Source: Oopsacas minuta (taxonomy: Eukaryota > Animalia > Porifera). From it: a stretch of 64,000 bases of DNA. The DNA lies in the NCBI GenBank assembly GCA_024704765.1, contig JAKMXF010000044.1, positions 620,001-684,000 of the forward strand. The letters are read 5' to 3'. Shown in pieces: positions 1-64,000 of the stretch. The position numbers and the translations under genes are program-made. Each line of letters begins with the position of its first letter. Positions within the stretch are counted from its first letter, which is position 1. Below the pieces are notes generated by a model. The model was not told where the DNA came from. It worked only from the letters and a program-made list of their open reading frames with translations, and made no database searches.

Positions 1-327
1 CCCTGTGTACCAGATCCCTCGCTACCCGTAAATTAGCGAGAGCACTTACTATGTGTTTATGGTGATTATACAAATGTCAATAGAATTCAATTTACGGTAG
101 CAACCTTTTCTTCTTGAAGTGCTGGCAGCACGTTGGGTGTGGTTCTAGGTCATTTGATGTCAAGATATACATTTTCAAGGCTGTATTTCAGTGGCGAAAA
201 TTTACCAATAAAAGTGGTTAAGGAGGAAAATATATTAGAAATTTTGTTCAAATTTCAATAGAATCATCTACAAATACAAGCTAAGGTTCAATTCAGCAAA
301 ACTCTTTGCTGAATTCCAAGTAATGAG

Positions 328-542
328 CTAAATACCAAATAAATATTACATAAATATTACATAAGCTGAATACCAAATAAATATTACATAAATATTACAT
401 AAGCTGAATACCAAATAAATATTACATAAATATTACATAAGCTAAATACCAAATAAATATTACATAAATATTACATAAGCTGAATACCAAATAAATATTA
501 CATAAATATTACATAAGCTGAATACCAAATAAATATTACATA
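328..542. repeat. Tandem minisatellite, 38-bp unit, ~5.6 copies
   Basis: Unit CT(G/A)AATACCAAATAAATATTACATAAATATTACATAAG starts at 328, 366, 404, 442, 480 and 518 (last copy partial); no spacers. Confidence 0.95.
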
Positions 543-793
543 TGTACACAGGAAATTATGCAAACCTAGCGTCGCACCTAAAGGCGCATGAATTTCAGCT
601 AATATATCTCTAACGATGAGAGAATTCGGCCAAGAGTCTTTGATAATATCATTAATATGCCACTTGAAAATTGCCAAATGCCAAATTGATCAAATTTCAA
701 GCAAATAATATACACCAGGAGTAGAACTTTTGTGACAATTGACTTTGCGTTATATTTATGTCAATCCAATTTTACATGCTATTTAATTAAATT

Positions 794-860
794 CAGTAGA
801 ACGTCAGTTATCCGAACATGATGGGACCGAGGAGGGGGTTTGGATAACTGAAAATGAACT
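794..860. mobile_element. pogo/Tigger-like MITE terminus (relic)
   Basis: CAGTAGAACGTCAGTTATCCGAAC resembles pogo/Tigger terminal repeats; a related end is at 34158-34240. Confidence 0.4.
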
Positions 861-1311
861 GTTACGCCCCATACCCCGAAGTAGAGTGGAGCCCCGTCTC
901 TTAGTATCAAATGATAAACATGCTATACAACGATTCGAATAGTGCGTTAAAATACGCTGGAACAACATGTATGGCTTCTTATCCACTAATCCAAGGTAAA
1001 TAATACCTTCAAAAACAACTCAAGTAGTGCGTTAAAATACACTTAACAACACTATGGAATAGCCTTGATTTAACAATTAAATATTTGAATTCAACATGTT
1101 CCGGGGTAGATGTTAATATGTTCCATACCATATTAAAGAATCTTTTAAAATGGCTGTGATAAGACGGAAACGAACACATTCCACTATGATCACTCGTAAG
1201 TTTAATGTAATAAACTCATGTTATTACAATTGTTTATTAATTAACTATCCGAGCAACACCAAATAACAATCCTGACACTAATCCAAACAAACTCCTTACT
1301 ATAGTTAGAAC

Positions 1312-1765
1312 TAAGGCATTAGTCGATCGTGTTGAACAAGATCGCGACCCGACCTCGATCTTAGCTGAAATTCTGATCGGCGATCCCGATCAAGATCCTT
1401 ATTCCAAAAACGATCTCGATCATTTTCCGATCGTTTTGTGTAATATTCAAGACATATATTTTGATAGTTACATCATTTCTTATACCAAAAGTAACATAAG
1501 TGGAGAATCAACGCATTCTACGAACGAATATTACTGATTGTACACAAATTTGGAACAATTGCCTAAGTATAAATAACGCTAATAATAGTAGCATTCGAAG
1601 TATACAAAAATGATCGAAAAATGATCGAAAATTTTTGTGCAAAAAAGGATCGCGATCTTGCATCAGATCCTTAATAAAACAATGATCGCCGATCGTCGCC
1701 AGATCATCAAAAACGTATCGTGATCGTGATCGAGTGATCAATGATCGTACGATCCTAATGCCCTA
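1312..1765. mobile_element. Non-autonomous hAT-type element with GATC-rich subterminal regions
   Basis: TIRs TAAGGCATTAGTCGATCGT / ACGATCCTAATGCCCTA; perfect 8-bp TSD GTTAGAAC at 1304-1311 and 1766-1773. Confidence 0.9.
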
Positions 1766-2120
1766 GTTAGAACTTAGAAGAGTAGACTAAAATTTCAAAA
1801 TACAACAATAGAAGTTTAGAATTAACTGATTAATAATATAACTACAGAAGAACTCTGTTAGGATTAGGGTACCATTGCCAAAATTATTTCCAGGCCATTG
1901 ATTATATTCTCTTTGATCATGAAGAATTGCAGTTATAATTACAAATTCTACTATAAATAGGTTTCCACATACAGCGGAGACATCTAGAATACTTTTGAAC
2001 CTGCTTTCAGGTTATTTTGCCAACAATGGCACAATCAAAGTTCATGCCCATATATCGTAATTTTTTTCCTTTTTGTCAATTTTTCCGAAATTCTCAAAAC
2101 TTAAACTAACTGAATATTAT

Positions 2121-2273
2121 GGCGAATATCACTAAATATTATTATTTAACGAGTGTTTATGAAAATGAAGATCATTTTTTTTATCAAAATACCTTCTACT
2201 TGTTAAATGTTAGTTTAAGTAACCAAAAGATGATCTTCATTTTCATAAACACTGTTAAATAATAATATTCGCC
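2121..2273. repeat. Short foldback (inverted repeat), probable MITE core
   Basis: TATTATTATTTAACGAGTGTTTATGAAAATGAAGATCAT (~2137-2175) is the near-perfect reverse complement of ATGATCTTCATTTTCATAAACACTGTTAAATAATAATA (~2230-2267); outer GGCGAATAT/ATATTCGCC. Confidence 0.8.
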
Positions 2274-2991
2274 GTAGAAACAACGTTAAAATGTCAATCT
2301 TAGAAAATAGAAGAAATTCGATCAAAAAAATGTATGCGAGCACAAAATAAGTCGTAATTGTTAATGGTTGATAATATGGAAGTCCAGTCAGCTAAAAATA
2401 GTTTGTGACACATTTAACAAGTATGATGACTTGCACTCTAACTTAGATAGGCTTAGTTTAGCATGCTAAAAATACCCCCGGCATATATTGATAGTATGCA
2501 GATAATTAGTATACGGTTCTCAAATACAAATACAGAGACACCTTTTAGTTTGTTTCGTTTATATTTGTTATTGTTTACTTTTTATCATACTTAAATATTG
2601 AAAACGAGTTTGTCGCCTTCTCAAAGGTTAGATAATCTTATTGCGAATTCATATTTATAACACAATATTTCATTTTATAGACTGTCAGGATTTTGAAAAA
2701 CCTTCTGGTTACCCTAGTAAACCGAGGTTGTCAGTATCAGTATGATTCTATGTACATATTATACGAATAATTACTCCCGAAATACTTAATAGAAGTTTAG
2801 TATTATCCAAATTTATAATGATAAGACAAGACACGAGCGATTTAGGACTACCACGTCCACAAAAGAAAACGCTAGTGATTTCGCCCCACCCCCTCCTGTC
2901 CCTATATCGCTAACGTTTTAGGGACGGGGATCCCTAAAACGCATAAACACGCTTACGCCGGCCTAGCGCTCATAAATAACTACATATTACA

Positions 2992-3126
2992 CAGGGCCGT
3001 AGAAAGCAAAGAATTATTGGGCGGGGTAGATTGTATTGGTGCAGCATTCATCACATTTGACCATTAATAATAATAGAAATTTGAGATATTGGTGCAGCGA
3101 GCGCTGCACCGGCTCCTACGGCCCTG
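2992..3126. mobile_element. 135-bp MITE with CAGGGCCGTAG TIRs
   Basis: CAGGGCCGTAG at 2992 and CTACGGCCCTG ending at 3126; ATTACA on both flanks. Confidence 0.75.
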
Positions 3127-3164
3127 ATTACATCAATAATCATTAGCTACGATAGAGACTACGT

Positions 3165-6100
3165 ATGGCGGATTCTGAATTAAACATGAATGATCAAATC
3201 AAAGATGAGGCTGATGATCTCCCAGATGACTATATAATACGATGTAGAGGTCTCCCATACTCTGCCACGCCTGAAGATCTGAAGAAGTTCTTCTCTGCTT
3301 GTAATATCACCAGTGTATTTCTGACGCAAACCCAGGATGGCCGTCCCACTGGAGAGGCGTTCCTGGAATTAGAAGACGAAGATAGTTACAATTCCGGACT
3401 CAAGATGAACAAAGAACACATCGGGAAGAGATATATTGAGGTGTTTGAATCGGACAGACTAGAGATGGATTATCAAATCAAGAAATCTACTCAGGGCTCT
3501 ACAGCAGCTGATGGAGTTATCCGTATGCGTGGTCTCCCATTCAACTGCTCCCGAGGGGACATTGCTGAGTTCTTCAAAGGTCAGTTCCTATACATTTTAT
3601 CAAATACCATATCTGACTATTGTGATAATTGTGTTTGTTAGTTCTGCTTGACAATTATGACATCAGCAGAGTATCCGGATAATTAGGATATGTAACGGAT
3701 ATGGATTAAGATAAGGGATAACGTAGCTGATTAGATCCGGTGTCAGAGGTAGTCCTGTTCCCCTCTAGGGAATATTGTCCCCCGAACATTATTGACTAGT
3801 GAATGATGTTTAAGAAAACATTATTCCCTAGGAAACACTGTTTCTCCGAGTGTTTCCCCTTGCACACTTAGCAACACGTACGCGGGTCAAGGAGACGGGA
3901 ACAAGTATTCCGTAGGGAATCCTGTTTCCCTAAACATCATTCACTCGTGAATAATGTTCGGGGGAACAATATTCACCAAGGGGAAACACTCGGAGAAACA
4001 GGATTTCTCATGACACCGGCCCTCTGGAAGGCAATAGGCTACGAATTTAATATTCTGTATACTTTTATAATTCACTCAGTAGAATGCTTACATAGTCACA
4101 TTCTATATCCTTAGCTCTTCTTTGTGACATATTTGTCATAACTATACAATATACACACTATTTGGGTCTCTACAACTAATTGGGTTTATCGACAAATTAC
4201 AAAAAGACTAAGTTATTTATGTATACACAGAGAGGTAACACCCCGTAATTATGACTCACAAGCACTTAGATTGCATTATAAGTAAATAATATATTAATTG
4301 CGTTATTATTCCTTTCTTTTATTGGGACTGGTGGGTGGATAGATTTTCAGTTAGTGGAGGATGGGATATTGTTAGTACTACAACATGACGGGAGGGCTTC
4401 GGGAGAAGGGTATGTGCAATTGGAATCTGTGCACAATGTCGAGGAGGCTTTGAAACTGAACAATGGACACATTGGCCACAGGTTGGTTAGAAGGGTAGTT
4501 ACTCATAATTTTCATTTCACTCTTGGATTAGTTTAGTTGTCCTTATTAAGGGTTGTAACAATGTCTGTGTGCTATCGGTAAGTTCATTGCTTAAATGCAT
4601 ACCAATCGACATAATGGATTCTATTCTACACAAGTATTCAGGTATCAAGTTGCTAGCTTAACCCTTAAACAGATTAGATAGGGGTGATTAAACTATGGAT
4701 TGCCTTCAGAATGTGGTAATCATTAGGGCAAGATGTAAATTTATTAAGCAAGGCAATACTTACTGACTTCTCTATGTATGATTTAGTTAACCAGGATACT
4801 AGAATTCTCTACGGAATTTCATTAATGGACTCTAATGCCCTTTATTGTATAATTACTTCAGTACTCTAATTATTATTTAATTCTTGACATTCTCTTTGGG
4901 ACTCATTACTCGAGACACAGATTTAGGTCTAGGGAGGCAATAGGTAATTCGAGAGATTACATCAAGGATAAACGATTATGTCATTTAATATATACCTAGT
5001 CTTCTGATGATGTATTTGTATTCTACTAATTAGTGCTAGAGTAATCTTTGCTGAAGAACTAAAATATTACATGCTACTAGAAGCTGATTTTCTTATTAAG
5101 GAAGTAAGAGAATTGTGAATATCCCAAAATCTAGCCTCATTAATCGGGACTAGAAAGGTTCCACATATACAGTATTCATTTTTGTGGCACGTTAAATTGC
5201 CATACAGAATAATGTACCAGGGATATATGAGCTAATTTGTAAAATTATTACTTCTATATTCCAGAATCTAGGTGTTACCCGCCGAAATGAATGATTTATA
5301 ATTTTACAAGATGTTAGAATCAATCCAGAAACACAAAATATACTCCAAATATTTGCTCATTTTGTATATTTAATTATAAATTCAGTATTATTACTACAAT
5401 ACTGTGTCCAGATATGTGGAGCTGTTTCCTAGTACCTTGGATGAGATGCAGAGACACTCCTACCCTCACTCTGGAGGTGGCGATGGAGGGAGTTATTTCG
5501 GCTCTAGGACCTTCAGACCCACTCCCTACGATAGACCTGGATCTGGTCCCTCACGCGGCGGCAGAGGTGGGAGACGAGAAGGGCGTGGGAGAAGCGGTTT
5601 TCTTGGTAGAGCACGGGGTATGCACAGACAGGATTACTATAAGGTAATTAATTGAACAGCTGATGGAAATTTTAGAACTTATTATTATTTGTATTAGGGA
5701 TATGATGAGTCCGAATATGACTACGAATATGAATATGAGCCTGACTACTATCAGAACTATGGACAGGATATGGGAGGCCGCATGGGAAGCGGAGATATGG
5801 TCGCGTACCCTATGAGGGGTGGTCCCCCTCAGCAAAAGAGAGGTTTGCTTGCTCCTTAGAACAAATTTAATTTGTATGTTTATATTACTACTGTATTATT
5901 TATTACATAGGTCATCTGGTACGTATGCGAGGACTTCCCTTCTCTACTACAGAGGATGAGATATATCAGTTCTTCTATCCATACGTCCCGTCAGCTATTT
6001 ATATAAAGTATGACAACTCCGGTAGAGCTTCTGGAGAAGCTGAGGTACATTTCAGCACTCATGGTGATGCTAAGGCAGTAATGACCAAAGATAAGCAGAG

Positions 6101-6278
6101 TATAGGTAAATATTATCAGCCATTAGTTATAGTTATAAATACATTTAATTACTTGTCTTAACTTGCTTTAGGACGCAGATATATTGAACTGTTTCTTGAC
6201 TCATATCAAGAATCTCATGGCTCATTCCAGACTACTCGAGGTAATGTATTTCCTATCCCTCCTGGAGGTTTATACTGA
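3165..6278 (+). CDS. HNRNPH: hnRNP F/H-like RNA-binding protein, three quasi-RRMs, 6 exons
   Basis: Repeated (I/V)R(C/M)RGLP(Y/F), GRPTGEAF/GRASGEG/GRASGEA and RY(I/V)E(V/L)F motifs. Exons approximately 3165-3579, 4343-4481, 5412-5643, 5698-5842, 5911-6105, 6172-6278 with GT-AG introns and consistent phases; the exon 2 acceptor is the least certain. Confidence 0.9.
3741..4015. mobile_element. Ginger1-like non-autonomous foldback element in hnRNP intron 1
   Basis: Termini TGTCA...TGACA, flanked by CCGG (3737-3740 and 4016-4019); long imperfect internal inverted repeats. Confidence 0.65.
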
Positions 6279-7070
6279 CATTATCTAGATAGATTATGTA
6301 GCAGCGTATAAATATTAGCTATTATATTACATCAGCTCTCCACGGCTCGAAATGTTATATTTGGCATCGTCCAAAGAACCGACATAAATTTACTACACCC
6401 ATGATATGATTAAGTTGTGTACAGTATGTAAGTGTTTCAAATCATTTTTTTGCGATGGATCCTGCATTTTGTAAGGTACACAGGGGCCTGGAGCTGGAGC
6501 TGGGTAATAATTACCAAATTCTGGTACTAAAATACACCAAATTACATAGGACGAGACTGCCGGATTTGAGAAACAAGTATAATAAGTATTCACAATTTTA
6601 GATAGTAATTCATTCTTTAGGGAGAACTGCTCCACAAACTGGAGCTTTCGGGAGATCCAGCACAATGACAGGTGCATACAGTCTTCCCCCCCCTGGCGGC
6701 TACTCTTAAGCAGATTTACTCTCATTTTATCTGACTTATCTCTCTTCCTAACAATTATTGAATATTGCTACACTAGTAATTCATATATTATGTTTGTAGA
6801 CTCTTTACTCGGACGAGTATATTATTTCTTCGTTAATTATTTTCCTCGATCTAATCAAATATTTGTATTCACTCCTCATAATGTTAATTATTTGATTAAA
6901 TTTTTGTTACAGTGTTGTGACAATACTCATATGTATTCCACAATACTATAGCAGAAGCTATAAGTGGAGTGGTGGGTAAGCTATAAATTGGTGTGTTCGG
7001 GGATATTTGTCATTATAGAAACCTACTTTTATAAGCAGTGACTTAAGAGACAATTACGATTGGATTTATA

Positions 7071-8379
7071 CGAAGGGCACTCGAAAAGTTTTGACGTTGA
7101 CTGACATATCAGATAGTAATAATAAAATTGACTATTACATTTTTTCAAAATACTCTCCCTGACAATCTATACATTTTTTCATTCTGGTAAACCAATTATC
7201 AAAACATTTTTTCCACTCTTTTTTGGGTATGTCTCCGATCGCTTGGAAAAGTGCCCCTCTCAACTCCTCATTAGTCGAAAATCTCCTCCCACGTAATTAA
7301 TCTTTGAGTCTAGGGAACAACCAGAAGTCGCAAGGGGCTATATTAGGACTGTAGGGTGGGTGAGGTAATGTTTTGAGTCCAGAATTTTCCAAAAACTCAC
7401 GAGTTCTGATTGCCGTACGCGATGATGCATTATCATGATGAAGAAGAATTCCTCTAATGCCTGTCTTCTCCCGCTGTGACTCAATTGCTGTGATGACTTT
7501 GGGTAGGCACACTGTAGTGTACCAGTCGGCAGTAACAGTCTTTCCATCCTCGAGAGCAACAGCTTCGACAAACCCACTAGATCTGAAAAAAATCGCCCAC
7601 ATTTGTTTCCCAACAGATCTAGCCCTTCGCACTTTGGTTGGAGATGGGGCATCTTCTTCAACCCACTCCTTTGACATTCGCTTTGTTTCTGGATCATAAT
7701 GGTATATCCATGTCTCATCACCTGTAAGGACCTCAGGAACAGTTCTTGAACTTCCATTAGCAAACCTTTTGAGCATAATTTTGCAGAAGTCTATGCGGGA
7801 TATTTTTGCTGTAAGTTCAAAGAATGTGGGATCCATCGGATACACAACTTCCTGACACAAAGCTCTTTGTGCAAAATGATATTAATTGTCCCCGATAATA
7901 ACTCGGTTTCATACTCTAACTGAGCGTACGTAATATGAGGATCTTTAGTAATTAGATCTAGCATTTCGTTAACATTCTCCCCATTATGTGAAATATTCGG
8001 CCTTCCTGAACGAGGAGCATCTTCAAGAACAAAGTTTCCGTGAATAAATTCCCTGTGCCATCGTTCAACTGTACTTTGAGAAGGAGCTAGATCCGGGAAA
8101 TGTTCCTGTAAAGATTCATAGATTTCTACTCTTGTCTTCTGTAGTTTGAATAAGATCAAAATCATTTACTCGAAAATCACGTTTTGTGAGATCTGATTTA
8201 GATTGAGATTTTTTAGAAGTCATGTATACTAAAATTATCTAATTTATGAAAGTAGAAGAGATAAATGAATGAAAGTTTCAAAGTAGACTAATAAAATATG
8301 TCTGAAAAGATTGATGCGGAAAATATCCGACAGATTAATGGTTTCATACCAAACGACAAAACATTTCGAGTGCCCCTCG
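7071..8379 (-). mobile_element. Mariner (D,D34D) DNA transposon, full length, transposase frameshifted
   Basis: TIRs CGAAGGGCACTCGAAAAGTTTTG / CAAAACATTTCGAGTGCCCCTCG with TA TSDs (7069-70, 8380-81). ORF pieces 7791-8165 (HTH, APRSGRP) and 7297-7860 (TGDETWIY, HHDNA, YSPNIAPCDF; 34 residues between D2 and D3). Confidence 0.95.
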
Positions 8380-8630
8380 TACCTGGGAAATGGAGGTAGT
8401 TTATGGATGTACGCCGGCCCGACTTCTCCCACGTATTGCATATTCAAATTCTATCCATATTAGATTCTAAGCACTAGCCATGTAATTGGGTAAAATTGCC
8501 CCTGAGCTGACTCACGACCTGTCAACCTGCAGCTACTTGTCCAATTTTACCTTTAATTTTGATTATCAGTTGAATTTCTATTCTATTTGTCTAATTCGAA
8601 ATTTACCACAACAAATAGTATACATATATA

Positions 8631-9254
8631 ATGTCAGCAAACGGCAAAGGCGACCCTATCCTTCCTCAACACAAAAAACCTGATTGGTTCGGGGATGGAA
8701 CCGATCTACCAAAGTTGGCTGCTCTTGGCGAGGGCTCAGTATCTTTCCCGGATTGGGCGACTCATAACGAGTGGGCTCAAGAAGACATTCAAGAAGACAC
8801 TCTCCCTCCTGACGTAAGACCTCCGTATTCTACTGAAGATAGGAAACATGAATGGCAGAGGGAGTCTGTTAAGTTGCCGCCCATTAAACAGAAACAACAG
8901 AGACACAAGATATCAAAAGCAGAACAACCATTCTGGCATCCAAAACCTGAGAAAAGCTTCAAATCATCAAACACAAAACCAATTTATAAACCTAAGGAGC
9001 CTGAGGACGAAGTACAGATGTTTAACTTAATCTCAATGCAGTATCAGAAGGACTGGATAGGTCTAACTAAAAATAGAGATTTTGAATTGGTTAGGAAGAA
9101 CAAACAATTGAAGGAGCAACAAAAAGCTAAACTGTTAGAACACACAGTCAAGAGGAATAATATCAATGCACGTTCTGATAATTCAGGAAAGGAACAATTC
9201 AAACTAAGCAGATTCTCTAACATACCATCTCGTTATCTTAACGCCACGACATGA
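8631..9254 (+). CDS. C7orf57: C7orf57-like (DUF5524-type) protein, 207 aa
   Basis: Motifs SFPDWATHNEW, EWQRESVKLPPI and FNLISMQYQKDW match, in order, my recollection of C7orf57 motifs (SMPDYMVHEEF, VWQREAE..LRLPAI, KLISNGYKDEW). Confidence 0.55.
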   Translation: MSANGKGDPILPQHKKPDWFGDGTDLPKLAALGEGSVSFPDWATHNEWAQEDIQEDTLPPDVRPPYSTEDRKHEWQRESVKLPPIKQKQQRHKISKAEQPFWHPKPEKSFKSSNTKPIYKPKEPEDEVQMFNLISMQYQKDWIGLTKNRDFELVRKNKQLKEQQKAKLLEHTVKRNNINARSDNSGKEQFKLSRFSNIPSRYLNATT

Positions 9255-10050
9255 TATACACGAAAACTTTATTATCTATTACAAGTATAACCAATATGAT
9301 CACAATTATTGTTATTAACTTCTATGAAAATTACCATCGCTTTCATACTTTCTATTATTTATTGATAAATCGAATAATCTGCGCAGTGTCTGTTGTTTGT
9401 TTGTTTATTCAGAATTTAAATATGAAATGCAATTATATATGCAAACATGACCATGATGCAGATAATATTATTATTTATCAAAACGGTGTGTGTTTGTCTG
9501 ATACATGTCAGATAAAGTTTGAAATTCTGAGAGCTAGGAGTACGCTCGTTGCTAGTATTGATTTTCATACCGCTTAAAGAAGGGTCTCGCTCGCATTTAC
9601 TATTCGGACTAACGACAATCCTATTGTAGTGGCCCTGTATTGATTTATTTAATTCCATAATAGCTATAAGCACAATTCGAAAAAATTTCCTACAATTGAC
9701 CCACTCCAAGTCTCAAAACCTTATGTCATACATTTTTACCGTTTGTAATATAAAGATTGGGACTGTCACCCTTGGTAGGTTTACGTAACATTTTAACGGC
9801 CCTAATAATAATTCTATTTAGTTGATTTAATATAATTTTCGATCAAAATAAAATACAGAAAACAATAGAATATATACAAACTAAAAGCAGTTAGTTATAA
9901 CTCCAGCTATCGTGTTTGAGAGTTTCTAATCTATCAGAAAGCATTCATTCTTGTTACTTCGTAATGAATAGTGAGGTTGAGAATCGCAGATAATGATCTA
10001 AGTGTTCGAGAGAAGATGAATTTCGCTGTACGTATCGAGTTAATCTTTAG

Positions 10051-11454
10051 TTAGAAGTGGGGCATAAGAGGAGCTGATAGTAGGGAGGGGTTCTGGTAAG
10101 GAGGACTGAAGTGCTGCATCAGAGGAGAGAACATCAGCTGAGAGGGGTGGGGTGCATGGGAAGCTGGGAGATAATTGAATGTAGCGAAAGTGTGCTGAGG
10201 TGGGAGAGGAGTCACAGGGGGGTATAGGGGAGGGTTGGAGCAGAATATGTACCCACTTTCAGGCTGAGGGGCAGGCATGAAGAGGGGAAACTGTTCACAG
10301 GCTAGGGAGAGAGAAGGACGTCTAGTTGACTTGTGTTTGTTCTCTTTCCATTTGCGATATTCGCGGCGATCAACAGGTTTGGAGAGACTCGCTTCAATTC
10401 TTGATCCGTGTATTTCAGAACCATCCAAACAGTTGACTGCCTCTACACTAACTGCATGAGACTCCAGATGGATGAAAGCAAAATCCTTCATTTTCTTGAT
10501 ACGGTCTACATGTCCGAACTGAGAGAATATCTCCTGTAGCTCCTGTTCACTTGTATCCAGAGTCAGTTTGCGTAGAAATACTACTTTCACATTTGTCATC
10601 TTCTCATGTGACACTTCCATCTCTGGTACAGCCCAGTCAATGCTCAGATTCCTTCCCCACAGGTATAGGGGGCGACGAGACAACTGTTTACACGCCCTCA
10701 CAGCGTCCGCATGAGTTTGGAATTCTAGGAAGGCGAACCCTCTGTTCGTGGTCTTGTCTAGCATGCTGGGGTAGATGATAACTTCCTTTAGCTACAAAGA
10801 GACATAAGACTATTACTATAGAGGAATTATTAAGGAGGAATAACTTACATTATCGCAGAGCTTTGAGAGTTTATAGAATATCTCCTCTGAGTGCACGTAG
10901 CGAGGTAGACCTCCCAGATAGAGACGGCGGTTGTCTTGGGATCTAGTGACTGATATCATCCTACAGGGACGGAGTTGATGTCCATCCAGTTCTTGGATGG
11001 CTGTCTCTGCCGAGGATTCATTCTCATAGACACAGAACGCATATCCACGAGTACTACCAGCCTTGTTATGGTCGAGCATGAGACGGAACTCCTCGATCTG
11101 TCCGGCTTTCTCCATGAGAGGAATGAGTTCATCTTCCAAACAGTCTCTAGGGATCCTGCTCAGATAGACTTCACGACGTCCTGCTCCTGTAACACTAGTC
11201 TGCAGGGGTACACCCATGTTACGCACCCATCTCCGGCAACTAGAGGCCTGTTGGAGGTTGTAGAATTCTTTGAGGAAGAGAAGAGAGGGGAGGGTGAGTT
11301 CAGAGGAGGTCCCGCTCTCGGTTTCAGAAGGGGAGGGGCTAGAAGAGAGTACTGATTCAGTGTCGATAGGGAGAGCAGATGATATGTCTGTCTCCTGGTC
11401 AGAATCAGAGCTTGAGTTCAAACAACTGCAGAAACTGTCTGTTTGAGTCATCAT
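10051..11454 (-). CDS. hnRNP R/Q-family 3-RRM protein (RBM46/RBM47/A1CF-like), 2 exons
   Basis: EVYLSRIPRDCLEDELIP, RGYAF, NRRLYLGGLP, NRGFAFLEF, KVVFLRKL, KDFAFIH. A 57-bp GT-AG phase-0 intron at 10848-10792 joins ...CDN|LKEVIIYPSMLDK...; exons 11454-10849 and 10791-10051. Confidence 0.9.
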
Positions 11455-12733
11455 CCGATTAGAAAGAGATTTAGAAGAGTTGTGAGATAGTCAGTAGAGT
11501 TTTGAATTTATTTTATACTCTCTCTGTTTAGTTTCCCTGTAGACACACAGGTAGTCTGCAACCAGTTAGCTAGTATAGAATACATGTCACAGGTGTTACA
11601 GTTGAGTGCTAGCAAATACAACTTGAGATTCAGGTGTAGCAGACTAATCAATTACTTAGTTACCAATATATTAATATTCTAAGATATTTACGATATTTTG
11701 ATGATTAAATATTTTACAAATACGTAATAATGATCATATTTGAAAGATGATGATATATGAAACAATTTGTATTGAGTAGGACTTGGATTTTGTTTCGCGC
11801 TCAGAACTTTAGAATTGCAATACTGATTAATCTTACTGAAGTGTACGTGTTCCTATCTCTCGTTAAATTACGTTGCTAGATCGTGGATGTGTTTGAAGTT
11901 TGAAATGGTGCAAACAATAATGGACCCGAATGGATAGTAGTAATATACAGCCAACTTGCGTTATATCGAAACTCAAGGAAACACAGCTATAAATACTTCG
12001 ATATACTGCAGAGTTCGATATAACCGAATATTGTGTTAAAGTGTTGTATGAAAATAGGAATATGTTTATTTCCTGCAATGCTACAACAATGTTGTACGAA
12101 ATTTTGTTTCATGCAACATTGATTTACCAGTGTTTGCCCCCTTATTGTGTACAACACTGTTGCATCATATATGGTGGTCTTATAATATGTTACATATTGA
12201 CACATTGAACTACATTTCTGTCATTCATTATTATTTAATGCAGTATAATGTTGTTTATAATATGGAAAAATCATCCTCAAGAGTATTCTACATATTTCCA
12301 TAGCATATGAAATCCTATTTTTGGCATTTACGCAGGAATTTGTGTGACGATAGCTGCAATTCTGCTTATCAAGGGGCCGAGCATCTAATAAGCTAGCTAT
12401 GGTATACCTATTGCTGTGACCCGCAAAACGAATTATATAACTATGAATACAGCAGTAATTAGTCCATGAATAGCAGCCTTACTTGCTAGCAATAATATAA
12501 TTAAACTTTACGATGAACTAATTTAATTTATATTTAATTAAAGTTACGTATTTAAGATTAATCCTGTAATATATCACAATTAGAAAGTATAGAAAATATA
12601 TCATTTACAACTAGTACACTAGTTTACAAATAATTGAAATCATACTAATCAAAGCAGATACTCAGGTATAAGGTGTATATATAAATGGTGTAAGGAGTAA
12701 TAACAGTGTGCTAAAACTGGAGAAATATACTAG

Positions 12734-12835
12734 ATGGATACTCCGAATAATATCACAAAACAGTCTGACAATGAAGTATACACAGAGTTACAAAACGAAT
12801 CACCTGGCAATAGAGGGATTGCTTATAAAATAGAC

Positions 12836-12875
<40 letters not shown>

Positions 12876-14596
12876 GCAAACTGAAAAGCAGAAAAAAATC
12901 AGATCGTTGGTCCAATCGAGTAGAGTTCCTACTCTCTCTAATTGGATTAGCAGTTGGGTTTGGGAATCTATGGCGCTTCTCTTATTACTGTCAAAAGAAC
13001 GGAGGAGGTACTTTCTTATTCCCTTACCTAGTGATATTAGTGACACTTGGAATTCCCCTCTATTATCTTGAGTTGTTGATCGGTAAGGTAACTCAGGTAG
13101 GTCCTCTCCAATCCCTCTATCGATTAGTCCCTCCTTTGGGTGGTATCGGCCTTGCTACAATTGTATTAATGACTATAACTTCGTTATATTATACTCTTCT
13201 AATCACTTACGTTTTCTACTACCTGTTCGCCTCATTTCAAGACCCTCCTGCCTGGGGCAGTACATTCTGTGGGATCAACACGTCTATGCCTGATCGTCTC
13301 CTATCCATAGCATCACAGACATGTCTGAATGAATCCTCTAAGTACTTCTACTATCTCACTGTAGTACAGGCTAGTTCCAGCATCGGAGAGATAGGTAGTT
13401 TCAACTGGAAACTGTTGTTGTTGTTGTTGTTAGCTTCTTGGGTAATCTTGTATCTCTGTACCTTCAATGGTATCAAAACTTCAGGTAAGGTAGTTTACGT
13501 TACAGCTACACTGCTATATATTGTACTCACGATAATGTTCTTCAGAGGAGTCACTCTCCCTGGTGCAGGAAGTGGGCTGGCGGAGCTCTTCACACCTAGA
13601 ATCGAGAGTCTGTACTCCCACAAGTCTGGCTTGAAGCTGGGGGACAAATATTCTTCAGTTTGGGTCTAGGTTTCGGAGGTAATATCCTATTAGCTTCCCA
13701 TTTGGATCAAAACGCGAATGTGTTTGGAGATGCATTATTTGTATCAATTGTCAATTCTCTAACTTCTATCTTTGCTAGCATAGTAGTAATCAGTGTTCTA
13801 GGATATCGGAGCTACATTCTAGGTACCAGTGTGAGTGATATTGCAGGTGGTCCGGGTTTGGTGTTTATCATATTTGCTTCTGCTCTTCTTCAAATGCTCT
13901 CAGTCCTCTCTGGAGCGTTCTATTCTTTGTCATGATGTTATCTCTAGGTCTTGATTCCATGTTTGCAAGTATTGATTCCTTAGTTCAAGCAGCATTCTCC
14001 TTACCATATGTTATAAGGCTACACAAGAGGCTGGTAACTGCCATTATCTGCTGTAGTTTTTTTGTAGTGAGTGTAATATTCACTTTTGGAAACGGTTTAT
14101 ATATCTTTCAGCTGATTGACCAGTTCTCGGGTTCCTTCGCTGTATTTATACGCGCATTCTTTGAGCTTATTGGTATCAGCTGGTTCTATGGCGTTAAAAA
14201 GCTGCTAGTGGGAGAAATGACAGTAAACCAACAGGCAGACAATATTTCAAATCTCTCAAAGATAATCATTACTTTAAGTCTATTTCTCTCTGGATATGGC
14301 GCATTTTATGGATAGTAGTGTGTCCAGTCATCATGACTATAATATTTGTTGGGAGTTGTATATCCCAGCTGATCTCCAGTATCCAGTATACACGTTTCTC
14401 CAACTTAACCGAATTAAGCACTCCATATCTTATCTGGGGCTCTTTTCTTGGAGCATGCATTATCAGTGCAACAATTATACCTATACCCATATTTTTCTGT
14501 TATAAGTACAAATGGACAACAATTGCAGAATCATTTAAGAAACTTACAAATAAGATTTACTCGCCTTCAATTAGAAGAGACACGAGAGTCCCCTGA
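12734..14596 (+). pseudogene. SLC6 (Na+/Cl-:neurotransmitter symporter) gene interrupted by three -1 frameshifts
   Basis: GLAVGFGNLWRF, NGGGTFLFPY, TSGKVVYVTA, QIFFSLGLGFG, GGPGLVF and LGLDSMF lie in four consecutive frames (12734, 13660, 13932, 14318). Frameshifts near 13618, 13897 and 14280. Either a pseudogene or sequencing indels. Confidence 0.85.
12836..12874 (+). repeat. (AAT)13 coding microsatellite (poly-Asn) in the SLC6 N-terminus
   Basis: Direct reading of the sequence. Confidence 0.95.
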
Positions 14597-15712
14597 AAGA
14601 TTACTTGAGACCTTCAGTCAGGTTGAAATCAAAACTTTGTTAAAGGAATATATGGTATAATTTTATAAATTTATGTGTGTGTATGCAGTTAATTCCGCAT
14701 ATTTACAACACTGGCAGCTTGTCAAAAGGTGATACATTGTCAAGTCAGGTCTGGTAAGGGAATACGTATATCGAATTTTCACCTTCCACTGGTGTACCGT
14801 GTACGCATTATAACTACAAGCAGGACATGACGTAGGCTTAACCGAATACTGCTGGGAAATGTGTGATTTTACGAGTATTGGTTAAAACGAAGTAATTAAA
14901 TTTTAGTATTCCTTTTCATACGAACCTAAACTTCAGCTGTAATCAGTTAATACCTTTCTTCAAAAGTATAGTTATTGACTTATTTGTAGATAGCTGTTCT
15001 AAACATAAACAATTATCCTATATAATTCTACTAAACCTTAATAATTACACGTACGTACAACTAATTCAGCAAGATTGAACCGGCTCAAACCTAATATTAT
15101 TAAGCATCAGCCTTACCGAATACTGATACAAATACGTACTTCATTCTGTTAAGAGATAATTAATAACCGTATTATTATCAGGACCCATGGGGTCCGTTAC
15201 GCTACAAGTTAACCCAACAAAATACAGAAAACTGTTTTAATCAACCGAATATACATCGAATACTACGCATATATTAAACAGTAGCGTCGAGGGTGGGGTC
15301 CCTATATTATGACTCTCTTTTCCAGATACTTGTCAGACATTCTGAACTTTTTAAAAGCGTTCTATAATCAATACAAACCTCCATGCGTATATTCAATATT
15401 TTTAGTGATTTGTATACTTGCCAAGCCAAAACCTATTTGTGTCATATCCTGTATTGAGCTCTTATTTCTCCTTCGCATTGGCCCTATACACCCACAGGAT
15501 CTTTACTCGCTCCATGCCCTCGCGTTCAGAGAATCAATACACGCGTGAATATATAAATAAACTAAGTAATGCGTAATGCAGAACATATGCATGGCCTCTT
15601 TAATACGTAAATAGTGAATAAAATCATTTTTATCAATGCGTACTCAAATATAGTTGACATATATCAAAATAATAATTCTGAATATAGAAAAACTAAAAGT
15701 AGATTGTACTGG

Positions 15713-15965
15713 TGTGGTAGTGTCATGTGTCCTCCCTAAATTCTGTCCCCCCGGACTAGTGACACTAGGGCAAGGAGTCCCGCCGACGAATGGCACTAGT
15801 GTGGAGTGTCCCCCCGGACCTCTGGCACTAGGGTAAGTAGTCCCCACTTTGGGTCAGATGTCCCCCGGACTACTGACCCTAGTGCCAGAGGTCCGGGGGA
15901 CATATCACCCTAGTGCCACAAGTCCGGGGGGACAGCTCACCCGGAGGACCACTGCCCCTCTGACA
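15713..15965. mobile_element. GC-rich non-autonomous element with TGT...ACA ends and internal direct/inverted repeats
   Basis: Recurrent GTCCCCCCGGAC and CCCTAGTGCCA/TGGCACTAGGG motifs in both orientations; TGTCA at 15721 and TGACA at 15961-65; TSD not preserved. Confidence 0.55.
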
Positions 15966-16577
15966 GCCCAGAAGTCTGCTAATCCATGTATGCTTGAATA
16001 AGAATTGTTTGATTTACACACAAAATGTACATGCTTTGGGGGTTAGAGAGCTGTAACCAAACGAGGGGGCTCGAGCACTCCAGGGGTTCGGCGCCTATGA
16101 CAGAGGGTCTTCTTCGCGTCAATAATAAAAGCTTATTAGTGAAATATTCTTGCTGTTTCCGCCGCACCTGGCGCATAGGTTCCTACTGTGCAGATGAGCT
16201 GCTTATCTCACTTATCGGCCTGATTATTTGAAAATTTCTCGCCGATTATTTGCTTGTTAATTAAAATACATAATAACCTTCTTCAAACTCCATACCAGAC
16301 TATGTAATTGATAACATGGCCGGCGGAGCCAGTACGGCAGATGCGGCCATGGCCGGACCAATAAAAATTTGCTTCCGCCCGGTCTGATTAATTATGGCAT
16401 ATTATTTCTGAGCACACATTAAACACATTAAACTCTTAATTAGTTCACGAAAACAAATTTAAGAATATGGTATAAATTATTGTACATCTCTAAATATACA
16501 CTAAGAATCAAGGGGGGACATAATAATTGGTACATTCGATGTAGATGATCTCAAAATATTAAGTTCACTTTGCACTT

Positions 16578-19500
16578 TCACTTCATCTTTGCTTCATCTG
16601 TAATATCTTTTCTGTATTGATCGACAATCTTTTTGATTGACTTATTTGGACGGAGATCTTCTTCTTTCAGGGGTAAAAATGAGAAAGGATCATACTCGCA
16701 TCCACTCTTGATATGACTTTCAATTGCTTCCCTTTCATATGTTTCTCCTTCATTATTATTACATGGATCCACAAACAGCTCACCTGTTAGGGGACATACA
16801 TAGTCTGATTGATACATATCGCCGTCATAACTTTCAGCCTTCATTAAAATCTTCATTTTCAGATCAATTGTAGTTTTATATTGTTTAGCGTGCTTTGCCG
16901 TATAAGCCCTAGCATTAGCCGTGTACATATTAGGATTGAATTTTAGTTCAGTTGCTTTCACTGTGTCTAATGGATCGTCAGGTGCTGGATCCAGTAATAA
17001 TCCATAGACGTAATTCAAAATTTCTTTGAGTCGGATTCCCGGAGTGTAATATCGGTCTAATATTGAGTGACATACCTTCCCTGCTTGGTTTATATTGCAA
17101 TGATATATCGGAGTTATAAAGCGAATATTTGGTGGTTTAGATGGGTATTTGTCTGTGAACTCTATGAATAGGTGGAATATTCCGCCTTCATAACAAGTAT
17201 GGCTAGGTCCAGTCAAAATTAATTGCCAAAAGTCAATACTTTCTTCACAAGGAAATATTTGGAAACTTTCATGAGGTTCAGTAGCATAATACGCAAGTTC
17301 TTGTAGCAGTCGTTTTGTGTGAGTTACAGTATACACAATCTTACCTAAATGCTTCTGTCTCATGGCATATGTTAGACATTTATGCATCGTAATTGAAGGT
17401 TTTTCAAGTTTTTCAGGGGTTACATGCTCAGTGGTTTCATCGAAACTTGATGATATGTCATTCGTTAACCAACCATCACATAGTTGCTCAGTATTTAGCC
17501 CAGTCAAAAGTTGCATCATTGACATTGTATGTGAGAATTGTATATCAGCTTTATTGACCTTTCCTTTGGATTGTAATAATACAGGATCCGAATCATCACA
17601 GGGAGACAACAAGGACTTAACTTGTTTCCTCATACTTAATGTTAGCATTGGTTCATTTTCAAATATGGCCAATAGTTCTGCACATGATTTTGGCCGAAAT
17701 GAATATCCTCCAGAAGCTTTCGCTATATAATGAGTATAAGTTAACTCATTGGAGAGAATTACTGTGTCCATGATTATTCTGTGTTTGAGTAGCATGTTTG
17801 TAGCTTGCTCTGCTGTTAATTTAGACGAGTTATCATCTCCATCAGTAAGACACAGTATCCTTTTCTGTACATGAGAATACTGAGGATAAGATAAATCAAA
17901 TCCGTGAAACTCCTGAATAGCAAAATTTATAGCTTTATAAATTGCAGTCATTTGACCCGAAGGAAAGGAAGTAAATTTGTCAGAAAATTCTTTTATATTT
18001 TCTGAGATTGGATATTCGAGGGTAGAATTTTCTGTGAACAGGACTAATCCTATTGCATGTTTCAAATCGTAAGCATTTGTCCGATCTGAGAAGGCGATGA
18101 AAGCTTCAATCACAGCTTCACATCTTGTTTTGCCATTTTCATATTCATGTTTCATTGAACCACTAGTATCTAGCAATACAAGAGTAACTTCTTCGGGATC
18201 CCTCGTAAGCCTACCCATATCATCCCTAGGTTTCCTATTGCACTGCTTTAGGATATCCATACATTTCGGAGGATTGCTTTTTAATACTTTATCAAGTATA
18301 TCTACATCAAATAGATTTTCTTTACCAGTTAATACATCAAAATAAATATAATTCCTGCTTCCATCTTTCGCATCACTAATGTAAACTCCTATTTCAACAT
18401 TATTTATGGGCAACATTGCTGGTGGGGTGCATTCAGATGATTTTACAAGTAATGGTGCCTGAATACAAAGTGGTGGATAGTTTTTAAACTCGATAGTAAG
18501 TTGTTTCCACTCAGGTGTTAAATCAACGCCACAAGGATGCATTTGCACACGTTTCCACACAACAGCTTCATCTGTTAAAAAAGATGTAGTTAATCTTTTA
18601 AACCAAAGAGTTATTTCTGCATTTTCTTTTTCCCCCTTATAATATTTTTTGTCAATTATATGTTTTCCTGGAGAATTTGTTACAGCCAAAGGATTTTCTA
18701 ATTTTTTACCTGATGCATTGTCAATTAGGCTGATTGTTTCGAAATTCTCTGTATTTCCATGGTACACCTCAGCTCTCGATATCAAAAAAGCCCAGAATAA
18801 GTTAGTATACTCTGCTACCTCACTGTCTTGAACCACTGCTCCTATAAATCCCTTTTCCTTGTATTGTTTAGGTTTGATGTTTTGAAAAAGATGCATCAGG
18901 ACTTCTGTTATTGCAGCTATATGGGGTAAAGTTATATTTATCTTTGAGAACAATAAATATAGAGAATGGATTAGAGGAGGACAACCAGTGATACTTCTTA
19001 TATGCCCCAGCGTCTCTAAACATAATCTGTCATTGTTGTTTTCATACATCCAATCAGAAAGTGAATAGAGACAACTGAAGAATTGGCTTATTCCGTATTT
19101 ACTTTGCTGATTGTGCCAGCATGGGTGGTATTGTACGAAACTAAAATTATTACACCATAAAGATTCCCAAAATTCTTGTGGTGTAAAGAATTCTATGACT
19201 GAGCCTTTAATGATTGGTACATTTAGGGTACTCAATGAATGGTCAGTTGTTGGTTTAAATATCAATTCATTATTTGCTTTAATCTGAATTAGATGTGCAG
19301 GTATTCCTGTTATTTCTTGTATACTATTACACAACTCATAGTAGGTTCCTTTACAACAATTTGTTTTGATTGTATAATCAATAGTTAGGACATGTACCTT
19401 GTCCTTTCCTTTCGGTAACTTATTAGTTGTATGCATAATCTGACAATCTGTGTATATCTTAGGACGAGGTATAGCGTATAGCAATCGATTATCGTTATAT

Positions 19501-19790
19501 TCTTCTAAGCACCAGTCAGATAGTTTGCGTATATATGCCCCTGGGTAAGTAGCAAGAGGATAGCCTTCACAGCTGTACAATTCTACTGTCAGTTCTTCTC
19601 CTAAGATATCTCTTTCCCGTATGCAAATCATATTTACTAAATCATAATAACGTAATTCAGTCGTATTAATGGAGCTAATAACGTTGAGAGGTGGCTGAAG
19701 AGTTGTGAAGAGTTGATAATTGATATCCATCTTTAATCTCTTTGATTGCAGCCTCGACAGTTCTTCGATATCTTCTTCGATGGTAGGCTT
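16578..19790 (-). CDS. Paralogue 1, main exon: 2x Ubl-like - helical - vWA - UBC (E2) - U-box
   Basis: vWA LLDTSGSM...TAIYKAI...CLTDG; E2 PPNIRFITPIYHCNINQAGKVCHSIL; U-box VCPLTGELFVDP...GETYEREAI. The frame stays open 60 nt upstream of the track ATG (19730) to a phase-0 acceptor TATAATTTAG at 19791-92. Confidence 0.9.
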   Translation of the reverse strand, partial: KPTIEEDIEELSRLQSKRLKMDINYQLFTTLQPPLNVISSINTTELRYYDLVNMICIRERDILGEELTVELYSCEGYPLATYPGAYIRKLSDWCLEEYNDNRLLYAIPRPKIYTDCQIMHTTNKLPKGKDKVHVLTIDYTIKTNCCKGTYYELCNSIQEITGIPAHLIQIKANNELIFKPTTDHSLSTLNVPIIKGSVIEFFTPQEFWESLWCNNFSFVQYHPCWHNQQSKYGISQFFSCLYSLSDWMYENNNDRLCLETLGHIRSITGCPPLIHSLYLLFSKINITLPHIAAITEVLMHLFQNIKPKQYKEKGFIGAVVQDSEVAEYTNLFWAFLISRAEVYHGNTENFETISLIDNASGKKLENPLAVTNSPGKHIIDKKYYKGEKENAEITLWFKRLTTSFLTDEAVVWKRVQMHPCGVDLTPEWKQLTIEFKNYPPLCIQAPLLVKSSECTPPAMLPINNVEIGVYISDAKDGSRNYIYFDVLTGKENLFDVDILDKVLKSNPPKCMDILKQCNRKPRDDMGRLTRDPEEVTLVLLDTSGSMKHEYENGKTRCEAVIEAFIAFSDRTNAYDLKHAIGLVLFTENSTLEYPISENIKEFSDKFTSFPSGQMTAIYKAINFAIQEFHGFDLSYPQYSHVQKRILCLTDGDDNSSKLTAEQATNMLLKHRIIMDTVILSNELTYTHYIAKASGGYSFRPKSCAELLAIFENEPMLTLSMRKQVKSLLSPCDDSDPVLLQSKGKVNKADIQFSHTMSMMQLLTGLNTEQLCDGWLTNDISSSFDETTEHVTPEKLEKPSITMHKCLTYAMRQKHLGKIVYTVTHTKRLLQELAYYATEPHESFQIFPCEESIDFWQLILTGPSHTCYEGGIFHLFIEFTDKYPSKPPNIRFITPIYHCNINQAGKVCHSILDRYYTPGIRLKEILNYVYGLLLDPAPDDPLDTVKATELKFNPNMYTANARAYTAKHAKQYKTTIDLKMKILMKAESYDGDMYQSDYVCPLTGELFVDPCNNNEGETYEREAIESHIKSGCEYDPFSFLPLKEEDLRPNKSIKKIVDQYRKDITDEAKMK

Positions 19791-20795
19791 CTAAATTATA
19801 AGGATCAGCGAGAAATCAATGCATCTATATCAGTAGTTCTAACCGGTGTGACACGGCCCACTTGTGTGTCTCAGAAACTTTTTAAGCGGGCCACACTAAA
19901 GTCACTAATATACTGTCCAACCCTCCCGATTTCGTTTGCCAATCCTGACTCCCGACGCAAGTCCCGTCGGGAGCTATATAAACCCGATTTGGCGTATTAT
20001 CTCCCCATTCAATCCGATATTCTACATTGTTAATTCAATATAGATAGTCGTTAATAGTATTGTATGGATAATGAGGGATATTTAATTAAAATATGGGAGT
20101 CAACAGTTGTCATTATGTACTGATTTCTGATTATATATGATTTGACAACATATTATTATTGGCTAATAGTAATAATTACTTAGAAATTCGAATATAGCTA
20201 TCTACAAAACTGATTTTCCATATTCTGTCATAAATAATATAGCACAAATTCAAATTTGTTTACTATACGCGTATATTCATAAAAACAACAAATAAATGTA
20301 AATATGATTAATTCAAAAGTGAAAATTATATTTAGTATAGTTTATAGTATAGTTTGCTGTTTAGTATAGTATAGTATCAATCCTCTCCTTGACAACTGAC
20401 AAACAGACAGACAAAAAAATGCAATTTCATAATATAGATTTCCAAAGAATCACCTATGTATCTATACTATTCAAAAGTAATTTAGAGAGAAGTTACGATC
20501 TTTGCAAACACATTAACAAAAATTATGATGTAATTTTCATCCTTTTGAATATCGAAAATCACATTATCACACATTACTCAGCCAACATAAATGATAGAAG
20601 ATTGAAAGTTCATCATAGGCGCCCCTCAACACACCAAATGTACCGATGTCACGGTTTTACCAATTGCAAAAATCATTGGAATATTATGTCATCATTATTA
20701 TACAAAAATTAGCAAATAACATTGCAAAATTTCTGCTAGTAAGTATTCATGTGTAATTACAAAATACATTAAATTCAATCTATTAATTAACTCAC

Positions 20796-20999
20796 TTTAT
20801 AATTCTCTACCATCTTCATGAAACGATTTGCCTCTAATAATGACATTCCAATATCATTGGTCAATACATCTTTGTCTACCCCATCCAGTATATCTATTAC
20901 ATCGTGCGCGCCTTGGTTCTTGAAATTGGCGAAATATTTCCCAAAATTGTGATTTTTTAAGAATATGAATAACTCATTGTCGCTGTTTTTCGATGCCAT
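20796..20999 (-). CDS. Paralogue 1, exon 1: SAM domain
   Basis: MASKNSDNELFIFLKNHNFGKYFANFKNQ...DIGMSLLEANRFMK has the SAM pattern and ends at a canonical GTGAGT phase-0 donor (20795), in frame with the 19790 exon (~1138 aa total). Confidence 0.8.
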
Positions 21000-21702
21000 A
21001 AATATGTATGAAATAATCAAATCAATGAACAAAGTGTAGTTAGTGCCTAACAGAGTATAATGTGTCGTTATATATGCAAATTATGAATAGGCTGAATAAT
21101 ATGATACTCACTTCAATTTGGGGTCAGGATCACATTCAAGATACTAATTATATTACTTCAGTTTACTATGATTATAGGTGGATAGAGGGGTGTTCAGAGC
21201 TAAGAATTTCAGAGGCATTGTGGCTTACCCAGCATCTCTGATGAGTATGTAATAACAAGTTACTGTGAATATCACTGTTAGCTCCATAATAAGATAGGAA
21301 TTAATATTCTCTGGACAGCGTTGTATATACTAGTAGTAAGTATTGATAGGGACCACATAATTTGCACCAATTTTTTTTAGGGCTACTAGAACTCAGAAAT
21401 TATTCGAGATATCACAAGTTGGTCTTAGACCACTAGTCTTGGCTTGTTTAACCAAAATTACGAGCTTTTGCTCTAGTAACTTTAAAATGATTAGGCCGCA
21501 TGGGACGCGTAGTTACTGGAAGAGACCGGGGCCTGATCATTGGCTGTACCGTTCTGAGTATTTCCCCGAGCTGCCGCCACACATTAATCCGCACCTGGAT
21601 ATATACTATAGTATCAATTGGAATAAGCTGGTACGAGTTGATTGGTAATTATATCCGGAACTTTAAGGGAAAAATGGGTGTCGTTGCCAGTGTAGCAGTG
21701 GA

Positions 21703-22035
21703 CTAGCTCAGAATATGTAGGGTATAATCAGAGTTAGGATAGATTATACTCTCTGCCTTTATCATGTTATGTGCAAAGTGTGAGGTGTCTGGTGTCATCT
21801 ATGTATTCATAAAAGCCCGCCATACACAATGCAAAATTGTTGCATGAAAACGCAACATAACATTGTTGCACCATGTAAATTACTTTCTTGTATGCAACAA
21901 ATTTGCATCGCTTATGGCGGGCTTTTATGAATACACAGATGACACCAGACGCCCCACACTTTTGCACATAACATAATAAAAGCAGAGAGTATAATCTGTC
22001 CTAACCCTGATTATACCCTGTATATTCTGAGCTAG
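21703..22035. mobile_element. Foldback element, ~143-bp imperfect inverted arms
   Basis: CTAGCTCAGAATATGTAGGGTATAATCAG... versus ...CTGATTATACCCTGTATATTCTGAGCTAG; arms ~21703-21845 and ~21892-22035. Confidence 0.85.
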
Positions 22036-23621
22036 CCCCCCTCATACCCGGGGTTAAACTGGGTGGGGAGGTTAATCTAAGCTGTTACACCGGCACTGTA
22101 GCCACCCCTTTACATAAATTATATCCAATTATTAAACAATTTTGGGAATCTATAAATTCCCAAAATTCTTGGATAATTGGATATAATTTTATTAAATTGC
22201 TATTTTTGTCTGTTTGTTTGTCTGTTGTCAAGGAAAGGATTTATGGAATGTTGTTTTGAATTCAAATTTCTCAATTCTGAGATGTCACATAATTATCTAC
22301 TTACCGTCAGGGGGCGGATGGCAGAAAAGCTGGTGGGGGAAATAATTATCCAGCTGGGGTTCTGGGATCGCTGTAAGCCCCCCAGTGGGGTCCAGGCCAT
22401 ATTTACTATCACTTAAGTTGTCTTTCTACTGTCAAGTAACTTCGAAACTCGAAATTAACAAAGTTATGTTTAAAATTTGTTTTAAACTGCACGAACGTAT
22501 CATAATATATTTGTGTTGTTGTCTTTGCTCTTATTAATTGTACATACTCAGCGTTACAGCTCACACTCTTCCGTCGTAGATCAATACAAGGTAATAATCT
22601 GAGAATTGTCAAATATAATCATATATTGAGGATAAAATGCGAGCGAAGCGAGCAGAAAATTTCTTGGTTTGCATTTGTTGAATTGTTTCTGTGTATTGAC
22701 AAATATTTTCAGTATCATTATGATTCCATATCATGTATATTTAATTATTTATCCTGGTGGGGGATGCATCCCCACATCTCCCCATAGATCTACTCATGCT
22801 TACCATGCTTACCAACAAAATATACATAATTCAACAAAACTTGGCTAAATACCACGAATATGCTGAATCCGATTTTCACACTGTTGAATTTATCATATGT
22901 AAATTTATTTGTTATATTATGAATATAAAGTAAACAAATAGTTGAAATCTGTAAATATAGGTAGAGACTTGCTCTTAATGTCTGCAATGGTGTAACAAAG
23001 TACTCTGATTCCGAATTTCATACTCTCAAGGTACTCGTGTGTAATTCATAACAGTATATAATGGATATAGTGATAACGCTGGGGTACAAATATTTGGGCC
23101 AATATATCACTACGTATATCCAATACATTTTGTATGGGATAAAAAACAGTAAAAACAGTTCTTCCAGAGGGTGAGGGTGATAATTTGTATTCGCAACTTG
23201 TGGAGTGTTTTCTAGCCTATCAATGAACCTTAATTCCCTGAAAAATCGAAACACGGTCAATCATATGTTGATTACTGTTTTCTAAACAAAGTATTCTATA
23301 TCAATTAATTTACGAGCAGTACGAGCGAGCTGGAAGAATATTCTCACACTCCATGCCGTGAACAGGCCCTGAGATGACGCTCCAAGGGGCCTCCAAAATC
23401 TATATTTCATCGAATAATCATCACAGTAATTGGGTAATATCGCTAATATGTACTTATTCCCTACGGGAAAGTGGATGCTTTTAGAGTGGAATTTAATAAA
23501 TAATGTGATGCAATCCAGCCTTTCCTGAAATAAACCAAACAGTTTCCTACTTTTATTTGGTATATGCGTGTACATATTTTCCTATTTTGGCTATCCATTA
23601 ATTTTCAATATGTATATAGCA

Positions 23622-23831
23622 ATGTCTTCCTCTGACAGCGAAATAACTGAGTTCCTTAATAAGCTAAAGTTACTCAAATACAAAGATAAGTTTAGAGAAG
23701 ATGGTCCTCATTATGTTGAGAATGTTGGAGACTTTATTCGTTTTCTTTCAGAACTGAATTTATTAAAAGAAATTGGTATGACTGTTTTCGAAGTTAACAG
23801 ATTCAAAAGACTTTGTGAAAAAACAATTGAG
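23622..23831 (+). CDS. Paralogue 2, exon 1: SAM domain
   Basis: MSSSDSEITEFLNKLKLLKYKDKFRED...EIGMTVFEVNRFKRL is SAM-like and similar to the paralogue 1 exon. Probable phase-0 donor GT at 23832 (GTTGAG, weak). Confidence 0.7.
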
Positions 23832-24726
23832 GTTGAGTTTATTACTTAGATACAAACAAACGCGAATAAATTTAATTAAGTTAAAGTACAGTAACCTTTA
23901 TATGTGGATGTATAAGTTCCCAGGAAAGCCAAAATATGAAGGCAGCTTTGATTAATGATTATAGCTTCAGCCCGATTAATACAGCTGTTGATCCTATTAA
24001 ATTTATACTTTTTGTTTGATTCTGTTAACAGCCAAGTTACCTAAATCAACTGGTAGCTCAATATGGCGGGGTTTTGAAATACTTAACCTCTTCATTTGTC
24101 CTTCAATATATTGCAATTCATTGCAATCACTTACAGTACGTAATGAATATATTCATATTTTGTTCGTTGATTCTTGTGCCCGTTTACAGTATACTCCATA
24201 CAATATTTATTGAATATAGTGATATATTGGTTATAGTGATATTTTGGCCCAAATATCTGTGTTCCCAGTGTTATCACTATATCTATTATATATTGTAAAG
24301 AGTTCAAACGGCGATCCATCATTGCGTTTTAGTTAAGGTATTTTGTAACTTACTTGAGTAATATCTAAATCATTTTAGTAAAATCTTATTTTGCTGTCTG
24401 TTTGTCCTTTCGTTTGTTTGTTTGTTCTTTCGTCGTCAAGGAAAGTATTTATAGTATGCTATTTGATTTTTAATTTCGCAATCCTGTCTATTTCGCACTG
24501 TAAGTTATCGTGTTTACTGTTAATTAAATAATATCAAATATACTGAATACAACTCTATTGAAACGATAATATGAATATTTTCAGTTAATTTTTTGAAATG
24601 TAAATAAAATTTAAATTATTAGTAGAGTTTACAGAAAAAATGGAGATTTCCAGATCTACTATTCCATCTGGAAATTTCGTGTAGAATTGGATAATTCATA
24701 TATTTCAATTCTAATATATTCCAAAG

Positions 24727-27700
24727 GAATTCGATAATGCAGAACGTATCCAAATATCCAAACCCAGAACAGAGGATAAATTCGGTGAGGCTATCAATGG
24801 AAAAGATACAGCTCCTAAATATTGCAGTGCACGATTTTCAAATTTGAACGTATTGAGAATAAGAACGAAAATATTAACCCAAGAACATATCTTAAGAAAA
24901 TCTACAGTTGTAATTACTGTTGACCTATCATGGTTGTATTACCAGTTAATTTCAATGATTCACAAATCATTACAGAGAGATGTACATGGGATTGTCTTTG
25001 AAAGTGTAGAATTATATTCTGCTACAGGATACCCATTAGCTCTGAACCCACCCAAATATTTTGAACAAATATCCAAATGGAATTTAGAACAAAATGATCT
25101 GTTGTACATTTACCCAAAGAAAATACAATCAGAGAAGATTATTTCTTATACACGATATAAGGATCCATTTCACATCAAAGTTAGAATTGAGAAGATGGAT
25201 GTTTCTATCCAAATAGAGTTACGCCATGTTGTGATATTCTGTTGTGATCTCAAAACTCTCATTTCTTTACAGCTCCATTTACCAGCAGAAATACTAACAT
25301 TGCAATTTCTTTACATTAATGACAACATAAAAGAAAAACCTGATGATAGATTGGAACTGGAGTTAAAGCAAGTTGAAGATGAACATATATTAATCTCAGT
25401 ACAAATACTAGAAAGTTTCTGGAAAGGTGATAGCTATCTGGGTGCATTCAAAAGTAGTTTATACACTAGTTGTATTCCTCAAAATATGAGTGATTGGGAT
25501 TGTTTCAATTGTTTACTTCTCTACTTATCCAGAGTTAAAACGAATATAGGCAGAGAACGCTTGTTGTCTATGCTAGGTCTTGTCCGTAGAATATCTTGTT
25601 CTCCTCCTTTAGTATTATCACTACATAGATTGCTCAACGAATCTAAACTATATCTCCCTCACAGAGTTGCTATTAATGAAGGTATCATCACCACTCTGTC
25701 TCTTCTCATTTCGGAATCTAATCCTGGAATAGAGAATTTCTCTATGTTTTGGATGTATTTAGAAAAGTATGCAGAGAATAAACATAAAGATACAGAAGTA
25801 TACGAGACACAATATATCTCGAAATACACTAGAGAGAGCCCTAAGGATCATGAAATAAAGAAACTACTACAAGCTTTCCCAGAAGCAGAAGATGTCATTG
25901 TCACTTGGAGAAACTGTCCTTCTGCTTATGAGCCATTTCTATACAGAGGATTATCTGTAACAGAATTCTCACAAAACAAAATTATGCAAAGATTCCCACT
26001 GAAACATCCCATTGAATTATACCAAGAATTCATCAATAACGGTGATAATTATGGGTTGTTACGGCCACCATCACAACTCAGTAGTTATTATATATTCCTC
26101 GGTCGTACAAAGGGAAGGTATGGATATTTCGACTTCTTTAATCCTAATGATGGAGAACGTGTTTCATGGAATCCTCAAGATAAAATCACTTCAGAAAATC
26201 TGCATATTGAAAACACCAAACAATACCAAATGCTGATAATCATCCTAGATATCAGTAAGGACATGGATTACGGATGTTATGAATATTCTGCTGGGCGTGA
26301 TGCTAAAGAACCAAACCTAATAACTAGTTCTTTAGAAATGGCATTAAGGATAATTGAACTGCTTGTGGACAGTTTGATAGGTTTGAATTGTAAATATTTG
26401 CTAAGTATTATTCTCATATCTAATAGTCACCAACAATTCATACGTGGCGTCAATGTGTTTCAACCGCTTACATTAGAATATGTTAAGACATTGCACAGAT
26501 TGAGAGAATTTTTAGAGACAACCCCTTTAAATGAGAATCCTTACAAGCGCAAGCCTTCACAAGGTATAATTGTTAACGCATTATTCCTTTTAGTAGATGA
26601 ATTTAAGCCATACGAGAATACTACTCAAGTTTTTCTACTTACAAATCATTATTCTGAACGTAAGTACTATGGTTCTAAACAAAACAGTATAGTACAGAAA
26701 TTGACTCATCATAAATTCGTATTAAATGCATTAATCTTATCTGATCATAAGTCTCACAATTTGTCAGAAATATGTGCAGCTACCAAAGGGAAATATTTCG
26801 ATCAGATCAATATAACAAATTTACAACAAAGTCACGAGAAAATATCCTCACACTATTTACTGGAATATTCTTCCCTAATTCAAGATATTGTAAATCCGTT
26901 AAACTTGGATAGCTATAAGATGATACTTTCTGATTTCAGTAAGAAACTCTCAAGCTCTGAGTCTGTATTAGAATCAGCTCAAACAAAAAAAGAAAAAGTA
27001 TATACTTATTTATTTCAATCCAAGAAGATTCCAAACATAATATACATATTAAAGCTTATATCCAACTACCTCAGAAGCCCTAATCCTTATTGTAAGATAT
27101 ATTCAATACATGATAATATTCTAAATTGGATTACTATCATCCAAGGACCTGAAAATTCTCCTTATCAAAAATCAATAATGTTTTTAGAATTCAGTTTTGG
27201 AATAGATTTCCCACGAAAACCTCCAACATTTCGTTTCCTCTCCTATCACTACCATCCAAATATCAGAAAAACTGGAGAAATTTGTCATCCCATCATAATT
27301 GAAGATTATCATCCTAATATTACTCTGAGACAGATGCTAGATTCTATATACGATATGCTATGTTTTCCTATTCCTTCTCACGCTGTCAGGTACAAAGTAT
27401 TTGAGATTTTTGTATTCTATTTTGATGTATTTAAAAGATTAGTAGAATCGTTTATAGAAGTTTTCGGATCACATTTAACCTTAACTGATTGTTTGCAAGA
27501 TTTATGTATCAAAGAATCATTGAATGTTCATCCAGAGCCATTTCTCTGTCCTCTCACAGGAGAATTATTCGACTCACCAATGATTACCCGAGAAGGTGAT
27601 TCCTATGAGCGTCATGCTATCCTACAGCATCTGAAACATCATCAATATGATCCTCTCACTAAAAAAATTCCTCTAACAGAAGCTGACTTAATACCGAATA

Positions 27701-27771
27701 CTGCATTGTTGAGTGCTGTTCATAAGTACAGAAAAAAGTGTTGTGAAAAAGAATACTGGTGGGAGCATTAA
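24727..27771 (+). CDS. Paralogue 2, main exon: 2x Ubl-like - helical - degenerate vWA - UBC (E2) - U-box
   Basis: ELYSATGYPL motif shared with paralogues 1 and 3; ILDISKDM; PPTFRFLSYHYHPNIRKTGEICHPI; FLCPLTGELFDSP...GDSYERHAI. The frame is open upstream of the track TTG (24844) to an acceptor CCAAAG at 24725-26. Confidence 0.88.
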   Translation, partial: EFDNAERIQISKPRTEDKFGEAINGKDTAPKYCSARFSNLNVLRIRTKILTQEHILRKSTVVITVDLSWLYYQLISMIHKSLQRDVHGIVFESVELYSATGYPLALNPPKYFEQISKWNLEQNDLLYIYPKKIQSEKIISYTRYKDPFHIKVRIEKMDVSIQIELRHVVIFCCDLKTLISLQLHLPAEILTLQFLYINDNIKEKPDDRLELELKQVEDEHILISVQILESFWKGDSYLGAFKSSLYTSCIPQNMSDWDCFNCLLLYLSRVKTNIGRERLLSMLGLVRRISCSPPLVLSLHRLLNESKLYLPHRVAINEGIITTLSLLISESNPGIENFSMFWMYLEKYAENKHKDTEVYETQYISKYTRESPKDHEIKKLLQAFPEAEDVIVTWRNCPSAYEPFLYRGLSVTEFSQNKIMQRFPLKHPIELYQEFINNGDNYGLLRPPSQLSSYYIFLGRTKGRYGYFDFFNPNDGERVSWNPQDKITSENLHIENTKQYQMLIIILDISKDMDYGCYEYSAGRDAKEPNLITSSLEMALRIIELLVDSLIGLNCKYLLSIILISNSHQQFIRGVNVFQPLTLEYVKTLHRLREFLETTPLNENPYKRKPSQGIIVNALFLLVDEFKPYENTTQVFLLTNHYSERKYYGSKQNSIVQKLTHHKFVLNALILSDHKSHNLSEICAATKGKYFDQINITNLQQSHEKISSHYLLEYSSLIQDIVNPLNLDSYKMILSDFSKKLSSSESVLESAQTKKEKVYTYLFQSKKIPNIIYILKLISNYLRSPNPYCKIYSIHDNILNWITIIQGPENSPYQKSIMFLEFSFGIDFPRKPPTFRFLSYHYHPNIRKTGEICHPIIIEDYHPNITLRQMLDSIYDMLCFPIPSHAVRYKVFEIFVFYFDVFKRLVESFIEVFGSHLTLTDCLQDLCIKESLNVHPEPFLCPLTGELFDSPMITREGDSYERHAILQHLKHHQYDPLTKKIPLTEADLIPNTALLSAVHKYRKKCCEKEYWWEH

Positions 27772-29897
27772 TGGATTGCTTTAAATGTGACTTTCTTATA
27801 TTTTTAAGACTTTATATTCTATTTATAATTGACTCTGCCTTTAACAGATTTCACGGATAGATTTTCAAAAAGTTGACAACCATGCGATTCCCTGTAGCAC
27901 ATGATTGTTGTCACAAATAAATTGCTGGAGGTATAAGCGCAGAACCTTCTCGAGCCCCCTCCTTTGGTTATAGAGCTAATACAAAATATATGTGTGAGAC
28001 CCCTGGATCGTTCGAATTTTTATCAAGTTCGGCGCCCCTGGCCTGAGTGTACTAGGAATCTCCAGCAACCTATTTAGTATGACAATTATGGAGTTTCGGA
28101 GGGATTCGTATCTAACATAATATACATCATCCACAACTCATGGTTAATTAAGTACACTAGCATATAATAGGACCATTTGTTGTCCACATACTCCTTCATT
28201 CGCTCTTTCTATCTCTGCCATGTCAGAGAATTACAAAATCTTTGCCCAGCTTATAGAATCCAAATATTAGTTACTTATCGATAATCATCAACGGTTTTAA
28301 CATACACCTCAAGTGGTTAGACAAGCATTTAGGGTATTCATACCAGACGTCCTGAGTCCGAGCATGAAACAGATTTGTCCTGATTTGTAGATTTTTTATT
28401 CTAGCGAAGTATTATAGTCAATTAATTGTACAATTGCCTTTTGTTAAGTTTCCTAGTTATCACTAACCACATTAATGAGACAATCCCAATAAATGCTTGG
28501 GTTTTTCAAAATTTTATAATATGCTCAATTACAGTAGAACCTCCCAAAAGGGTGTTTGGACTCGGGGTGTAGAGTCAGGCTTCATACCGAGAGCCCCCTT
28601 TGGAAATACCCCACTTCTGACATACACGAATTTTACTGTTATTTTCGTTCATTTTAATGAGATTTACCCCCTTCATATTTACAATATATATTCAGGCTGC
28701 CTGCTCATGGGATTTGAGGTTAGAGAGGTTATCGAATATTCTAAGTCCAAATATGATATTGTAAACAACATTTCATAAATATTTTTCACTTTTGGGTGAC
28801 AAAAAGTAAGCAGATTACAGACTATGGTAGTATCATGTTTGCTACGGTTAATATTATGATTTTATGTACTCGAGGGCCGTAGACCCGAGTGCCGCCGCGA
28901 AGTGTTCGCAACCGCGTACTCTTTAATGAAAGTTTATACATTTGTAAAATTGCAAGATGAAAGAAATTATGTACACATATGTATAATCACGAATTCCTCA
29001 AGTAATATATACGACGAAATGAATACTTTCGTGATCATTATATGTGTGCACAATGATATCCGGGCGTTTCGGCCCCACGAGTGAATTCGTCCTACAGTAT
29101 CCAGAATTCCAGATAGAGAGCTTGACAAGTTTTTGATTGGAATTCAAGTATATTTGATTGTGGAAGGGTCTAAGGTGATAAAGGAATGAATAAGGGCAAA
29201 AGTTTGGTTGGATTTAGTAAGCAGAGGAGTGATTTAAGTGAATAAGAAGATAAGTTTAGCTATAAATAGTATGCAGAATGATGTTTTAATTGGAATGTCT
29301 TCAGGCCGAATTTAGGCAGAATTAGATTGAGGCCGAATCCCCATGTAATTCACACAATTTCTTTCATCATGTAGGTTCACAAACGTTCAGACTTTTTATT
29401 AAATATGGAAACAAATTTACGCTGTAATATTAATTCGATATAGGATCAGAAATGTATTATATTGCCCAAATTCAGGGGCGGCTGGGGCAGCCTGAGCCGC
29501 CCCACCTTTTATGTGAAACTCTTGGTACTTAAAATTTCGCGGGTGTGGTTCGCGATATTATATTTGTGATCTTTTGATAATTCAATTTTTATATTTGAGT
29601 AATGAGTTCAAGCCGGAGGATCTTATATAGTAAAATTAAAATTTGTTATAGATTACTAAGAGCCTTTGGCTCGTCGCTTCGCGATGAACTCTACCCATTG
29701 CGCCTCGAGGTATCCATTATTCTCCAAATTGATGGCCCCATTGAGTATTATAATATAGATATATTTAGAACAATGTCAATCAAAAATATACTTATATTGC
29801 ACATATATTATTGAAATATTTGTAAGATCAACCCCCCTTGTATCCGCTGAGAGCAACTACCTAAGTAAATTTGAGATATTGCTAATTGTTTCCTGTA

Positions 29898-31272
29898 CAG
29901 TCTGTTTCAAAAGTATTGGCAGTAGTTCATATTTCATATTTCCTAAGCCTATTCAATTGTGTGATTGTATTATCTATTGATCTTGACGATATTGCATACT
30001 TAGATAGTCATCATGAAATTTATCATTAATCATGATAGACTTTCTTAATGTTTACCTCGATTCAGATATTTGAAACGGGGAATTTTGAGGCATAAAATTT
30101 CCCACCGCCACAGCTGCCAATTTGATCTCATTTAATAAAACAAATTATATTTTAGCCCTATTTGTAGCTAAATGTCGCAATTAGAACAGGGAGGAAAATC
30201 AAAATATTTATTGATGCAGGTATTACTTCAGCGAAGGAAATCTCTGCTAAAACAGGGATACCATTGAGGACAATTTTTCGTATAAAATCTATACTTCGTG
30301 AAGGCAAAAGCATAACACATAAAAGTGTTAGTGGGCGTCCCAAGGCTATCACATATTCACACAAACAATCAATTATACGAACGTTAAATTATCATTCTAA
30401 GATCTCTATACGTTCTGTACACGCGAATCTCTCTTCCAATACACCGATGCTCCGTCAACTTCAACATTTTACCGGGCAACTCGTGCTTGTGGATTTAACT
30501 TTAAACAACCTGTTATGGGACCATTCATTACCCCATTAATAGCTAAAAACAGAGTTGAATGGTGTAAAGATCATGTGAATTATTGTTGGGAGAATGTATT
30601 CTTCACAGACGAATGTTCTATTTGGTTAAATCGGGGTAGTGTTGGCATGTGGACTAAAGCAAAAGAAAATCCTATTCTGAAGGTTCAACGGCACACACCA
30701 AAATTACACGTTTGAGGAGGGATTTCTTCCATGGGAACCACTATATTGAAGATACTTACTTCTAATTTTGTCTCCAAATTGTATATTGATACTCTGAATG
30801 AGTGTTTAATCAGAACAGCTGATGTTTACTATCCTGAGGGATGGATTCTGCAGGAAGACAATTCCCCAGTTCATAAATCTAAGCTCAGCAAAGAGTGGAA
30901 AGATAGTGAAAATATTCTAGTATTGGATTGGCCTGCCTATTCTCCATACTTATATCCAATTGAGAACATCTGGGGAGTCCTAAAGCAGAGGTTGTCAAAG
31001 AGACCTCTCAATAACTTGGCTGATTTAGAAGTAGCTATAATTTACGAATGGGAGACTTTTACCCCCGATTTCCTGAAAAATTTTATATTATCTATGCCTA
31101 ACCGTGTAAATATGTGCATAAATTCGGGAGGGGAGAAGATTAATTACTGAAATTTTGTTTACAGATTTATCTTACCCGTAGAATTTCGTAGTATCATTAT
31201 CTATTTGCTATTTGTTCCAATTTCTGAAATATTAATATTATAATTTACTGCCAATACTTTTGAAACAGACTG
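29898..31272 (+). mobile_element. Tc1 (D,D34E) DNA transposon, full length, inactivated transposase
   Basis: Perfect 27-bp TIRs CAGTCTGTTTCAAAAGTATTGGCAGTA with TA TSDs. Transposase from ATG ~30172 has frameshifts and a TGA at 30713; motifs SGRP, FTDEC, QEDNSPVH and WPAYSPYLYPIE. Confidence 0.95.
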
Positions 31273-31439
31273 TATATTATTAAAAACAACAATATATTTA
31301 CATATCGACGGACAAACAAACAAACAAACGAACAACAATTGAGATTTAAAATATAGATGTTGTTTACAATACCATATTCGGACTCAGCATACTGGAATAC
31401 TCCAGTATAGTCATTGAAAGTATGATTCTACCTCAATCT

Positions 31440-31673
31440 TGAAATTTGTTTACTTATATCATAAAACAACAATAAATTTACATATGAGTAATCCAAAAGT
31501 GTGAAAATCGGATTCAGCATGTTCGATATATTTTTTGAAGTTTTATTGAGTTCTATTTACTTCCTTGATAAACACGAAAAATACATAGTTATGCGACAAT
31601 TTCAAAATTGCATACCGTAAATCCTTTCCTTGACAACGGGCAAACAACAACAATTGTGGTTTAATAATATAGA
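31440..31673 (-). mobile_element. Helitron-like non-autonomous repeat copy (5' part)
   Basis: Begins A|TCTATATTATTAAA on the minus strand; same family as 32104-32480, 42887-43246 and 46940-47154. A short 5' fragment is also at ~31305-31357. Confidence 0.6.
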
Positions 31674-32103
31674 TATTACAGAATTAGATATATTTATTTG
31701 ATCACTTAGTTTGAACTGCCATAACTTAGGCTCAACTTTAATTTGCATTGAGAACAAATGTAATCTCTAGGGGAGTTGTTCTCTTAATCTATATTGGAGG
31801 GGTTCTCGATCCCCTCCAATTCACTTTATTTACTCTACGATCATCACAATTCAAGGCCGCCCCACCTAAAGCGAGCTTCCGCCGTGCCTGTGCCCAATAG
31901 CAACAATATAATGTTTGGGCAAACATTTATCTCCCGATTCAGACTGGGGTATTGATTTGATTAGTCCCTTGAGTAAATTTGAAATTATTTTCAATAACTT
32001 GGGTATATTCGGAATATCTATAGAAAGTTGAGTAGTCTTGAATATTATAAACATTTTTCGAAAAACTTGGGCATTTTTAAGATTTACCTTATATACGTAT
32101 ATA

Positions 32104-32480
32104 TCTATATTATTAAATCTCAATTGTTGATTGTTTGTTTGTTTGTCCTTTGTCAAGGAAGGATTTATGGTATGCAATTTGAAATTGTTGCATAACTATG
32201 TAATTTCGTGTTTATCAAGGTAGTAAATAGAATTCAATAAAAACTTCACTAAATACATTAAAGATGTGGAATCCGATTTTCACACTTTTGGATTAATCAT
32301 ATGTAAATTTATTGTTGTGTTTATATATATAATGTAAAAAACTTGTTGAAATATACTTAACATAAATTTATTAATACAAATTTGCAATTGTATATTTTGA
32401 TAAATTCGAGGCACGAAGTGCCGAGTCTCATGCTAACACAAAGTGTTCGTAAGCCGTGCAGTACCAGCAAGCGAAGCAGC
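32104..32480 (+). mobile_element. Helitron-like non-autonomous repeat copy (near complete)
   Basis: A|TCTATATTATTAAA 5' end, (TTTG)n tract, GTCAAGGAAAGGATTTA core and 3' hairpin GGCAC-GAA-GTGCC. Confidence 0.65.
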
Positions 32481-32849
32481 TCCTATATATATATTAATTG
32501 CGTTTTAATAGTATAGATGGCAGTGCTCGACGAATCCAGTGCTTTGGTGGCTATAGCCACCAGAATTTTTTCTTAAGCCACCAAAAAATATTGTATTTTG
32601 GCTTAGTAATGCTAGATGGTGGATAGTCATCAATTTTGTCGAGCGCTGATAGATGGGTCATTATCAGGGCTCTCAAGTCTCAACCTGGAAACTTCGTCAT
32701 AAATTTCAACATTTTATCGTGATACATGCAATTTAGGTACTAATTAGTTTTCTATAGTATTTGTATACTCGAAATCGTGAGAGTTGAGACCCCTGCATTA
32801 TAATTGTTGGACATACGTATGCTCCATTACAGCAGTTTATTTCAACAGC

Positions 32850-34088
32850 ATGGCTGAGAGGAAGTATGATTTGCTCCTCTACAACACTAACAAGTATAAT
32901 CAAGATCAGCCTAAGCCTCAGCCATGGTACAAAGAGCGTATACAAACTAAATTCCTACAGGCACACCGATCACTAGCACTTGATTCTTCTCAATGGAAAC
33001 TATTCAAGAACAATCCAGATGATTTTAGAGATGGAATCCCTCCCTCCTCTGAAGATATTCTATCTCCAAACTCATCTCATCTCCACCTCCCACTGATACA
33101 CATAACCAAAACACCTAACTCTATTCCATCGCCTAATTGGGAAGGGAAGAAGATAAGAAAGAAAGATGCTCTCTACTGCAGAGCTCTCCCCGCTCAACAG
33201 AAGCGTAGAGAATATATACAAGCTCTTGAGGTTGAGTTAACCTCGCATCCTACACAACTGTATCCTCATCTGATGGAGGCAATACCGCACCAGTTACAAT
33301 CTCGTTATAATGACGTCATATCTACAGACAGTTCTGCTCCTTTTACAGATAAACATAAGAGTATTACGTCACCCCTCGATTGTCCTACACCCTCCTCCTC
33401 TAAGAAATCATATCTCTCTTCAGCTACAAGTGAGGTTCAGTCAGAGATAGAATTAGGGGAGCTATACAGATTTCCTTCTCTCAAATCTACGAACAGAAGC
33501 AGATCTGTTTCCTCTGATTGTGAGCCAGTAGAGTCACGGGAAACAGATGAGCTTACTCTCCTTACTGAGGATCTATGCTCATGGGCTAATCACCTGAGTG
33601 ATAATGATGATTCCTTAGAACCCTCTCATATACGAGCTCTCTTCAGTAATACTTTTGATAACAACAAACTGGCAACTCTGGCACCAGTACAAGTTGTAGA
33701 TCTATCTAACATACCTGGAGAACTCAAAGTAACACTAATAGACACAAATGAAAGGAACGATACTCAACTCAACAAACCCTGGCAGCCGAATTCTGTCAGC
33801 TGTCAAATAGTACCTGCTAAACCTGTCCGTACCAAATACGGTGAGTGGTATATACCGGTACATTTGTGGAGAGCCCGACCTAAACACGAGCATCTTAACC
33901 TTCCCAGTATCCAGGAGCGGGAGCAGAGTAGGAAGATAGGGAGGATGGCAGAGCTAGATAAGGAGATATCAGAGTTACACAGTGCTTCTCTCTTCCTCAA
34001 ACATCTACAAAAGAAGTCATATAGTAATCAGAAGGTACATATCCCATCCTTCTTGGGGCTCAGAGAACGTAACTCTCTATCCAGCTAG
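32850..34088 (+). CDS. FAM47: FAM47-like protein
   Basis: LDSSQWKLFKNNPDDFRDG, QQKRREYIQALEVELTSHPTQLYPHL and KYGEWYIPVHLW match FAM47-family blocks. The likely start is MAERK at 32850 rather than the track's 32784. Confidence 0.7.
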   Translation: MAERKYDLLLYNTNKYNQDQPKPQPWYKERIQTKFLQAHRSLALDSSQWKLFKNNPDDFRDGIPPSSEDILSPNSSHLHLPLIHITKTPNSIPSPNWEGKKIRKKDALYCRALPAQQKRREYIQALEVELTSHPTQLYPHLMEAIPHQLQSRYNDVISTDSSAPFTDKHKSITSPLDCPTPSSSKKSYLSSATSEVQSEIELGELYRFPSLKSTNRSRSVSSDCEPVESRETDELTLLTEDLCSWANHLSDNDDSLEPSHIRALFSNTFDNNKLATLAPVQVVDLSNIPGELKVTLIDTNERNDTQLNKPWQPNSVSCQIVPAKPVRTKYGEWYIPVHLWRARPKHEHLNLPSIQEREQSRKIGRMAELDKEISELHSASLFLKHLQKKSYSNQKVHIPSFLGLRERNSLSS

Positions 34089-34157
34089 TAATCATATAAC
34101 TCATAACATTCTGTATTGTATTATCACTCACTTACTGCACTGTATACTATCAAAATA

Positions 34158-34240
34158 AGTACAACCTCGATTATCCGAACTCGTTGGGACTGGTCAAAAG
34201 CGTTCGGATAACAACAATTCGGATAATCAAGGTAACACTG
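34158..34240. mobile_element. pogo/Tigger-like MITE, degenerate
   Basis: AGTACAACCTCGATTATCCGAA ... TTCGGATAATCAAGGTAACACTG imperfect TIRs. Confidence 0.5.
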
Positions 34241-34268
34241 ATTATTATTATATAATATACGTATAGCG

Positions 34269-34734
34269 TAGGGTGACTATTGTACAGGATTTTAGCCCAA
34301 ATTCGTATTTGTTCAGGCATATAATGCTCTGGTCCAGGATTTAGTACATAAGTACAGGATTCTCGAGATTATAATTAGAGATCAACGCCTAGGAGATGTT
34401 AAATTTACTCAAAGTACGAATCATCACTCATTTTAGGACCTATATGCTTATGGTATATAATCTTACTTTAGCTATGCCTGTCACTTTTCTGAAAGATATA
34501 CGGGAACTTCTTAAACTGGCTATCAATATGAGCGGGCAACCATGTTAGATGAGATTTTACGCTATTTCTATTACAAAATACACATGCATCCATTTATAGT
34601 TTTATACATATACTTGTCAAATAATATAGTATCCAGGACTTGTGATGGATTTTCAAGATTGTGTCCGGGAAAATCAAGGATTTCTCGGTGATTCATTTGT
34701 CAAGGATTTGAACCAAAACCATTTGGTCACCCTA
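34269..34734. mobile_element. Non-autonomous hAT-type element
   Basis: TIRs TAGGGTGAC / GTCACCCTA; perfect 8-bp TSD GTATAGCG (34261-68 and 34735-42). Confidence 0.9.
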
Positions 34735-34775
34735 GTATAGCGTATGAATAATACTTTGCTTATTTATTTAGATAA

Positions 34776-35717
34776 ATGTCTGAGTCTACGCATAAGAAGA
34801 GCATTGAATTGATAGACGCAATAGAAGCTATTCTACAACACAAATCATGTCCTCTCTCACTCGACTATCTATCTCTTAAACTACAGAAGAAGTATACTAT
34901 GAAATCAGTTCAGAGGACAGCATTCGTTAACATGGTACATACTGAAATATCAAAATATCCGCACAGAATATATTCTATTGAGAATGGACTGTATGTACTC
35001 GCTAATCCTCCGCTACATGAGCGTAGTACTCTCATCCTACCTGAGACTCAAAGTAACGTGTATTCAGAATCTGAATCTACTCGTAGTGACTCTGTACAGG
35101 TACCAGGTTGTGATGAAGAGCTGGAGATTTACCGACTGACACAGGAAGTAGCTTTGCTTAGAGAAGTTACCACCGGCTGTCTGGCATGGAATCACAGTCT
35201 AGTTGGAGTTATTAGTGATCGTAGGAGAGAACTACAAGAGGTAAATACAGACGTGAATCTGTTACTCGCATATCATCATACTATGAAGGAGACTAAACCA
35301 AAGAGTTATCCTCACAAGAAGAAATATAACAAGAAATACGGAAAGAGTACCAGGAAGTTATCTGCTTCTGGGAAGAGAAATAAAAAACGGATAATGGCCT
35401 CAGAAAGAAAGCACAAACTTAAAGTTATGTCTGTCAAGAAATCCAAATTAAATTCTACTTCAAAGAATCCTATATCTTCTCCTTATAAGCTCAATTCCCG
35501 TAGAAATTCTCCTCAATCAAGTGAGGAGTTTCCCTCTAATCATAACTCTCAGACTAATTCTTCTGGAGCTACTAATTACACTATACCATGTCATTCTCCT
35601 TCCCCTACCCCACTCTTAGATACCACTGATAATTCTGAATCTGTAATTCCTACAATATTTGACGAGAATTCTACTTCTAACAACAAGGAAGATATTACTT
35701 CAAGTGATTCTGATTAA
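34776..35717 (+). CDS. Protein with N-terminal HARE-HTH-like winged helix, coiled coil, and Lys- and Ser-rich tail (313 aa)
   Basis: LIDAIEAILQHKSCPLS...MVHTEISKYPHRIYSIENGLYVL follows the ASXL/HARE-HTH pattern by eye; the basic tail is NLS-like. Confidence 0.5.
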   Translation: MSESTHKKSIELIDAIEAILQHKSCPLSLDYLSLKLQKKYTMKSVQRTAFVNMVHTEISKYPHRIYSIENGLYVLANPPLHERSTLILPETQSNVYSESESTRSDSVQVPGCDEELEIYRLTQEVALLREVTTGCLAWNHSLVGVISDRRRELQEVNTDVNLLLAYHHTMKETKPKSYPHKKKYNKKYGKSTRKLSASGKRNKKRIMASERKHKLKVMSVKKSKLNSTSKNPISSPYKLNSRRNSPQSSEEFPSNHNSQTNSSGATNYTIPCHSPSPTPLLDTTDNSESVIPTIFDENSTSNNKEDITSSDSD

Positions 35718-36042
35718 ATGATGGGTGTAACCGAATTAACATTTCAATAGTTTGAAAGATTCTACAAATTTCGAAAGTGCACCACAATTCAAAAAGGTTG
35801 AGGATTACAAACTTAATGCTACCATAACATGTCCAATAAATATCACAAGCAACATAATTTGATAATCAAACAGATTTGGTTCATTTTTCCAGAATATGTA
35901 AAATGATACCCTGAATCTTTGTATTCTCTATTCTAATTATTGGATTGTTGTATTTATAGAATCTTTCATTGTTATTTATATAAAAGCCTTTATTGGATTG
36001 ATTTAGATATTACTAACCATCTACATACATAGCTGCGCATCA

Positions 36043-39000
36043 ATGTCATTTGATAAAGTCGTAGAGTTCCTAACTGAACTCCGCTTGCAAACCTTTGCTG
36101 ATAAATTTGGAGATTTGGGAGTGACTATACTAGCAGATCTTAAATATGTTCAGGAGGAAGATCTAGATGCGATGGGGATGAAGAAGATACATAAAAATAA
36201 GTTTTTACAAAATATTAGTAAGATTACTGACTTTGTAGTAGAAAAGCCCAGTGTTCCTGTGGTACCTTCAGCCCCTCCTATTATCCCTGTCATCGTTCCC
36301 AGTGCCCCAGTTCTCAGTTCACCAATCCCCAATGCACCTGTACCTGTACCCATATCAGCACCTGTGCCGAGTGCACCACCCCCGAGTGGAGCTACTCCCA
36401 TAGCGGAGGCAATATCAATCGTGTCTGGCTCCAACTTCCTAAACTACCACATCTACAGATCTCTCCAGCCGGAGCGCAGAGACATAACAGGACTAGATTT
36501 TGAGCATACTACCTACGGACAGTTGAAACAGCTGATTAGTGACCAGGAAAAATTAGGAACTAGTGTAACTGTTGAATTATTCGCTCCCGAAGGCTATCCT
36601 CTAGCTCCAGACACACATAACTACGATAAGAGTCTAAAGGAATGGCATTTCTCAGACGGAGACCTCATCCTCGCCATTCCATGCAGAGCTAGCATGGTTA
36701 AGATTCAGACCCTCCCTGAACTGCACCCAGATACAGGAGATACACAAATATTCGTAAAATATAACCGTACATACGTCATCAATGTAGATATGGCTACTGA
36801 TACTGGTAATACCGTTAGACAGAAGTTATATAGTAAATTACAGATACCTACTCCCTCTATCAAGCTATCATATGCTGGTAAGCCTATCAAGCCTGACAAT
36901 ACTCTACTACAGGATTACGGAGTATGTAAGAACTCTACACTACATATGTGGTTCTACGGAGTAACCTGGGTTAACTCATGGGCTCAAAACTTCTCTTCTC
37001 GTCTCTGTCTTCCTCTGATAGATCAGAGTGAGGAAGGTCTCTCTCTATTTAACTCAGTCCTCTATGTAGTGTCAATGCATTTCGTGTCTGAAACAACCGC
37101 GAGGATTAACAAGGTGCTGGGACACATCAGGAGGATAACAAAATGTCCTCCTCTAGTCTGTGCGCTGGACCGTCTCTTCAGGAAGAGAACTCTCTCCTTC
37201 CCTCAGAAAGTAGCTATCCAGGAATCTCTCTACCAGCTATTCAGAGCTCTTCTACCACAAGACACAGATAAACCAATAACTAATTTACATGTGTTTGAGA
37301 AGTCCAGTGAGTGCTGGGCCTTCTTAATGACTGAGAGTTTGGATTCTGACAGATATTCAGAGGAATATGCTCAGACAGACCTAACATGCTGTATCACCAA
37401 ACAGAGACTCAAAGTTCCTATCTGTCTGCCTGGATCTCAGCTCATCTACGAGAGAGAACAGATTGAAGAATGCATAAAGAACAAAGATACTATCCCTGGT
37501 GTAGATGTGAACACCATAACTCTGGGACAAATTACTGAGAGTAAGAAGTGTCTACGTCTGTTGATGAGTGTTACTGAGGAGACTGAAGCTATGGTTTGGA
37601 GCAAAGGAGGGAAGTCTCTATACGAGCTGCCTAATATACACAAACCTCAATTCAACTGTACCCCAGTAGAGTTGAAGGATAAAATGAAACAGATCAGCTG
37701 TTTAGAAGTAATACCGCCCCTCAAAATAAAATCAATCAGTAGCACATACAGACTCACTACTAACTCAGAAGGTAACGTTATTGTGTATCTAGAGAGAAAT
37801 CCTTGTGGTACACCAGGTAGTGACTGGATATTCTATGATCCTGCTCAGGGTAATGAGTGTGATAAGAATCCAGACGAGCTAGCTAACAAGGCTGGTACTA
37901 GCTCAACTGGTACCTCTTCTCTTCCTTCTTCTGGATATACTCCCGCTGCTGAGCCAATTGTAATAGTAGCAGCTCCTCCTGAGGTTATAACACGCCCTCC
38001 AGAGGAGGCTATCATTGTCCTCCTGGATGTCAGTTGGTCTATGGATGAGGAGTATGAACACGGCATGACACGCTTGCAAGCTGTTAAACAGCTGTTCCAC
38101 GCGTTTGCTAACAGATCCATGGCTTATAACCTGCACAATGTGATAGGACTTACTCTGTTCGCTACTGACATAAAGGTACACTCTAGAGTAACAGAGCTGT
38201 TTGAGAGGTTCAAACAGAAAGTTGATATTGTAATGGCAGAAGGTAGGACCAAACTTTATGACGCTATTATAGAAGGTATTAGACAGCTAACAGAGTTCAT
38301 GGAGAAATATAAGGAATGTAGGAAGAGGATTATTTGTCTCACGGACGGAGAGGACTGTCTTTCTAAGAAGACCCCTCTCCATACAGCTAGACTAGCTCTA
38401 GAGAACCAAGTGATAGTAGACTCCATACTTATAGGGAGTGGTAATCGTAAGATGAAAGCTATCTCTATGGCTAGTGGGGGGTGCTGCTTCCTGCCCCCCT
38501 CTCTCACAGAGGCTCTCAAACTGTTCGAGATGGAGGAAGTTCTTACTCTAGCAAATCGTCAGATAAAACCTCTGTGTCAGCTAGACCTACTCACTGAGTC
38601 TCTCCTCCGTAGAATTGAGAATCCTACTCTCTACAAATATAATGAGAAACCTCCTCGTTTAATCCCTCAAGAGCTTGATGCTCCTGTCGTGTCAGTACGT
38701 ACTAAGCTACAGAGAGCAGCTAATGGACCTGTCCTCACCCCAGGGGGCGGGGGAGAAGAGAGAAGGGTCAGGAGGATACTGAAGGAACTCTCTATCATGC
38801 AGCGAGAGAAACATCCTAACCTAGAGCTATATCCTAATGAGAATGACGTAGGTTTCTGGCGTATGTTATTAACAGGCCCAGAGTTCACGCCCTACCAGAG
38901 TGCGGTATTCCTCCTCTACGTACGGTTCCCCCTCAACTATCCGGAGGGTCCCCCTGAGATCCGCTTCATCACACCTATCTACCACTGTAACATCAACAGC

Positions 39001-39504
39001 AGTGGACGTATTTGTCACAGTGTGTTCGGCAGGAACTACACTAGTGACATGGAGTTCAGAGCACTTATGGATTGTGTGTTCGGACTATTGTGTGAACCTG
39101 AGCCCGGGGATCCTCTGGACAGTAACATGGCCGAGGAATACTTCAGTCGTAGACAGGAGTATAATCAGATGGCTGAGAATTGGTGTGTACATCACTGTAA
39201 GAAGCAACTAGAGGTGTGGAGAGCTGAGTTCGTGTCTGAGGAAGAAGCAGCTCATTCTATTATTCCTGCTAGTATTGTATGCCCTCTCTGTGCTGAGATA
39301 TTCTTAGATCCAGTACAAACTCCGTATGGAAACACTTATGAAAGACAGGCTATAGAGGACCATATAGATGCGGAAGGGAATGACCCCTTAGCTTACAAAC
39401 CCCTCACCAAGGACCAATTATCCCCTAATCTCGACAAGAAGCGAGAAGTGTCCCAGTACAATCAGGAATGTAATATCACTGGCTGGTGGGATGCAGCACA
39501 CTAA
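36043..39504 (+). CDS. Paralogue 3 (intronless): SAM - Pro-rich linker - 2x Ubl - helical - U-box-like - vWA - UBC (E2) - U-box, 1153 aa
   Basis: SAM FLTELRLQTFADKF...MGMKKIHKNKF; Ubl TQIFVKY...KLSYAGKPIKPDNTLLQDYGVCKNSTLHM; vWA LLDVSWSM...TKLYDAI...CLTDG; E2 PPEIRFITPIYHCNINSSGRICHSV; U-box VCPLCAEIFLDPVQTPYGNTYERQAI. Confidence 0.93.
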   Translation: MSFDKVVEFLTELRLQTFADKFGDLGVTILADLKYVQEEDLDAMGMKKIHKNKFLQNISKITDFVVEKPSVPVVPSAPPIIPVIVPSAPVLSSPIPNAPVPVPISAPVPSAPPPSGATPIAEAISIVSGSNFLNYHIYRSLQPERRDITGLDFEHTTYGQLKQLISDQEKLGTSVTVELFAPEGYPLAPDTHNYDKSLKEWHFSDGDLILAIPCRASMVKIQTLPELHPDTGDTQIFVKYNRTYVINVDMATDTGNTVRQKLYSKLQIPTPSIKLSYAGKPIKPDNTLLQDYGVCKNSTLHMWFYGVTWVNSWAQNFSSRLCLPLIDQSEEGLSLFNSVLYVVSMHFVSETTARINKVLGHIRRITKCPPLVCALDRLFRKRTLSFPQKVAIQESLYQLFRALLPQDTDKPITNLHVFEKSSECWAFLMTESLDSDRYSEEYAQTDLTCCITKQRLKVPICLPGSQLIYEREQIEECIKNKDTIPGVDVNTITLGQITESKKCLRLLMSVTEETEAMVWSKGGKSLYELPNIHKPQFNCTPVELKDKMKQISCLEVIPPLKIKSISSTYRLTTNSEGNVIVYLERNPCGTPGSDWIFYDPAQGNECDKNPDELANKAGTSSTGTSSLPSSGYTPAAEPIVIVAAPPEVITRPPEEAIIVLLDVSWSMDEEYEHGMTRLQAVKQLFHAFANRSMAYNLHNVIGLTLFATDIKVHSRVTELFERFKQKVDIVMAEGRTKLYDAIIEGIRQLTEFMEKYKECRKRIICLTDGEDCLSKKTPLHTARLALENQVIVDSILIGSGNRKMKAISMASGGCCFLPPSLTEALKLFEMEEVLTLANRQIKPLCQLDLLTESLLRRIENPTLYKYNEKPPRLIPQELDAPVVSVRTKLQRAANGPVLTPGGGGEERRVRRILKELSIMQREKHPNLELYPNENDVGFWRMLLTGPEFTPYQSAVFLLYVRFPLNYPEGPPEIRFITPIYHCNINSSGRICHSVFGRNYTSDMEFRALMDCVFGLLCEPEPGDPLDSNMAEEYFSRRQEYNQMAENWCVHHCKKQLEVWRAEFVSEEEAAHSIIPASIVCPLCAEIFLDPVQTPYGNTYERQAIEDHIDAEGNDPLAYKPLTKDQLSPNLDKKREVSQYNQECNITGWWDAAH

Positions 39505-40410
39505 CTATAAATGTGTATGTCATGATAATATGTTTCATCTGTTTTACTTTTGGTTTGTATAGACTCGAATTGAGAACACTAGATCATATTTTCTTGTTTT
39601 GCATGTTGACATAAGCCTTAAAAACATGTAGTAAATACTATTCCAAATAACTGGATATTTATAGTCATTGTGTCCCAAACATAGGACGCTCCTTCATTTA
39701 ATTCAGAGGTGATCTATGCTTTAACTCAGAGTTGGAATCAGGTCTGGTTTTACGAATCGGGTTCTGAAATGTGAATATATATTACTTTTATATACAAAAA
39801 CACAGATAGACCAATCTTTTCATTAATATCTACCCAAACAACTAAATACCCAGAAAATATTATTATCGAGATATTTACCCAGGTGAAGCAATGTGTCAGT
39901 TGATCTCGCATCGGTTCCATCTCTGATACCTAAACTAAGGCTTGAAAAATGTTCTATACTTCTATTGTTCCTGACTGCGTTAAATACATACAGTAACTCC
40001 AGTAATAACCAAGTCAGATATAACGAAACTCCTGTTATACTGAAGTGATTCTTTACTTCCTATACCGCGAAATTAAGTTGATTATCTTTTACACCGCTTC
40101 TAACGAAATGAAACCGAGGTCCTGAGCATTCGTTATAACGCGAGTTTACTGTATAGCATTCAATAATAATTCTGTGCTGTGGCTTCATCGCTAGCAATGA
40201 AAATACCTGTAATACCGAATCGATATCCTTTGCAGCAAATAATTAACGTAACTTCTAACAAGGGCTTATTCACTAACATTTAAGTTATGAACTACGTATT
40301 TCACGACTTAATCAAATTTAATGATGTTAGTGATTAAGTACCTTGGTTTGTGGGTTGTAAATAGTTAGTTTAACGTAATTTTTGCTTTGTTCCTCTTTCA
40401 ATGATTCAGC

Positions 40411-42006
40411 ATGTTTAATAATGAAAAGAACAGCAATAAATATATTGAACTAGTGTTTGATTGTACCAGGTTATGCGATTGGAATGTTCATCGAGAGAAA
40501 TTTCGTATCAATGAGAAGTATTTTCATCCTACCATAGAGTATCTACAAAACCTGATTGAGGGAGAATTAAATATTCCTAGAGTTTGTCAGATCGATATTA
40601 GCATTGATGATATTAAACTGAATTGTTCCCCCAAAGGTTCAATTATTAAGTCATTACCTAGAGATTTATATAGAAGAACAAAACCAATACATATGACTCT
40701 ACGTTACTACACCACCTGTACTTCCTTCTCATCCATGGTTCAGTTGTTGGATAGATTGTATATAGCTATACAGAATTTGGAGTATCTAAAAGTTGGGCAA
40801 GTTTTGGAGGTAATTGGTTCATATTTCAATGAATTAAATGATTGGGGATCTCTGGAATCTACAGGTGATTATATCTTCCTTTCAAATGTAGGATTTATTG
40901 ATATTTTAGTTGGATTCATTCAGCATATTCACAAACTATTATTATCCAAAATTTCAACTGAAACATTAGGAAGTTTAGACCTGGAAAACAATAAAGAACA
41001 CACTAATCTATTTCCTGCCATTCAAATGCCCTGTTTTTGCCTAGGGATATCTCAAGGACTGTTGTGGAACTTTGGAGCTAACGTGGAAGAACGCATTTTA
41101 TTATATAAGAAAGGATTCTTACATCTCTCATTTGCTACACTTGAGATTTCTGATATGCTCAAGAAATGTGGAAATATTAGATTTGTTGGTTTAGGGGAAC
41201 TGCTCTTCTCACAAACATTTGGTGGATTTTCGGGATTATCTGAAATATGGACAATTGCAGGAGAATTATGCTCTAATAGGAATTTCTTGAAAGTTCTGCA
41301 AGATACATTCCTCACAATCCCCAATCCTAATAATGAGCTAGATGTATCTATTGCATCTTGTACGTTTATGATATTGTCTTCTCATTGCGAATTATCCAAT
41401 AATTTCATGTCAATAGGAACGTACAATGAAGTAATACAATATTACTACAACAAGATTGATATTATGAACGATTATGGTGATAAATGTTATTGTGTTTGTT
41501 TGAGCCTGGTTAATATGCTGAATACACCTGGTACATGGAATATGGACCATATTCTTCCTGATCAAATTCTCCAAATATGGGAAAATTTTCTGGATCAATT
41601 TTCTCCATCTAATGTTTCGAAGTTTGAGAAAGATCACAGTTACATTTGGGGCTCTCTAGAACCATTCACTTTACTTTATTTCTCTCCCAAAAACTCATAC
41701 TTAGGATTCCAACAATTATCTACAAATTCTGTTAGCAATAGAAGGTTTATAGAAACTTATATTAAACTAGCTCTATTCTCACTTGAAGTTGTTCTAATGT
41801 TAGAAGGGAACTTAGATTTACTTCTTAAACAAAACATATTCACTCATTTACTTATTGCTGATTGGAAAATTGGAAAGATTGTAGAAGAATTGAGGAAATA
41901 TTACCCAAACTTAGTCCATTTTCCAGTTCCTTCTCTTTATGACATTTCTGGAATGACTGCAATTCGAGAGGGCCTTGGAAGTTATTCTGAATTTTTTCAT
42001 TCTTAG
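40411..42006 (+). CDS. Uncharacterised 531-aa protein; possible N-terminal Ubl, helical/ARM-like body, C-terminal SOCS-box-like motif
   Basis: Long intact ORF. TIEYLQNLIEGELNIPRVCQ resembles the ubiquitin helix/loop; C-terminal PVPSLYDIS..TAIR resembles a BC/SOCS box. Domain calls are by eye. Confidence 0.6.
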   Translation: MFNNEKNSNKYIELVFDCTRLCDWNVHREKFRINEKYFHPTIEYLQNLIEGELNIPRVCQIDISIDDIKLNCSPKGSIIKSLPRDLYRRTKPIHMTLRYYTTCTSFSSMVQLLDRLYIAIQNLEYLKVGQVLEVIGSYFNELNDWGSLESTGDYIFLSNVGFIDILVGFIQHIHKLLLSKISTETLGSLDLENNKEHTNLFPAIQMPCFCLGISQGLLWNFGANVEERILLYKKGFLHLSFATLEISDMLKKCGNIRFVGLGELLFSQTFGGFSGLSEIWTIAGELCSNRNFLKVLQDTFLTIPNPNNELDVSIASCTFMILSSHCELSNNFMSIGTYNEVIQYYYNKIDIMNDYGDKCYCVCLSLVNMLNTPGTWNMDHILPDQILQIWENFLDQFSPSNVSKFEKDHSYIWGSLEPFTLLYFSPKNSYLGFQQLSTNSVSNRRFIETYIKLALFSLEVVLMLEGNLDLLLKQNIFTHLLIADWKIGKIVEELRKYYPNLVHFPVPSLYDISGMTAIREGLGSYSEFFHS

Positions 42007-42886
42007 TTACTTAAGTTTTGAATGTACTTCAACTTAATTATATAGATTAGTATTTATGTTAAATTTGTGTTTAGCTTTTGAAATTTATAATTTACCTTCA
42101 TGAAACATGAAATAATGACTATTTATTGTATAAAAATGTCCAACCGATAGACTGGTCTCCGGGTCATGTTTCAAACCAATGAACAAAAGTATTAGTCGTA
42201 AAATCAAAATTATTGGTATCACCCGTCATAATTAGTGACTCATCATCACAATATAGTAAATATACATTTTTTCTCATATTTATTTCTAATGGAAGACCCT
42301 TAAACTTTATTTAGTGTTCAAATTCGATTTTGATTATTCAAGCACTATTCATACAGAAAATATATTATGCCAGCTGTTAAATATGCCCATTGGCGCAACT
42401 AGGCGCCTGAATCTGGGTGGGCAAAGATGATATTATGCCCACCCGCCCTACAATTTCTGCATTAGGGTGGAATCGAAACTGGGTGGGCATGTGCCCACCC
42501 AAAATGGGCCTAGTTGCGCTTATGAATATGCTCACCAATCTACCACAAGCTAGGCAATGTAGTTTGGATTATACCTGCGATTCATATGTCTGAGGTATAC
42601 GCCCCTGATCGAAGCAGTGTTTTCCACAAGGATTTTTGTAAAGTGCTCATAATTTCGACTGAGAACTGGTTGTGACGCATATTCTGGAATAATACCTATG
42701 TACATAGGCAACATTTTGCTATATTAGGAATTTCTCAGGTGTAATAGGAAAATAAAATCCTGGTAAATTCGTAAATCGGGTTCCTAATTCTGCACTTTGT
42801 AGAATAATAGTTGTTCCAATGTTGCTGATGAGTGATATTAAGTTAAAAGTATAAACTTAACCTCTGAGAGAGTGATTTAACGATAA

Positions 42887-43246
42887 CGAGCCGCTTCGCT
42901 TACTTGCGCTGCGGGGCTGGCGAACACTTTGTTCGTATGGACTCGGCACTTCGTGCCTCGAATTTAGCAAAGTATAAATTGAAAAATTGAATTAATAAAT
43001 ATATATTTCAACAATTCGTTTACTTTATAGTCATAAAAACAACAATAAATTTACATATGATTAATCCAAAAGTGTGAAATCGGATTCAGCATGTTCAATA
43101 TATTTAGTGAAGTTTTATTGAATTCTGCTTACTTCCTTGATAAACACGATAAATACATAGTTATGTAACAATTTCAAAATTGCATACCGTAAATCCTTTC
43201 CTTGACAACGGACAAACAAACAACAATTGTGATTTAATAATATAGA
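42887..43246 (-). mobile_element. Helitron-like non-autonomous repeat copy (near complete)
   Basis: Reverse complement matches 32104-32480, including the GGCACGAAGTGCC hairpin. Confidence 0.65.
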
Positions 43247-44088
43247 AATATTCTGCTCTAGATTTGTATTGTTTCTGACAATCAACGGATGATGTCGACT
43301 TAGAATGTGATTTCACCGGCCTTTATTCGTGTCAAATCTAGTTTACATCGGTCGGCCGGCATATAAAATGGCTTAGAGTAAACACTGTGTAAATGTATAC
43401 CAAGTTCCAAGCTAATCGGACTGCTGGACGGACGTCGCACATCCTCCATGCCATTAGGGCATCTCCCTATAGGAGCTGCACAGAACATAATTGAAGTTTT
43501 GTTGCAATAATTCCAGGTTAATATGTCACCTAGCTATTCTAGGATTAATTATATAATGATCAGCCAGAAGTTTAATTTCGGAGATTTGGGTTGGAGTATT
43601 TTGAAAATTTTAGCAAACCCCTTTGCTTCGTTATGATCTTAATATCCATATAACAGTCATTGGATCAATATTGTAATATTGAAAATCGTACTTTCATGAG
43701 ACTCAAGCAAATTTGTTATCGTATATTTCTGTATAACCTAACCGTATAGTGATCTTTTGTAGCAACATTGTTCTAACATAAATTCTACACATGAGCTATA
43801 ATAAATACTTATCGCATCCGTTAGCTCGAACATTTTAGGCTTTTTGAACTTGTTTGAATGCTTTTTATTACATTTTTGGAAAGATCACAAAACACTTGAA
43901 TAAACGGTAAATATTCAGCTCTTAATCATTTGAAGAAGTGTCGTAGTGGAAATTGGGACCTAAAATAGAGACCCCCGTTATCACGAACATTCGCTGTCTC
44001 GGACAGATTTTGACTTCCCCTGAGGTTCGGGTTGTCGGATATTGACTGTATGTAGTCGTTGATATTTGTGTAGTACAGGTGTTTCAGT

Positions 44089-46419
44089 ATGTGTGAGAAT
44101 GTCGTAACCAGAGGATTTATCTTACTGATCCTAGGAGAAGCTAAGTCTGAATCTGAAATAGAATTCTTCTCAAAATGTTTAAAAGTAATTAGCGACAAAC
44201 TCTGTAAAGTCATTTCACACACAACTCAACTCTATCTCTCCTTTGTTCCTCAAGACATTTCTCCGTATAGACAAGACGACCCGATAGCACTTGTATGGGA
44301 GCTAGTCTCTGATGCTGATGAGTGCTGTACTCACTTATGTGATAAACTACAGTGTACTGAGTCAAAAGGTGAGATAGTGACGTCATTCTCTTTAACACAA
44401 CTCACTAGTATGCTGCATGGACTGCTGGATCAAGGCATACAAGAGTTAGGAAATGGTGTGTTACTAGATTTGATTCTTGTGATATCTAGCTCAGGTGTGA
44501 GTCAGCTGATTGAAGGGGAAGAAGCTCTAGGACTATATGGCGCTCTGAAGAGAGTTGTATGGCAGAACGGACATATAACAGCTGTACACTGTGTACAAAT
44601 AGATAGAGATCTGTTAATATCTCCAGCTGTCACCACGTCAGTTGTCATGCTGCAGGATGAGAAGCTGGATTGTATAGATGAGAATATTTACTGGCAAGGT
44701 GTGTATCTATCCGAATTTGATCCATTCGACAATAGCGGGAGAGAGAAGCAAATCAAACACTTGTGTGTCAGTAGACAACCTGAATCAATATCAGAAGAGA
44801 AGAATAGTTTATTGAGAAAGAAGAAAGTTTCTCAGAAAAGTAAAGAAGCATCTCCTTTTATGATTTTAGTTTTGAAAGAGATGATTGATGGGAATTTTCC
44901 ATTTTATTTGCTACAAAACAAACGACTAAAGTTGTATAGTCCTGATAAAGAAGGACAACTGGCATTGAAAGATCTGAGAGTAAGATTGTCATCAGTGTCA
45001 GGAAGTAGAGAGGATGGAAACGAGGGTGTAGCACTCCTCGGTCTCATATCTTGTCATCTAGATAAACCTCTGCTTACAGATACCTGGTACGAGTATATTA
45101 TTGGTAAACAGTCTCACTGGATTAATTCTGTGAAGATAGAAATGCTGGCAACTCCCAACTACTGTCTCCCTCCTCAACATGCTGGTCCTGGTGAAGCATT
45201 GTATGTCTGGCAGTTCAAACATAACTACACAATTCCTGATTCAGTTCTAGAGGATAGCATACGTCTACAAGGAGAGGAAGAATTACCTGAAGTAGACAGC
45301 TCACCACTACCAAAGGAACTAGTAATACCAGAATTGAATGGAGAACAACTACTGACTGTATGTTCTATTTGGAATAAATTGTTACAACTACCAACTCCTA
45401 CAGACCCTGATAACATAAGTGAAGAACTGAATAGTAAAGTGGACGAGATATTGCTTGATATGCCTGTTCCTTCTAGAATAAGGATTAGTTTATATACAGA
45501 AGATTCTCACACACAAACAGATACTGTTGAGGACATTGAAGAGACTCTTGAGCATAAATCATTATGCGCAGTAGACAAGTACTCTCAGCTGTTGAATGAA
45601 TCTATGAAATGTCCTATGAAGCGTTTGGGAGGATTATCTCCTCCACCGATGACTCGCAGTAGTTGTAGTAAGATCGATGTTGATTCACTTTTGAAATGTT
45701 TCGACAGTGAAGGACATGTTGTAGAGGATCTGGACGAAGAACCAATTCCTACTGAACTAAAAACGAAGCTTATGAAAGAGAGATTATTCAATCACATAAG
45801 TGAAGGAGAAGAATTGGATCAATCTTGTGCCCAGTATTCATGGAATAGATATCCTGTTAAGAATGAAACACAAGGTCTCATGAGTTATGAAAGCTCGTCT
45901 AATAAATCTAAGCTAGTTAGGTCTCTATTCACATCAAAAAGTAAGACTGATTATGATGATGGTGATGATGATGGTGATGATGGTGATGATGGTGATGATG
46001 ATGCTATTCCTGAGCCCTTAAACTTTAAAAACTTTAACATCTCAACTAAGAAATCCGATAAATCACTCTGTGATGTTAAGATGAAAAGTACCAGTAAAGC
46101 ACACTCTAAAAGCTCAAAAGCTAAAGTGAAATTAAGACCGAATAAATCAACAACAGATACTAAAGTGAAAAAGAAGTCTGGTAACGAATTATCTAAAGAT
46201 AAAGAACTGAGGAGTCTTTTAGAACGTGCTGTGGTTAGAGCTCTCAAGGGTGAGAACTTGACGCGAGAACATCCACAGTTCAAGTCTGCTTACACACAAT
46301 TGTTTAATGTTTGCAAATGTTTCCTGACTGGATTACAGGTTGATACTGCGAAGGCTAAAGTGGAGCAATTAGCTATTAGTAACGCTAAGCAAGTTGTGGA
46401 TCTTCAGACCAAGAGTTAA
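44089..46419 (+). CDS. MTBP: Mdm2-binding protein (MTBP, Treslin partner / Sld7 counterpart), intronless
   Basis: N-terminal FILLILGE and C-terminal LLERAVVRALKGENLTREHPQFKSAYTQLFNVCKCFL...NAKQVVD match the MTBP termini; (GATGATGGT)-type repeat encodes a D/G tract at ~45953-46003. Confidence 0.7.
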   Translation: MCENVVTRGFILLILGEAKSESEIEFFSKCLKVISDKLCKVISHTTQLYLSFVPQDISPYRQDDPIALVWELVSDADECCTHLCDKLQCTESKGEIVTSFSLTQLTSMLHGLLDQGIQELGNGVLLDLILVISSSGVSQLIEGEEALGLYGALKRVVWQNGHITAVHCVQIDRDLLISPAVTTSVVMLQDEKLDCIDENIYWQGVYLSEFDPFDNSGREKQIKHLCVSRQPESISEEKNSLLRKKKVSQKSKEASPFMILVLKEMIDGNFPFYLLQNKRLKLYSPDKEGQLALKDLRVRLSSVSGSREDGNEGVALLGLISCHLDKPLLTDTWYEYIIGKQSHWINSVKIEMLATPNYCLPPQHAGPGEALYVWQFKHNYTIPDSVLEDSIRLQGEEELPEVDSSPLPKELVIPELNGEQLLTVCSIWNKLLQLPTPTDPDNISEELNSKVDEILLDMPVPSRIRISLYTEDSHTQTDTVEDIEETLEHKSLCAVDKYSQLLNESMKCPMKRLGGLSPPPMTRSSCSKIDVDSLLKCFDSEGHVVEDLDEEPIPTELKTKLMKERLFNHISEGEELDQSCAQYSWNRYPVKNETQGLMSYESSSNKSKLVRSLFTSKSKTDYDDGDDDGDDGDDGDDDAIPEPLNFKNFNISTKKSDKSLCDVKMKSTSKAHSKSSKAKVKLRPNKSTTDTKVKKKSGNELSKDKELRSLLERAVVRALKGENLTREHPQFKSAYTQLFNVCKCFLTGLQVDTAKAKVEQLAISNAKQVVDLQTKS

Positions 46420-46939
46420 TCGTATTCCTGTATCTGTATCCATAGCTATGGTGTATTCTATATTACAATAGCATTCTTTAAATCCTATGATTCGTAATTA
46501 TTATTGGATTCTCATTCTACGTTCTTATCAATATGATGCAGTATTGTAATGGTGGATTTATTTTCTTTCCGTATACGTAAATCTATATTTAGTACTTGTC
46601 ACGAGATATTATGTATGTTGGAATTTCCAATTAGGGAAATATAGTTTATAAAATATATACCCGGTATATAATTATTACTTAGTAAGATTTTGTTCTATTA
46701 TTCAATCATATTTAAATAGAGTTCATATCTAGGTATTCCCTAACTCCCTGTACATGATTTGGTAGAATTTCTGTTAATTACAATGTGGAGTATATTCTAG
46801 GAGAACCTCTGAGCTCGGGAGGCGGACCTCCCTAATCTGGGCACCTTATGAAACTTCCGAAAGGTTTTGAACATCTTTCGGTAATTTCCCCAGAATAGAG
46901 TTGACATTAGCGGTATTTTCACTTCCAACACGTTTCTAC

Positions 46940-47154
46940 TATTTGTTTACTTTATATTCATAAAAACAACATTAAAATTACAATTTGATAAATTCAAAAG
47001 TGTCAAAATCGGATTTAATATATTCGATACATATTTAGTCAAGTTTATCGTATTACAACATTCCATAAATCCTTTCAATGAGAACGGACAAACAACAAAC
47101 AAACAAACAAACAAACAAACAAACAAACAAAATTTTGCAATTTAATAATATAGA
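46940..47154 (-). mobile_element. Helitron-like repeat copy with expanded (CAAA)n tract
   Basis: Same core and A|TCTATATTATTAAA end as the other copies. Confidence 0.6.
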
Positions 47155-47668
47155 TTATTTCTTTAACATCCCTTATATCGAAGGGTGTATAAAAGTCCTG
47201 TTTGGTTTACCGAGGTGGACTTTTGATTTACTCATGCGAATGCAAGTTTAAAGTAAATTGCCATAGTATAACTGTGACATTTGTTACGTATAACTGTGAC
47301 ATAACAATTAATCTTATCTTTTGAAACATTACAGGTTGTGATCTGCATGATTATTTTAAGTATACACGTGTCTTGTGACCATAATTATTGCGTTGATTGC
47401 GATTTTGTCATATCATAAATACTAAATCAATACAAATATACTTTTTGTTCAATCATGCTGAACCCTACCGTAATTTTAATTCAATGTTCTCAAATTACCA
47501 ACATATTTATGCTAAAATTCCAGAATTTGCATACTAACAAGTTTTGCTAACATTTGAAGATTGCGTAAACGCTTTCTATAGATGTATACACAGACATTAA
47601 TTAGTATAAAAGAAGAGGAATTATACTTACAATTATAAATATAACGATTCATAAATTGTCGATTATAA

Positions 47669-48697
47669 ATGTCTCAAATAACAACACCTGCTAATATGGA
47701 CGTATACGGAACATTGAATGAATATATAATTGATGTTAATGGAGTACAAACTACATTTCTTTTGAAGAATAACTATGTATCTCCGAGATACCTGGGAAGA
47801 GGCGGTCAGGGGAGAATAGTATGTGCATGGGATAATTTGAATAATATAAACGTAGCAATAAAACAAGTGCAATATACTACGAAATTAGAATTACTGGAAA
47901 TACAGGAAGAGATTTCGATACTCCAGTCCGTTAAACAGAAAAACAATATTTTTCTCCTGGACACTTACCACTCAGCGAACTGTTCAAACTCAGAAGGTTA
48001 CCTGTACTTAGTGATGGAGTTAATGGATGGAGATCTGCATTGTATAAGAAATAAACTAGACCATAAAAAGCTGTCATTCTTACTCTATCAACTAATCACT
48101 GGGGTAAACTATCTACATTCTAAAGGGATTATACACCGAGACATTAAGCCACATAATGTAGGTGTGTCCAGAGACGGCTCACTCAAGATACTAGATTTCG
48201 GTCTCAGCTGTCGTATCGATTTGAATACAATTCTTGAACCGACTCGTGTTGGGACTCTTCACTACAAAGCTCCAGAAATGCTCCTTGGTAATATGTACAA
48301 TCAGTCAGCTGATATGTGGGCAGTAGGATGTGTCGCAGCTGAGCTGATTCTCAAAGACACATTGTTTTCAGGTATAAATGAAAGTAATCAACTTGAGACA
48401 ATTTGTCAGACTCTGGGACAACCTGATTATGAATTCTTGCAACAACTCGACATCCTACAAAGAACTCAATTGAATTACTATACTCTAGATGTTGAAGAGA
48501 GAGTTCAAGATTTCAATATTCCTGATGAACTATTTGTCCACAACACGAGACATGATATGGAATGCACTGAACAATTCCGTGATCTACTCAACAAACTCCT
48601 AGAGTTTGATTCTAATAAGAGACTGTCATCAGAGGAAGCACTGAACCATCCTTATTTCAACAGATTCTCACACAGACTTACCTCTCGTAATATCTGA
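47669..48697 (+). CDS. Divergent JNK/SAPK-like Ser/Thr kinase lacking the TxY motif
   Basis: [55 protein letters not shown] and EEALNHPYF are JNK-like; the activation segment reads [15 protein letters not shown]. Confidence 0.85.
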
Positions 48698-48908
48698 ATA
48701 ATGCAAATATAATCTTATATACCTTGCTGATTCATCAAGAAATGTTCGAATGTACTAATTTTATTCTTTATTAATTTAATTAATTATGACGTCAGGGATA
48801 AACAATTAATGTAATTATAAATTTTTCTGTTTTCAGTATAAGATTAAAGATATTGCAATATTATTTTATGTAGAAATATGTAGTGACTGGTTGTAGAGAT
48901 TCTACCGA

Positions 48909-48932
48909 TGTGTGTGTGTGTGTGTGTGTGTG
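48909..48932. repeat. (TG)12 microsatellite
   Basis: Direct reading of the sequence. Confidence 0.95.
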
Positions 48933-49421
48933 CTTGATTTGTTATTTTCTTTCTAGTTTGAGACAATGCAGAAGGGACAAGTGTCATTCAGAGGACATAG
49001 TCCATTTGCTTTCGTATTTGATATATCTATAGCCAAATCGAAAGAAATATTCTAATATTTTGTTTACAGCAAAACTTATTTGAGTGAACATATACGTCTA
49101 TGTGTTACGAGTATTATATTACATTAAATACAATCGTTTACATTAAGAGGTGGACTTAAATACTATTTGAATTAATAATAGAGACTTAATAGAGACCCCA
49201 CCTTACCTAACTCCTCCTATTAATTGATATACTGTTATTATCTAGTAAATTCCACTCCCAATGATCCACCCACGAGCTACTTTGCCATACAACTGCAGTT
49301 CCACTATTGAAGCCATCCCATTGGTACATATTAATATAGTGACATCATTCAACACAGGAATTTAATTACAAAATATTCTTGGATGGAAACATAATCTAGA
49401 ACTACTATATGTAATTCATTC

Positions 49422-51572
49422 TTAGTTCAAGAAATGTAACTTTAGTTTCCTGACCTCTACCATCAGCTGATGGATACTTAGGAGATCGGCTTTAAGATGT
49501 AAAGACTTGAAAGGAGGGTTACTCATCAGTTTATGAAATCTGTTATAATAATGTAACATCTGACTCAAAATTTCCTGGAAGATAGCACCTCCTCCTCTGA
49601 AGTTACTGAACGATTGTAAGACATCTTTTGAAATATTATCCACTATCTTTTTCCAGTTTTGTGCAAAATTCTTAGCAATTTTTCTGATATTAGCCTCGTA
49701 AATACTCAACTTATCTAAATTTCCCTCTTCTACTAGAGGTTCAGCTTCCTTAACGAACATAATCATATCCTTAAAAGAGGTTTGTAGTGTGTGCTCTACA
49801 TATTCTAGTGTATTCTTATCCAGGAGGATTTGAAAGCCCTGTACATCCCCAGAACTAGCACCAACTTCAGCTACACCTCTCTCATTCAGTACTGATAACA
49901 TCATGTCATAATTGTTAATCAGGAATACAAGTTGATCTTTCTTAGTTAGAAATTCAGCAGCTAGTTGTAGGATAAAGTTCTGTAACACATATTGCAGATC
50001 GCAGAGAGCTGAATCCACACGAGCATCAGGATGATTGCTATTTATACTAACAATAGCAGCAGAGAACTCAGCGTATCTCCTGGTGACGTAATGCGGACGT
50101 GTGTCGAAATGACTCAGCTTCTGAGGATCTGCATTCTTAACACTGTTTACATTTAACTCAATGATTGTTAGGAATCTCGGCCATAACACCTCTAGCAGTC
50201 TAAACCAGTATATACCCAGAGCTTGTACTCCTCTCTTCTCCATCATACTGTTATATCTGTGTATTAAGTTTATACATAGCAATATTCCTATACTGTCGTA
50301 ACTAGCATTCACACATGATTCCACGTTGTTGTTAAGGAAGTTGAGTGTCCGATCAAATATAGAATTGAATAGCTCTTGAGTGCCCTTACCCAGCTGGAAG
50401 AAGTCCTGGAGAAATAGGTATTCACGACAACAGGTATCAGTCAGGGTATAGTGGATAGTTCTGAATAGAGCCTCGTACGTAAATCTTCTCTGCTGTGCGT
50501 GAGGAAGTATCATGGGGTCTTCAAACTTAGTCGTGAGTATCTCATCCCTGGTTCCTAATGTGAAAATCGTACTTTTGTTAGTCAAAAGGTGCTTATTCGA
50601 TCCGAACAGATTGGATGCTCTCCTGCCTCCAGTCTCCTCTCCAGCTATTACGTCATCCTTTGTAGATTTCTCCTCGAATTCTAGTTTTTGTATTTTGGAA
50701 TAATAATCCTTGAAATATGAGAAGTGCACCTTCCCTACAGTCCCTATATACTCCTCTCTCACCTGTAGTGCTGTATCTCTGGAGTGCGCCATTAAAAACT
50801 CGTTAAAGTTTTTGAATGTTATCAATGTGTTTTGAGGAAATTGGTAGTTGGTCATTGGCTTACGGAATTGATATATTTTATCGAAAATGCTCTCTCGAAT
50901 TTTGTTGACTGCTTTTAGTCTCAGTTTCTCCACGACATTACGTATATCACAAGCTGCAAGAGCTCCTAAAAACTCTAACTCTTTGAGATAGTCAATTTTA
51001 TTAGATAAGTCTACGAGTGAGTCTGAAAAGGCTTGTTCTTGTACAGAAGTTTCTATTATATGTTTAATCATCTGTTCTGGTACAGCTAGCTTCTCCACTA
51101 CTAGCTCCAGCTCACTAGCTACCTCCTGTCTGTTCTTAAGCTTCTGACTCATACTAGTAGAAGCTTCCTGCAGGTAGTCTATCTCTGAGCTGATACTGCT
51201 TAGGTTTAATTGGAATGTTGATAGCATTTGTTCCATGTTCTTTAACACGTCATCACAACCACATATTTCTAGATAGAGTCTTGCCATCTTAACTCCTTCT
51301 TTTGTGTACTGAGTTAGAGTTTGGTTCTCCTCTCTATGGAGATCTCTCTTAATCTGAGAGGCATACTCTCTCAAATCCATTCCCTGTGTTACAGCCTGTT
51401 GAATCAGACTATCATCCATATGTTTCTCCATGAACTCTGCTGCTTGCTCTAGAACCTCATCTCCTTGTGAGGTTATGTCGATACCATCCAAATCCTGTCC
51501 CAAAGCAGCGAGGATATCGTCTGGATCCTCTCCCTCGCCTCCGACCTCAAGGTCAAGCCTTTCCACAGACAT
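49422..51572 (-). CDS. VPS52: Vacuolar protein sorting 52 (GARP/EARP subunit), intronless
   Basis: GMDLREYASQI, QLNLSSISSEI, DTRPHYVTRRYAEFSAA, FLINNYDMML and NFRGGGAIFQ match VPS52. Confidence 0.92.
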   Translation of the reverse strand: MSVERLDLEVGGEGEDPDDILAALGQDLDGIDITSQGDEVLEQAAEFMEKHMDDSLIQQAVTQGMDLREYASQIKRDLHREENQTLTQYTKEGVKMARLYLEICGCDDVLKNMEQMLSTFQLNLSSISSEIDYLQEASTSMSQKLKNRQEVASELELVVEKLAVPEQMIKHIIETSVQEQAFSDSLVDLSNKIDYLKELEFLGALAACDIRNVVEKLRLKAVNKIRESIFDKIYQFRKPMTNYQFPQNTLITFKNFNEFLMAHSRDTALQVREEYIGTVGKVHFSYFKDYYSKIQKLEFEEKSTKDDVIAGEETGGRRASNLFGSNKHLLTNKSTIFTLGTRDEILTTKFEDPMILPHAQQRRFTYEALFRTIHYTLTDTCCREYLFLQDFFQLGKGTQELFNSIFDRTLNFLNNNVESCVNASYDSIGILLCINLIHRYNSMMEKRGVQALGIYWFRLLEVLWPRFLTIIELNVNSVKNADPQKLSHFDTRPHYVTRRYAEFSAAIVSINSNHPDARVDSALCDLQYVLQNFILQLAAEFLTKKDQLVFLINNYDMMLSVLNERGVAEVGASSGDVQGFQILLDKNTLEYVEHTLQTSFKDMIMFVKEAEPLVEEGNLDKLSIYEANIRKIAKNFAQNWKKIVDNISKDVLQSFSNFRGGGAIFQEILSQMLHYYNRFHKLMSNPPFKSLHLKADLLSIHQLMVEVRKLKLHFLN

Positions 51573-51871
51573 ATTAGGAACAGGAAATGACCAGAAATAC
51601 CCTAATTAACACAAGAGTTTGCTAATTCATAATGTGTGATTAAATAGTCTAAATCTGGGGGAAATGTTAAGGAAGCTAAACATAAATGTTAGTATCGTAA
51701 ATTTGTAATATTTAGAAAAGGTGCAGACAATTGACTACACATAATAGTATCACATCTGGACCAGACCGTATTGATCTGATTAAGCGGAGTCAGTTAATAC
51801 TATTTGTATTGTTCTTTTTCTGATTTCGTGATCAGATTATCCAGATTGACTCAATAATTTCATATATTTAA

Positions 51872-52736
51872 AAGTACTTAGCGCATCCGCTGAGATTAAT
51901 GGCAATAGATACACATTTGTAAATAATTATGAATTAATTCAGTCATATTCTGTATTATTATATAATTATTAGTTATCAGTTAGTGTTTACATTTTATGTT
52001 CTATTAACACCAGAGAATTTGATATTTGGAATGATGTATTCTCTCTGAGAGCCTTCTACTCGGTTTCAACTCGATGGCTAACTCAAATCTAGTTTGTTGA
52101 CGTATGATAGTTTAAAAACATCAAATAACATCTCAATGCACAGTGGTATAATTGGAGACATCACTTTTCAAACCGTAACTCAATGAATTCAGAAATATTA
52201 GTGGATTAGTTTAGGGTTGAATTCCTAATTAGACACGTTTCTTGGATATCTTACGATCCAGTGACACCTTTAATGTAAATACAAACAGTTCTTGATTCTA
52301 ATGAAGCTAAAGTTACCAAATGCCTAATATTACTCAAGGAACTCCTTTTAAAAGTTAAGTTGACATGAAACGTGTCTAATTAGGAATTCAACCCTAAACT
52401 AATCCACTAATATTTCTGAATTCATTGAGTTACGGTTTGAAAAGTGATGTCTCCAATTATACCACTGTGCATTGAGATGTTATTTGATGTTTTTAAACTA
52501 TCATACGTCAACAAACTAGATTTGAGTTAGCCATCGAGTTGAAACCGAGTAGAAGGCTCTCAGAGAGAATACATCATTCCAAATATCAAATTCTCTGGCG
52601 TTAATAGAACATAAAATGTAAACACTAACTGATAACTAATAATTATATAATAATACAGAATATGACTGAATTAATTCATAATTATTTACAAATGTGTATC
52701 TATTGCCATTAATCTCAGCGGATGCGTTAAGTACTT
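51872..52736. mobile_element. Kolobok-like non-autonomous element with 370-bp TIRs
   Basis: Arms 51872-52241 and 52367-52736 are reverse complements (two mismatches noticed), with a 125-bp spacer. TTAA on both sides (51868-71, 52737-40); the terminus begins AAG (RR). Confidence 0.8.
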
Positions 52737-53912
52737 TTAAATACCTCCAATAAATCGGTATCTAAATTTCCAATAACCTACAATAGAATAAGCCATTTCC
52801 TTAATTTTACGGTGATCTCTTTCCAAAATGGTTATTACAGCCAATTGTTTGTTGAGGTTTGGTTCAATCAAAATATACTAATCAATACTATATAACATTC
52901 AAATTAATATTTGCTGAATAGTATTGCATCTGTTTGTTCCCACTTAGAGCCTAGCCCCTTGACGCCTTAGTGCCTAAATTCTAAAGTAGCACACAACAAA
53001 TAAATTCTCCAGTAGAACTCAGATAATATGTAATCATTGCGGTCAATAGTACTAATTAGGTGCTTATAAATATTTTAGCTTACGTAATACTTAAGTAATT
53101 AAAGTATTAAATAATAAAAAGTAAAATTCAAATAAAATTCAAGAAAATACAAAATTTTCATTATAAATATGAGGTAATTATAAAGATTGTGGTTATATTT
53201 TGCGTTCGCGATTAATACTATAACTTCCTAAAAGTTTAGGTTTATCTGAGTGTCCAGAGAATTCTTGTAATAATTATTGGCAGTTAGGAGTTACAATTTA
53301 TTGCATTATTAATATTTATAGACTACTTATATAATTACTAGCCGCACCAATAACTCTCCATATGCTCGTCATACCGTTTTACGGTTTATTGCAAAATATA
53401 GACAAGTAAGGATAATAGATTATGAAAAATATGACTCTAACATAACATAACATAGAGTGGATAATTTGCATAATTTACTAGGATAAATTAAAATTAAAAT
53501 TTCGTAATACAAGTTATTGCTACAAATACTGGTCACTTGGGGTGTATGGTTTAGTGACCATTTTAGCCTGTCGAAACGAGCGTCGTTAAGTCCAAAGTTC
53601 ACTGGGTTCACGAACGTTGTATGAGCTTACGAAAATATAATATTTTTCTAGTGTATTATTTCAATGCTATCAACTAATCCAAACAGCTTCCTTTGCAATA
53701 GGAACACTGATTAGGTAGTGAGGGTCTACTGTAGGCACATTAATTTGATACAAAATATACTTGCTTGTGTCAGAAAGTTCTAGTGTGTGTGTTTGTCAGA
53801 CAGATTTATTCATTTATCCGACTACATATTCTATATATAGGCATTTGTTCGATTCATCTGAAATCTATAGTAATCAAAGGTAGTTATTAAACTTTTTGAA
53901 AGCTCCAAATTA

Positions 53913-53993
53913 CCGTATTTCCCCGAATAAGCGCCGGGGGTTTCATGTGCACGAAAAAAATTAGCGCCGGGACGCTAATTCGGGGAAATACGG
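53913..53993. mobile_element. 81-bp pogo/Tc1-mariner-type MITE
   Basis: CCGTATTTCCCCGAAT / ATTCGGGGAAATACGG TIRs with TA on both sides. Confidence 0.85.
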
Positions 53994-54217
53994 TAAGATG
54001 AATTTAGATATAAATAGTGGCACCCTCGTATATTCAATATCTGTGATCAGCTGAGCAGTAGGGAGCGGGGCAGCTAGGATTGCTGAGGCCGTCCCTACGT
54101 TTCAGTGTATACCAAAGACCAGTCAGTAGTTCCAATTAGAAGTAAGCTAAACTTAACGTACATAGATTGAATTATGAAAGTACTGAATACATTATCTACT
54201 TATCAACTTATCCATGG

Positions 54218-54724
54218 TTATTCCTGTTCTAGTTCAATCAGAACTCCACCACAATCCTTAGGGTGTAGGAAAATAACAAGTTTATTATGAGCACCGATTT
54301 TTGGCTCCTTGGTTAATGTTCGCACTTTTCCACTGAGACTAATGATAGCTTGTTTAATGTTGTGAACTTCAATACAAATGTGGTGCATCCCTCCTTCAGG
54401 CTTCTTCTTCAAGAATGATTCAATTGGACTCTTCTCTCCGAGAGGGTGGAGTAATTCCAGTTTTGTGTTCCCTAGGTTAATGAATACAGTGGAAACTCCG
54501 TGTTCCGGTATTGGTACAATCTCACTTACATAGGCTCCTAATATCTCTTTATAAAACTGAATTGCTTCATCTAGAGAGGGAACAGCTATAGCAATGTGAT
54601 TCAGCTTTCCCAGTTTCCAAACGTTTCCAGATACTGCGTTAGTGTTAAAAGCTGATATACGAAATGATTTGTTATTTCTGATAAATCTTGAAATTGTAAA
54701 GAGCTGTCTTATTAGAAAAGACAT
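54218..54724 (-). CDS. MCEE: Methylmalonyl-CoA epimerase, mitochondrial
   Basis: Arg/Ser-rich presequence; LNHIAIAVP, KLELLHP, GGMHHICIEV and FLHPKDCGGVLIELEQ. Confidence 0.95.
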   Translation of the reverse strand: MSFLIRQLFTISRFIRNNKSFRISAFNTNAVSGNVWKLGKLNHIAIAVPSLDEAIQFYKEILGAYVSEIVPIPEHGVSTVFINLGNTKLELLHPLGEKSPIESFLKKKPEGGMHHICIEVHNIKQAIISLSGKVRTLTKEPKIGAHNKLVIFLHPKDCGGVLIELEQE

Positions 54725-56854
54725 TTTTGGCTATTTTCTGTATTGTAAAATATTTGAAATTGAATTATCCCATCTTCATATTATCTACCTCTGACGAGTT
54801 TGAATTAGAGGCAAAAGGTGTGAAAATATGATTAATTATCTAATATATACGTATTTATATATTCTATAGTATATGTATATACAATTACATTATTGAGTAC
54901 AATAGTTAGGATATAATCCATACTAATTAATTAAAACAGACACCTGGCAGCCAAGAGCATACAAGTTAGGCATGAAGAACGAACTCACAATCTTCTAAGA
55001 ACTGTTTGGCTGCATTCACTGTATCTCTCCGCTCATTTCACCCAAACCACCTCAAACGAATACGAATATCTAGGGTAGTGCATCCATCGCAAACGACAGC
55101 AATCAAAAAACTCGTTAAATGCATTATATTTGTACCTGAAGAATATTCAATAATATTTTAGTTGTAGACATGATAATGATATTGAGGTGGTTGTAACTTT
55201 TCCTGTCTCTACAAATAACAACAACTTTGTATTTTAAATACAAATAAACTATGTATATAAATATAATACCTTTTCTATTCACGAATTATTCATTTTATGT
55301 CTGTATTGTTTACTATTAGGAAAGCAGTCTTCATATCTCAATTCTTCTTGGAAGATACAGACATTCTCAACCAATTTCTAGCAACAAATTTTCCCTTAGC
55401 TCGACATATTTTCTTGAAACAATTCTAGCTCCACTGCCATTATACATACAAACTTAAGGGCATATACAGCTAATAAAGTGGGTCGATGGAATTCATTTTC
55501 TTCACCATAAGCACCAAAGTAGTCTAAGTAGTCACAGTCACTTCAGCAAGTTAATGTAATAACAAAATGGTAAACCACCAGTTGACCACTATTGGGGGAT
55601 GAAAGTACCAATCTATGGGGACGAGATAATAAATTATATTTAATATACCAACAATACTTATCAGACAGAGACAGAAAGACGATTTCGTATTTACCGCCAT
55701 CTGCAAAACTACATTTTGCAGTACATTATTTACCCAATTTAGGATCGCTGCATCATTACTCATTAGCCAACATGTGCATGTTATAACAAAAGTTTAATTA
55801 GGCTATAAGACCTCAAAGTAAACAATCTTCTTAGCAGTTGATTTGTTTGAAGAATATCTCCGTGCCTCTTTAATTGTATTTATTCATAACAGTACACCTT
55901 GCATAATCCGCTCGTTGGAATAGGAAAATATCGGTTTAGCTGATTTTAGAATTATAGATGTAGAGTGGTCAGACTTTGCAGGTGTTGTAGGGAGGATCCA
56001 ACTTAGAATAAAGGGAGAGTCCTGGTGTCCTGAGATGGTGACGGTATCTCTCTCCAAAGCTCTTATCACATAATAGCATACGTCACTCACAAATATTTAG
56101 ACATGTGCTTTTGAGATACCTGTCCATCATTATACCATGTCATACAGGCTGGATTTAACAGGCTATCCCGCTATGAATGCGTAGATGTATAAAATACACA
56201 CACATATATATTAGGATAGGAAGTAGAGAAACGAATAAGAAGAGATATATAGTTTTACAAAAAAATCACCTCTTATTTTTCGTCAATTGAAGATCAGCTG
56301 TATACTTGTTTTGTAATTGAGAGTAGTACAAATAGCAATTTACCCAAAGTATTGCTAAAATAAAACACGAATATTAATGTAAACTTTATGGCGGCATTAT
56401 TTAATGATCAACTAAGTATGATGTCACCGGCTACTGCGGCTAGAGCATCAGCTTTCAAAGTATGGTGATATGTAAAAGTCAATAAAATGAAATGTGTTTG
56501 TAGTATTTTAGACCAAGAATGTCCGAATATCACATGATTAAAATTAAATATTTCATATTAATAGTAGCACCATTAAGAAGGTAATAAGTGAAGATTTGTT
56601 CCTAGAAACAGTCCTAAACCTAGTTCTTCAAGCTGAGTACGCATGAGTTATGTGATCTGTTCATATTCTTCTTCTCAATTTCTCTGACACTAAATAGGCA
56701 CTTTTTCTGAGTATAATGAAAAAGTACGCAATAAAATAACATTATATTACAGTTGTTTACAAGTTAGCAATAAAAGCTTAATATTAATAAATACAATTAT
56801 TCCTACGTTCAAAGAGACTTCTTACAAAGGAACAATACCATTGAGAGGTACAGA

Positions 56855-57682
56855 TTAATGGGGTGGGTGCTTCTGGCGATATTTTTCTAATTCTGATCTG
56901 AGAGAGATGTTCTCATTTTGTAGTTCTGTGAGTAATCCAATTAGGTTCCGAATTCTGTCATTCAAACTCTGTGTTTCTTGCTGGAACATGAATTGTAGAC
57001 TCTGTACCACACCCTGCTTATAGATATCCCAGGAATCTTTAAAAATAGAATTGATCTTGTTCTCGATAGGGAGTACAGCACTGTTTACAGCGTGGTTGAT
57101 TACTAAGTTGTTAACTTTACTGGCGTGTACTGGGATTGGCTGTTCGGGAAGTGGAGATGGAGATGGATGAGGACCTGGTTTGCAATTGAGCTCGTCGAGT
57201 GGATCAGGAACCTGAGAAGGAACCATGACTACTGGGCTAGGATGAGAATTAACACTCTTCCCGCAAACTGGCTGACTTGTCTTCACATCGTTTCCATGTT
57301 CTCTACCTTCGTTCTTAATCTCTTTCGTATCTTTACATATCCAACGCCCCTTGTTGTTAAAAAATTTGTATTCCTTGGGTTTCACAATTTTAGAGTTTGA
57401 TATAATATGATTTCCATTATGGATTATTTCTTTTTCTTTACCATTTATTCCATTACTTAGCTTCAATTCTTTGTTTGCTAGTGAGTTCTGAATTTGAGAG
57501 TTTGTTACTATCTCCCCGTTGTGATTCTGCATTTTCTGGTCCTGTGAAATACATTCGATTGGTTCGTTGGCTAGGGTATCGCATTCTAAAGATGGGTCAT
57601 TTGAGCCTTCATTCTTCGCCCTAAATTTAATAATTTCTACATGCATTCTCTTTTCTCCAGATTCTTTCATTTCGCTTGACAT
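56855..57682 (-). CDS. Hypothetical 275-aa protein, Pro-rich middle and C-terminal coiled coil
   Basis: Long ORF in AT-rich DNA with protein-like composition; no family recognised. Confidence 0.55.
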   Translation of the reverse strand: MSSEMKESGEKRMHVEIIKFRAKNEGSNDPSLECDTLANEPIECISQDQKMQNHNGEIVTNSQIQNSLANKELKLSNGINGKEKEIIHNGNHIISNSKIVKPKEYKFFNNKGRWICKDTKEIKNEGREHGNDVKTSQPVCGKSVNSHPSPVVMVPSQVPDPLDELNCKPGPHPSPSPLPEQPIPVHASKVNNLVINHAVNSAVLPIENKINSIFKDSWDIYKQGVVQSLQFMFQQETQSLNDRIRNLIGLLTELQNENISLRSELEKYRQKHPPH

Positions 57683-60600
57683 TCTTTGTTTTCAGAAGTG
57701 AATTAAGCTTGAATCCTTGCGTTTTCTGAATTCTTTAGAACAAAATACTCAAAATAGGAAGAGGAATTCTACGTTTTCCCTCAAATCAGTGCAACTACCG
57801 AATGACAAAGCTTGCTAAATCGCTGTCCAATATTGAATTATTATTGCCATACCTAAATACAAGGCTATATTGCTTTCTGTAAATACTTCTCGTAACTCTA
57901 GCAGTTAGCCTACTATACTCTTGGTAGGGTTAAATTCAACATGGCTATCCTATAAAGATATTTAAAGCAGTACTATCGCAGCTATGGCATAATTAAATTA
58001 TTATTCAGCCAACTCATACAAACCAGAATTTGTTCTGACGAAACGGACATATTGTAGAACTATCCATGTGGGTATTAATTACAGGGTAATTAATATACTA
58101 TACTAATCAATGGGATGATCAAAGCACCACGCTCTCCTCAGGATCATGTTTGTGAGTATTTTTCAAGACTGAGATTATTAATATACAACGCAAATAGGTG
58201 AACTGGCATAATAACTTAGATTATTAAACAACCAATTTCCAGCTATTATTTTTCAAGGATCGAACACAATTTTATATAATAAAACATGCAAATTTTTAGA
58301 GCTGAGGCCTGAGACGAATGTTCAGAATCGTATGGAAGGAATCTTTTGTTAACGAAAATAGAGTTAGGGTTATTCGTTTATTTAACACCTACAACGCAAA
58401 ATCTGATCAAAATCCAAGATTACAATTTATAGTTACTCATTTCCAATAAATGGCGAGAATAATGAATTTTATGAATAAGTATTGAAAGGAAGCTGGAGTG
58501 TCTCGGGAGAAGCATCGCCAATTCCCTTCTCTCTCTACAGTAGATAGAAACCTGCAATTTCCAATATCTACCGTCTTTCTTCTAGAATTAAGGATTACAT
58601 ACTAAACCACGCTAAAATCTCCAAGATATTACCCATTATAGTAAGAATTTAAAATTTAATGTATAAATACATTCCTACACTACTGCTAGAGAAATGATGA
58701 GAGAAAATTCTTGAATATATTAATTATTAGTACAAAGTTTAATTGAGACTAAACTAAATACGTAAAACATACTGTTATCACCATGAGAAATCAATACATA
58801 TAACGACAACACTGAGTATATTTATTTCAAACAGGCTCATAGTTGTTCTACGAAATGTAATATATTCCGCAGGATACGTGGAATCAATAGAAGCTAATTT
58901 ATTAAAATTTTGTTGAATCAAAATATTCAAAATTTAAATAATTCGCTTACTTTTTATGATCTTTTCAGTTACGAACGATTGTGAAGCAATTTAATACATT
59001 TACTTAATGCCATGTTATAAAAGTCATAAGTCTAGTTATTTTGAATAGTATTAATTAATGGATCATACATGACGTATAAAACATGATCACTTAAGTAATG
59101 TACTAATATGTCAACACCAGCAAAAATGCTCTACGCATATACGCCTCGGGTTCTGAAAAGTCGACCCGATTCCTACTCTGGCCCACTGAACACGCCTGAC
59201 CAATTTTAATTTTCCGCCTGGCTTGATATGTTAAATTCCATAGTACATGAAATTAATACCTACTTTTGTACATATAATTGGTGACTTTATTATTGCCATA
59301 TCGTCTGTGATAACATATTTAGGAATGCAATGGTTAGATAACAGATGTCATTTACAAGCATTAATTACTACTTGTTCTTTATATTGTCATATAATTACGT
59401 GATAAATGCATAAGCAAACACTCTCCTACTAAGCGACGTATACGCTAGATTTTGTCGAATTAAATGATTACCAAAGATTGTTATAGAAGAGCAAATATTC
59501 TACGTAATTGTGGCGAAAATAGCTTGTAGATTAAATTATACATACATTACGTGTATAAGTACTACGTAGTTCGATTAATTGGTATGTATGTGTTATAATC
59601 CAGATTGGATGAGGATGGTTTACAGTAATTTAGTAAATTTACTCTGACTTCCCAATCAACGTCCTTGATTGGTGCTTGTTAGTCTAATCAAATTAATTAA
59701 CAAAATATACACACAGTTGTTATTTACTATCCCAACAAACCTTCAAGAGAAACCTGTTAGAGATCAGGAATTAGAGATAGAATATGTCAACAGGAGGGGA
59801 TGGAAGTTCCAGGACTGGATTCAGCTAGCCGGTTAGCCGGTTAACCGCCGCTATATTCAGTTAACTGCTAGGACAAAATATATTCGGTTTAGCGAATAGC
59901 ATCATTTCTAACAATTTATTATTAATTCCTATGGTTTCAAGTGGTAAGAAAATATATATACACGAATTCTGCTAGTTAGGTATTTTTGAGATGTTCCTTT
60001 TTGGGCCAGTATTACTTAATTTTAATAGTATTTTAGTTGATACAATCGCATCACGATTGTATATATAATACCCATGTATTGATATTTTCAATTTTAATTA
60101 CAAAACTTCATTAATTGTACTTGTATTAAAGAATACTTGCCAGTTAATTAACCGCTATTACCGAAAGGTTTTAACCACTGCCTTAATTCGGGTAACCAAC
60201 CCCAGCTTAGAAGTTCATTCAAGATAACTGATGTTATTTACTTTGTATAATTTATTATTTACTAATATTAGTTGCGTATGATCTGAAGAGTTGTCCCAAT
60301 TAGCGAAGTGGCCTATATTAGGTCACTGTTAGTTGGAAATATGTCTCAGCTCCACTGCCAGCATCAAATTTGGCTACCGCACGAATGTTGTCATACCATT
60401 TACTCAATGTAATTCAGCTACAGAGTGTATAAACTAGCTAATAGTACAATGTAGATGACTTATAGGCATCGTAAACCACCCGGGCACCCGGACTCTGCAT
60501 ACCCAGCTCCCACAACTCCAAATAATGTTAAATCACGTCCCGATTTGCCCAAAGAGCTAGAGAAGATTACGACCCCCATGAGATGACTTTTTCTTCGTTT

Positions 60601-61390
60601 AGCATATTATAATAGGTATCAAATTTGACTTTAGTCATTTTAATATTTTATGAATGAACCAATTTTCCCGCTGCTACATACGTCACAAAATAATGAGATA
60701 TAATACTGAACAGTCCACCCGCATGTATGCTCAGGTGGATCTCATGTAGAGCTGGAAGATTCTCATTAACAGTGGCCTTATTTATTTAAGTAACGAAATT
60801 GTGAAATTGTGATGTAGTGGCTAATCACATTAAATGTGTTTCGAGAGAGCCACAAGTAAACTAATAACAAGATTACTCAGTTTGCAAAAAATTCTTATTT
60901 CCGTCAGTAAGCACTATATCTCCACAATCTGACAAGGTCAATAGATGATCAATTTTAATATCACAATAATTATCAGGGTGACAATGGTAATTAGACTCGG
61001 GGTTTCTTGAAATAGATTATATTTCATTATTTATCTACAGTACCACCAGCTTCTAGGTAACACGATCTCTATTTACGTTACAAATAATATTATTTTGAAT
61101 AATCGAAAATTAAAATAATTAATAAAAATTAAATATAAGAATAATAATAATCAATCCTTTAAAGGAAGTTGACATTAGAATAATAAGATTCTACCGTTCA
61201 ATTTATTATGTATAGTAGACACAGGAGTTGGAATGTCTTACCTAATACATCGTGAGTTCTAGAATAACCTCTTGCGTCATACAAGCTAATCCATAAATCA
61301 AGATAGAGATATCTTCAGTCAGGTGCATGCTAGCTACGTGCCCTCCCACAGAACCTCATAGAATGCTGACAGAACCCACTACTATACTAA

Positions 61391-62690
61391 CTACATATCT
61401 TTTATTAGGTCGTCAGCGTCAAGAGAGGTTTTACTCTTCCGACTGGCAGCTCTACCCTTTTGTTTTGGTGCGGTAGTGGTATCTTTGGGAATTTCTTTAG
61501 GAATGACCATTGCTACTCTAGTCCTCTTCTTCAAAGGAGGTCCTGTTACGTCATCATCGTTATCGTCTTTATCTAATCCAAGTCTTGCTTTTAACAATCC
61601 TGATTTTTTTTCTGTTTCTTTTACATTGCTAGAATTTGCTTTGGTAGCTACTTGCTCCTCCTTTCCTTCTCCTTCTGTTTCAGATCCTGAATCTCTGAGA
61701 TCCACCCCAGATCGGATTCTGCTAATTAGCTTCAATTCTTCCTGTAGACATCTGATCTTCTCTTTCTTTTTGTTAAGAGCTAGAATAAATGAAGAAATCA
61801 TTTCCTGTTCGTAATTTTCTTTCCCTTCTACTGACTGCTTCACCAGCTCCAGTGCTGCTGCTCTCTGTTTTATACATTCCTGTTTACCTTCTTTAGAACT
61901 CTGTACCTTATCATCTCTCCTTTGTAATTCAGTTATTAACTCATCTAACAAGTTACTCACTCCTCCTTCCTGTCTGCACATGTTCACAGCTCCGAAGTGT
62001 ACCTTGATACCAGAAGAGAGGGATTTCTTCCAAACGAAGCTTCCCTGGGTATAAATTAGAGATAAATATATTACAATAGCCTACTTGTAACCTCACGCCC
62101 CATAATTTCTATAGATATTTATCTATGTATAAGGATGGTAACACTTTAATCGTTTTCTAGAATTTGTGTCTAGCACAAGTATTTAACACTAAATTTATGA
62201 ATGACACCTCAGTATAATAAATTCAAAATTACCTATCTAATAACCAGAATTCCGTTTTTCATTAATTTGGTTAATATAGTTGTAATTTGTAAACTCTTTG
62301 TCAGATATAATTATAACTATAATAAATGTATACCTTGCTCAGATCGCCATCATCTGTCTTCAACTCAAACTCCCAAGGTCCTACAGTCTCACCACTGTCT
62401 ACTGCATCAGAGGGAGGGTGTGTCGTCTTGCCAGTCAATGCATCGTGTGTAATAGATAAATAGTTCTCCAAGTTAGAAATGGTATGTTTAGATCCATATT
62501 CTAACATGGACTTACTCTCAATACTTCCCTCCCATACATTCTTACTGTCAGTTAGCATAATATTCAGAATTGAGTCTCCATCTCTCTCCACCAGTTCAGT
62601 CAGTAGATGTACAGGCCGTGTAACTCCTTCCGGACTCCTGGATTCTAGTCTAGATAGTGTACGTGTCCATTCATACACAAGTGCTGACAT
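61391..62690 (-). CDS. XRCC4: DNA repair protein XRCC4, 2 exons
   Basis: Head domain (MLTDSKNVWEGSI) and coiled coil SSFILALNKKKEKIRCLQ match XRCC4 (RFILVLNEKKTKIR). Exons 62690-62334 and 62044-61391 are joined by a phase-0 GT-AG intron. Confidence 0.88.
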
Positions 62691-62800
62691 ACTGAATCAC
62701 AAGTATAATTAGCAACGCAGAAACGTAAACTGATATAAAATAGAATTATATTCTACAATCATATATGCTTAAAATAAATATCTAGAAATGATAAGAGACT

Positions 62801-64000
62801 TTAAGATACTTTTTCTAATCTGCTCACTAACTTGAGAATAGAATGTATGTCAAAAGATTTGCCTTTTGGTATTCCCCTCGCCTTATGCAACCCATCTGGA
62901 TTCGAAGGTGTAATACATTCATTCGTAGGATCCTTTCTTAACACTCTGTCTATCTCTACTGCTGAGAAGAAGGCTACTGATAGAGGGAGGTCAGGTACAG
63001 AGGTCATGTACGAGAAGAGACATCTAGTGTAGAGATTTGAGAGCTGGAGAGCTAGAACTGCTCTCTCTGCATCTTCCTCCCGTACAAGAAATCTGATGTC
63101 GTCATGAATACTGAGACAATACCGTCCTGATATATCATAGCTGTCCATTATCCATTTCATGCTCACTAGTAAGAGATGCAAATAGTCTACTCCTGAGCTC
63201 TGTACTACCCAGTTTAGTCTACTTGTATAGAAACTAGATTTAACGTTGTCAGGTAGGAGAGCACTAGATATACGACAGTTTAGTGCTGGTGTCCGTGGTT
63301 CTTTGCTATTCGCTATTTCCTCTAGTTTATTAAATAAATAAGATTCAGTACCCCCAGACCACTCAAGACTAGTATTAGAACTATCTCTACCAGTCCGTCT
63401 GTATGAATACATATCATCGTTAGAACCTACAGGTACATGAATGCCTTTAGTCTGTTTGTATATAAGCTTGGCCTTCTTGGTTACCTCAGCTATAGATTCA
63501 TTAGGTAAGAAAGTAGAGAGCAATTGAACTGTGAGAGATAATCCACTGCTGTATATTCTAGCGTAGTTGATTACTTTAGCTTGATTACGAGTTATACCGA
63601 GTGAGTTAGCAGTACGAGAGTGTAGGTCCGTACCGCTAGACTTGTCTCCTTGTAGAGTCATCCATCCAATGCCAGTGCAGCCGTGAATTTTAGCGAAATG
63701 TGAATCTGAAAGTAAGGAAGCAATCCAGAGCTCCTGAGCATCTACATCAGCTCCTACAAGGACGTATCCTGGAGGAGCAGTTATTAGAGACTTGAGTTCA
63801 GATCCTACTCTATCTTCCTCAGCGTTACTAGCAGTTAACCATGTGTTCTGTACAGCCCTACGCGTAACAGTACCAGCTACACAGAGGTTAGGTAATATGA
63901 CTGCTTCTTCTCCAACAGTTCCAACATTAACTATCATTTGGTTCTTAATTCGCCTGTGATTGGACCGCCAGAAAGAGATAAACTTCTCAGCTTTCAGAAT
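62801..64000 (-). CDS. POLG: Mitochondrial DNA polymerase gamma catalytic subunit, C-terminal polymerase domain (5' part outside the window)
   Basis: ISFWR, VGADVDAQELWIA (motif A), GTDLHSRTA, AKVINYARIY (motif B), NWVVQSSGVDYLHL and LSIHDDIRFLV (motif C). Confidence 0.97.
   Translation of the reverse strand: MLKAEKFISFWRSNHRRIKNQMIVNVGTVGEEAVILPNLCVAGTVTRRAVQNTWLTASNAEEDRVGSELKSLITAPPGYVLVGADVDAQELWIASLLSDSHFAKIHGCTGIGWMTLQGDKSSGTDLHSRTANSLGITRNQAKVINYARIYSSGLSLTVQLLSTFLPNESIAEVTKKAKLIYKQTKGIHVPVGSNDDMYSYRRTGRDSSNTSLEWSGGTESYLFNKLEEIANSKEPRTPALNCRISSALLPDNVKSSFYTSRLNWVVQSSGVDYLHLLLVSMKWIMDSYDISGRYCLSIHDDIRFLVREEDAERAVLALQLSNLYTRCLFSYMTSVPDLPLSVAFFSAVEIDRVLRKDPTNECITPSNPDGLHKARGIPKGKSFDIHSILKLVSRLEKVS

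What the first reader, a model, noticed from the sequence alone, without database searches (positions are those of the whole stretch)
16578..39504. Cluster of three divergent single-chain SAM-Ubl-Ubl-vWA-E2-U-box proteins: a candidate self-contained ubiquitination system
Seen: three ~1080-1150 aa paralogues (16578-20999 minus, 23622-27771 plus, 36043-39504 plus) share a domain order and private motifs: EL(Y/F)xxxGYPL, LG(H/L)(I/V)RxI..(C/S)PPL, E2 H(C/P)N...C, and a C-terminal U-box. Established: a U-box activates an E2~Ub conjugate, SAM domains often polymerise, and vWA MIDAS sites bind ligands. Inference: each chain couples ligand sensing (vWA), oligomerisation (SAM) and an E2+E3 cascade needing only E1. 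Local expansion plus strong divergence is typical of immunity/conflict genes, so this may be an undescribed sponge defence or signalosome system. Neither Ubl ends in di-Gly, so they look like integral domains rather than conjugatable modifiers.
Basis: partly seen in the sequence, partly recalled or inferred. Interest (0 to 1): 0.9.

Follow-up and report, generated by a model that had tools for sequence, protein, structure and literature searches.

The report
Three single-chain E2–U-box ubiquitin ligases
Three neighbouring glass-sponge genes each encode, in one chain, a ubiquitin-conjugating enzyme joined to a U-box ligase domain and a vWA binding domain; they belong to a large, unstudied family found across eukaryotes, not to a sponge-only invention.

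Summary
The window is from Oopsacas minuta. It carries three expressed genes (LOD99_14351, LOD99_14352 and a third) for proteins of 1138, 1084 and 1153 aa with the order SAM, two Ubl, vWA, UBC, U-box.

An E2 with intact catalytic Cys and HxN, fused to a canonical U-box, fits a self-contained E2/E3 ligase. It is not a sponge novelty. The vWA-UBC core with a U-box or RING occurs in lamprey, several teleosts, ciliates, parabasalids, Trimastix, an amoebozoan and fungi (468 clusters at E<1e-30). I found no paper that characterises it.

The three genes are old paralogues (about 28% identity), and gene order is conserved in related sponge assemblies. The second gene type has a metal-less vWA, no internal U-box and an altered E2 gate residue. 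It lay next to a MIDAS-intact type in all seven loci inspected.

In two related assemblies a roughly 170-codon block of this pseudo-vWA exists as two ancient lineages shared across samples. That favours long-term maintenance of two variants. It is the only evidence for a recognition or conflict role. Biochemistry is untested.

The parts
16578..19790 (-). Gene 1 (LOD99_14351, type A) main exon: Ubl-Ubl-helical-internal U-box-beta-vWA (MIDAS intact; VWA_2 about 17838-18185)-UBC (16902-17312; catalytic Cys codon 17070-17072)-U-box (16608-16802)
   Evidence: ORF and Pfam; splice joint; identical to P0201; motif positions
20796..20999 (-). Gene 1 first exon, SAM-like domain (68 aa)
   Evidence: Donor AAA|GTGAGT and acceptor TTTAG|AAG; RNA-like joint 19790|20796; SAM_2 E 0.005, below threshold; exon conserved in L002
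21000..23621 (.). Shared divergent upstream region of genes 1 and 2; contains high-copy repeats
   Evidence: Head-to-head first exons. The same arrangement is seen in L002, L003, L005, L008 and L009
23622..23831 (+). Gene 2 first exon, SAM-like domain (70 aa)
   Evidence: Donor GAG|GTTGAG; joint 23831|24727; SAM_2 E 0.0009; 79% identical exon in L002
24727..27771 (+). Gene 2 (LOD99_14352, type B) main exon: Ubl-Ubl-helical-(no internal U-box)-beta-pseudo-vWA-UBC (27070-27411; Cys codon 27283-27285; HPN; D117 equivalent is His)-U-box (27532-27735)
26428..26931 (+). Part of the gene 2 pseudo-vWA that corresponds to the dimorphic block seen in orthologues. It aligns to gene 3 residues about 709-876, which include MIDAS loops 2 and 3.
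   Evidence: Mapping; dimorphism in relatives. Polymorphism in Oopsacas itself was not tested.
36043..39504 (+). Gene 3 (P0001, 1153 aa), single exon, with these parts:
- SAM 36043-36222
- disordered Pro-rich linker
- Ubl1 36433-36687
- Ubl2 36742-36954
- helical domain 36982-37362
- internal U-box fold 37366-37581
- beta domain 37585-37893
- vWA 38005-38547
- UBC 38749-39195 (Cys991 codon 39013-39015)
- U-box 39262-39471
   Evidence: Pfam; AF2 model pLDDT 79.9; mid-module model pLDDT 87, pTM 0.84; fold searches; RNA-like run holds 0.84 of its words

Best explanation
The three genes encode anciently diverged members of a pan-eukaryotic, uncharacterised family of single-chain E2/E3 ubiquitin ligases. 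The invariant core of the family is a vWA domain rigidly followed by a UBE2D-like UBC domain, almost always with a RING-class domain (a U-box here) in the same chain.

Proposed mechanism:
1. E1 charges the UBC cysteine: Cys991 in gene 3 and the equivalent Cys in genes 1 and 2.
2. The C-terminal U-box activates the E2~Ub. It has the canonical E2-binding layout and is closest to LubX U-box 1 and CHIP. Activation happens either in cis across the roughly 22-residue linker or in trans between neighbours.
3. The N-terminal SAM brings chains together.
4. The vWA MIDAS captures an acidic residue of the target or of a regulator. This may include the chain's own Ubl, as midasin's MIDAS does.

Gene 2 (type B) is a specialised partner of gene 1 (type A), not a redundant copy. 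It keeps the catalytic Cys and the U-box. It has a metal-less vWA, lacks the internal U-box and has His in place of the Asp117-equivalent gate residue. It sat next to a type A gene in every locus inspected, usually head to head. This suggests co-expression and a hetero-oligomer.

Shown: domain content, residue conservation, expression and splicing, phylogeny and synteny. Inferred: charging by E1, cis or trans activation, ligand capture by MIDAS, SAM-driven assembly and A-B pairing.
For: Domains and folds:
- Pfam domains at E 1e-9 to 1e-35.
- The E2 model superposes on UbcH5b at rmsd 1.2 A, TM 0.95. The nearest solved sequences are UBE2D1-3 at E 9e-30.
- The C-terminal U-box is nearest LubX U-box 1 (solved with UBE2D2) and CHIP.
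- The internal U-box fold gives Z 8.8 against CHIP. The top 47 of the 50 listed rows are RING, U-box or SP-RING domains.

Residue conservation across 84 family members:
- Catalytic Cys, His and Asn are essentially invariant.
- MIDAS D-x-S-x-S, T and D are complete in every clade except type B. There S666D, T736G and D768N are fixed.

Family-wide pattern:
- In 39 spaced representatives: UQ_con 39, VWA_2 37, U-box 27, RING-H2 types about 7. An E2 plus a RING-class domain plus vWA in one chain is therefore the family rule.
- Independent AFDB models share the vWA-UBC arrangement: rmsd 3.5-3.9 A over 278-410 residues.
- An engineered UbcH5B-RING fusion in the same domain order has been solved (8v0d). 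It is the top structural hit.
- N-terminal self-association modules are swapped across the family: SAM in sponges, and the Par3 N-terminal domain in P0018 and P0060.

Expression and pairing:
- Spliced joints and exon-biased depth in run X4. The run holds 0.84-0.99 of the words.
- Type A and type B are adjacent in the window and in L002, L003, L004, L005, L008 and L009.
Against: - No biochemical data exist for any member.
- On the E2, the residues that bind RING or U-box domains in UBE2D are not kept. The Phe62 equivalent is Glu, Ser or Arg in the three genes and varies across the family. Ser-Pro-Ala is replaced by Thr-Ser-Asp or similar. A canonical contact between the U-box and its own E2 is therefore not assured.
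- The AF2 model has pTM 0.49. Its E2/U-box arrangement differs from the solved fusion (rmsd 13.9 A over both domains), so cis docking is not shown.
- The SAM assignment for genes 1 and 2 is below Pfam thresholds.
- A-B pairing rests on gene adjacency only.
- The unusual His-Cys-Asn ... Cys-His active-site signature has no tested precedent here. It could mean different chemistry or regulation.
Confidence: 0.6

Rival explanations
1. Innate-immune, conflict or self/non-self sensor. SAM-nucleated assemblies of type A and type B chains ubiquitylate themselves or a bound ligand. The variable pseudo-vWA of type B acts as the recognition surface.
For: - In two related assemblies, a block of about 170 codons in the type B pseudo-vWA is 60-74% identical between two otherwise 98-99% identical contigs.
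- Its tree groups sequences across samples (support 98 and 100). Grouping by sample is rejected at AU p 1e-4. The rest of the gene groups by sample, and the alternative is rejected at p 4e-55.
- dS between the two block lineages is 1.1-2.2, against 0.08 in the rest of the gene.
- The family has a patchy distribution, with local arrays. Five type A and one type B representatives share the contig length 443003, and one type A and one type B are directly seen on L004.
- A TRAF-zinc-finger gene lies between a type B and a type A gene in L004.
Against: - dN/dS in the block is 0.16-0.34, so there is no sign of pervasive positive selection.
- Gene 3 is highly conserved (dN/dS 0.09).
- The three genes are old orthologous groups.
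- The two contigs per assembly could be duplicated loci homogenised by gene conversion rather than alleles.
- The groups were named after the pattern was seen.
- No induction, infection or allorecognition data exist.
- Polymorphism in Oopsacas itself was not examined.
Confidence: 0.25
2. The fused U-box does not serve its own E2. It recruits a free cellular E2 such as UBE2D or UBC13. The built-in UBC domain has a different role, for example chain elongation on a primed substrate, ubiquitin binding, or partnering the internal U-box.
For: - The C-terminal U-box has a canonical E2-binding layout. The built-in E2 lacks the Phe62 and Ser-Pro-Ala contacts.
- There are two U-box folds per chain, as in LubX, where one binds E2 and the other binds substrate.
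- Some relatives have only the internal U-box (P0098) or no RING-class domain (P0060, P0117).
Against: - A RING-class domain accompanies the E2 in about 35 of 39 sampled relatives, and U-box and RING-H2 are swapped. This is hard to explain if the two were functionally unlinked.
- The catalytic Cys, His and Asn are invariant, so the E2 is not a UEV-like pseudoenzyme.
Confidence: 0.2
3. A housekeeping role in protein quality control or at the proteasome. The Ubl domains dock the ligase on proteasomal or UIM receptors, and the vWA, which resembles that of Rpn10, acts as a scaffold.
For: - The vWA's nearest solved sequences include Rpn10 (E 9e-5).
- Tandem Ubls are typical of shuttle factors.
- The gene 3 lineage is strongly constrained.
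- The family is old and widespread.
Against: - The family has been lost from most animals and is patchy elsewhere, which is unusual for core housekeeping.
- It is multi-copy, with divergent subtypes and a dimorphic block.
- The Rpn10 match is weak and ties with a bacterial BatA-like vWA.
Confidence: 0.15

Closest known systems
UBE2O and BIRC6 (E2/E3 hybrid enzymes)
   Same: They are large single chains. A UBC domain is combined with substrate-binding regions, so no separate E3 is needed (abstract of PMC12818219).
   Different: By my own knowledge they have no RING or U-box and no vWA, SAM or Ubl array. The abstract calls them the only two E2s known to work E3-independently. The present family adds a RING-class activator in cis. 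There is no sequence relationship beyond the UBC fold.
Engineered UbcH5B-MIB1 RING3 fusion (PDB 8v0d) and other E2-RING fusions (4r8p, 7jzv, 8uq8)
   Same: 8v0d has the same order, UBE2D-type E2 followed by a RING-class domain, and is the top structural hit. It shows that such a chain can fold.
   Different: These are man-made crystallisation constructs. The relative domain placement differs from the AF2 model (rmsd 13.9 A).
U-box plus vWA ligases: Mb_UBOXa of Monosiga and protists (Marin 2010, PMC3087547), and an ESM Atlas cluster 'U-box/vWA' of about 361 aa
   Same: A U-box and an intracellular vWA share one chain. The Atlas cluster aligns to the internal U-box plus beta region. Trimastix, one of the genera named for Mb_UBOXa, has a full vWA-UBC-U-box member.
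   Different: The paper mentions no UBC domain and states the gene is absent from animals. Here the E2 is present, and sponges, lamprey and teleosts carry the family. Orthology with Mb_UBOXa could not be checked with these tools.
Plant RGLG1/2 (vWA/copine-type domain plus RING)
   Same: They are cytosolic ligases that combine a vWA with a RING-class domain (titles and abstracts; the details are my own knowledge).
   Different: They have no E2 in the chain and use a RING rather than a U-box. Homology beyond the domain classes was not tested.
Legionella LubX (two U-boxes)
   Same: It has two U-box folds in one chain. The C-terminal U-box here is most similar in sequence to LubX U-box 1, which was solved with UBE2D2.
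   Different: It is a bacterial effector of about 215-264 aa without E2, vWA, SAM or Ubl.
Bacterial vWA-MoxR ternary conflict systems with Ubl-E2 fusions (Kaur et al. 2020, PMC7159879)
   Same: The theme is shared: vWA, Ubl and E2 with a RING-type E3, in a proposed conflict context.
   Different: Those are separate genes in operons, with MoxR, E1 and JAB. They are prokaryotic. No homology was shown here, so this is an analogy only.
WDSUB1 (WD40-SAM-U-box)
   Same: It is an animal protein that combines SAM and U-box (PMC3087547).
   Different: It has no E2, vWA or Ubl, and its SAM is adjacent to the U-box.

Membership tests
UBC/E2 superfamily (Pfam PF00179) | UBC fold and a score above the Pfam gathering threshold | tested here: met
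   119.9, 83.7 and 106.9 bits against a cutoff of 27. The model is at rmsd 1.2 A and TM 0.95 to UbcH5b.
UBC/E2 superfamily (Pfam PF00179) | Catalytic Cys and His-Pro-Asn motif | tested here: met
   Cys, His and Asn are invariant or nearly so in 84 members. The Pro is replaced by Cys in all clades except type B, which has HPN.
UBC/E2 superfamily (Pfam PF00179) | Forms a thioester with ubiquitin via E1 | not testable with these tools
   This needs an in vitro charging assay.
UBE2D subfamily | E3-binding Phe62 and Ser94-Pro95-Ala96, and Asp87 and Asp117 around the active site | tested here: not met
   - Phe62 equivalent: Glu, Ser or Arg.
- SPA: Thr-Ser-Asp in gene 3, Val/Ser/Gly-Pro-Gly in gene 1 orthologues, His-Pro-x in gene 2 orthologues.
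- Leu86 and Asp87: His-Ser or His-Pro.
- Asp117: kept in types A and gene 3, His in type B.
UBE2D is the nearest family, but these genes are not members.
U-box (Pfam PF04564) | Score above threshold and a metal-free RING-like fold | tested here: met
   The C-terminal domain scores 51.8, 53.6 and 68.8 bits against a cutoff of 21.4. PDB hits are LubX and CHIP at E 1e-11 to 1e-10. The internal domain gives a fold match of Z 8.8 but only a weak sequence signal. It is absent in type B.
vWA domain with MIDAS | D-x-S-x-S, Thr and Asp metal ligands | tested here: met
   Genes 1 and 3 and all non-type-B clades have the complete set.
vWA domain with MIDAS | The same ligands in gene 2 (type B) | tested here: not met
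   S666D, T736G and D768N are fixed in 19-20 of 20 type B sequences. There is no Pfam vWA hit.
SAM domain | Pfam SAM models above threshold | tested here: inconclusive
   Gene 3 meets it (SAM_TNK 36.1 bits against 25). Genes 1 and 2 stay below threshold at 17.3 and 19.7 bits against 20.5. Polymerisation was not tested.
E2/E3 hybrid enzymes (functional class of UBE2O and BIRC6) | Ubiquitylates substrates without a separate E3 | not testable with these tools
   This is inferred only, from E2 and U-box sharing one chain.
Papain-like deubiquitinase (ZUFSP or C39-like), considered for residues 308-620 | Conserved catalytic Cys and His | tested here: not met
   The fold hints are weak: Z 6.1 to Mug105 and TM 0.30-0.35 to Peptidase_C39. 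No conserved Cys sits at the expected place and no conserved His occurs in the beta domain.

The most novel reading that the evidence does not exclude
Type A and type B chains are co-expressed from a shared divergent promoter. They assemble through their SAM domains into a self-contained ubiquitylation machine that needs only E1. The metal-free pseudo-vWA of type B is a recognition surface kept as two ancient allelic lineages by balancing selection. On this reading it is an intracellular immune or self/non-self sensor of a kind not yet described in animals, built on a pan-eukaryotic vWA-E2-RING ligase chassis.
Probability: 0.15. Interest if true: 0.85.

Novelty: new variant of a known kind. 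Interest (0 to 1): 0.6.

Why it matters
E2 and RING-class E3 functions are normally on separate proteins. The abstract seen here calls UBE2O and BIRC6 the only two E2s known to act without an E3, and by my own knowledge neither has a RING-class domain.

This family is natural, widespread and conserved, with hundreds of clusters from protists to lamprey and fish. It joins a UBE2D-like E2, a U-box or RING, and a MIDAS-type vWA. If it works as proposed, it would be a ready-made minimal ubiquitylation module. It would also be a natural experiment on cis versus trans E2 activation.

The family also bears on an earlier statement that the vWA/U-box gene lineage is absent from animals. If orthology with that lineage holds, the statement needs correcting.

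The conserved pairing of a MIDAS-intact gene with a MIDAS-less one, and the ancient dimorphism of the latter, give concrete and testable leads to function.

Tried and rejected
- Papain-like or DUB reading of the 308-620 module. Weak fold hints came from Mug105 and Peptidase_C39. It was rejected because no catalytic Cys or His is conserved.
- Test of cis docking of the U-box on its own E2. The full AF2 model has pTM 0.49, and its two-domain superposition on the 8v0d fusion gives rmsd 13.9 A. The result is inconclusive.
- Positive selection. Nei-Gojobori dN/dS is below 1 everywhere: 0.09 for gene 3, 0.2-0.4 for gene 2, and 0.16-0.34 in the dimorphic block. There is no support for pervasive diversifying selection. 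dS between Oopsacas and its relatives is about 1, so longer comparisons are saturated.
- Literature. Six full-text searches found no paper on this architecture, on the fish LOC genes or on Oopsacas. The Burroughs/Aravind E2 and Ub reviews are not held, so a mention there cannot be excluded.
- Genomic context of the salmonid gene: not on record.
- Search for extra family fragments in the window: none found.
- Taxonomic identity of the ENA assemblies: it could not be looked up. I call them related sponges only because gene order is shared.

Full report
**What is in the window.**
The window is eukaryotic, at about 35% G+C. Database names place it in the glass sponge Oopsacas minuta, assembly GCA_024704765.1.
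- Gene 3 (36043-39504, +) is a single exon of 1153 aa.
- Genes 1 and 2 are head to head. Each has a short first exon that encodes a SAM-like domain.
- I predicted the splice sites from the sequence: AAA|GTGAGT...TTTAG|AAG for gene 1 and GAG|GTTGAG for gene 2.
- Run X4 then gave exactly these joints, 19790|20796 and 23831|24727, both GT..AG. X4 behaves like an RNA library, with depth high on exons and low or zero between them.
- The second joint corrected my first guess for the gene 2 acceptor. From 24727 the frame is open into the main ORF.
- The spliced products (1138 and 1084 aa) equal NCBI models LOD99_14351 and LOD99_14352.
- X4 also holds 0.84 of the sampled words of gene 3 and 0.99 of gene 2. 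All three genes therefore appear to be transcribed.

**Domain content.**
Pfam gives the following:
- Gene 3: SAM, ubiquitin, VWA, UQ_con and U-box.
- Gene 1: VWA_2, UQ_con and U-box.
- Gene 2: UQ_con and U-box only.

An AF2 model of gene 3, built on 26 homologues, has mean pLDDT 79.9 and resolves these parts:

| Part | Residues |
|---|---|
| SAM | 1-60 |
| Disordered Pro-rich linker | 64-129 |
| Ubl1 | 131-215 |
| Ubl2 | 234-304 |
| Helical domain | 314-440 |
| Small alpha/beta domain | 442-513 |
| Beta domain | 515-617 |
| Second linker | 617-646 |
| vWA | 655-835 |
| UBC | 903-1051 |
| U-box | 1074-1143 |

A separate model of residues 308-620 is confident (pLDDT 87, pTM 0.84). Its residues 136-206 are a U-box/RING fold. 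The best Z is 8.8, to CHIP. The top 47 of the 50 listed rows are U-box, RING or SP-RING domains. The helical and beta parts have no convincing relatives outside this family. A papain-like reading was rejected for lack of conserved Cys and His.

**Catalytic and binding residues.**
The E2 is closest to UBE2D1-3 (E 9e-30). It superposes on UbcH5b at 1.2 A. I checked key positions across 84 family members:
- The catalytic Cys and the His and Asn of the HPN motif are essentially invariant.
- The Pro is replaced by Cys and the residue after the catalytic Cys is His. This gives a family signature, H-C-N ... C-H. Type B has H-P-N ... C-H.
- The Asp117 equivalent is kept in all clades except type B, where it is His.
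- The UBE2D residues that contact RING or U-box domains (Phe62 and Ser-Pro-Ala) are not kept.
- The MIDAS ligands (D-x-S-x-S, T, D) are complete in every clade except type B. There three substitutions are fixed.

The C-terminal U-box is canonical in all three genes (C-P-L, D-P, G-x-T/S-Y-E-R, P-N). It is closest to LubX U-box 1 and CHIP. Type B lacks the internal U-box.

**Distribution.**
A word-indexed search found close and distant relatives, including uncharacterised proteins of salmonids, Umbra and Dallia. An exhaustive HMMER search of 1.84 billion representatives gave 468 proteins at E<1e-30, and most matched the vWA-UBC stretch. Named members include:
- Vertebrates: Coilia, Conger, Lampetra planeri.
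- Protists: Trimastix marina, Mastigamoeba balamuthi.
- AlphaFold DB matches that I recognise from their accessions (the table masks organism names): Paramecium, Tritrichomonas and fungi.

A Pfam census of 39 spaced representatives gave UQ_con 39, VWA_2 37, U-box 27, RING-H2 types about 7 and ubiquitin 9. Other relatives carry WWE, RabGAP-TBC or a Par3 N-terminal domain. So the core is vWA plus UBC, nearly always with a RING-class domain, and the oligomerisation and accessory modules vary. Independent AFDB models share the vWA-UBC arrangement (rmsd 3.5-3.9 A). This suggests a fixed composite module.

**Literature.**
I found no paper on this architecture. Marin (2010, PMC3087547) described a vWA plus U-box gene of Monosiga and several protists and stated it is not present in animals. 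Whether that is the same lineage could not be checked.

**Age and linkage of the three genes.**
Gene 1 and gene 3 are 28.5% identical. Gene 2 is more distant. In a tree of 86 proteins the three fall into three separate clades with full support. Each clade contains sequences from other sponge-like assemblies, and vertebrates form a fourth clade. Nearest-orthologue identities by gene:

| Gene | Nearest-orthologue identity |
|---|---|
| Gene 3 | 80-87% |
| Gene 1 | 63-70% |
| Gene 2 | 49-63% |

Gene order is the same on four contigs of two ENA assemblies. The order is gene 1(-), two head-to-head SAM exons, gene 2(+), a FAM47-like gene, a roughly 315-aa ORF, then gene 3(+). A second Oopsacas contig carries another type A/type B pair, head to head and about 180 nt apart. 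In another assembly a type B and a type A gene are neighbours with a TRAF-zinc-finger gene between them. This is an old, conserved cluster with a recurrent A-B pairing. It is not a recent fast-evolving local expansion. Arrays of type A genes do occur elsewhere.

**An unexpected dimorphism.**
I compared the two contigs of assembly ERZ25071281.
- Flanks and genes 1 and 3 are 98-99% identical. The gene 3 pair has dS 0.017 and dN/dS 0.09.
- A block of about 500-970 nt inside the type B gene falls to 60-70% identity. The same is seen in ERZ25069837.
- In this block (about 170 codons) the proteins group across samples: P0242 with P0244 and P0243 with P0245. In the rest of the gene they group by sample.
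- IQ-TREE supports both topologies (98 and 100 against 99 and 100). AU tests reject the alternatives, p 1e-4 and p 4e-55.
- Between the two block lineages dS is 1.1-2.2 and dN/dS is 0.16-0.34. Within a sample the rest of the gene has dS 0.08.
- The block aligns to residues 709-876 of gene 3. That is the part of the vWA carrying MIDAS loops 2 and 3, plus the start of the linker to the E2.

The simplest reading is two ancient allelic lineages kept across two species. The alternative is two duplicated loci homogenised everywhere except in the block. Either reading implies that both forms are maintained. Two caveats apply. I named the groups after seeing the pattern.

**Mechanism.**
The sequence and comparative data fit a self-contained E2/E3 ligase.
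1. E1 charges the UBC Cys.
2. The fused U-box activates E2~Ub, in cis or between SAM-linked neighbours.
3. The MIDAS face of the vWA binds the target or a regulator.
4. Type B is a specialised, probably co-expressed partner whose metal-free vWA face varies.

Charging, activation geometry, ligand capture and assembly are all inferences. The missing Phe62 and SPA contacts on the E2, and the unplaced U-box in the AF2 model, keep open the rival that the U-box serves a free E2. The immune or recognition reading rests only on the dimorphism, the patchy distribution and the arrays. I give it about one in four.

**Verdict.**
The family is an uncharacterised, widespread variant of the E2/E3-hybrid theme rather than a sponge invention.

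Noticed in passing
L002 11225-12194, L005 (same gene), L008 11616-12170, L009 (same gene); corresponds to window 26428-26931: An ancient dimorphic block lies in the pseudo-vWA of type B orthologues. It is 60-74% identical between contigs that are otherwise 98-99% identical. The block tree groups across samples, and the rest of the gene groups by sample.
   Followed up: yes
L003 6183-13337 (Oopsacas JAKMXF010000019.1): A second type A/type B pair in Oopsacas lies head to head about 180 nt apart. The type A gene is annotated as two models (893 aa and 209 aa) that meet near 6812-6856, which suggests a small intron or a frameshift. A USP8-like deubiquitinase gene lies 2.3 kb downstream of the type B gene.
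   Followed up: partly
L004 917-13877: In another sponge-like assembly a type B gene and a type A gene are on the same strand, with a TRAF-zinc-finger gene between them. A stray U-box fragment and a Ty3-type retroelement lie nearby.
   Followed up: partly
window 32784-34088 and 34776-35717: A FAM47-like gene and a 313-aa ORF sit between genes 2 and 3. Both keep that position in every related contig seen. The ORF has only weak HARE-HTH-like feature hits.
   Followed up: partly
window 21931-22304 and 22679-23052: Summed contig depth reaches 13,000-70,000 in the region between the two SAM exons, against about 100 around it. There are also many repeat-type joints. High-copy repeats or transposon pieces appear to lie in the shared upstream region.
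   Followed up: no
window 39013-39018 and family-wide (gene 3 residues 981-983, 991-992): The active site has a family-specific signature, His-Cys-Asn ... Cys-His, instead of His-Pro-Asn ... Cys-Leu-Asp. The four Cys and His residues might bind a metal or be redox-sensitive. This is unexplained.
   Followed up: partly
P0018, P0060 (relatives): Some relatives carry a Par3 N-terminal (PB1-like, self-associating) domain where the sponge proteins have SAM. This hints that N-terminal self-association matters for the family.
   Followed up: no
window 44089-46419, 47669-48697, 49422-51572, 12734-13669, 62801-63937: Ordinary neighbours: an MTBP-like gene, a protein kinase, Vps52, an SNF-family transporter exon and a family A DNA polymerase. 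None has an evident link to the ligase genes.
   Followed up: no

What the first reader, a model, noticed from the sequence alone, without database searches (positions are those of the whole stretch)
26215..27400. Paralogue 2 has a UBE2L3/UbcH7-like E2 active site and a degenerate vWA MIDAS
Established: UBE2D uses D87 (C-L-D) and D117 (PDDPL) for lysine aminolysis, whereas lysine-unreactive UBE2L3 has Pro and His at these positions (CLP; PEHPLR). Seen: paralogue 2 reads ICHP (Cys codon 27283) and PSHAVR (His codon 27379), i.e. Pro and His. Paralogues 1 and 3 read CHS and PDDPL/PGDPL, keeping the second Asp. Paralogue 2 also loses its MIDAS (DISKD, no Thr, LTNH instead of LTDG), which is intact in 1 and 3. 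Inference: functional specialisation toward Cys transfer or non-lysine substrates, or a decoy/regulator paired with paralogue 1. This is unusual because a U-box normally depends on a lysine-reactive E2.
Basis: partly seen in the sequence, partly recalled or inferred. Interest (0 to 1): 0.7.

Follow-up and report, generated by a model that had tools for sequence, protein, structure and literature searches.

The report
Sponge ligase pair with altered E2
In a glass sponge, one of two neighbouring single-chain ubiquitin E2 plus U-box ligase genes has independently evolved the active-site residues of the lysine-unreactive human enzyme UBE2L3 and a remodelled vWA domain; both changes are conserved across its relatives, but the biochemistry is untested.

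Summary
Paralogue 2 is Oopsacas minuta LOD99_14352. It aligns without gaps to UBE2D3, with Pro at D87 and His at D117. Its MIDAS reads DISKD…I…N, against DxSxS…T…D in paralogues 1 and 3.

These changes are not decay. About 29 "type B" homologues, down to 33% identity, keep the catalytic Cys, HPN, C-H-P, [S/T]H-x-V-R, DISxDM and LTN. The gene is spliced and transcribed.

The match to UBE2L3 is convergent and covers four cleft positions (P, E, H, R). The domain itself is nearer UBE2D, and a true UBE2L3 gene lies elsewhere in the genome.

Every type B gene sits next to a canonical "type A" gene: five of five loci here, seven of eight elsewhere. The two clades mirror each other.

Type A belongs to a widespread, unstudied eukaryotic vWA-UBC-U-box family. 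Its ancestral state is HCN, C-H-S and PEPxDPLD.

The type B vWA-like domain is the most variable part of the protein, with two deep lineages shared between two assemblies.

Lysine-inertness and A-B partnership are inferences and remain untested. The scan had already noted this gene family and the A/B pairing on other pieces of this genome. The active-site convergence and the variable domain are new here.

The parts
23622..23831 (+). Paralogue 2 (type B), exon 1: SAM domain, 70 codons
   Evidence: It matches the N-terminus of P0001/LOD99_14352. A spliced contig in run X4 joins 23829/23831 to 24725/24727.
23832..24726 (+). Intron of paralogue 2 (895 nt, GT..AG)
   Evidence: the joint skips 895 nt. 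Contig depth is about 16 in the intron and about 320-450 in the exons of X4.
24727..27771 (+). Paralogue 2 exon 2: Ubl/helical N-part, vWA-like domain, UBC, U-box (1014 codons plus stop)
   Evidence: Open frame. 100% identity to the 1084-aa P0001.
26209..26916 (+). vWA-like domain with remodelled MIDAS (DISKD at 26248-26262; QGIIVNA with Ile for Thr at 26560-26580; LTN with Asn codon at 26644)
   Evidence: No Pfam VWA hit. It aligns column by column with the vWA of paralogues 1 and 3. The AF2 model has pLDDT 83 and pTM 0.86. Foldseek hits vWA domains of TFIIH p44/p34, Ku, Rpn10, vWF-A1 and RGLG1.
27049..27486 (+). UBC (E2) domain: HPN 27253-27261, Cys 27283, His 27286, Pro 27289, Glu-Asp 27301-27306, His 27379, Arg 27388
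   Evidence: Pfam UQ_con 83.7 bits against a cut-off of 27. Ungapped alignment to UBE2D3. Foldseek TM 0.85-0.91 and rmsd 1.4-1.7 A to UbcH5 structures.
27532..27735 (+). U-box domain of paralogue 2
   Evidence: Pfam U-box 53.6 bits against a cut-off of 21.4.
16578..21032 (-). Paralogue 1 (type A partner, LOD99_14351): main exon 16578-19730 plus SAM exon within 20787-21032, head-to-head with paralogue 2
   Evidence: Pfam VWA_2, UQ_con and U-box. P0033 matches at 100%. SAM ORF. Motifs HCN, CHS, PDDPL and LDTSGSM.
36043..39504 (+). Paralogue 3: slow-evolving singleton with SAM-Ubl-vWA-UBC-U-box
   Evidence: Pfam. Orthologues are 80-87% identical. It branches on the type A side of the tree.

Best explanation
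Paralogue 2 is the 'type B' half of a conserved two-gene unit in glass sponges. Both halves descend from an old eukaryotic family of single-chain vWA-UBC-U-box proteins.

Type A (paralogue 1) keeps the family's canonical features: a metal-site vWA (DxSxS, T, D) and a cleft with Asp at the D117 position.

Type B keeps everything needed to carry ubiquitin as a thioester: the invariant Cys, the HPN motif, the intact UBC fold and the U-box. It has rebuilt the cleft to the UBE2L3 pattern, with Pro at D87, Glu at S91, His at D117 and Arg at V120.

By analogy with UBE2L3 and with UBE2D3 D117A and D87 mutants, I infer three things. Type B~Ub cannot be attacked by lysine. Its own U-box cannot activate it for aminolysis. 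It therefore discharges only to a thiol or another non-lysine nucleophile, or it holds ubiquitin as a regulated partner of the adjacent type A enzyme.

Its vWA-like domain keeps the fold but has a remodelled, probably metal-independent site. The rest of that domain's sequence is highly variable, so I read it as a protein-recognition module.

Shown here: the residues, their conservation, the convergence, the fold, transcription, the linkage and the co-duplication. Inferred: the reactivity, physical A-B partnership and the role of the variable domain.
For: - **Residue placement.**
- **Conservation.** Over ~29 homologues down to 33% identity, H913, N915 and C923 are invariant, and P914, H924, P925, H955 and V957 are at least 90% conserved. 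DISxDM and LTN are conserved as well.
- **Selection.** dN/dS is about 0.2-0.4 in all three parts of the gene in comparisons between the two assemblies.
- **Expression.** Spliced transcript evidence.
- **Convergence.** The UBC domain scores higher against the sponge's UBE2D (87 bits) than its UBE2L3 (63 bits). A true UBE2L3 gene lies at G000:C44:711637. Types A and B each fall on one side of a branch (100* and 98*).
- **Where A and B differ.** 11 of the 22 columns that discriminate A from B fall in 55 columns around the MIDAS and the E2 cleft.
- **Linkage.** 5 of 5 type B genes in this genome adjoin a type A gene, in three different orientations. 7 of 8 loci in other assemblies show the A(-)/B(+) pair.
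- **Co-divergence.** A and B distance matrices mirror each other, r 0.98.
- **Literature.** UBE2L3 has His119 in place of D117 and lacks lysine reactivity (PMC8899012). D117A ablates transfer to Lys but not Cys, and N77/D87 are needed for the closed E2~Ub state used by allosteric E3s (bioRxiv 10.1101/2025.09.05.674436). UBE2L3 does not discharge on lysine (bioRxiv 10.1101/2023.03.05.531151).
- **vWA fold.**
Against: - No biochemical data exist for any member of the family.
- The whole family, including presumably active type A, lacks Asp at the D87 position (Ser in 92 of 135 representatives). It also has Asp or Asn at the L104 position. Rules learned on UBE2D may therefore not transfer.
- Type B has a conserved acidic Glu-Asp pair next to the cleft that could substitute for D117.
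- From memory, not checked here: reverting the two residues in UBE2L3 does not restore lysine reactivity, so these residues are markers rather than sole determinants.
- Physical A-B interaction was not tested, because the complex prediction was not run by the tool.
- Linkage can persist without functional coupling.
Confidence: 0.5

Rival explanations
1. Type B is still a lysine-reactive E2/E3 hybrid. The cleft has been rebuilt with other residues doing the work of D117: the conserved Glu-Asp after the Cys, the His next to the Cys, and His955 as a base. On this view the change tunes substrate or chain specificity rather than nucleophile class.
For: The family as a whole already departs from UBE2D at D87 (Ser), at the HPN proline (Cys) and at L104, yet it is conserved from ciliates to fish. 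Type B has a conserved E929-D930 pair and an apparent charge swap relative to type A (R..D in A, E..R in B). The U-box is retained under selection, which makes most sense if it activates an E2.
Against: D117A alone ablates lysine transfer in UBE2D3. The four-position match to the one well-studied lysine-inert E2 would then be coincidence. Pro at D87 removes a side chain that the closed state needs.
Confidence: 0.25
2. Type B is a non-catalytic regulator or decoy, a UEV-like partner. It binds ubiquitin, E1 or the type A protein but does not pass ubiquitin on, and so modulates type A's chain type or activity.
For: Obligate linkage to type A. It evolves about 1.4 times faster than A. Precedent: Ubc13 with Uev1a/Mms2, and the vWA protein MERIT40 binding the UEV domains of BRE (from memory). 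The vWA profile gives weak hits to BABAM1, E 0.012.
Against: True UEVs have lost the catalytic Cys. Here Cys, His and Asn of the active site are invariant in all ~29 sequences, which implies selection for thioester chemistry.
Confidence: 0.15
3. Paralogue 2 is a decaying duplicate whose active-site and MIDAS changes are neutral damage.
For: Pfam no longer recognises its vWA. It is the most divergent of the three paralogues, at 28-32% identity. One type B copy in this genome (C111b) is fragmentary.
Against: It has an intact 1084-codon reading frame in a 33% G+C genome. It gives a spliced transcript. The same derived residues recur in ~29 homologues across several assemblies. dN/dS is about 0.2-0.4. 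The AF2 models are confident: mean pLDDT 76.5 for the whole protein, with a UBC domain that superposes on UbcH5, and 83 for the vWA-like domain.
Confidence: 0.02

Closest known systems
UBE2L3 / UbcH7 (and UBE2L6)
   Same: Pro two residues after the catalytic Cys. An acidic Glu before the aromatic residue of the loop. His at the UBE2D D117 position and Arg three residues later (CLP..EN-W..EHPLR against CHP..ED-Y..SHAVR). HPN and the catalytic Cys are retained.
   Different: It is not an orthologue. It scores 63 bits against the sponge's own UBE2L3 and 87 bits against UBE2D, and a true UBE2L3 gene exists elsewhere in the genome. Type B has His rather than Leu after the Cys, lacks the one-residue loop insertion, has A-V instead of P-L after the His, and is embedded in a 1084-aa SAM-Ubl-vWA-UBC-U-box chain. 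Its reactivity is untested.
UBE2D (UbcH5) family
   Same: Closest solved relatives by sequence (E 1.5e-22, ungapped) and by fold (TM 0.85-0.91, rmsd 1.4-1.7 A). HPN, Cys and Phe62 are kept.
   Different: D87, D116, D117, N114 and L104 are all replaced (P, S, H, I, D). Trp93 is Tyr.
Eukaryotic vWA-UBC-U-box family (unnamed; for example Coilia grayii KAL2078640.1 and Blepharisma stoltei CAG9312007.1; vWA-UBC matches also in Chromera and Cyanophora proteins)
   Same: Same domain order and the shared C-H dyad. Paralogues 1 and 3 carry the family consensus HCN, C-H-S, PEPxDPLD and an intact MIDAS.
   Different: Type B is a derived clade inside this family, with HPN, C-H-P, S-H-x-V-R and DxSxD..I/G..N. 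So far I have seen it only in glass-sponge-like assemblies. I found no paper on the family.
Active E2 plus variant-E2 pairs (Ubc13 with Uev1a/Mms2) and the vWA-UEV contact of MERIT40-BRE in BRISC/BRCA1-A
   Same: A canonical and a non-canonical UBC-fold protein working as a unit, and a vWA domain associated with a UBC fold. The vWA profile gives weak hits to BABAM1. The rest is from memory.
   Different: UEVs lack the catalytic Cys, and type B keeps it. Here both partners also carry their own U-box and vWA, and the partnership is inferred from linkage only.
E2/E3 hybrids UBE2O and BIRC6; vWA-RING ligases RGLG1/2 and TFIIH p44/Ssl1
   Same: E2 and E3 functions in a single chain, or a vWA domain fused to a RING-type E3. 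The RGLG1 and p44 vWA domains are among the structural matches.
   Different: None of these combines vWA, UBC and U-box, and none has a UBE2L3-like cleft. This comparison is from general knowledge apart from the fold matches.

Membership tests
UBC / E2 superfamily (Pfam PF00179) | UBC fold scoring above the curated threshold | tested here: met
   83.7 bits against a cut-off of 27. Foldseek TM 0.85-0.91 to UbcH5 structures.
UBC / E2 superfamily (Pfam PF00179) | Catalytic Cys and HPN motif | tested here: met
   HPN at 27253-27261 and Cys at 27283. H, N and C are invariant in 31 sequences.
UBE2L3/UbcH7 orthologue group | Closest relative among E2s is UBE2L3 (orthology) | tested here: not met
   Best PDB and own-genome hits are UBE2D. 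It clusters with type A vWA-UBC-U-box proteins. The true UBE2L3 gene is at G000:C44:711637.
UBE2L3/UbcH7 orthologue group | Pro at D87 and His at D117 (UBE2D numbering) | tested here: met
   Glu and Arg also match at two further positions.
UBE2L3-like function | No E3-independent discharge to lysine; discharge to thiols only | not testable with these tools
   Needs single-turnover discharge assays.
U-box (Pfam PF04564) | U-box domain scoring above threshold | tested here: met
   53.6 bits against a cut-off of 21.4, ORF residues 897-964.
vWA domain | Sequence-profile membership (Pfam VWA / VWA_2) | tested here: not met
   No hit at E <= 0.01 for paralogue 2, and none precomputed for any type B homologue.
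vWA domain | Alternating beta-alpha Rossmann-like vWA fold | tested here: met
   AF2 pLDDT 83 and pTM 0.86. Foldseek E 1e-9 to 1e-6 against TFIIH p44/p34, Ku, Rpn10, vWF-A1 and RGLG1. Column-wise homology to type A vWA.
vWA domain | Complete MIDAS: DxSxS, Thr, Asp | tested here: not met
   The site reads D-I-S-K-D, Ile/Gly in place of Thr, and Asn in place of Asp. Two of five ligands are kept. The substitutes are conserved in type B.
Eukaryotic vWA-UBC-U-box family | Domain order vWA, UBC, U-box in one chain, with the C-H dyad at the active site | tested here: met
   His follows the Cys in 121 of 135 representatives.
Eukaryotic vWA-UBC-U-box family | Family consensus HCN, C-H-S, PEPxDPLD | tested here: not met
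   Type B reads HPN, C-H-P and PxxSHAVR. It is therefore a derived subgroup, not a typical member.

The most novel reading that the evidence does not exclude
The A/B pairs are a polymorphic recognition-and-tagging system of glass sponges, possibly for self/non-self or pathogen recognition in these syncytial animals. In this reading, the hypervariable vWA-like domain of type B, maintained as deep allelic lineages across species, is the specificity determinant. Its lysine-inert, thiol-only E2 passes ubiquitin by transthiolation to the linked type A enzyme (or another Cys-dependent ligase), which then modifies the target. That would be an E2-to-E2 relay, a mechanism without a described precedent.
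Probability: 0.1. Interest if true: 0.9.

Novelty: new variant of a known kind. Interest (0 to 1): 0.62.

Why it matters
UBE2L3 is the textbook example of an E2 that reacts only with cysteine, and that property was used to discover RING/HECT-hybrid ligases. Here the same cleft pattern seems to have arisen independently inside an E2 that is covalently tied to a U-box, a kind of E3 that normally needs a lysine-reactive E2. That gives a natural experiment on which residues set E2 nucleophile choice.

The strict linkage to a canonical paralogue suggests a two-enzyme ubiquitin module that nobody has studied. It belongs to a protein family present from protists to fish that also has no literature.

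The deep, shared lineages in the type B vWA-like domain hint at balancing selection. If confirmed, that would be one of few candidate recognition loci in glass sponges.

None of this is biochemically tested, so at present the value is as a well-defined, cheap-to-test hypothesis.

Tried and rejected
1. **Complex prediction.** I submitted type A (P0033 593-1138) with type B (P0001 835-1084). The tool counted the job but did not fold it, under its own rule on chain origin. This says nothing about binding.
2. **RNA runs.** The search listed no run recorded as RNA. One run of unknown kind (X4) carries the spliced junction and exon-biased depth, so I take it to be RNA-derived. Only contigs were available, so transcript ends and expression levels cannot be stated.
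3. **Literature.** Searches for the vWA/UBC/U-box architecture and for Oopsacas ubiquitin enzymes found nothing relevant.
4. **Homology search with paralogue 3.** It returned only 4 proteins because low-complexity words filled the candidate list. The profile search replaced it.
5. **Pseudogene or decay reading.** Rejected; see the rival explanations.
6. **Descent of the type B UBC domain from UBE2L3.** Rejected.
7. **Whole-protein AF2 model.** I could not inspect it for U-box/UBC contacts within the chain because coordinates are not exposed. Only its secondary structure and Foldseek matches were used.
8. **Identity of the ENA assemblies.** ERZ25072730, ERZ25069837, ERZ25071281 and ERZ20067936 could not be named. 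One homologue source is the glass sponge Vazella pourtalesii. The rest are assumed, not shown, to be glass sponges.
9. **Coverage of the family search.** Only the best 150 of 1210 family representatives were examined for the His state.
Full report
**What the region is.** The window comes from the glass sponge Oopsacas minuta. The 975-codon open frame at 24844-27771 is 100% identical to NCBI protein LOD99_14352 (P0001, 1084 aa).

The full gene has two exons. Exon 1 (23622-23831) encodes a SAM domain. An 895-nt GT..AG intron follows. Exon 2 runs from 24727 to 27771.

One public run of unrecorded type (X4) contains a contig that joins the two exons exactly. Its contig depth is about 320-450 over the exons and about 16 over the intron. 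I take this as evidence that the gene is transcribed and spliced as annotated. Only contigs were available, so nothing can be said about transcript ends or expression level.

Pfam finds UQ_con (83.7 bits) and U-box (53.6 bits) in paralogue 2 but no vWA. Paralogues 1 (16578-19730, minus strand; LOD99_14351) and 3 (36043-39504) have VWA_2, UQ_con and U-box. Paralogue 3 also has SAM and ubiquitin-like domains.

HMMER aligns the E2 domain to UBE2D3 with no gap from helix 1 to beyond the D117 loop (E 1.5e-22). The alignment gives C85=Cys, L86=His, D87=Pro, D116=Ser, D117=His, P118=Ala and L119=Val. HPN is kept.

A MAFFT alignment that includes the sponge's own UBE2D and UBE2L3 genes gives the same placement. 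The whole-protein AlphaFold model (mean pLDDT 76.5) has a UBC domain that superposes on UbcH5 structures at TM 0.85-0.91 and rmsd 1.4-1.7 A over about 140 columns. The sequence alignment is therefore structurally sound.

Paralogues 1 and 3 read HCN, CHS and PDDPL/PGDPL, with an intact DxSxS, Thr and LTDG.

**Not decay: a conserved derived clade.** A search with paralogue 2 found 31 homologues at 34-63% identity. In the roughly 29 that align over the relevant parts, the following are kept:
- the catalytic Cys and the H and N of HPN (invariant);
- Pro after C-x (three sequences read CLP or CVP);
- the [S/T]-H-x-V-[R/x] loop;
- DISxDM, GII-x-NAL, LTN, and a type-specific KYYGSK motif.

I call these type B.

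A search with paralogue 1 found 41 homologues. Those that span the motifs nearly all read HCN, C-H-[S/T/K..], P-[D/E]-D-P-L-D and LDTSGSM. I call these type A.

In a tree of 61 full-length sequences, A and B each fall on one side of a branch (SH-aLRT 98 and 100). Paralogue 3 joins the A side on a long branch. This was a quick search with a midpoint root, and the tool warns that long branches meet there.

In comparisons between the two assemblies, dN/dS for type B genes is 0.2-0.4 in all three parts of the gene.

Of the 22 alignment columns that are at least 90% conserved within each type but differ between them, 11 lie in 55 columns around the three MIDAS motifs and the E2 cleft. About 1.2 would be expected. 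I defined those windows after seeing the data, so the p-value of 3e-9 is only indicative.

**The resemblance to UBE2L3 is wider than reported, and convergent.** Besides Pro (D87) and His (D117), type B shares two more residues with UBE2L3: a Glu before the loop aromatic (…ED-Y against …EN-W) and an Arg three residues after the His (SHAVR against EHPLR). Relative to type A, the last two changes look like a charge swap: R…D in A and E…R in B.

The domain is nevertheless not a UBE2L3 descendant, on three grounds:
- It scores 87 bits against the sponge's UBE2D and 63 bits against its UBE2L3, as do types A and 3.
- Its sister group is type A, with the same multidomain architecture.
- A true UBE2L3 gene (CLP…EHPLR) lies about 28 kb beyond the window's end, at G000:C44:711637.

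**The wider family.** A profile of A, B and paralogue 3 finds 1210 representatives at E <= 1e-30. The best 150 nearly all match across the vWA and UBC region, and many reach the U-box as well. Named members include a teleost and a ciliate protein that match over almost their full length, and vWA-UBC matches in Chromera velia and Cyanophora paradoxa proteins. The ESM Atlas has a 458-member cluster with this architecture in which chordates are the commonest phylum. I found no paper on it.

Among 135 representatives with the cleft aligned:
- the HPN proline is Cys in 86;
- His follows the catalytic Cys in 121;
- the D87 position is Ser in 92, Pro in 16 and Asp in 1;
- the D117 position is Asp in 114 and His in 7, of which six are type B and one (P0217) is independent.

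Absence of Asp at D87 is a property of the whole family. What is specific to type B is Pro there, the Asp-to-His change, and the E/R pair.

**Linkage to a canonical partner.** In this genome every type B gene is adjacent to a type A gene:

| Locus | Arrangement |
|---|---|
| C44 (this window) | head-to-head |
| C19 | head-to-head |
| C111 | two convergent pairs; the second has a fragmentary B |
| C222 | tandem |

The two paralogue-3-like genes (C44 and C210) are singletons.

In other assemblies, seven of eight loci inspected show A(-)/B(+) head-to-head (L028, L029, L031, L042-L045). The eighth (L030) shows two B genes, with an A gene elsewhere on the contig. The order A, B, FAM47-like, one further gene, paralogue 3 seen in the window recurs in L044 and L045.

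Subclades of A and B share contigs, and their distance matrices correlate (r 0.98 overall, 0.94 within the pair-1 clade). The pair has evidently been duplicated and inherited as a unit. Within-clade correlation is expected for any two genes that follow the species tree, so the informative part is the matched deep split. B evolves about 1.4 times faster than A.

One homologue source is the glass sponge Vazella pourtalesii. The unnamed ENA assemblies are assumed to be glass sponges.

Other agents of this scan had already described the family and the unequal A/B pair on other pieces of this genome. My results agree with theirs.

**The vWA-like domain.** The type B region (P0001 562-800) folds confidently (pLDDT 83, pTM 0.86). 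It matches vWA domains, best those that act as metal-independent protein-binding modules: TFIIH p44/p34, Ku, Rpn10 and vWF-A1, plus RGLG1. A profile of A and B regions hits bacterial BatA/BatB-type vWA domains (E 7e-8), with the MIDAS columns aligned as expected. It hits BABAM1/MERIT40 weakly.

Two of the five MIDAS ligands remain, and the replacements are conserved. "Remodelled" describes the site better than "degenerate".

This domain is also the most variable part of type B. In close pairs it is 50-67% identical where the rest of the protein is 92-98% identical. In type A pairs the vWA is among the best conserved regions.

Two assemblies each hold two copies of the locus, with flanks about 98% identical:

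| Comparison | Region | dS |
|---|---|---|
| Within an assembly | N-terminal part and UBC + U-box | 0.03-0.09 |
| Within an assembly | vWA-like region | 0.49-0.70 |
| Between assemblies | rest of the gene | 0.27-0.30 |
| Between assemblies, same lineage (P0002 with P0004; P0003 with P0005) | vWA-like region | 0.40 |

The vWA-like sequences thus sort into two lineages shared between the assemblies, at dN/dS of about 0.3-0.4. Either these are old alleles maintained across species, or they are old paralogues whose remaining sequence is homogenised. I cannot tell which. In either case diversity in this domain is being retained.

**Mechanism.** Established knowledge bears on this as follows:
- UBE2L3 has His119 where UBE2D has D117, and it lacks lysine reactivity (PMC8899012; bioRxiv 10.1101/2023.03.05.531151).
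- UBE2D3 D117A loses transfer to lysine but not to cysteine.
- N77 and D87 are needed for the closed E2~Ub state that RING and U-box ligases exploit (bioRxiv 10.1101/2025.09.05.674436).

My best reading, at about 50%, has three parts. Type B is charged normally but is inert to lysine and not activatable by its own U-box. It acts by thiol or other non-lysine transfer, or as a ubiquitin-holding partner, together with the linked lysine-competent type A. Its variable vWA-like domain supplies recognition.

The rivals are:
- a rebuilt but still lysine-reactive cleft (about 25%), supported by the family-wide departure from UBE2D rules and by the conserved Glu-Asp pair;
- a non-catalytic regulator (about 15%), weakened by the invariant Cys, His and Asn;
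- decay (about 2%), contradicted by the evidence above.

The attempt to predict an A-B complex was not run by the tool.

**Verdict.** This is a convergent, clade-wide UBE2L3-like cleft in the derived half of a conserved two-gene E2/U-box unit, and the altered vWA is a conserved-motif, hypervariable-body domain rather than a relic. I class it as a new variant of a known kind. The function remains to be tested at the bench.

Noticed in passing
L042:10001-13012 vs L043:10001-13036; L044:10001-13033 vs L045:10001-13039: In two other assemblies, the two copies of the pair-1 locus are about 98% identical in their flanks. They differ by 30-50% of residues in the type B vWA-like domain only (dS 0.5-0.7). 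Two domain lineages are shared across the assemblies. This is either trans-species polymorphism or old paralogues with concerted evolution elsewhere in the gene.
   Followed up: partly
G000:C299:84603-84878 (L026): A free-standing 162-aa E2 carries the family's unusual HCN motif (FHCNINSEGRVCTQL). It is 36% identical (93 bits) to the paralogue 1 UBC domain. It may be a stand-alone relative of the fused E2.
   Followed up: no
G000:C44:711637-711945 (L022), about 28 kb beyond the window end: The sponge's true UBE2L3 orthologue (CLPLIAPENW…EHPLR) lies on the same contig as the three paralogues.
   Followed up: partly
window 36043-39504, protein residues 443-483: Paralogue 3 has a sub-threshold zf-Nse/SP-RING-like match (23.8 bits against a cut-off of 27) in its N-terminal half. 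The sequence looks like a second, degenerate U-box-like motif. Paralogues 1 and 2 have lost it.
   Followed up: no
P0217 (1154 aa, unnamed representative): A family member outside type B, with intact MIDAS, HCN and C-H-A, reads PEPDHPLD. This is an independent Asp-to-His change at the D117 position.
   Followed up: no
G000:C111:1220838-1223388 (L033): The second type B copy on contig C111 is split into four short frames and lacks most of its UBC domain. Its type A neighbour has an in-frame stop. This is probably a decaying duplicate of the adjacent pair.
   Followed up: partly
G000:C19:65879-65906 (L002/L003) and P0023: The C19 type B gene is in two overlapping frames. The NCBI model (P0023) has an aberrant N-terminal half of the UBC domain in the alignment. 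That suggests a mis-called short intron or a frameshift in the annotation.
   Followed up: no
window 32784-34088 and 34776-35717: Two open frames lie between paralogues 2 and 3. The first has the position and size (434 aa) of a gene with a FAM47 hit that holds the same place in L044 and L045, so the whole five-gene block appears syntenic across assemblies. I did not compare the window frames themselves with those genes.
   Followed up: partly
L042:5554-5958 and L043:4800-5237: A hAT-transposase dimerisation-domain fragment sits between the type A and type B genes in one other assembly.
   Followed up: no
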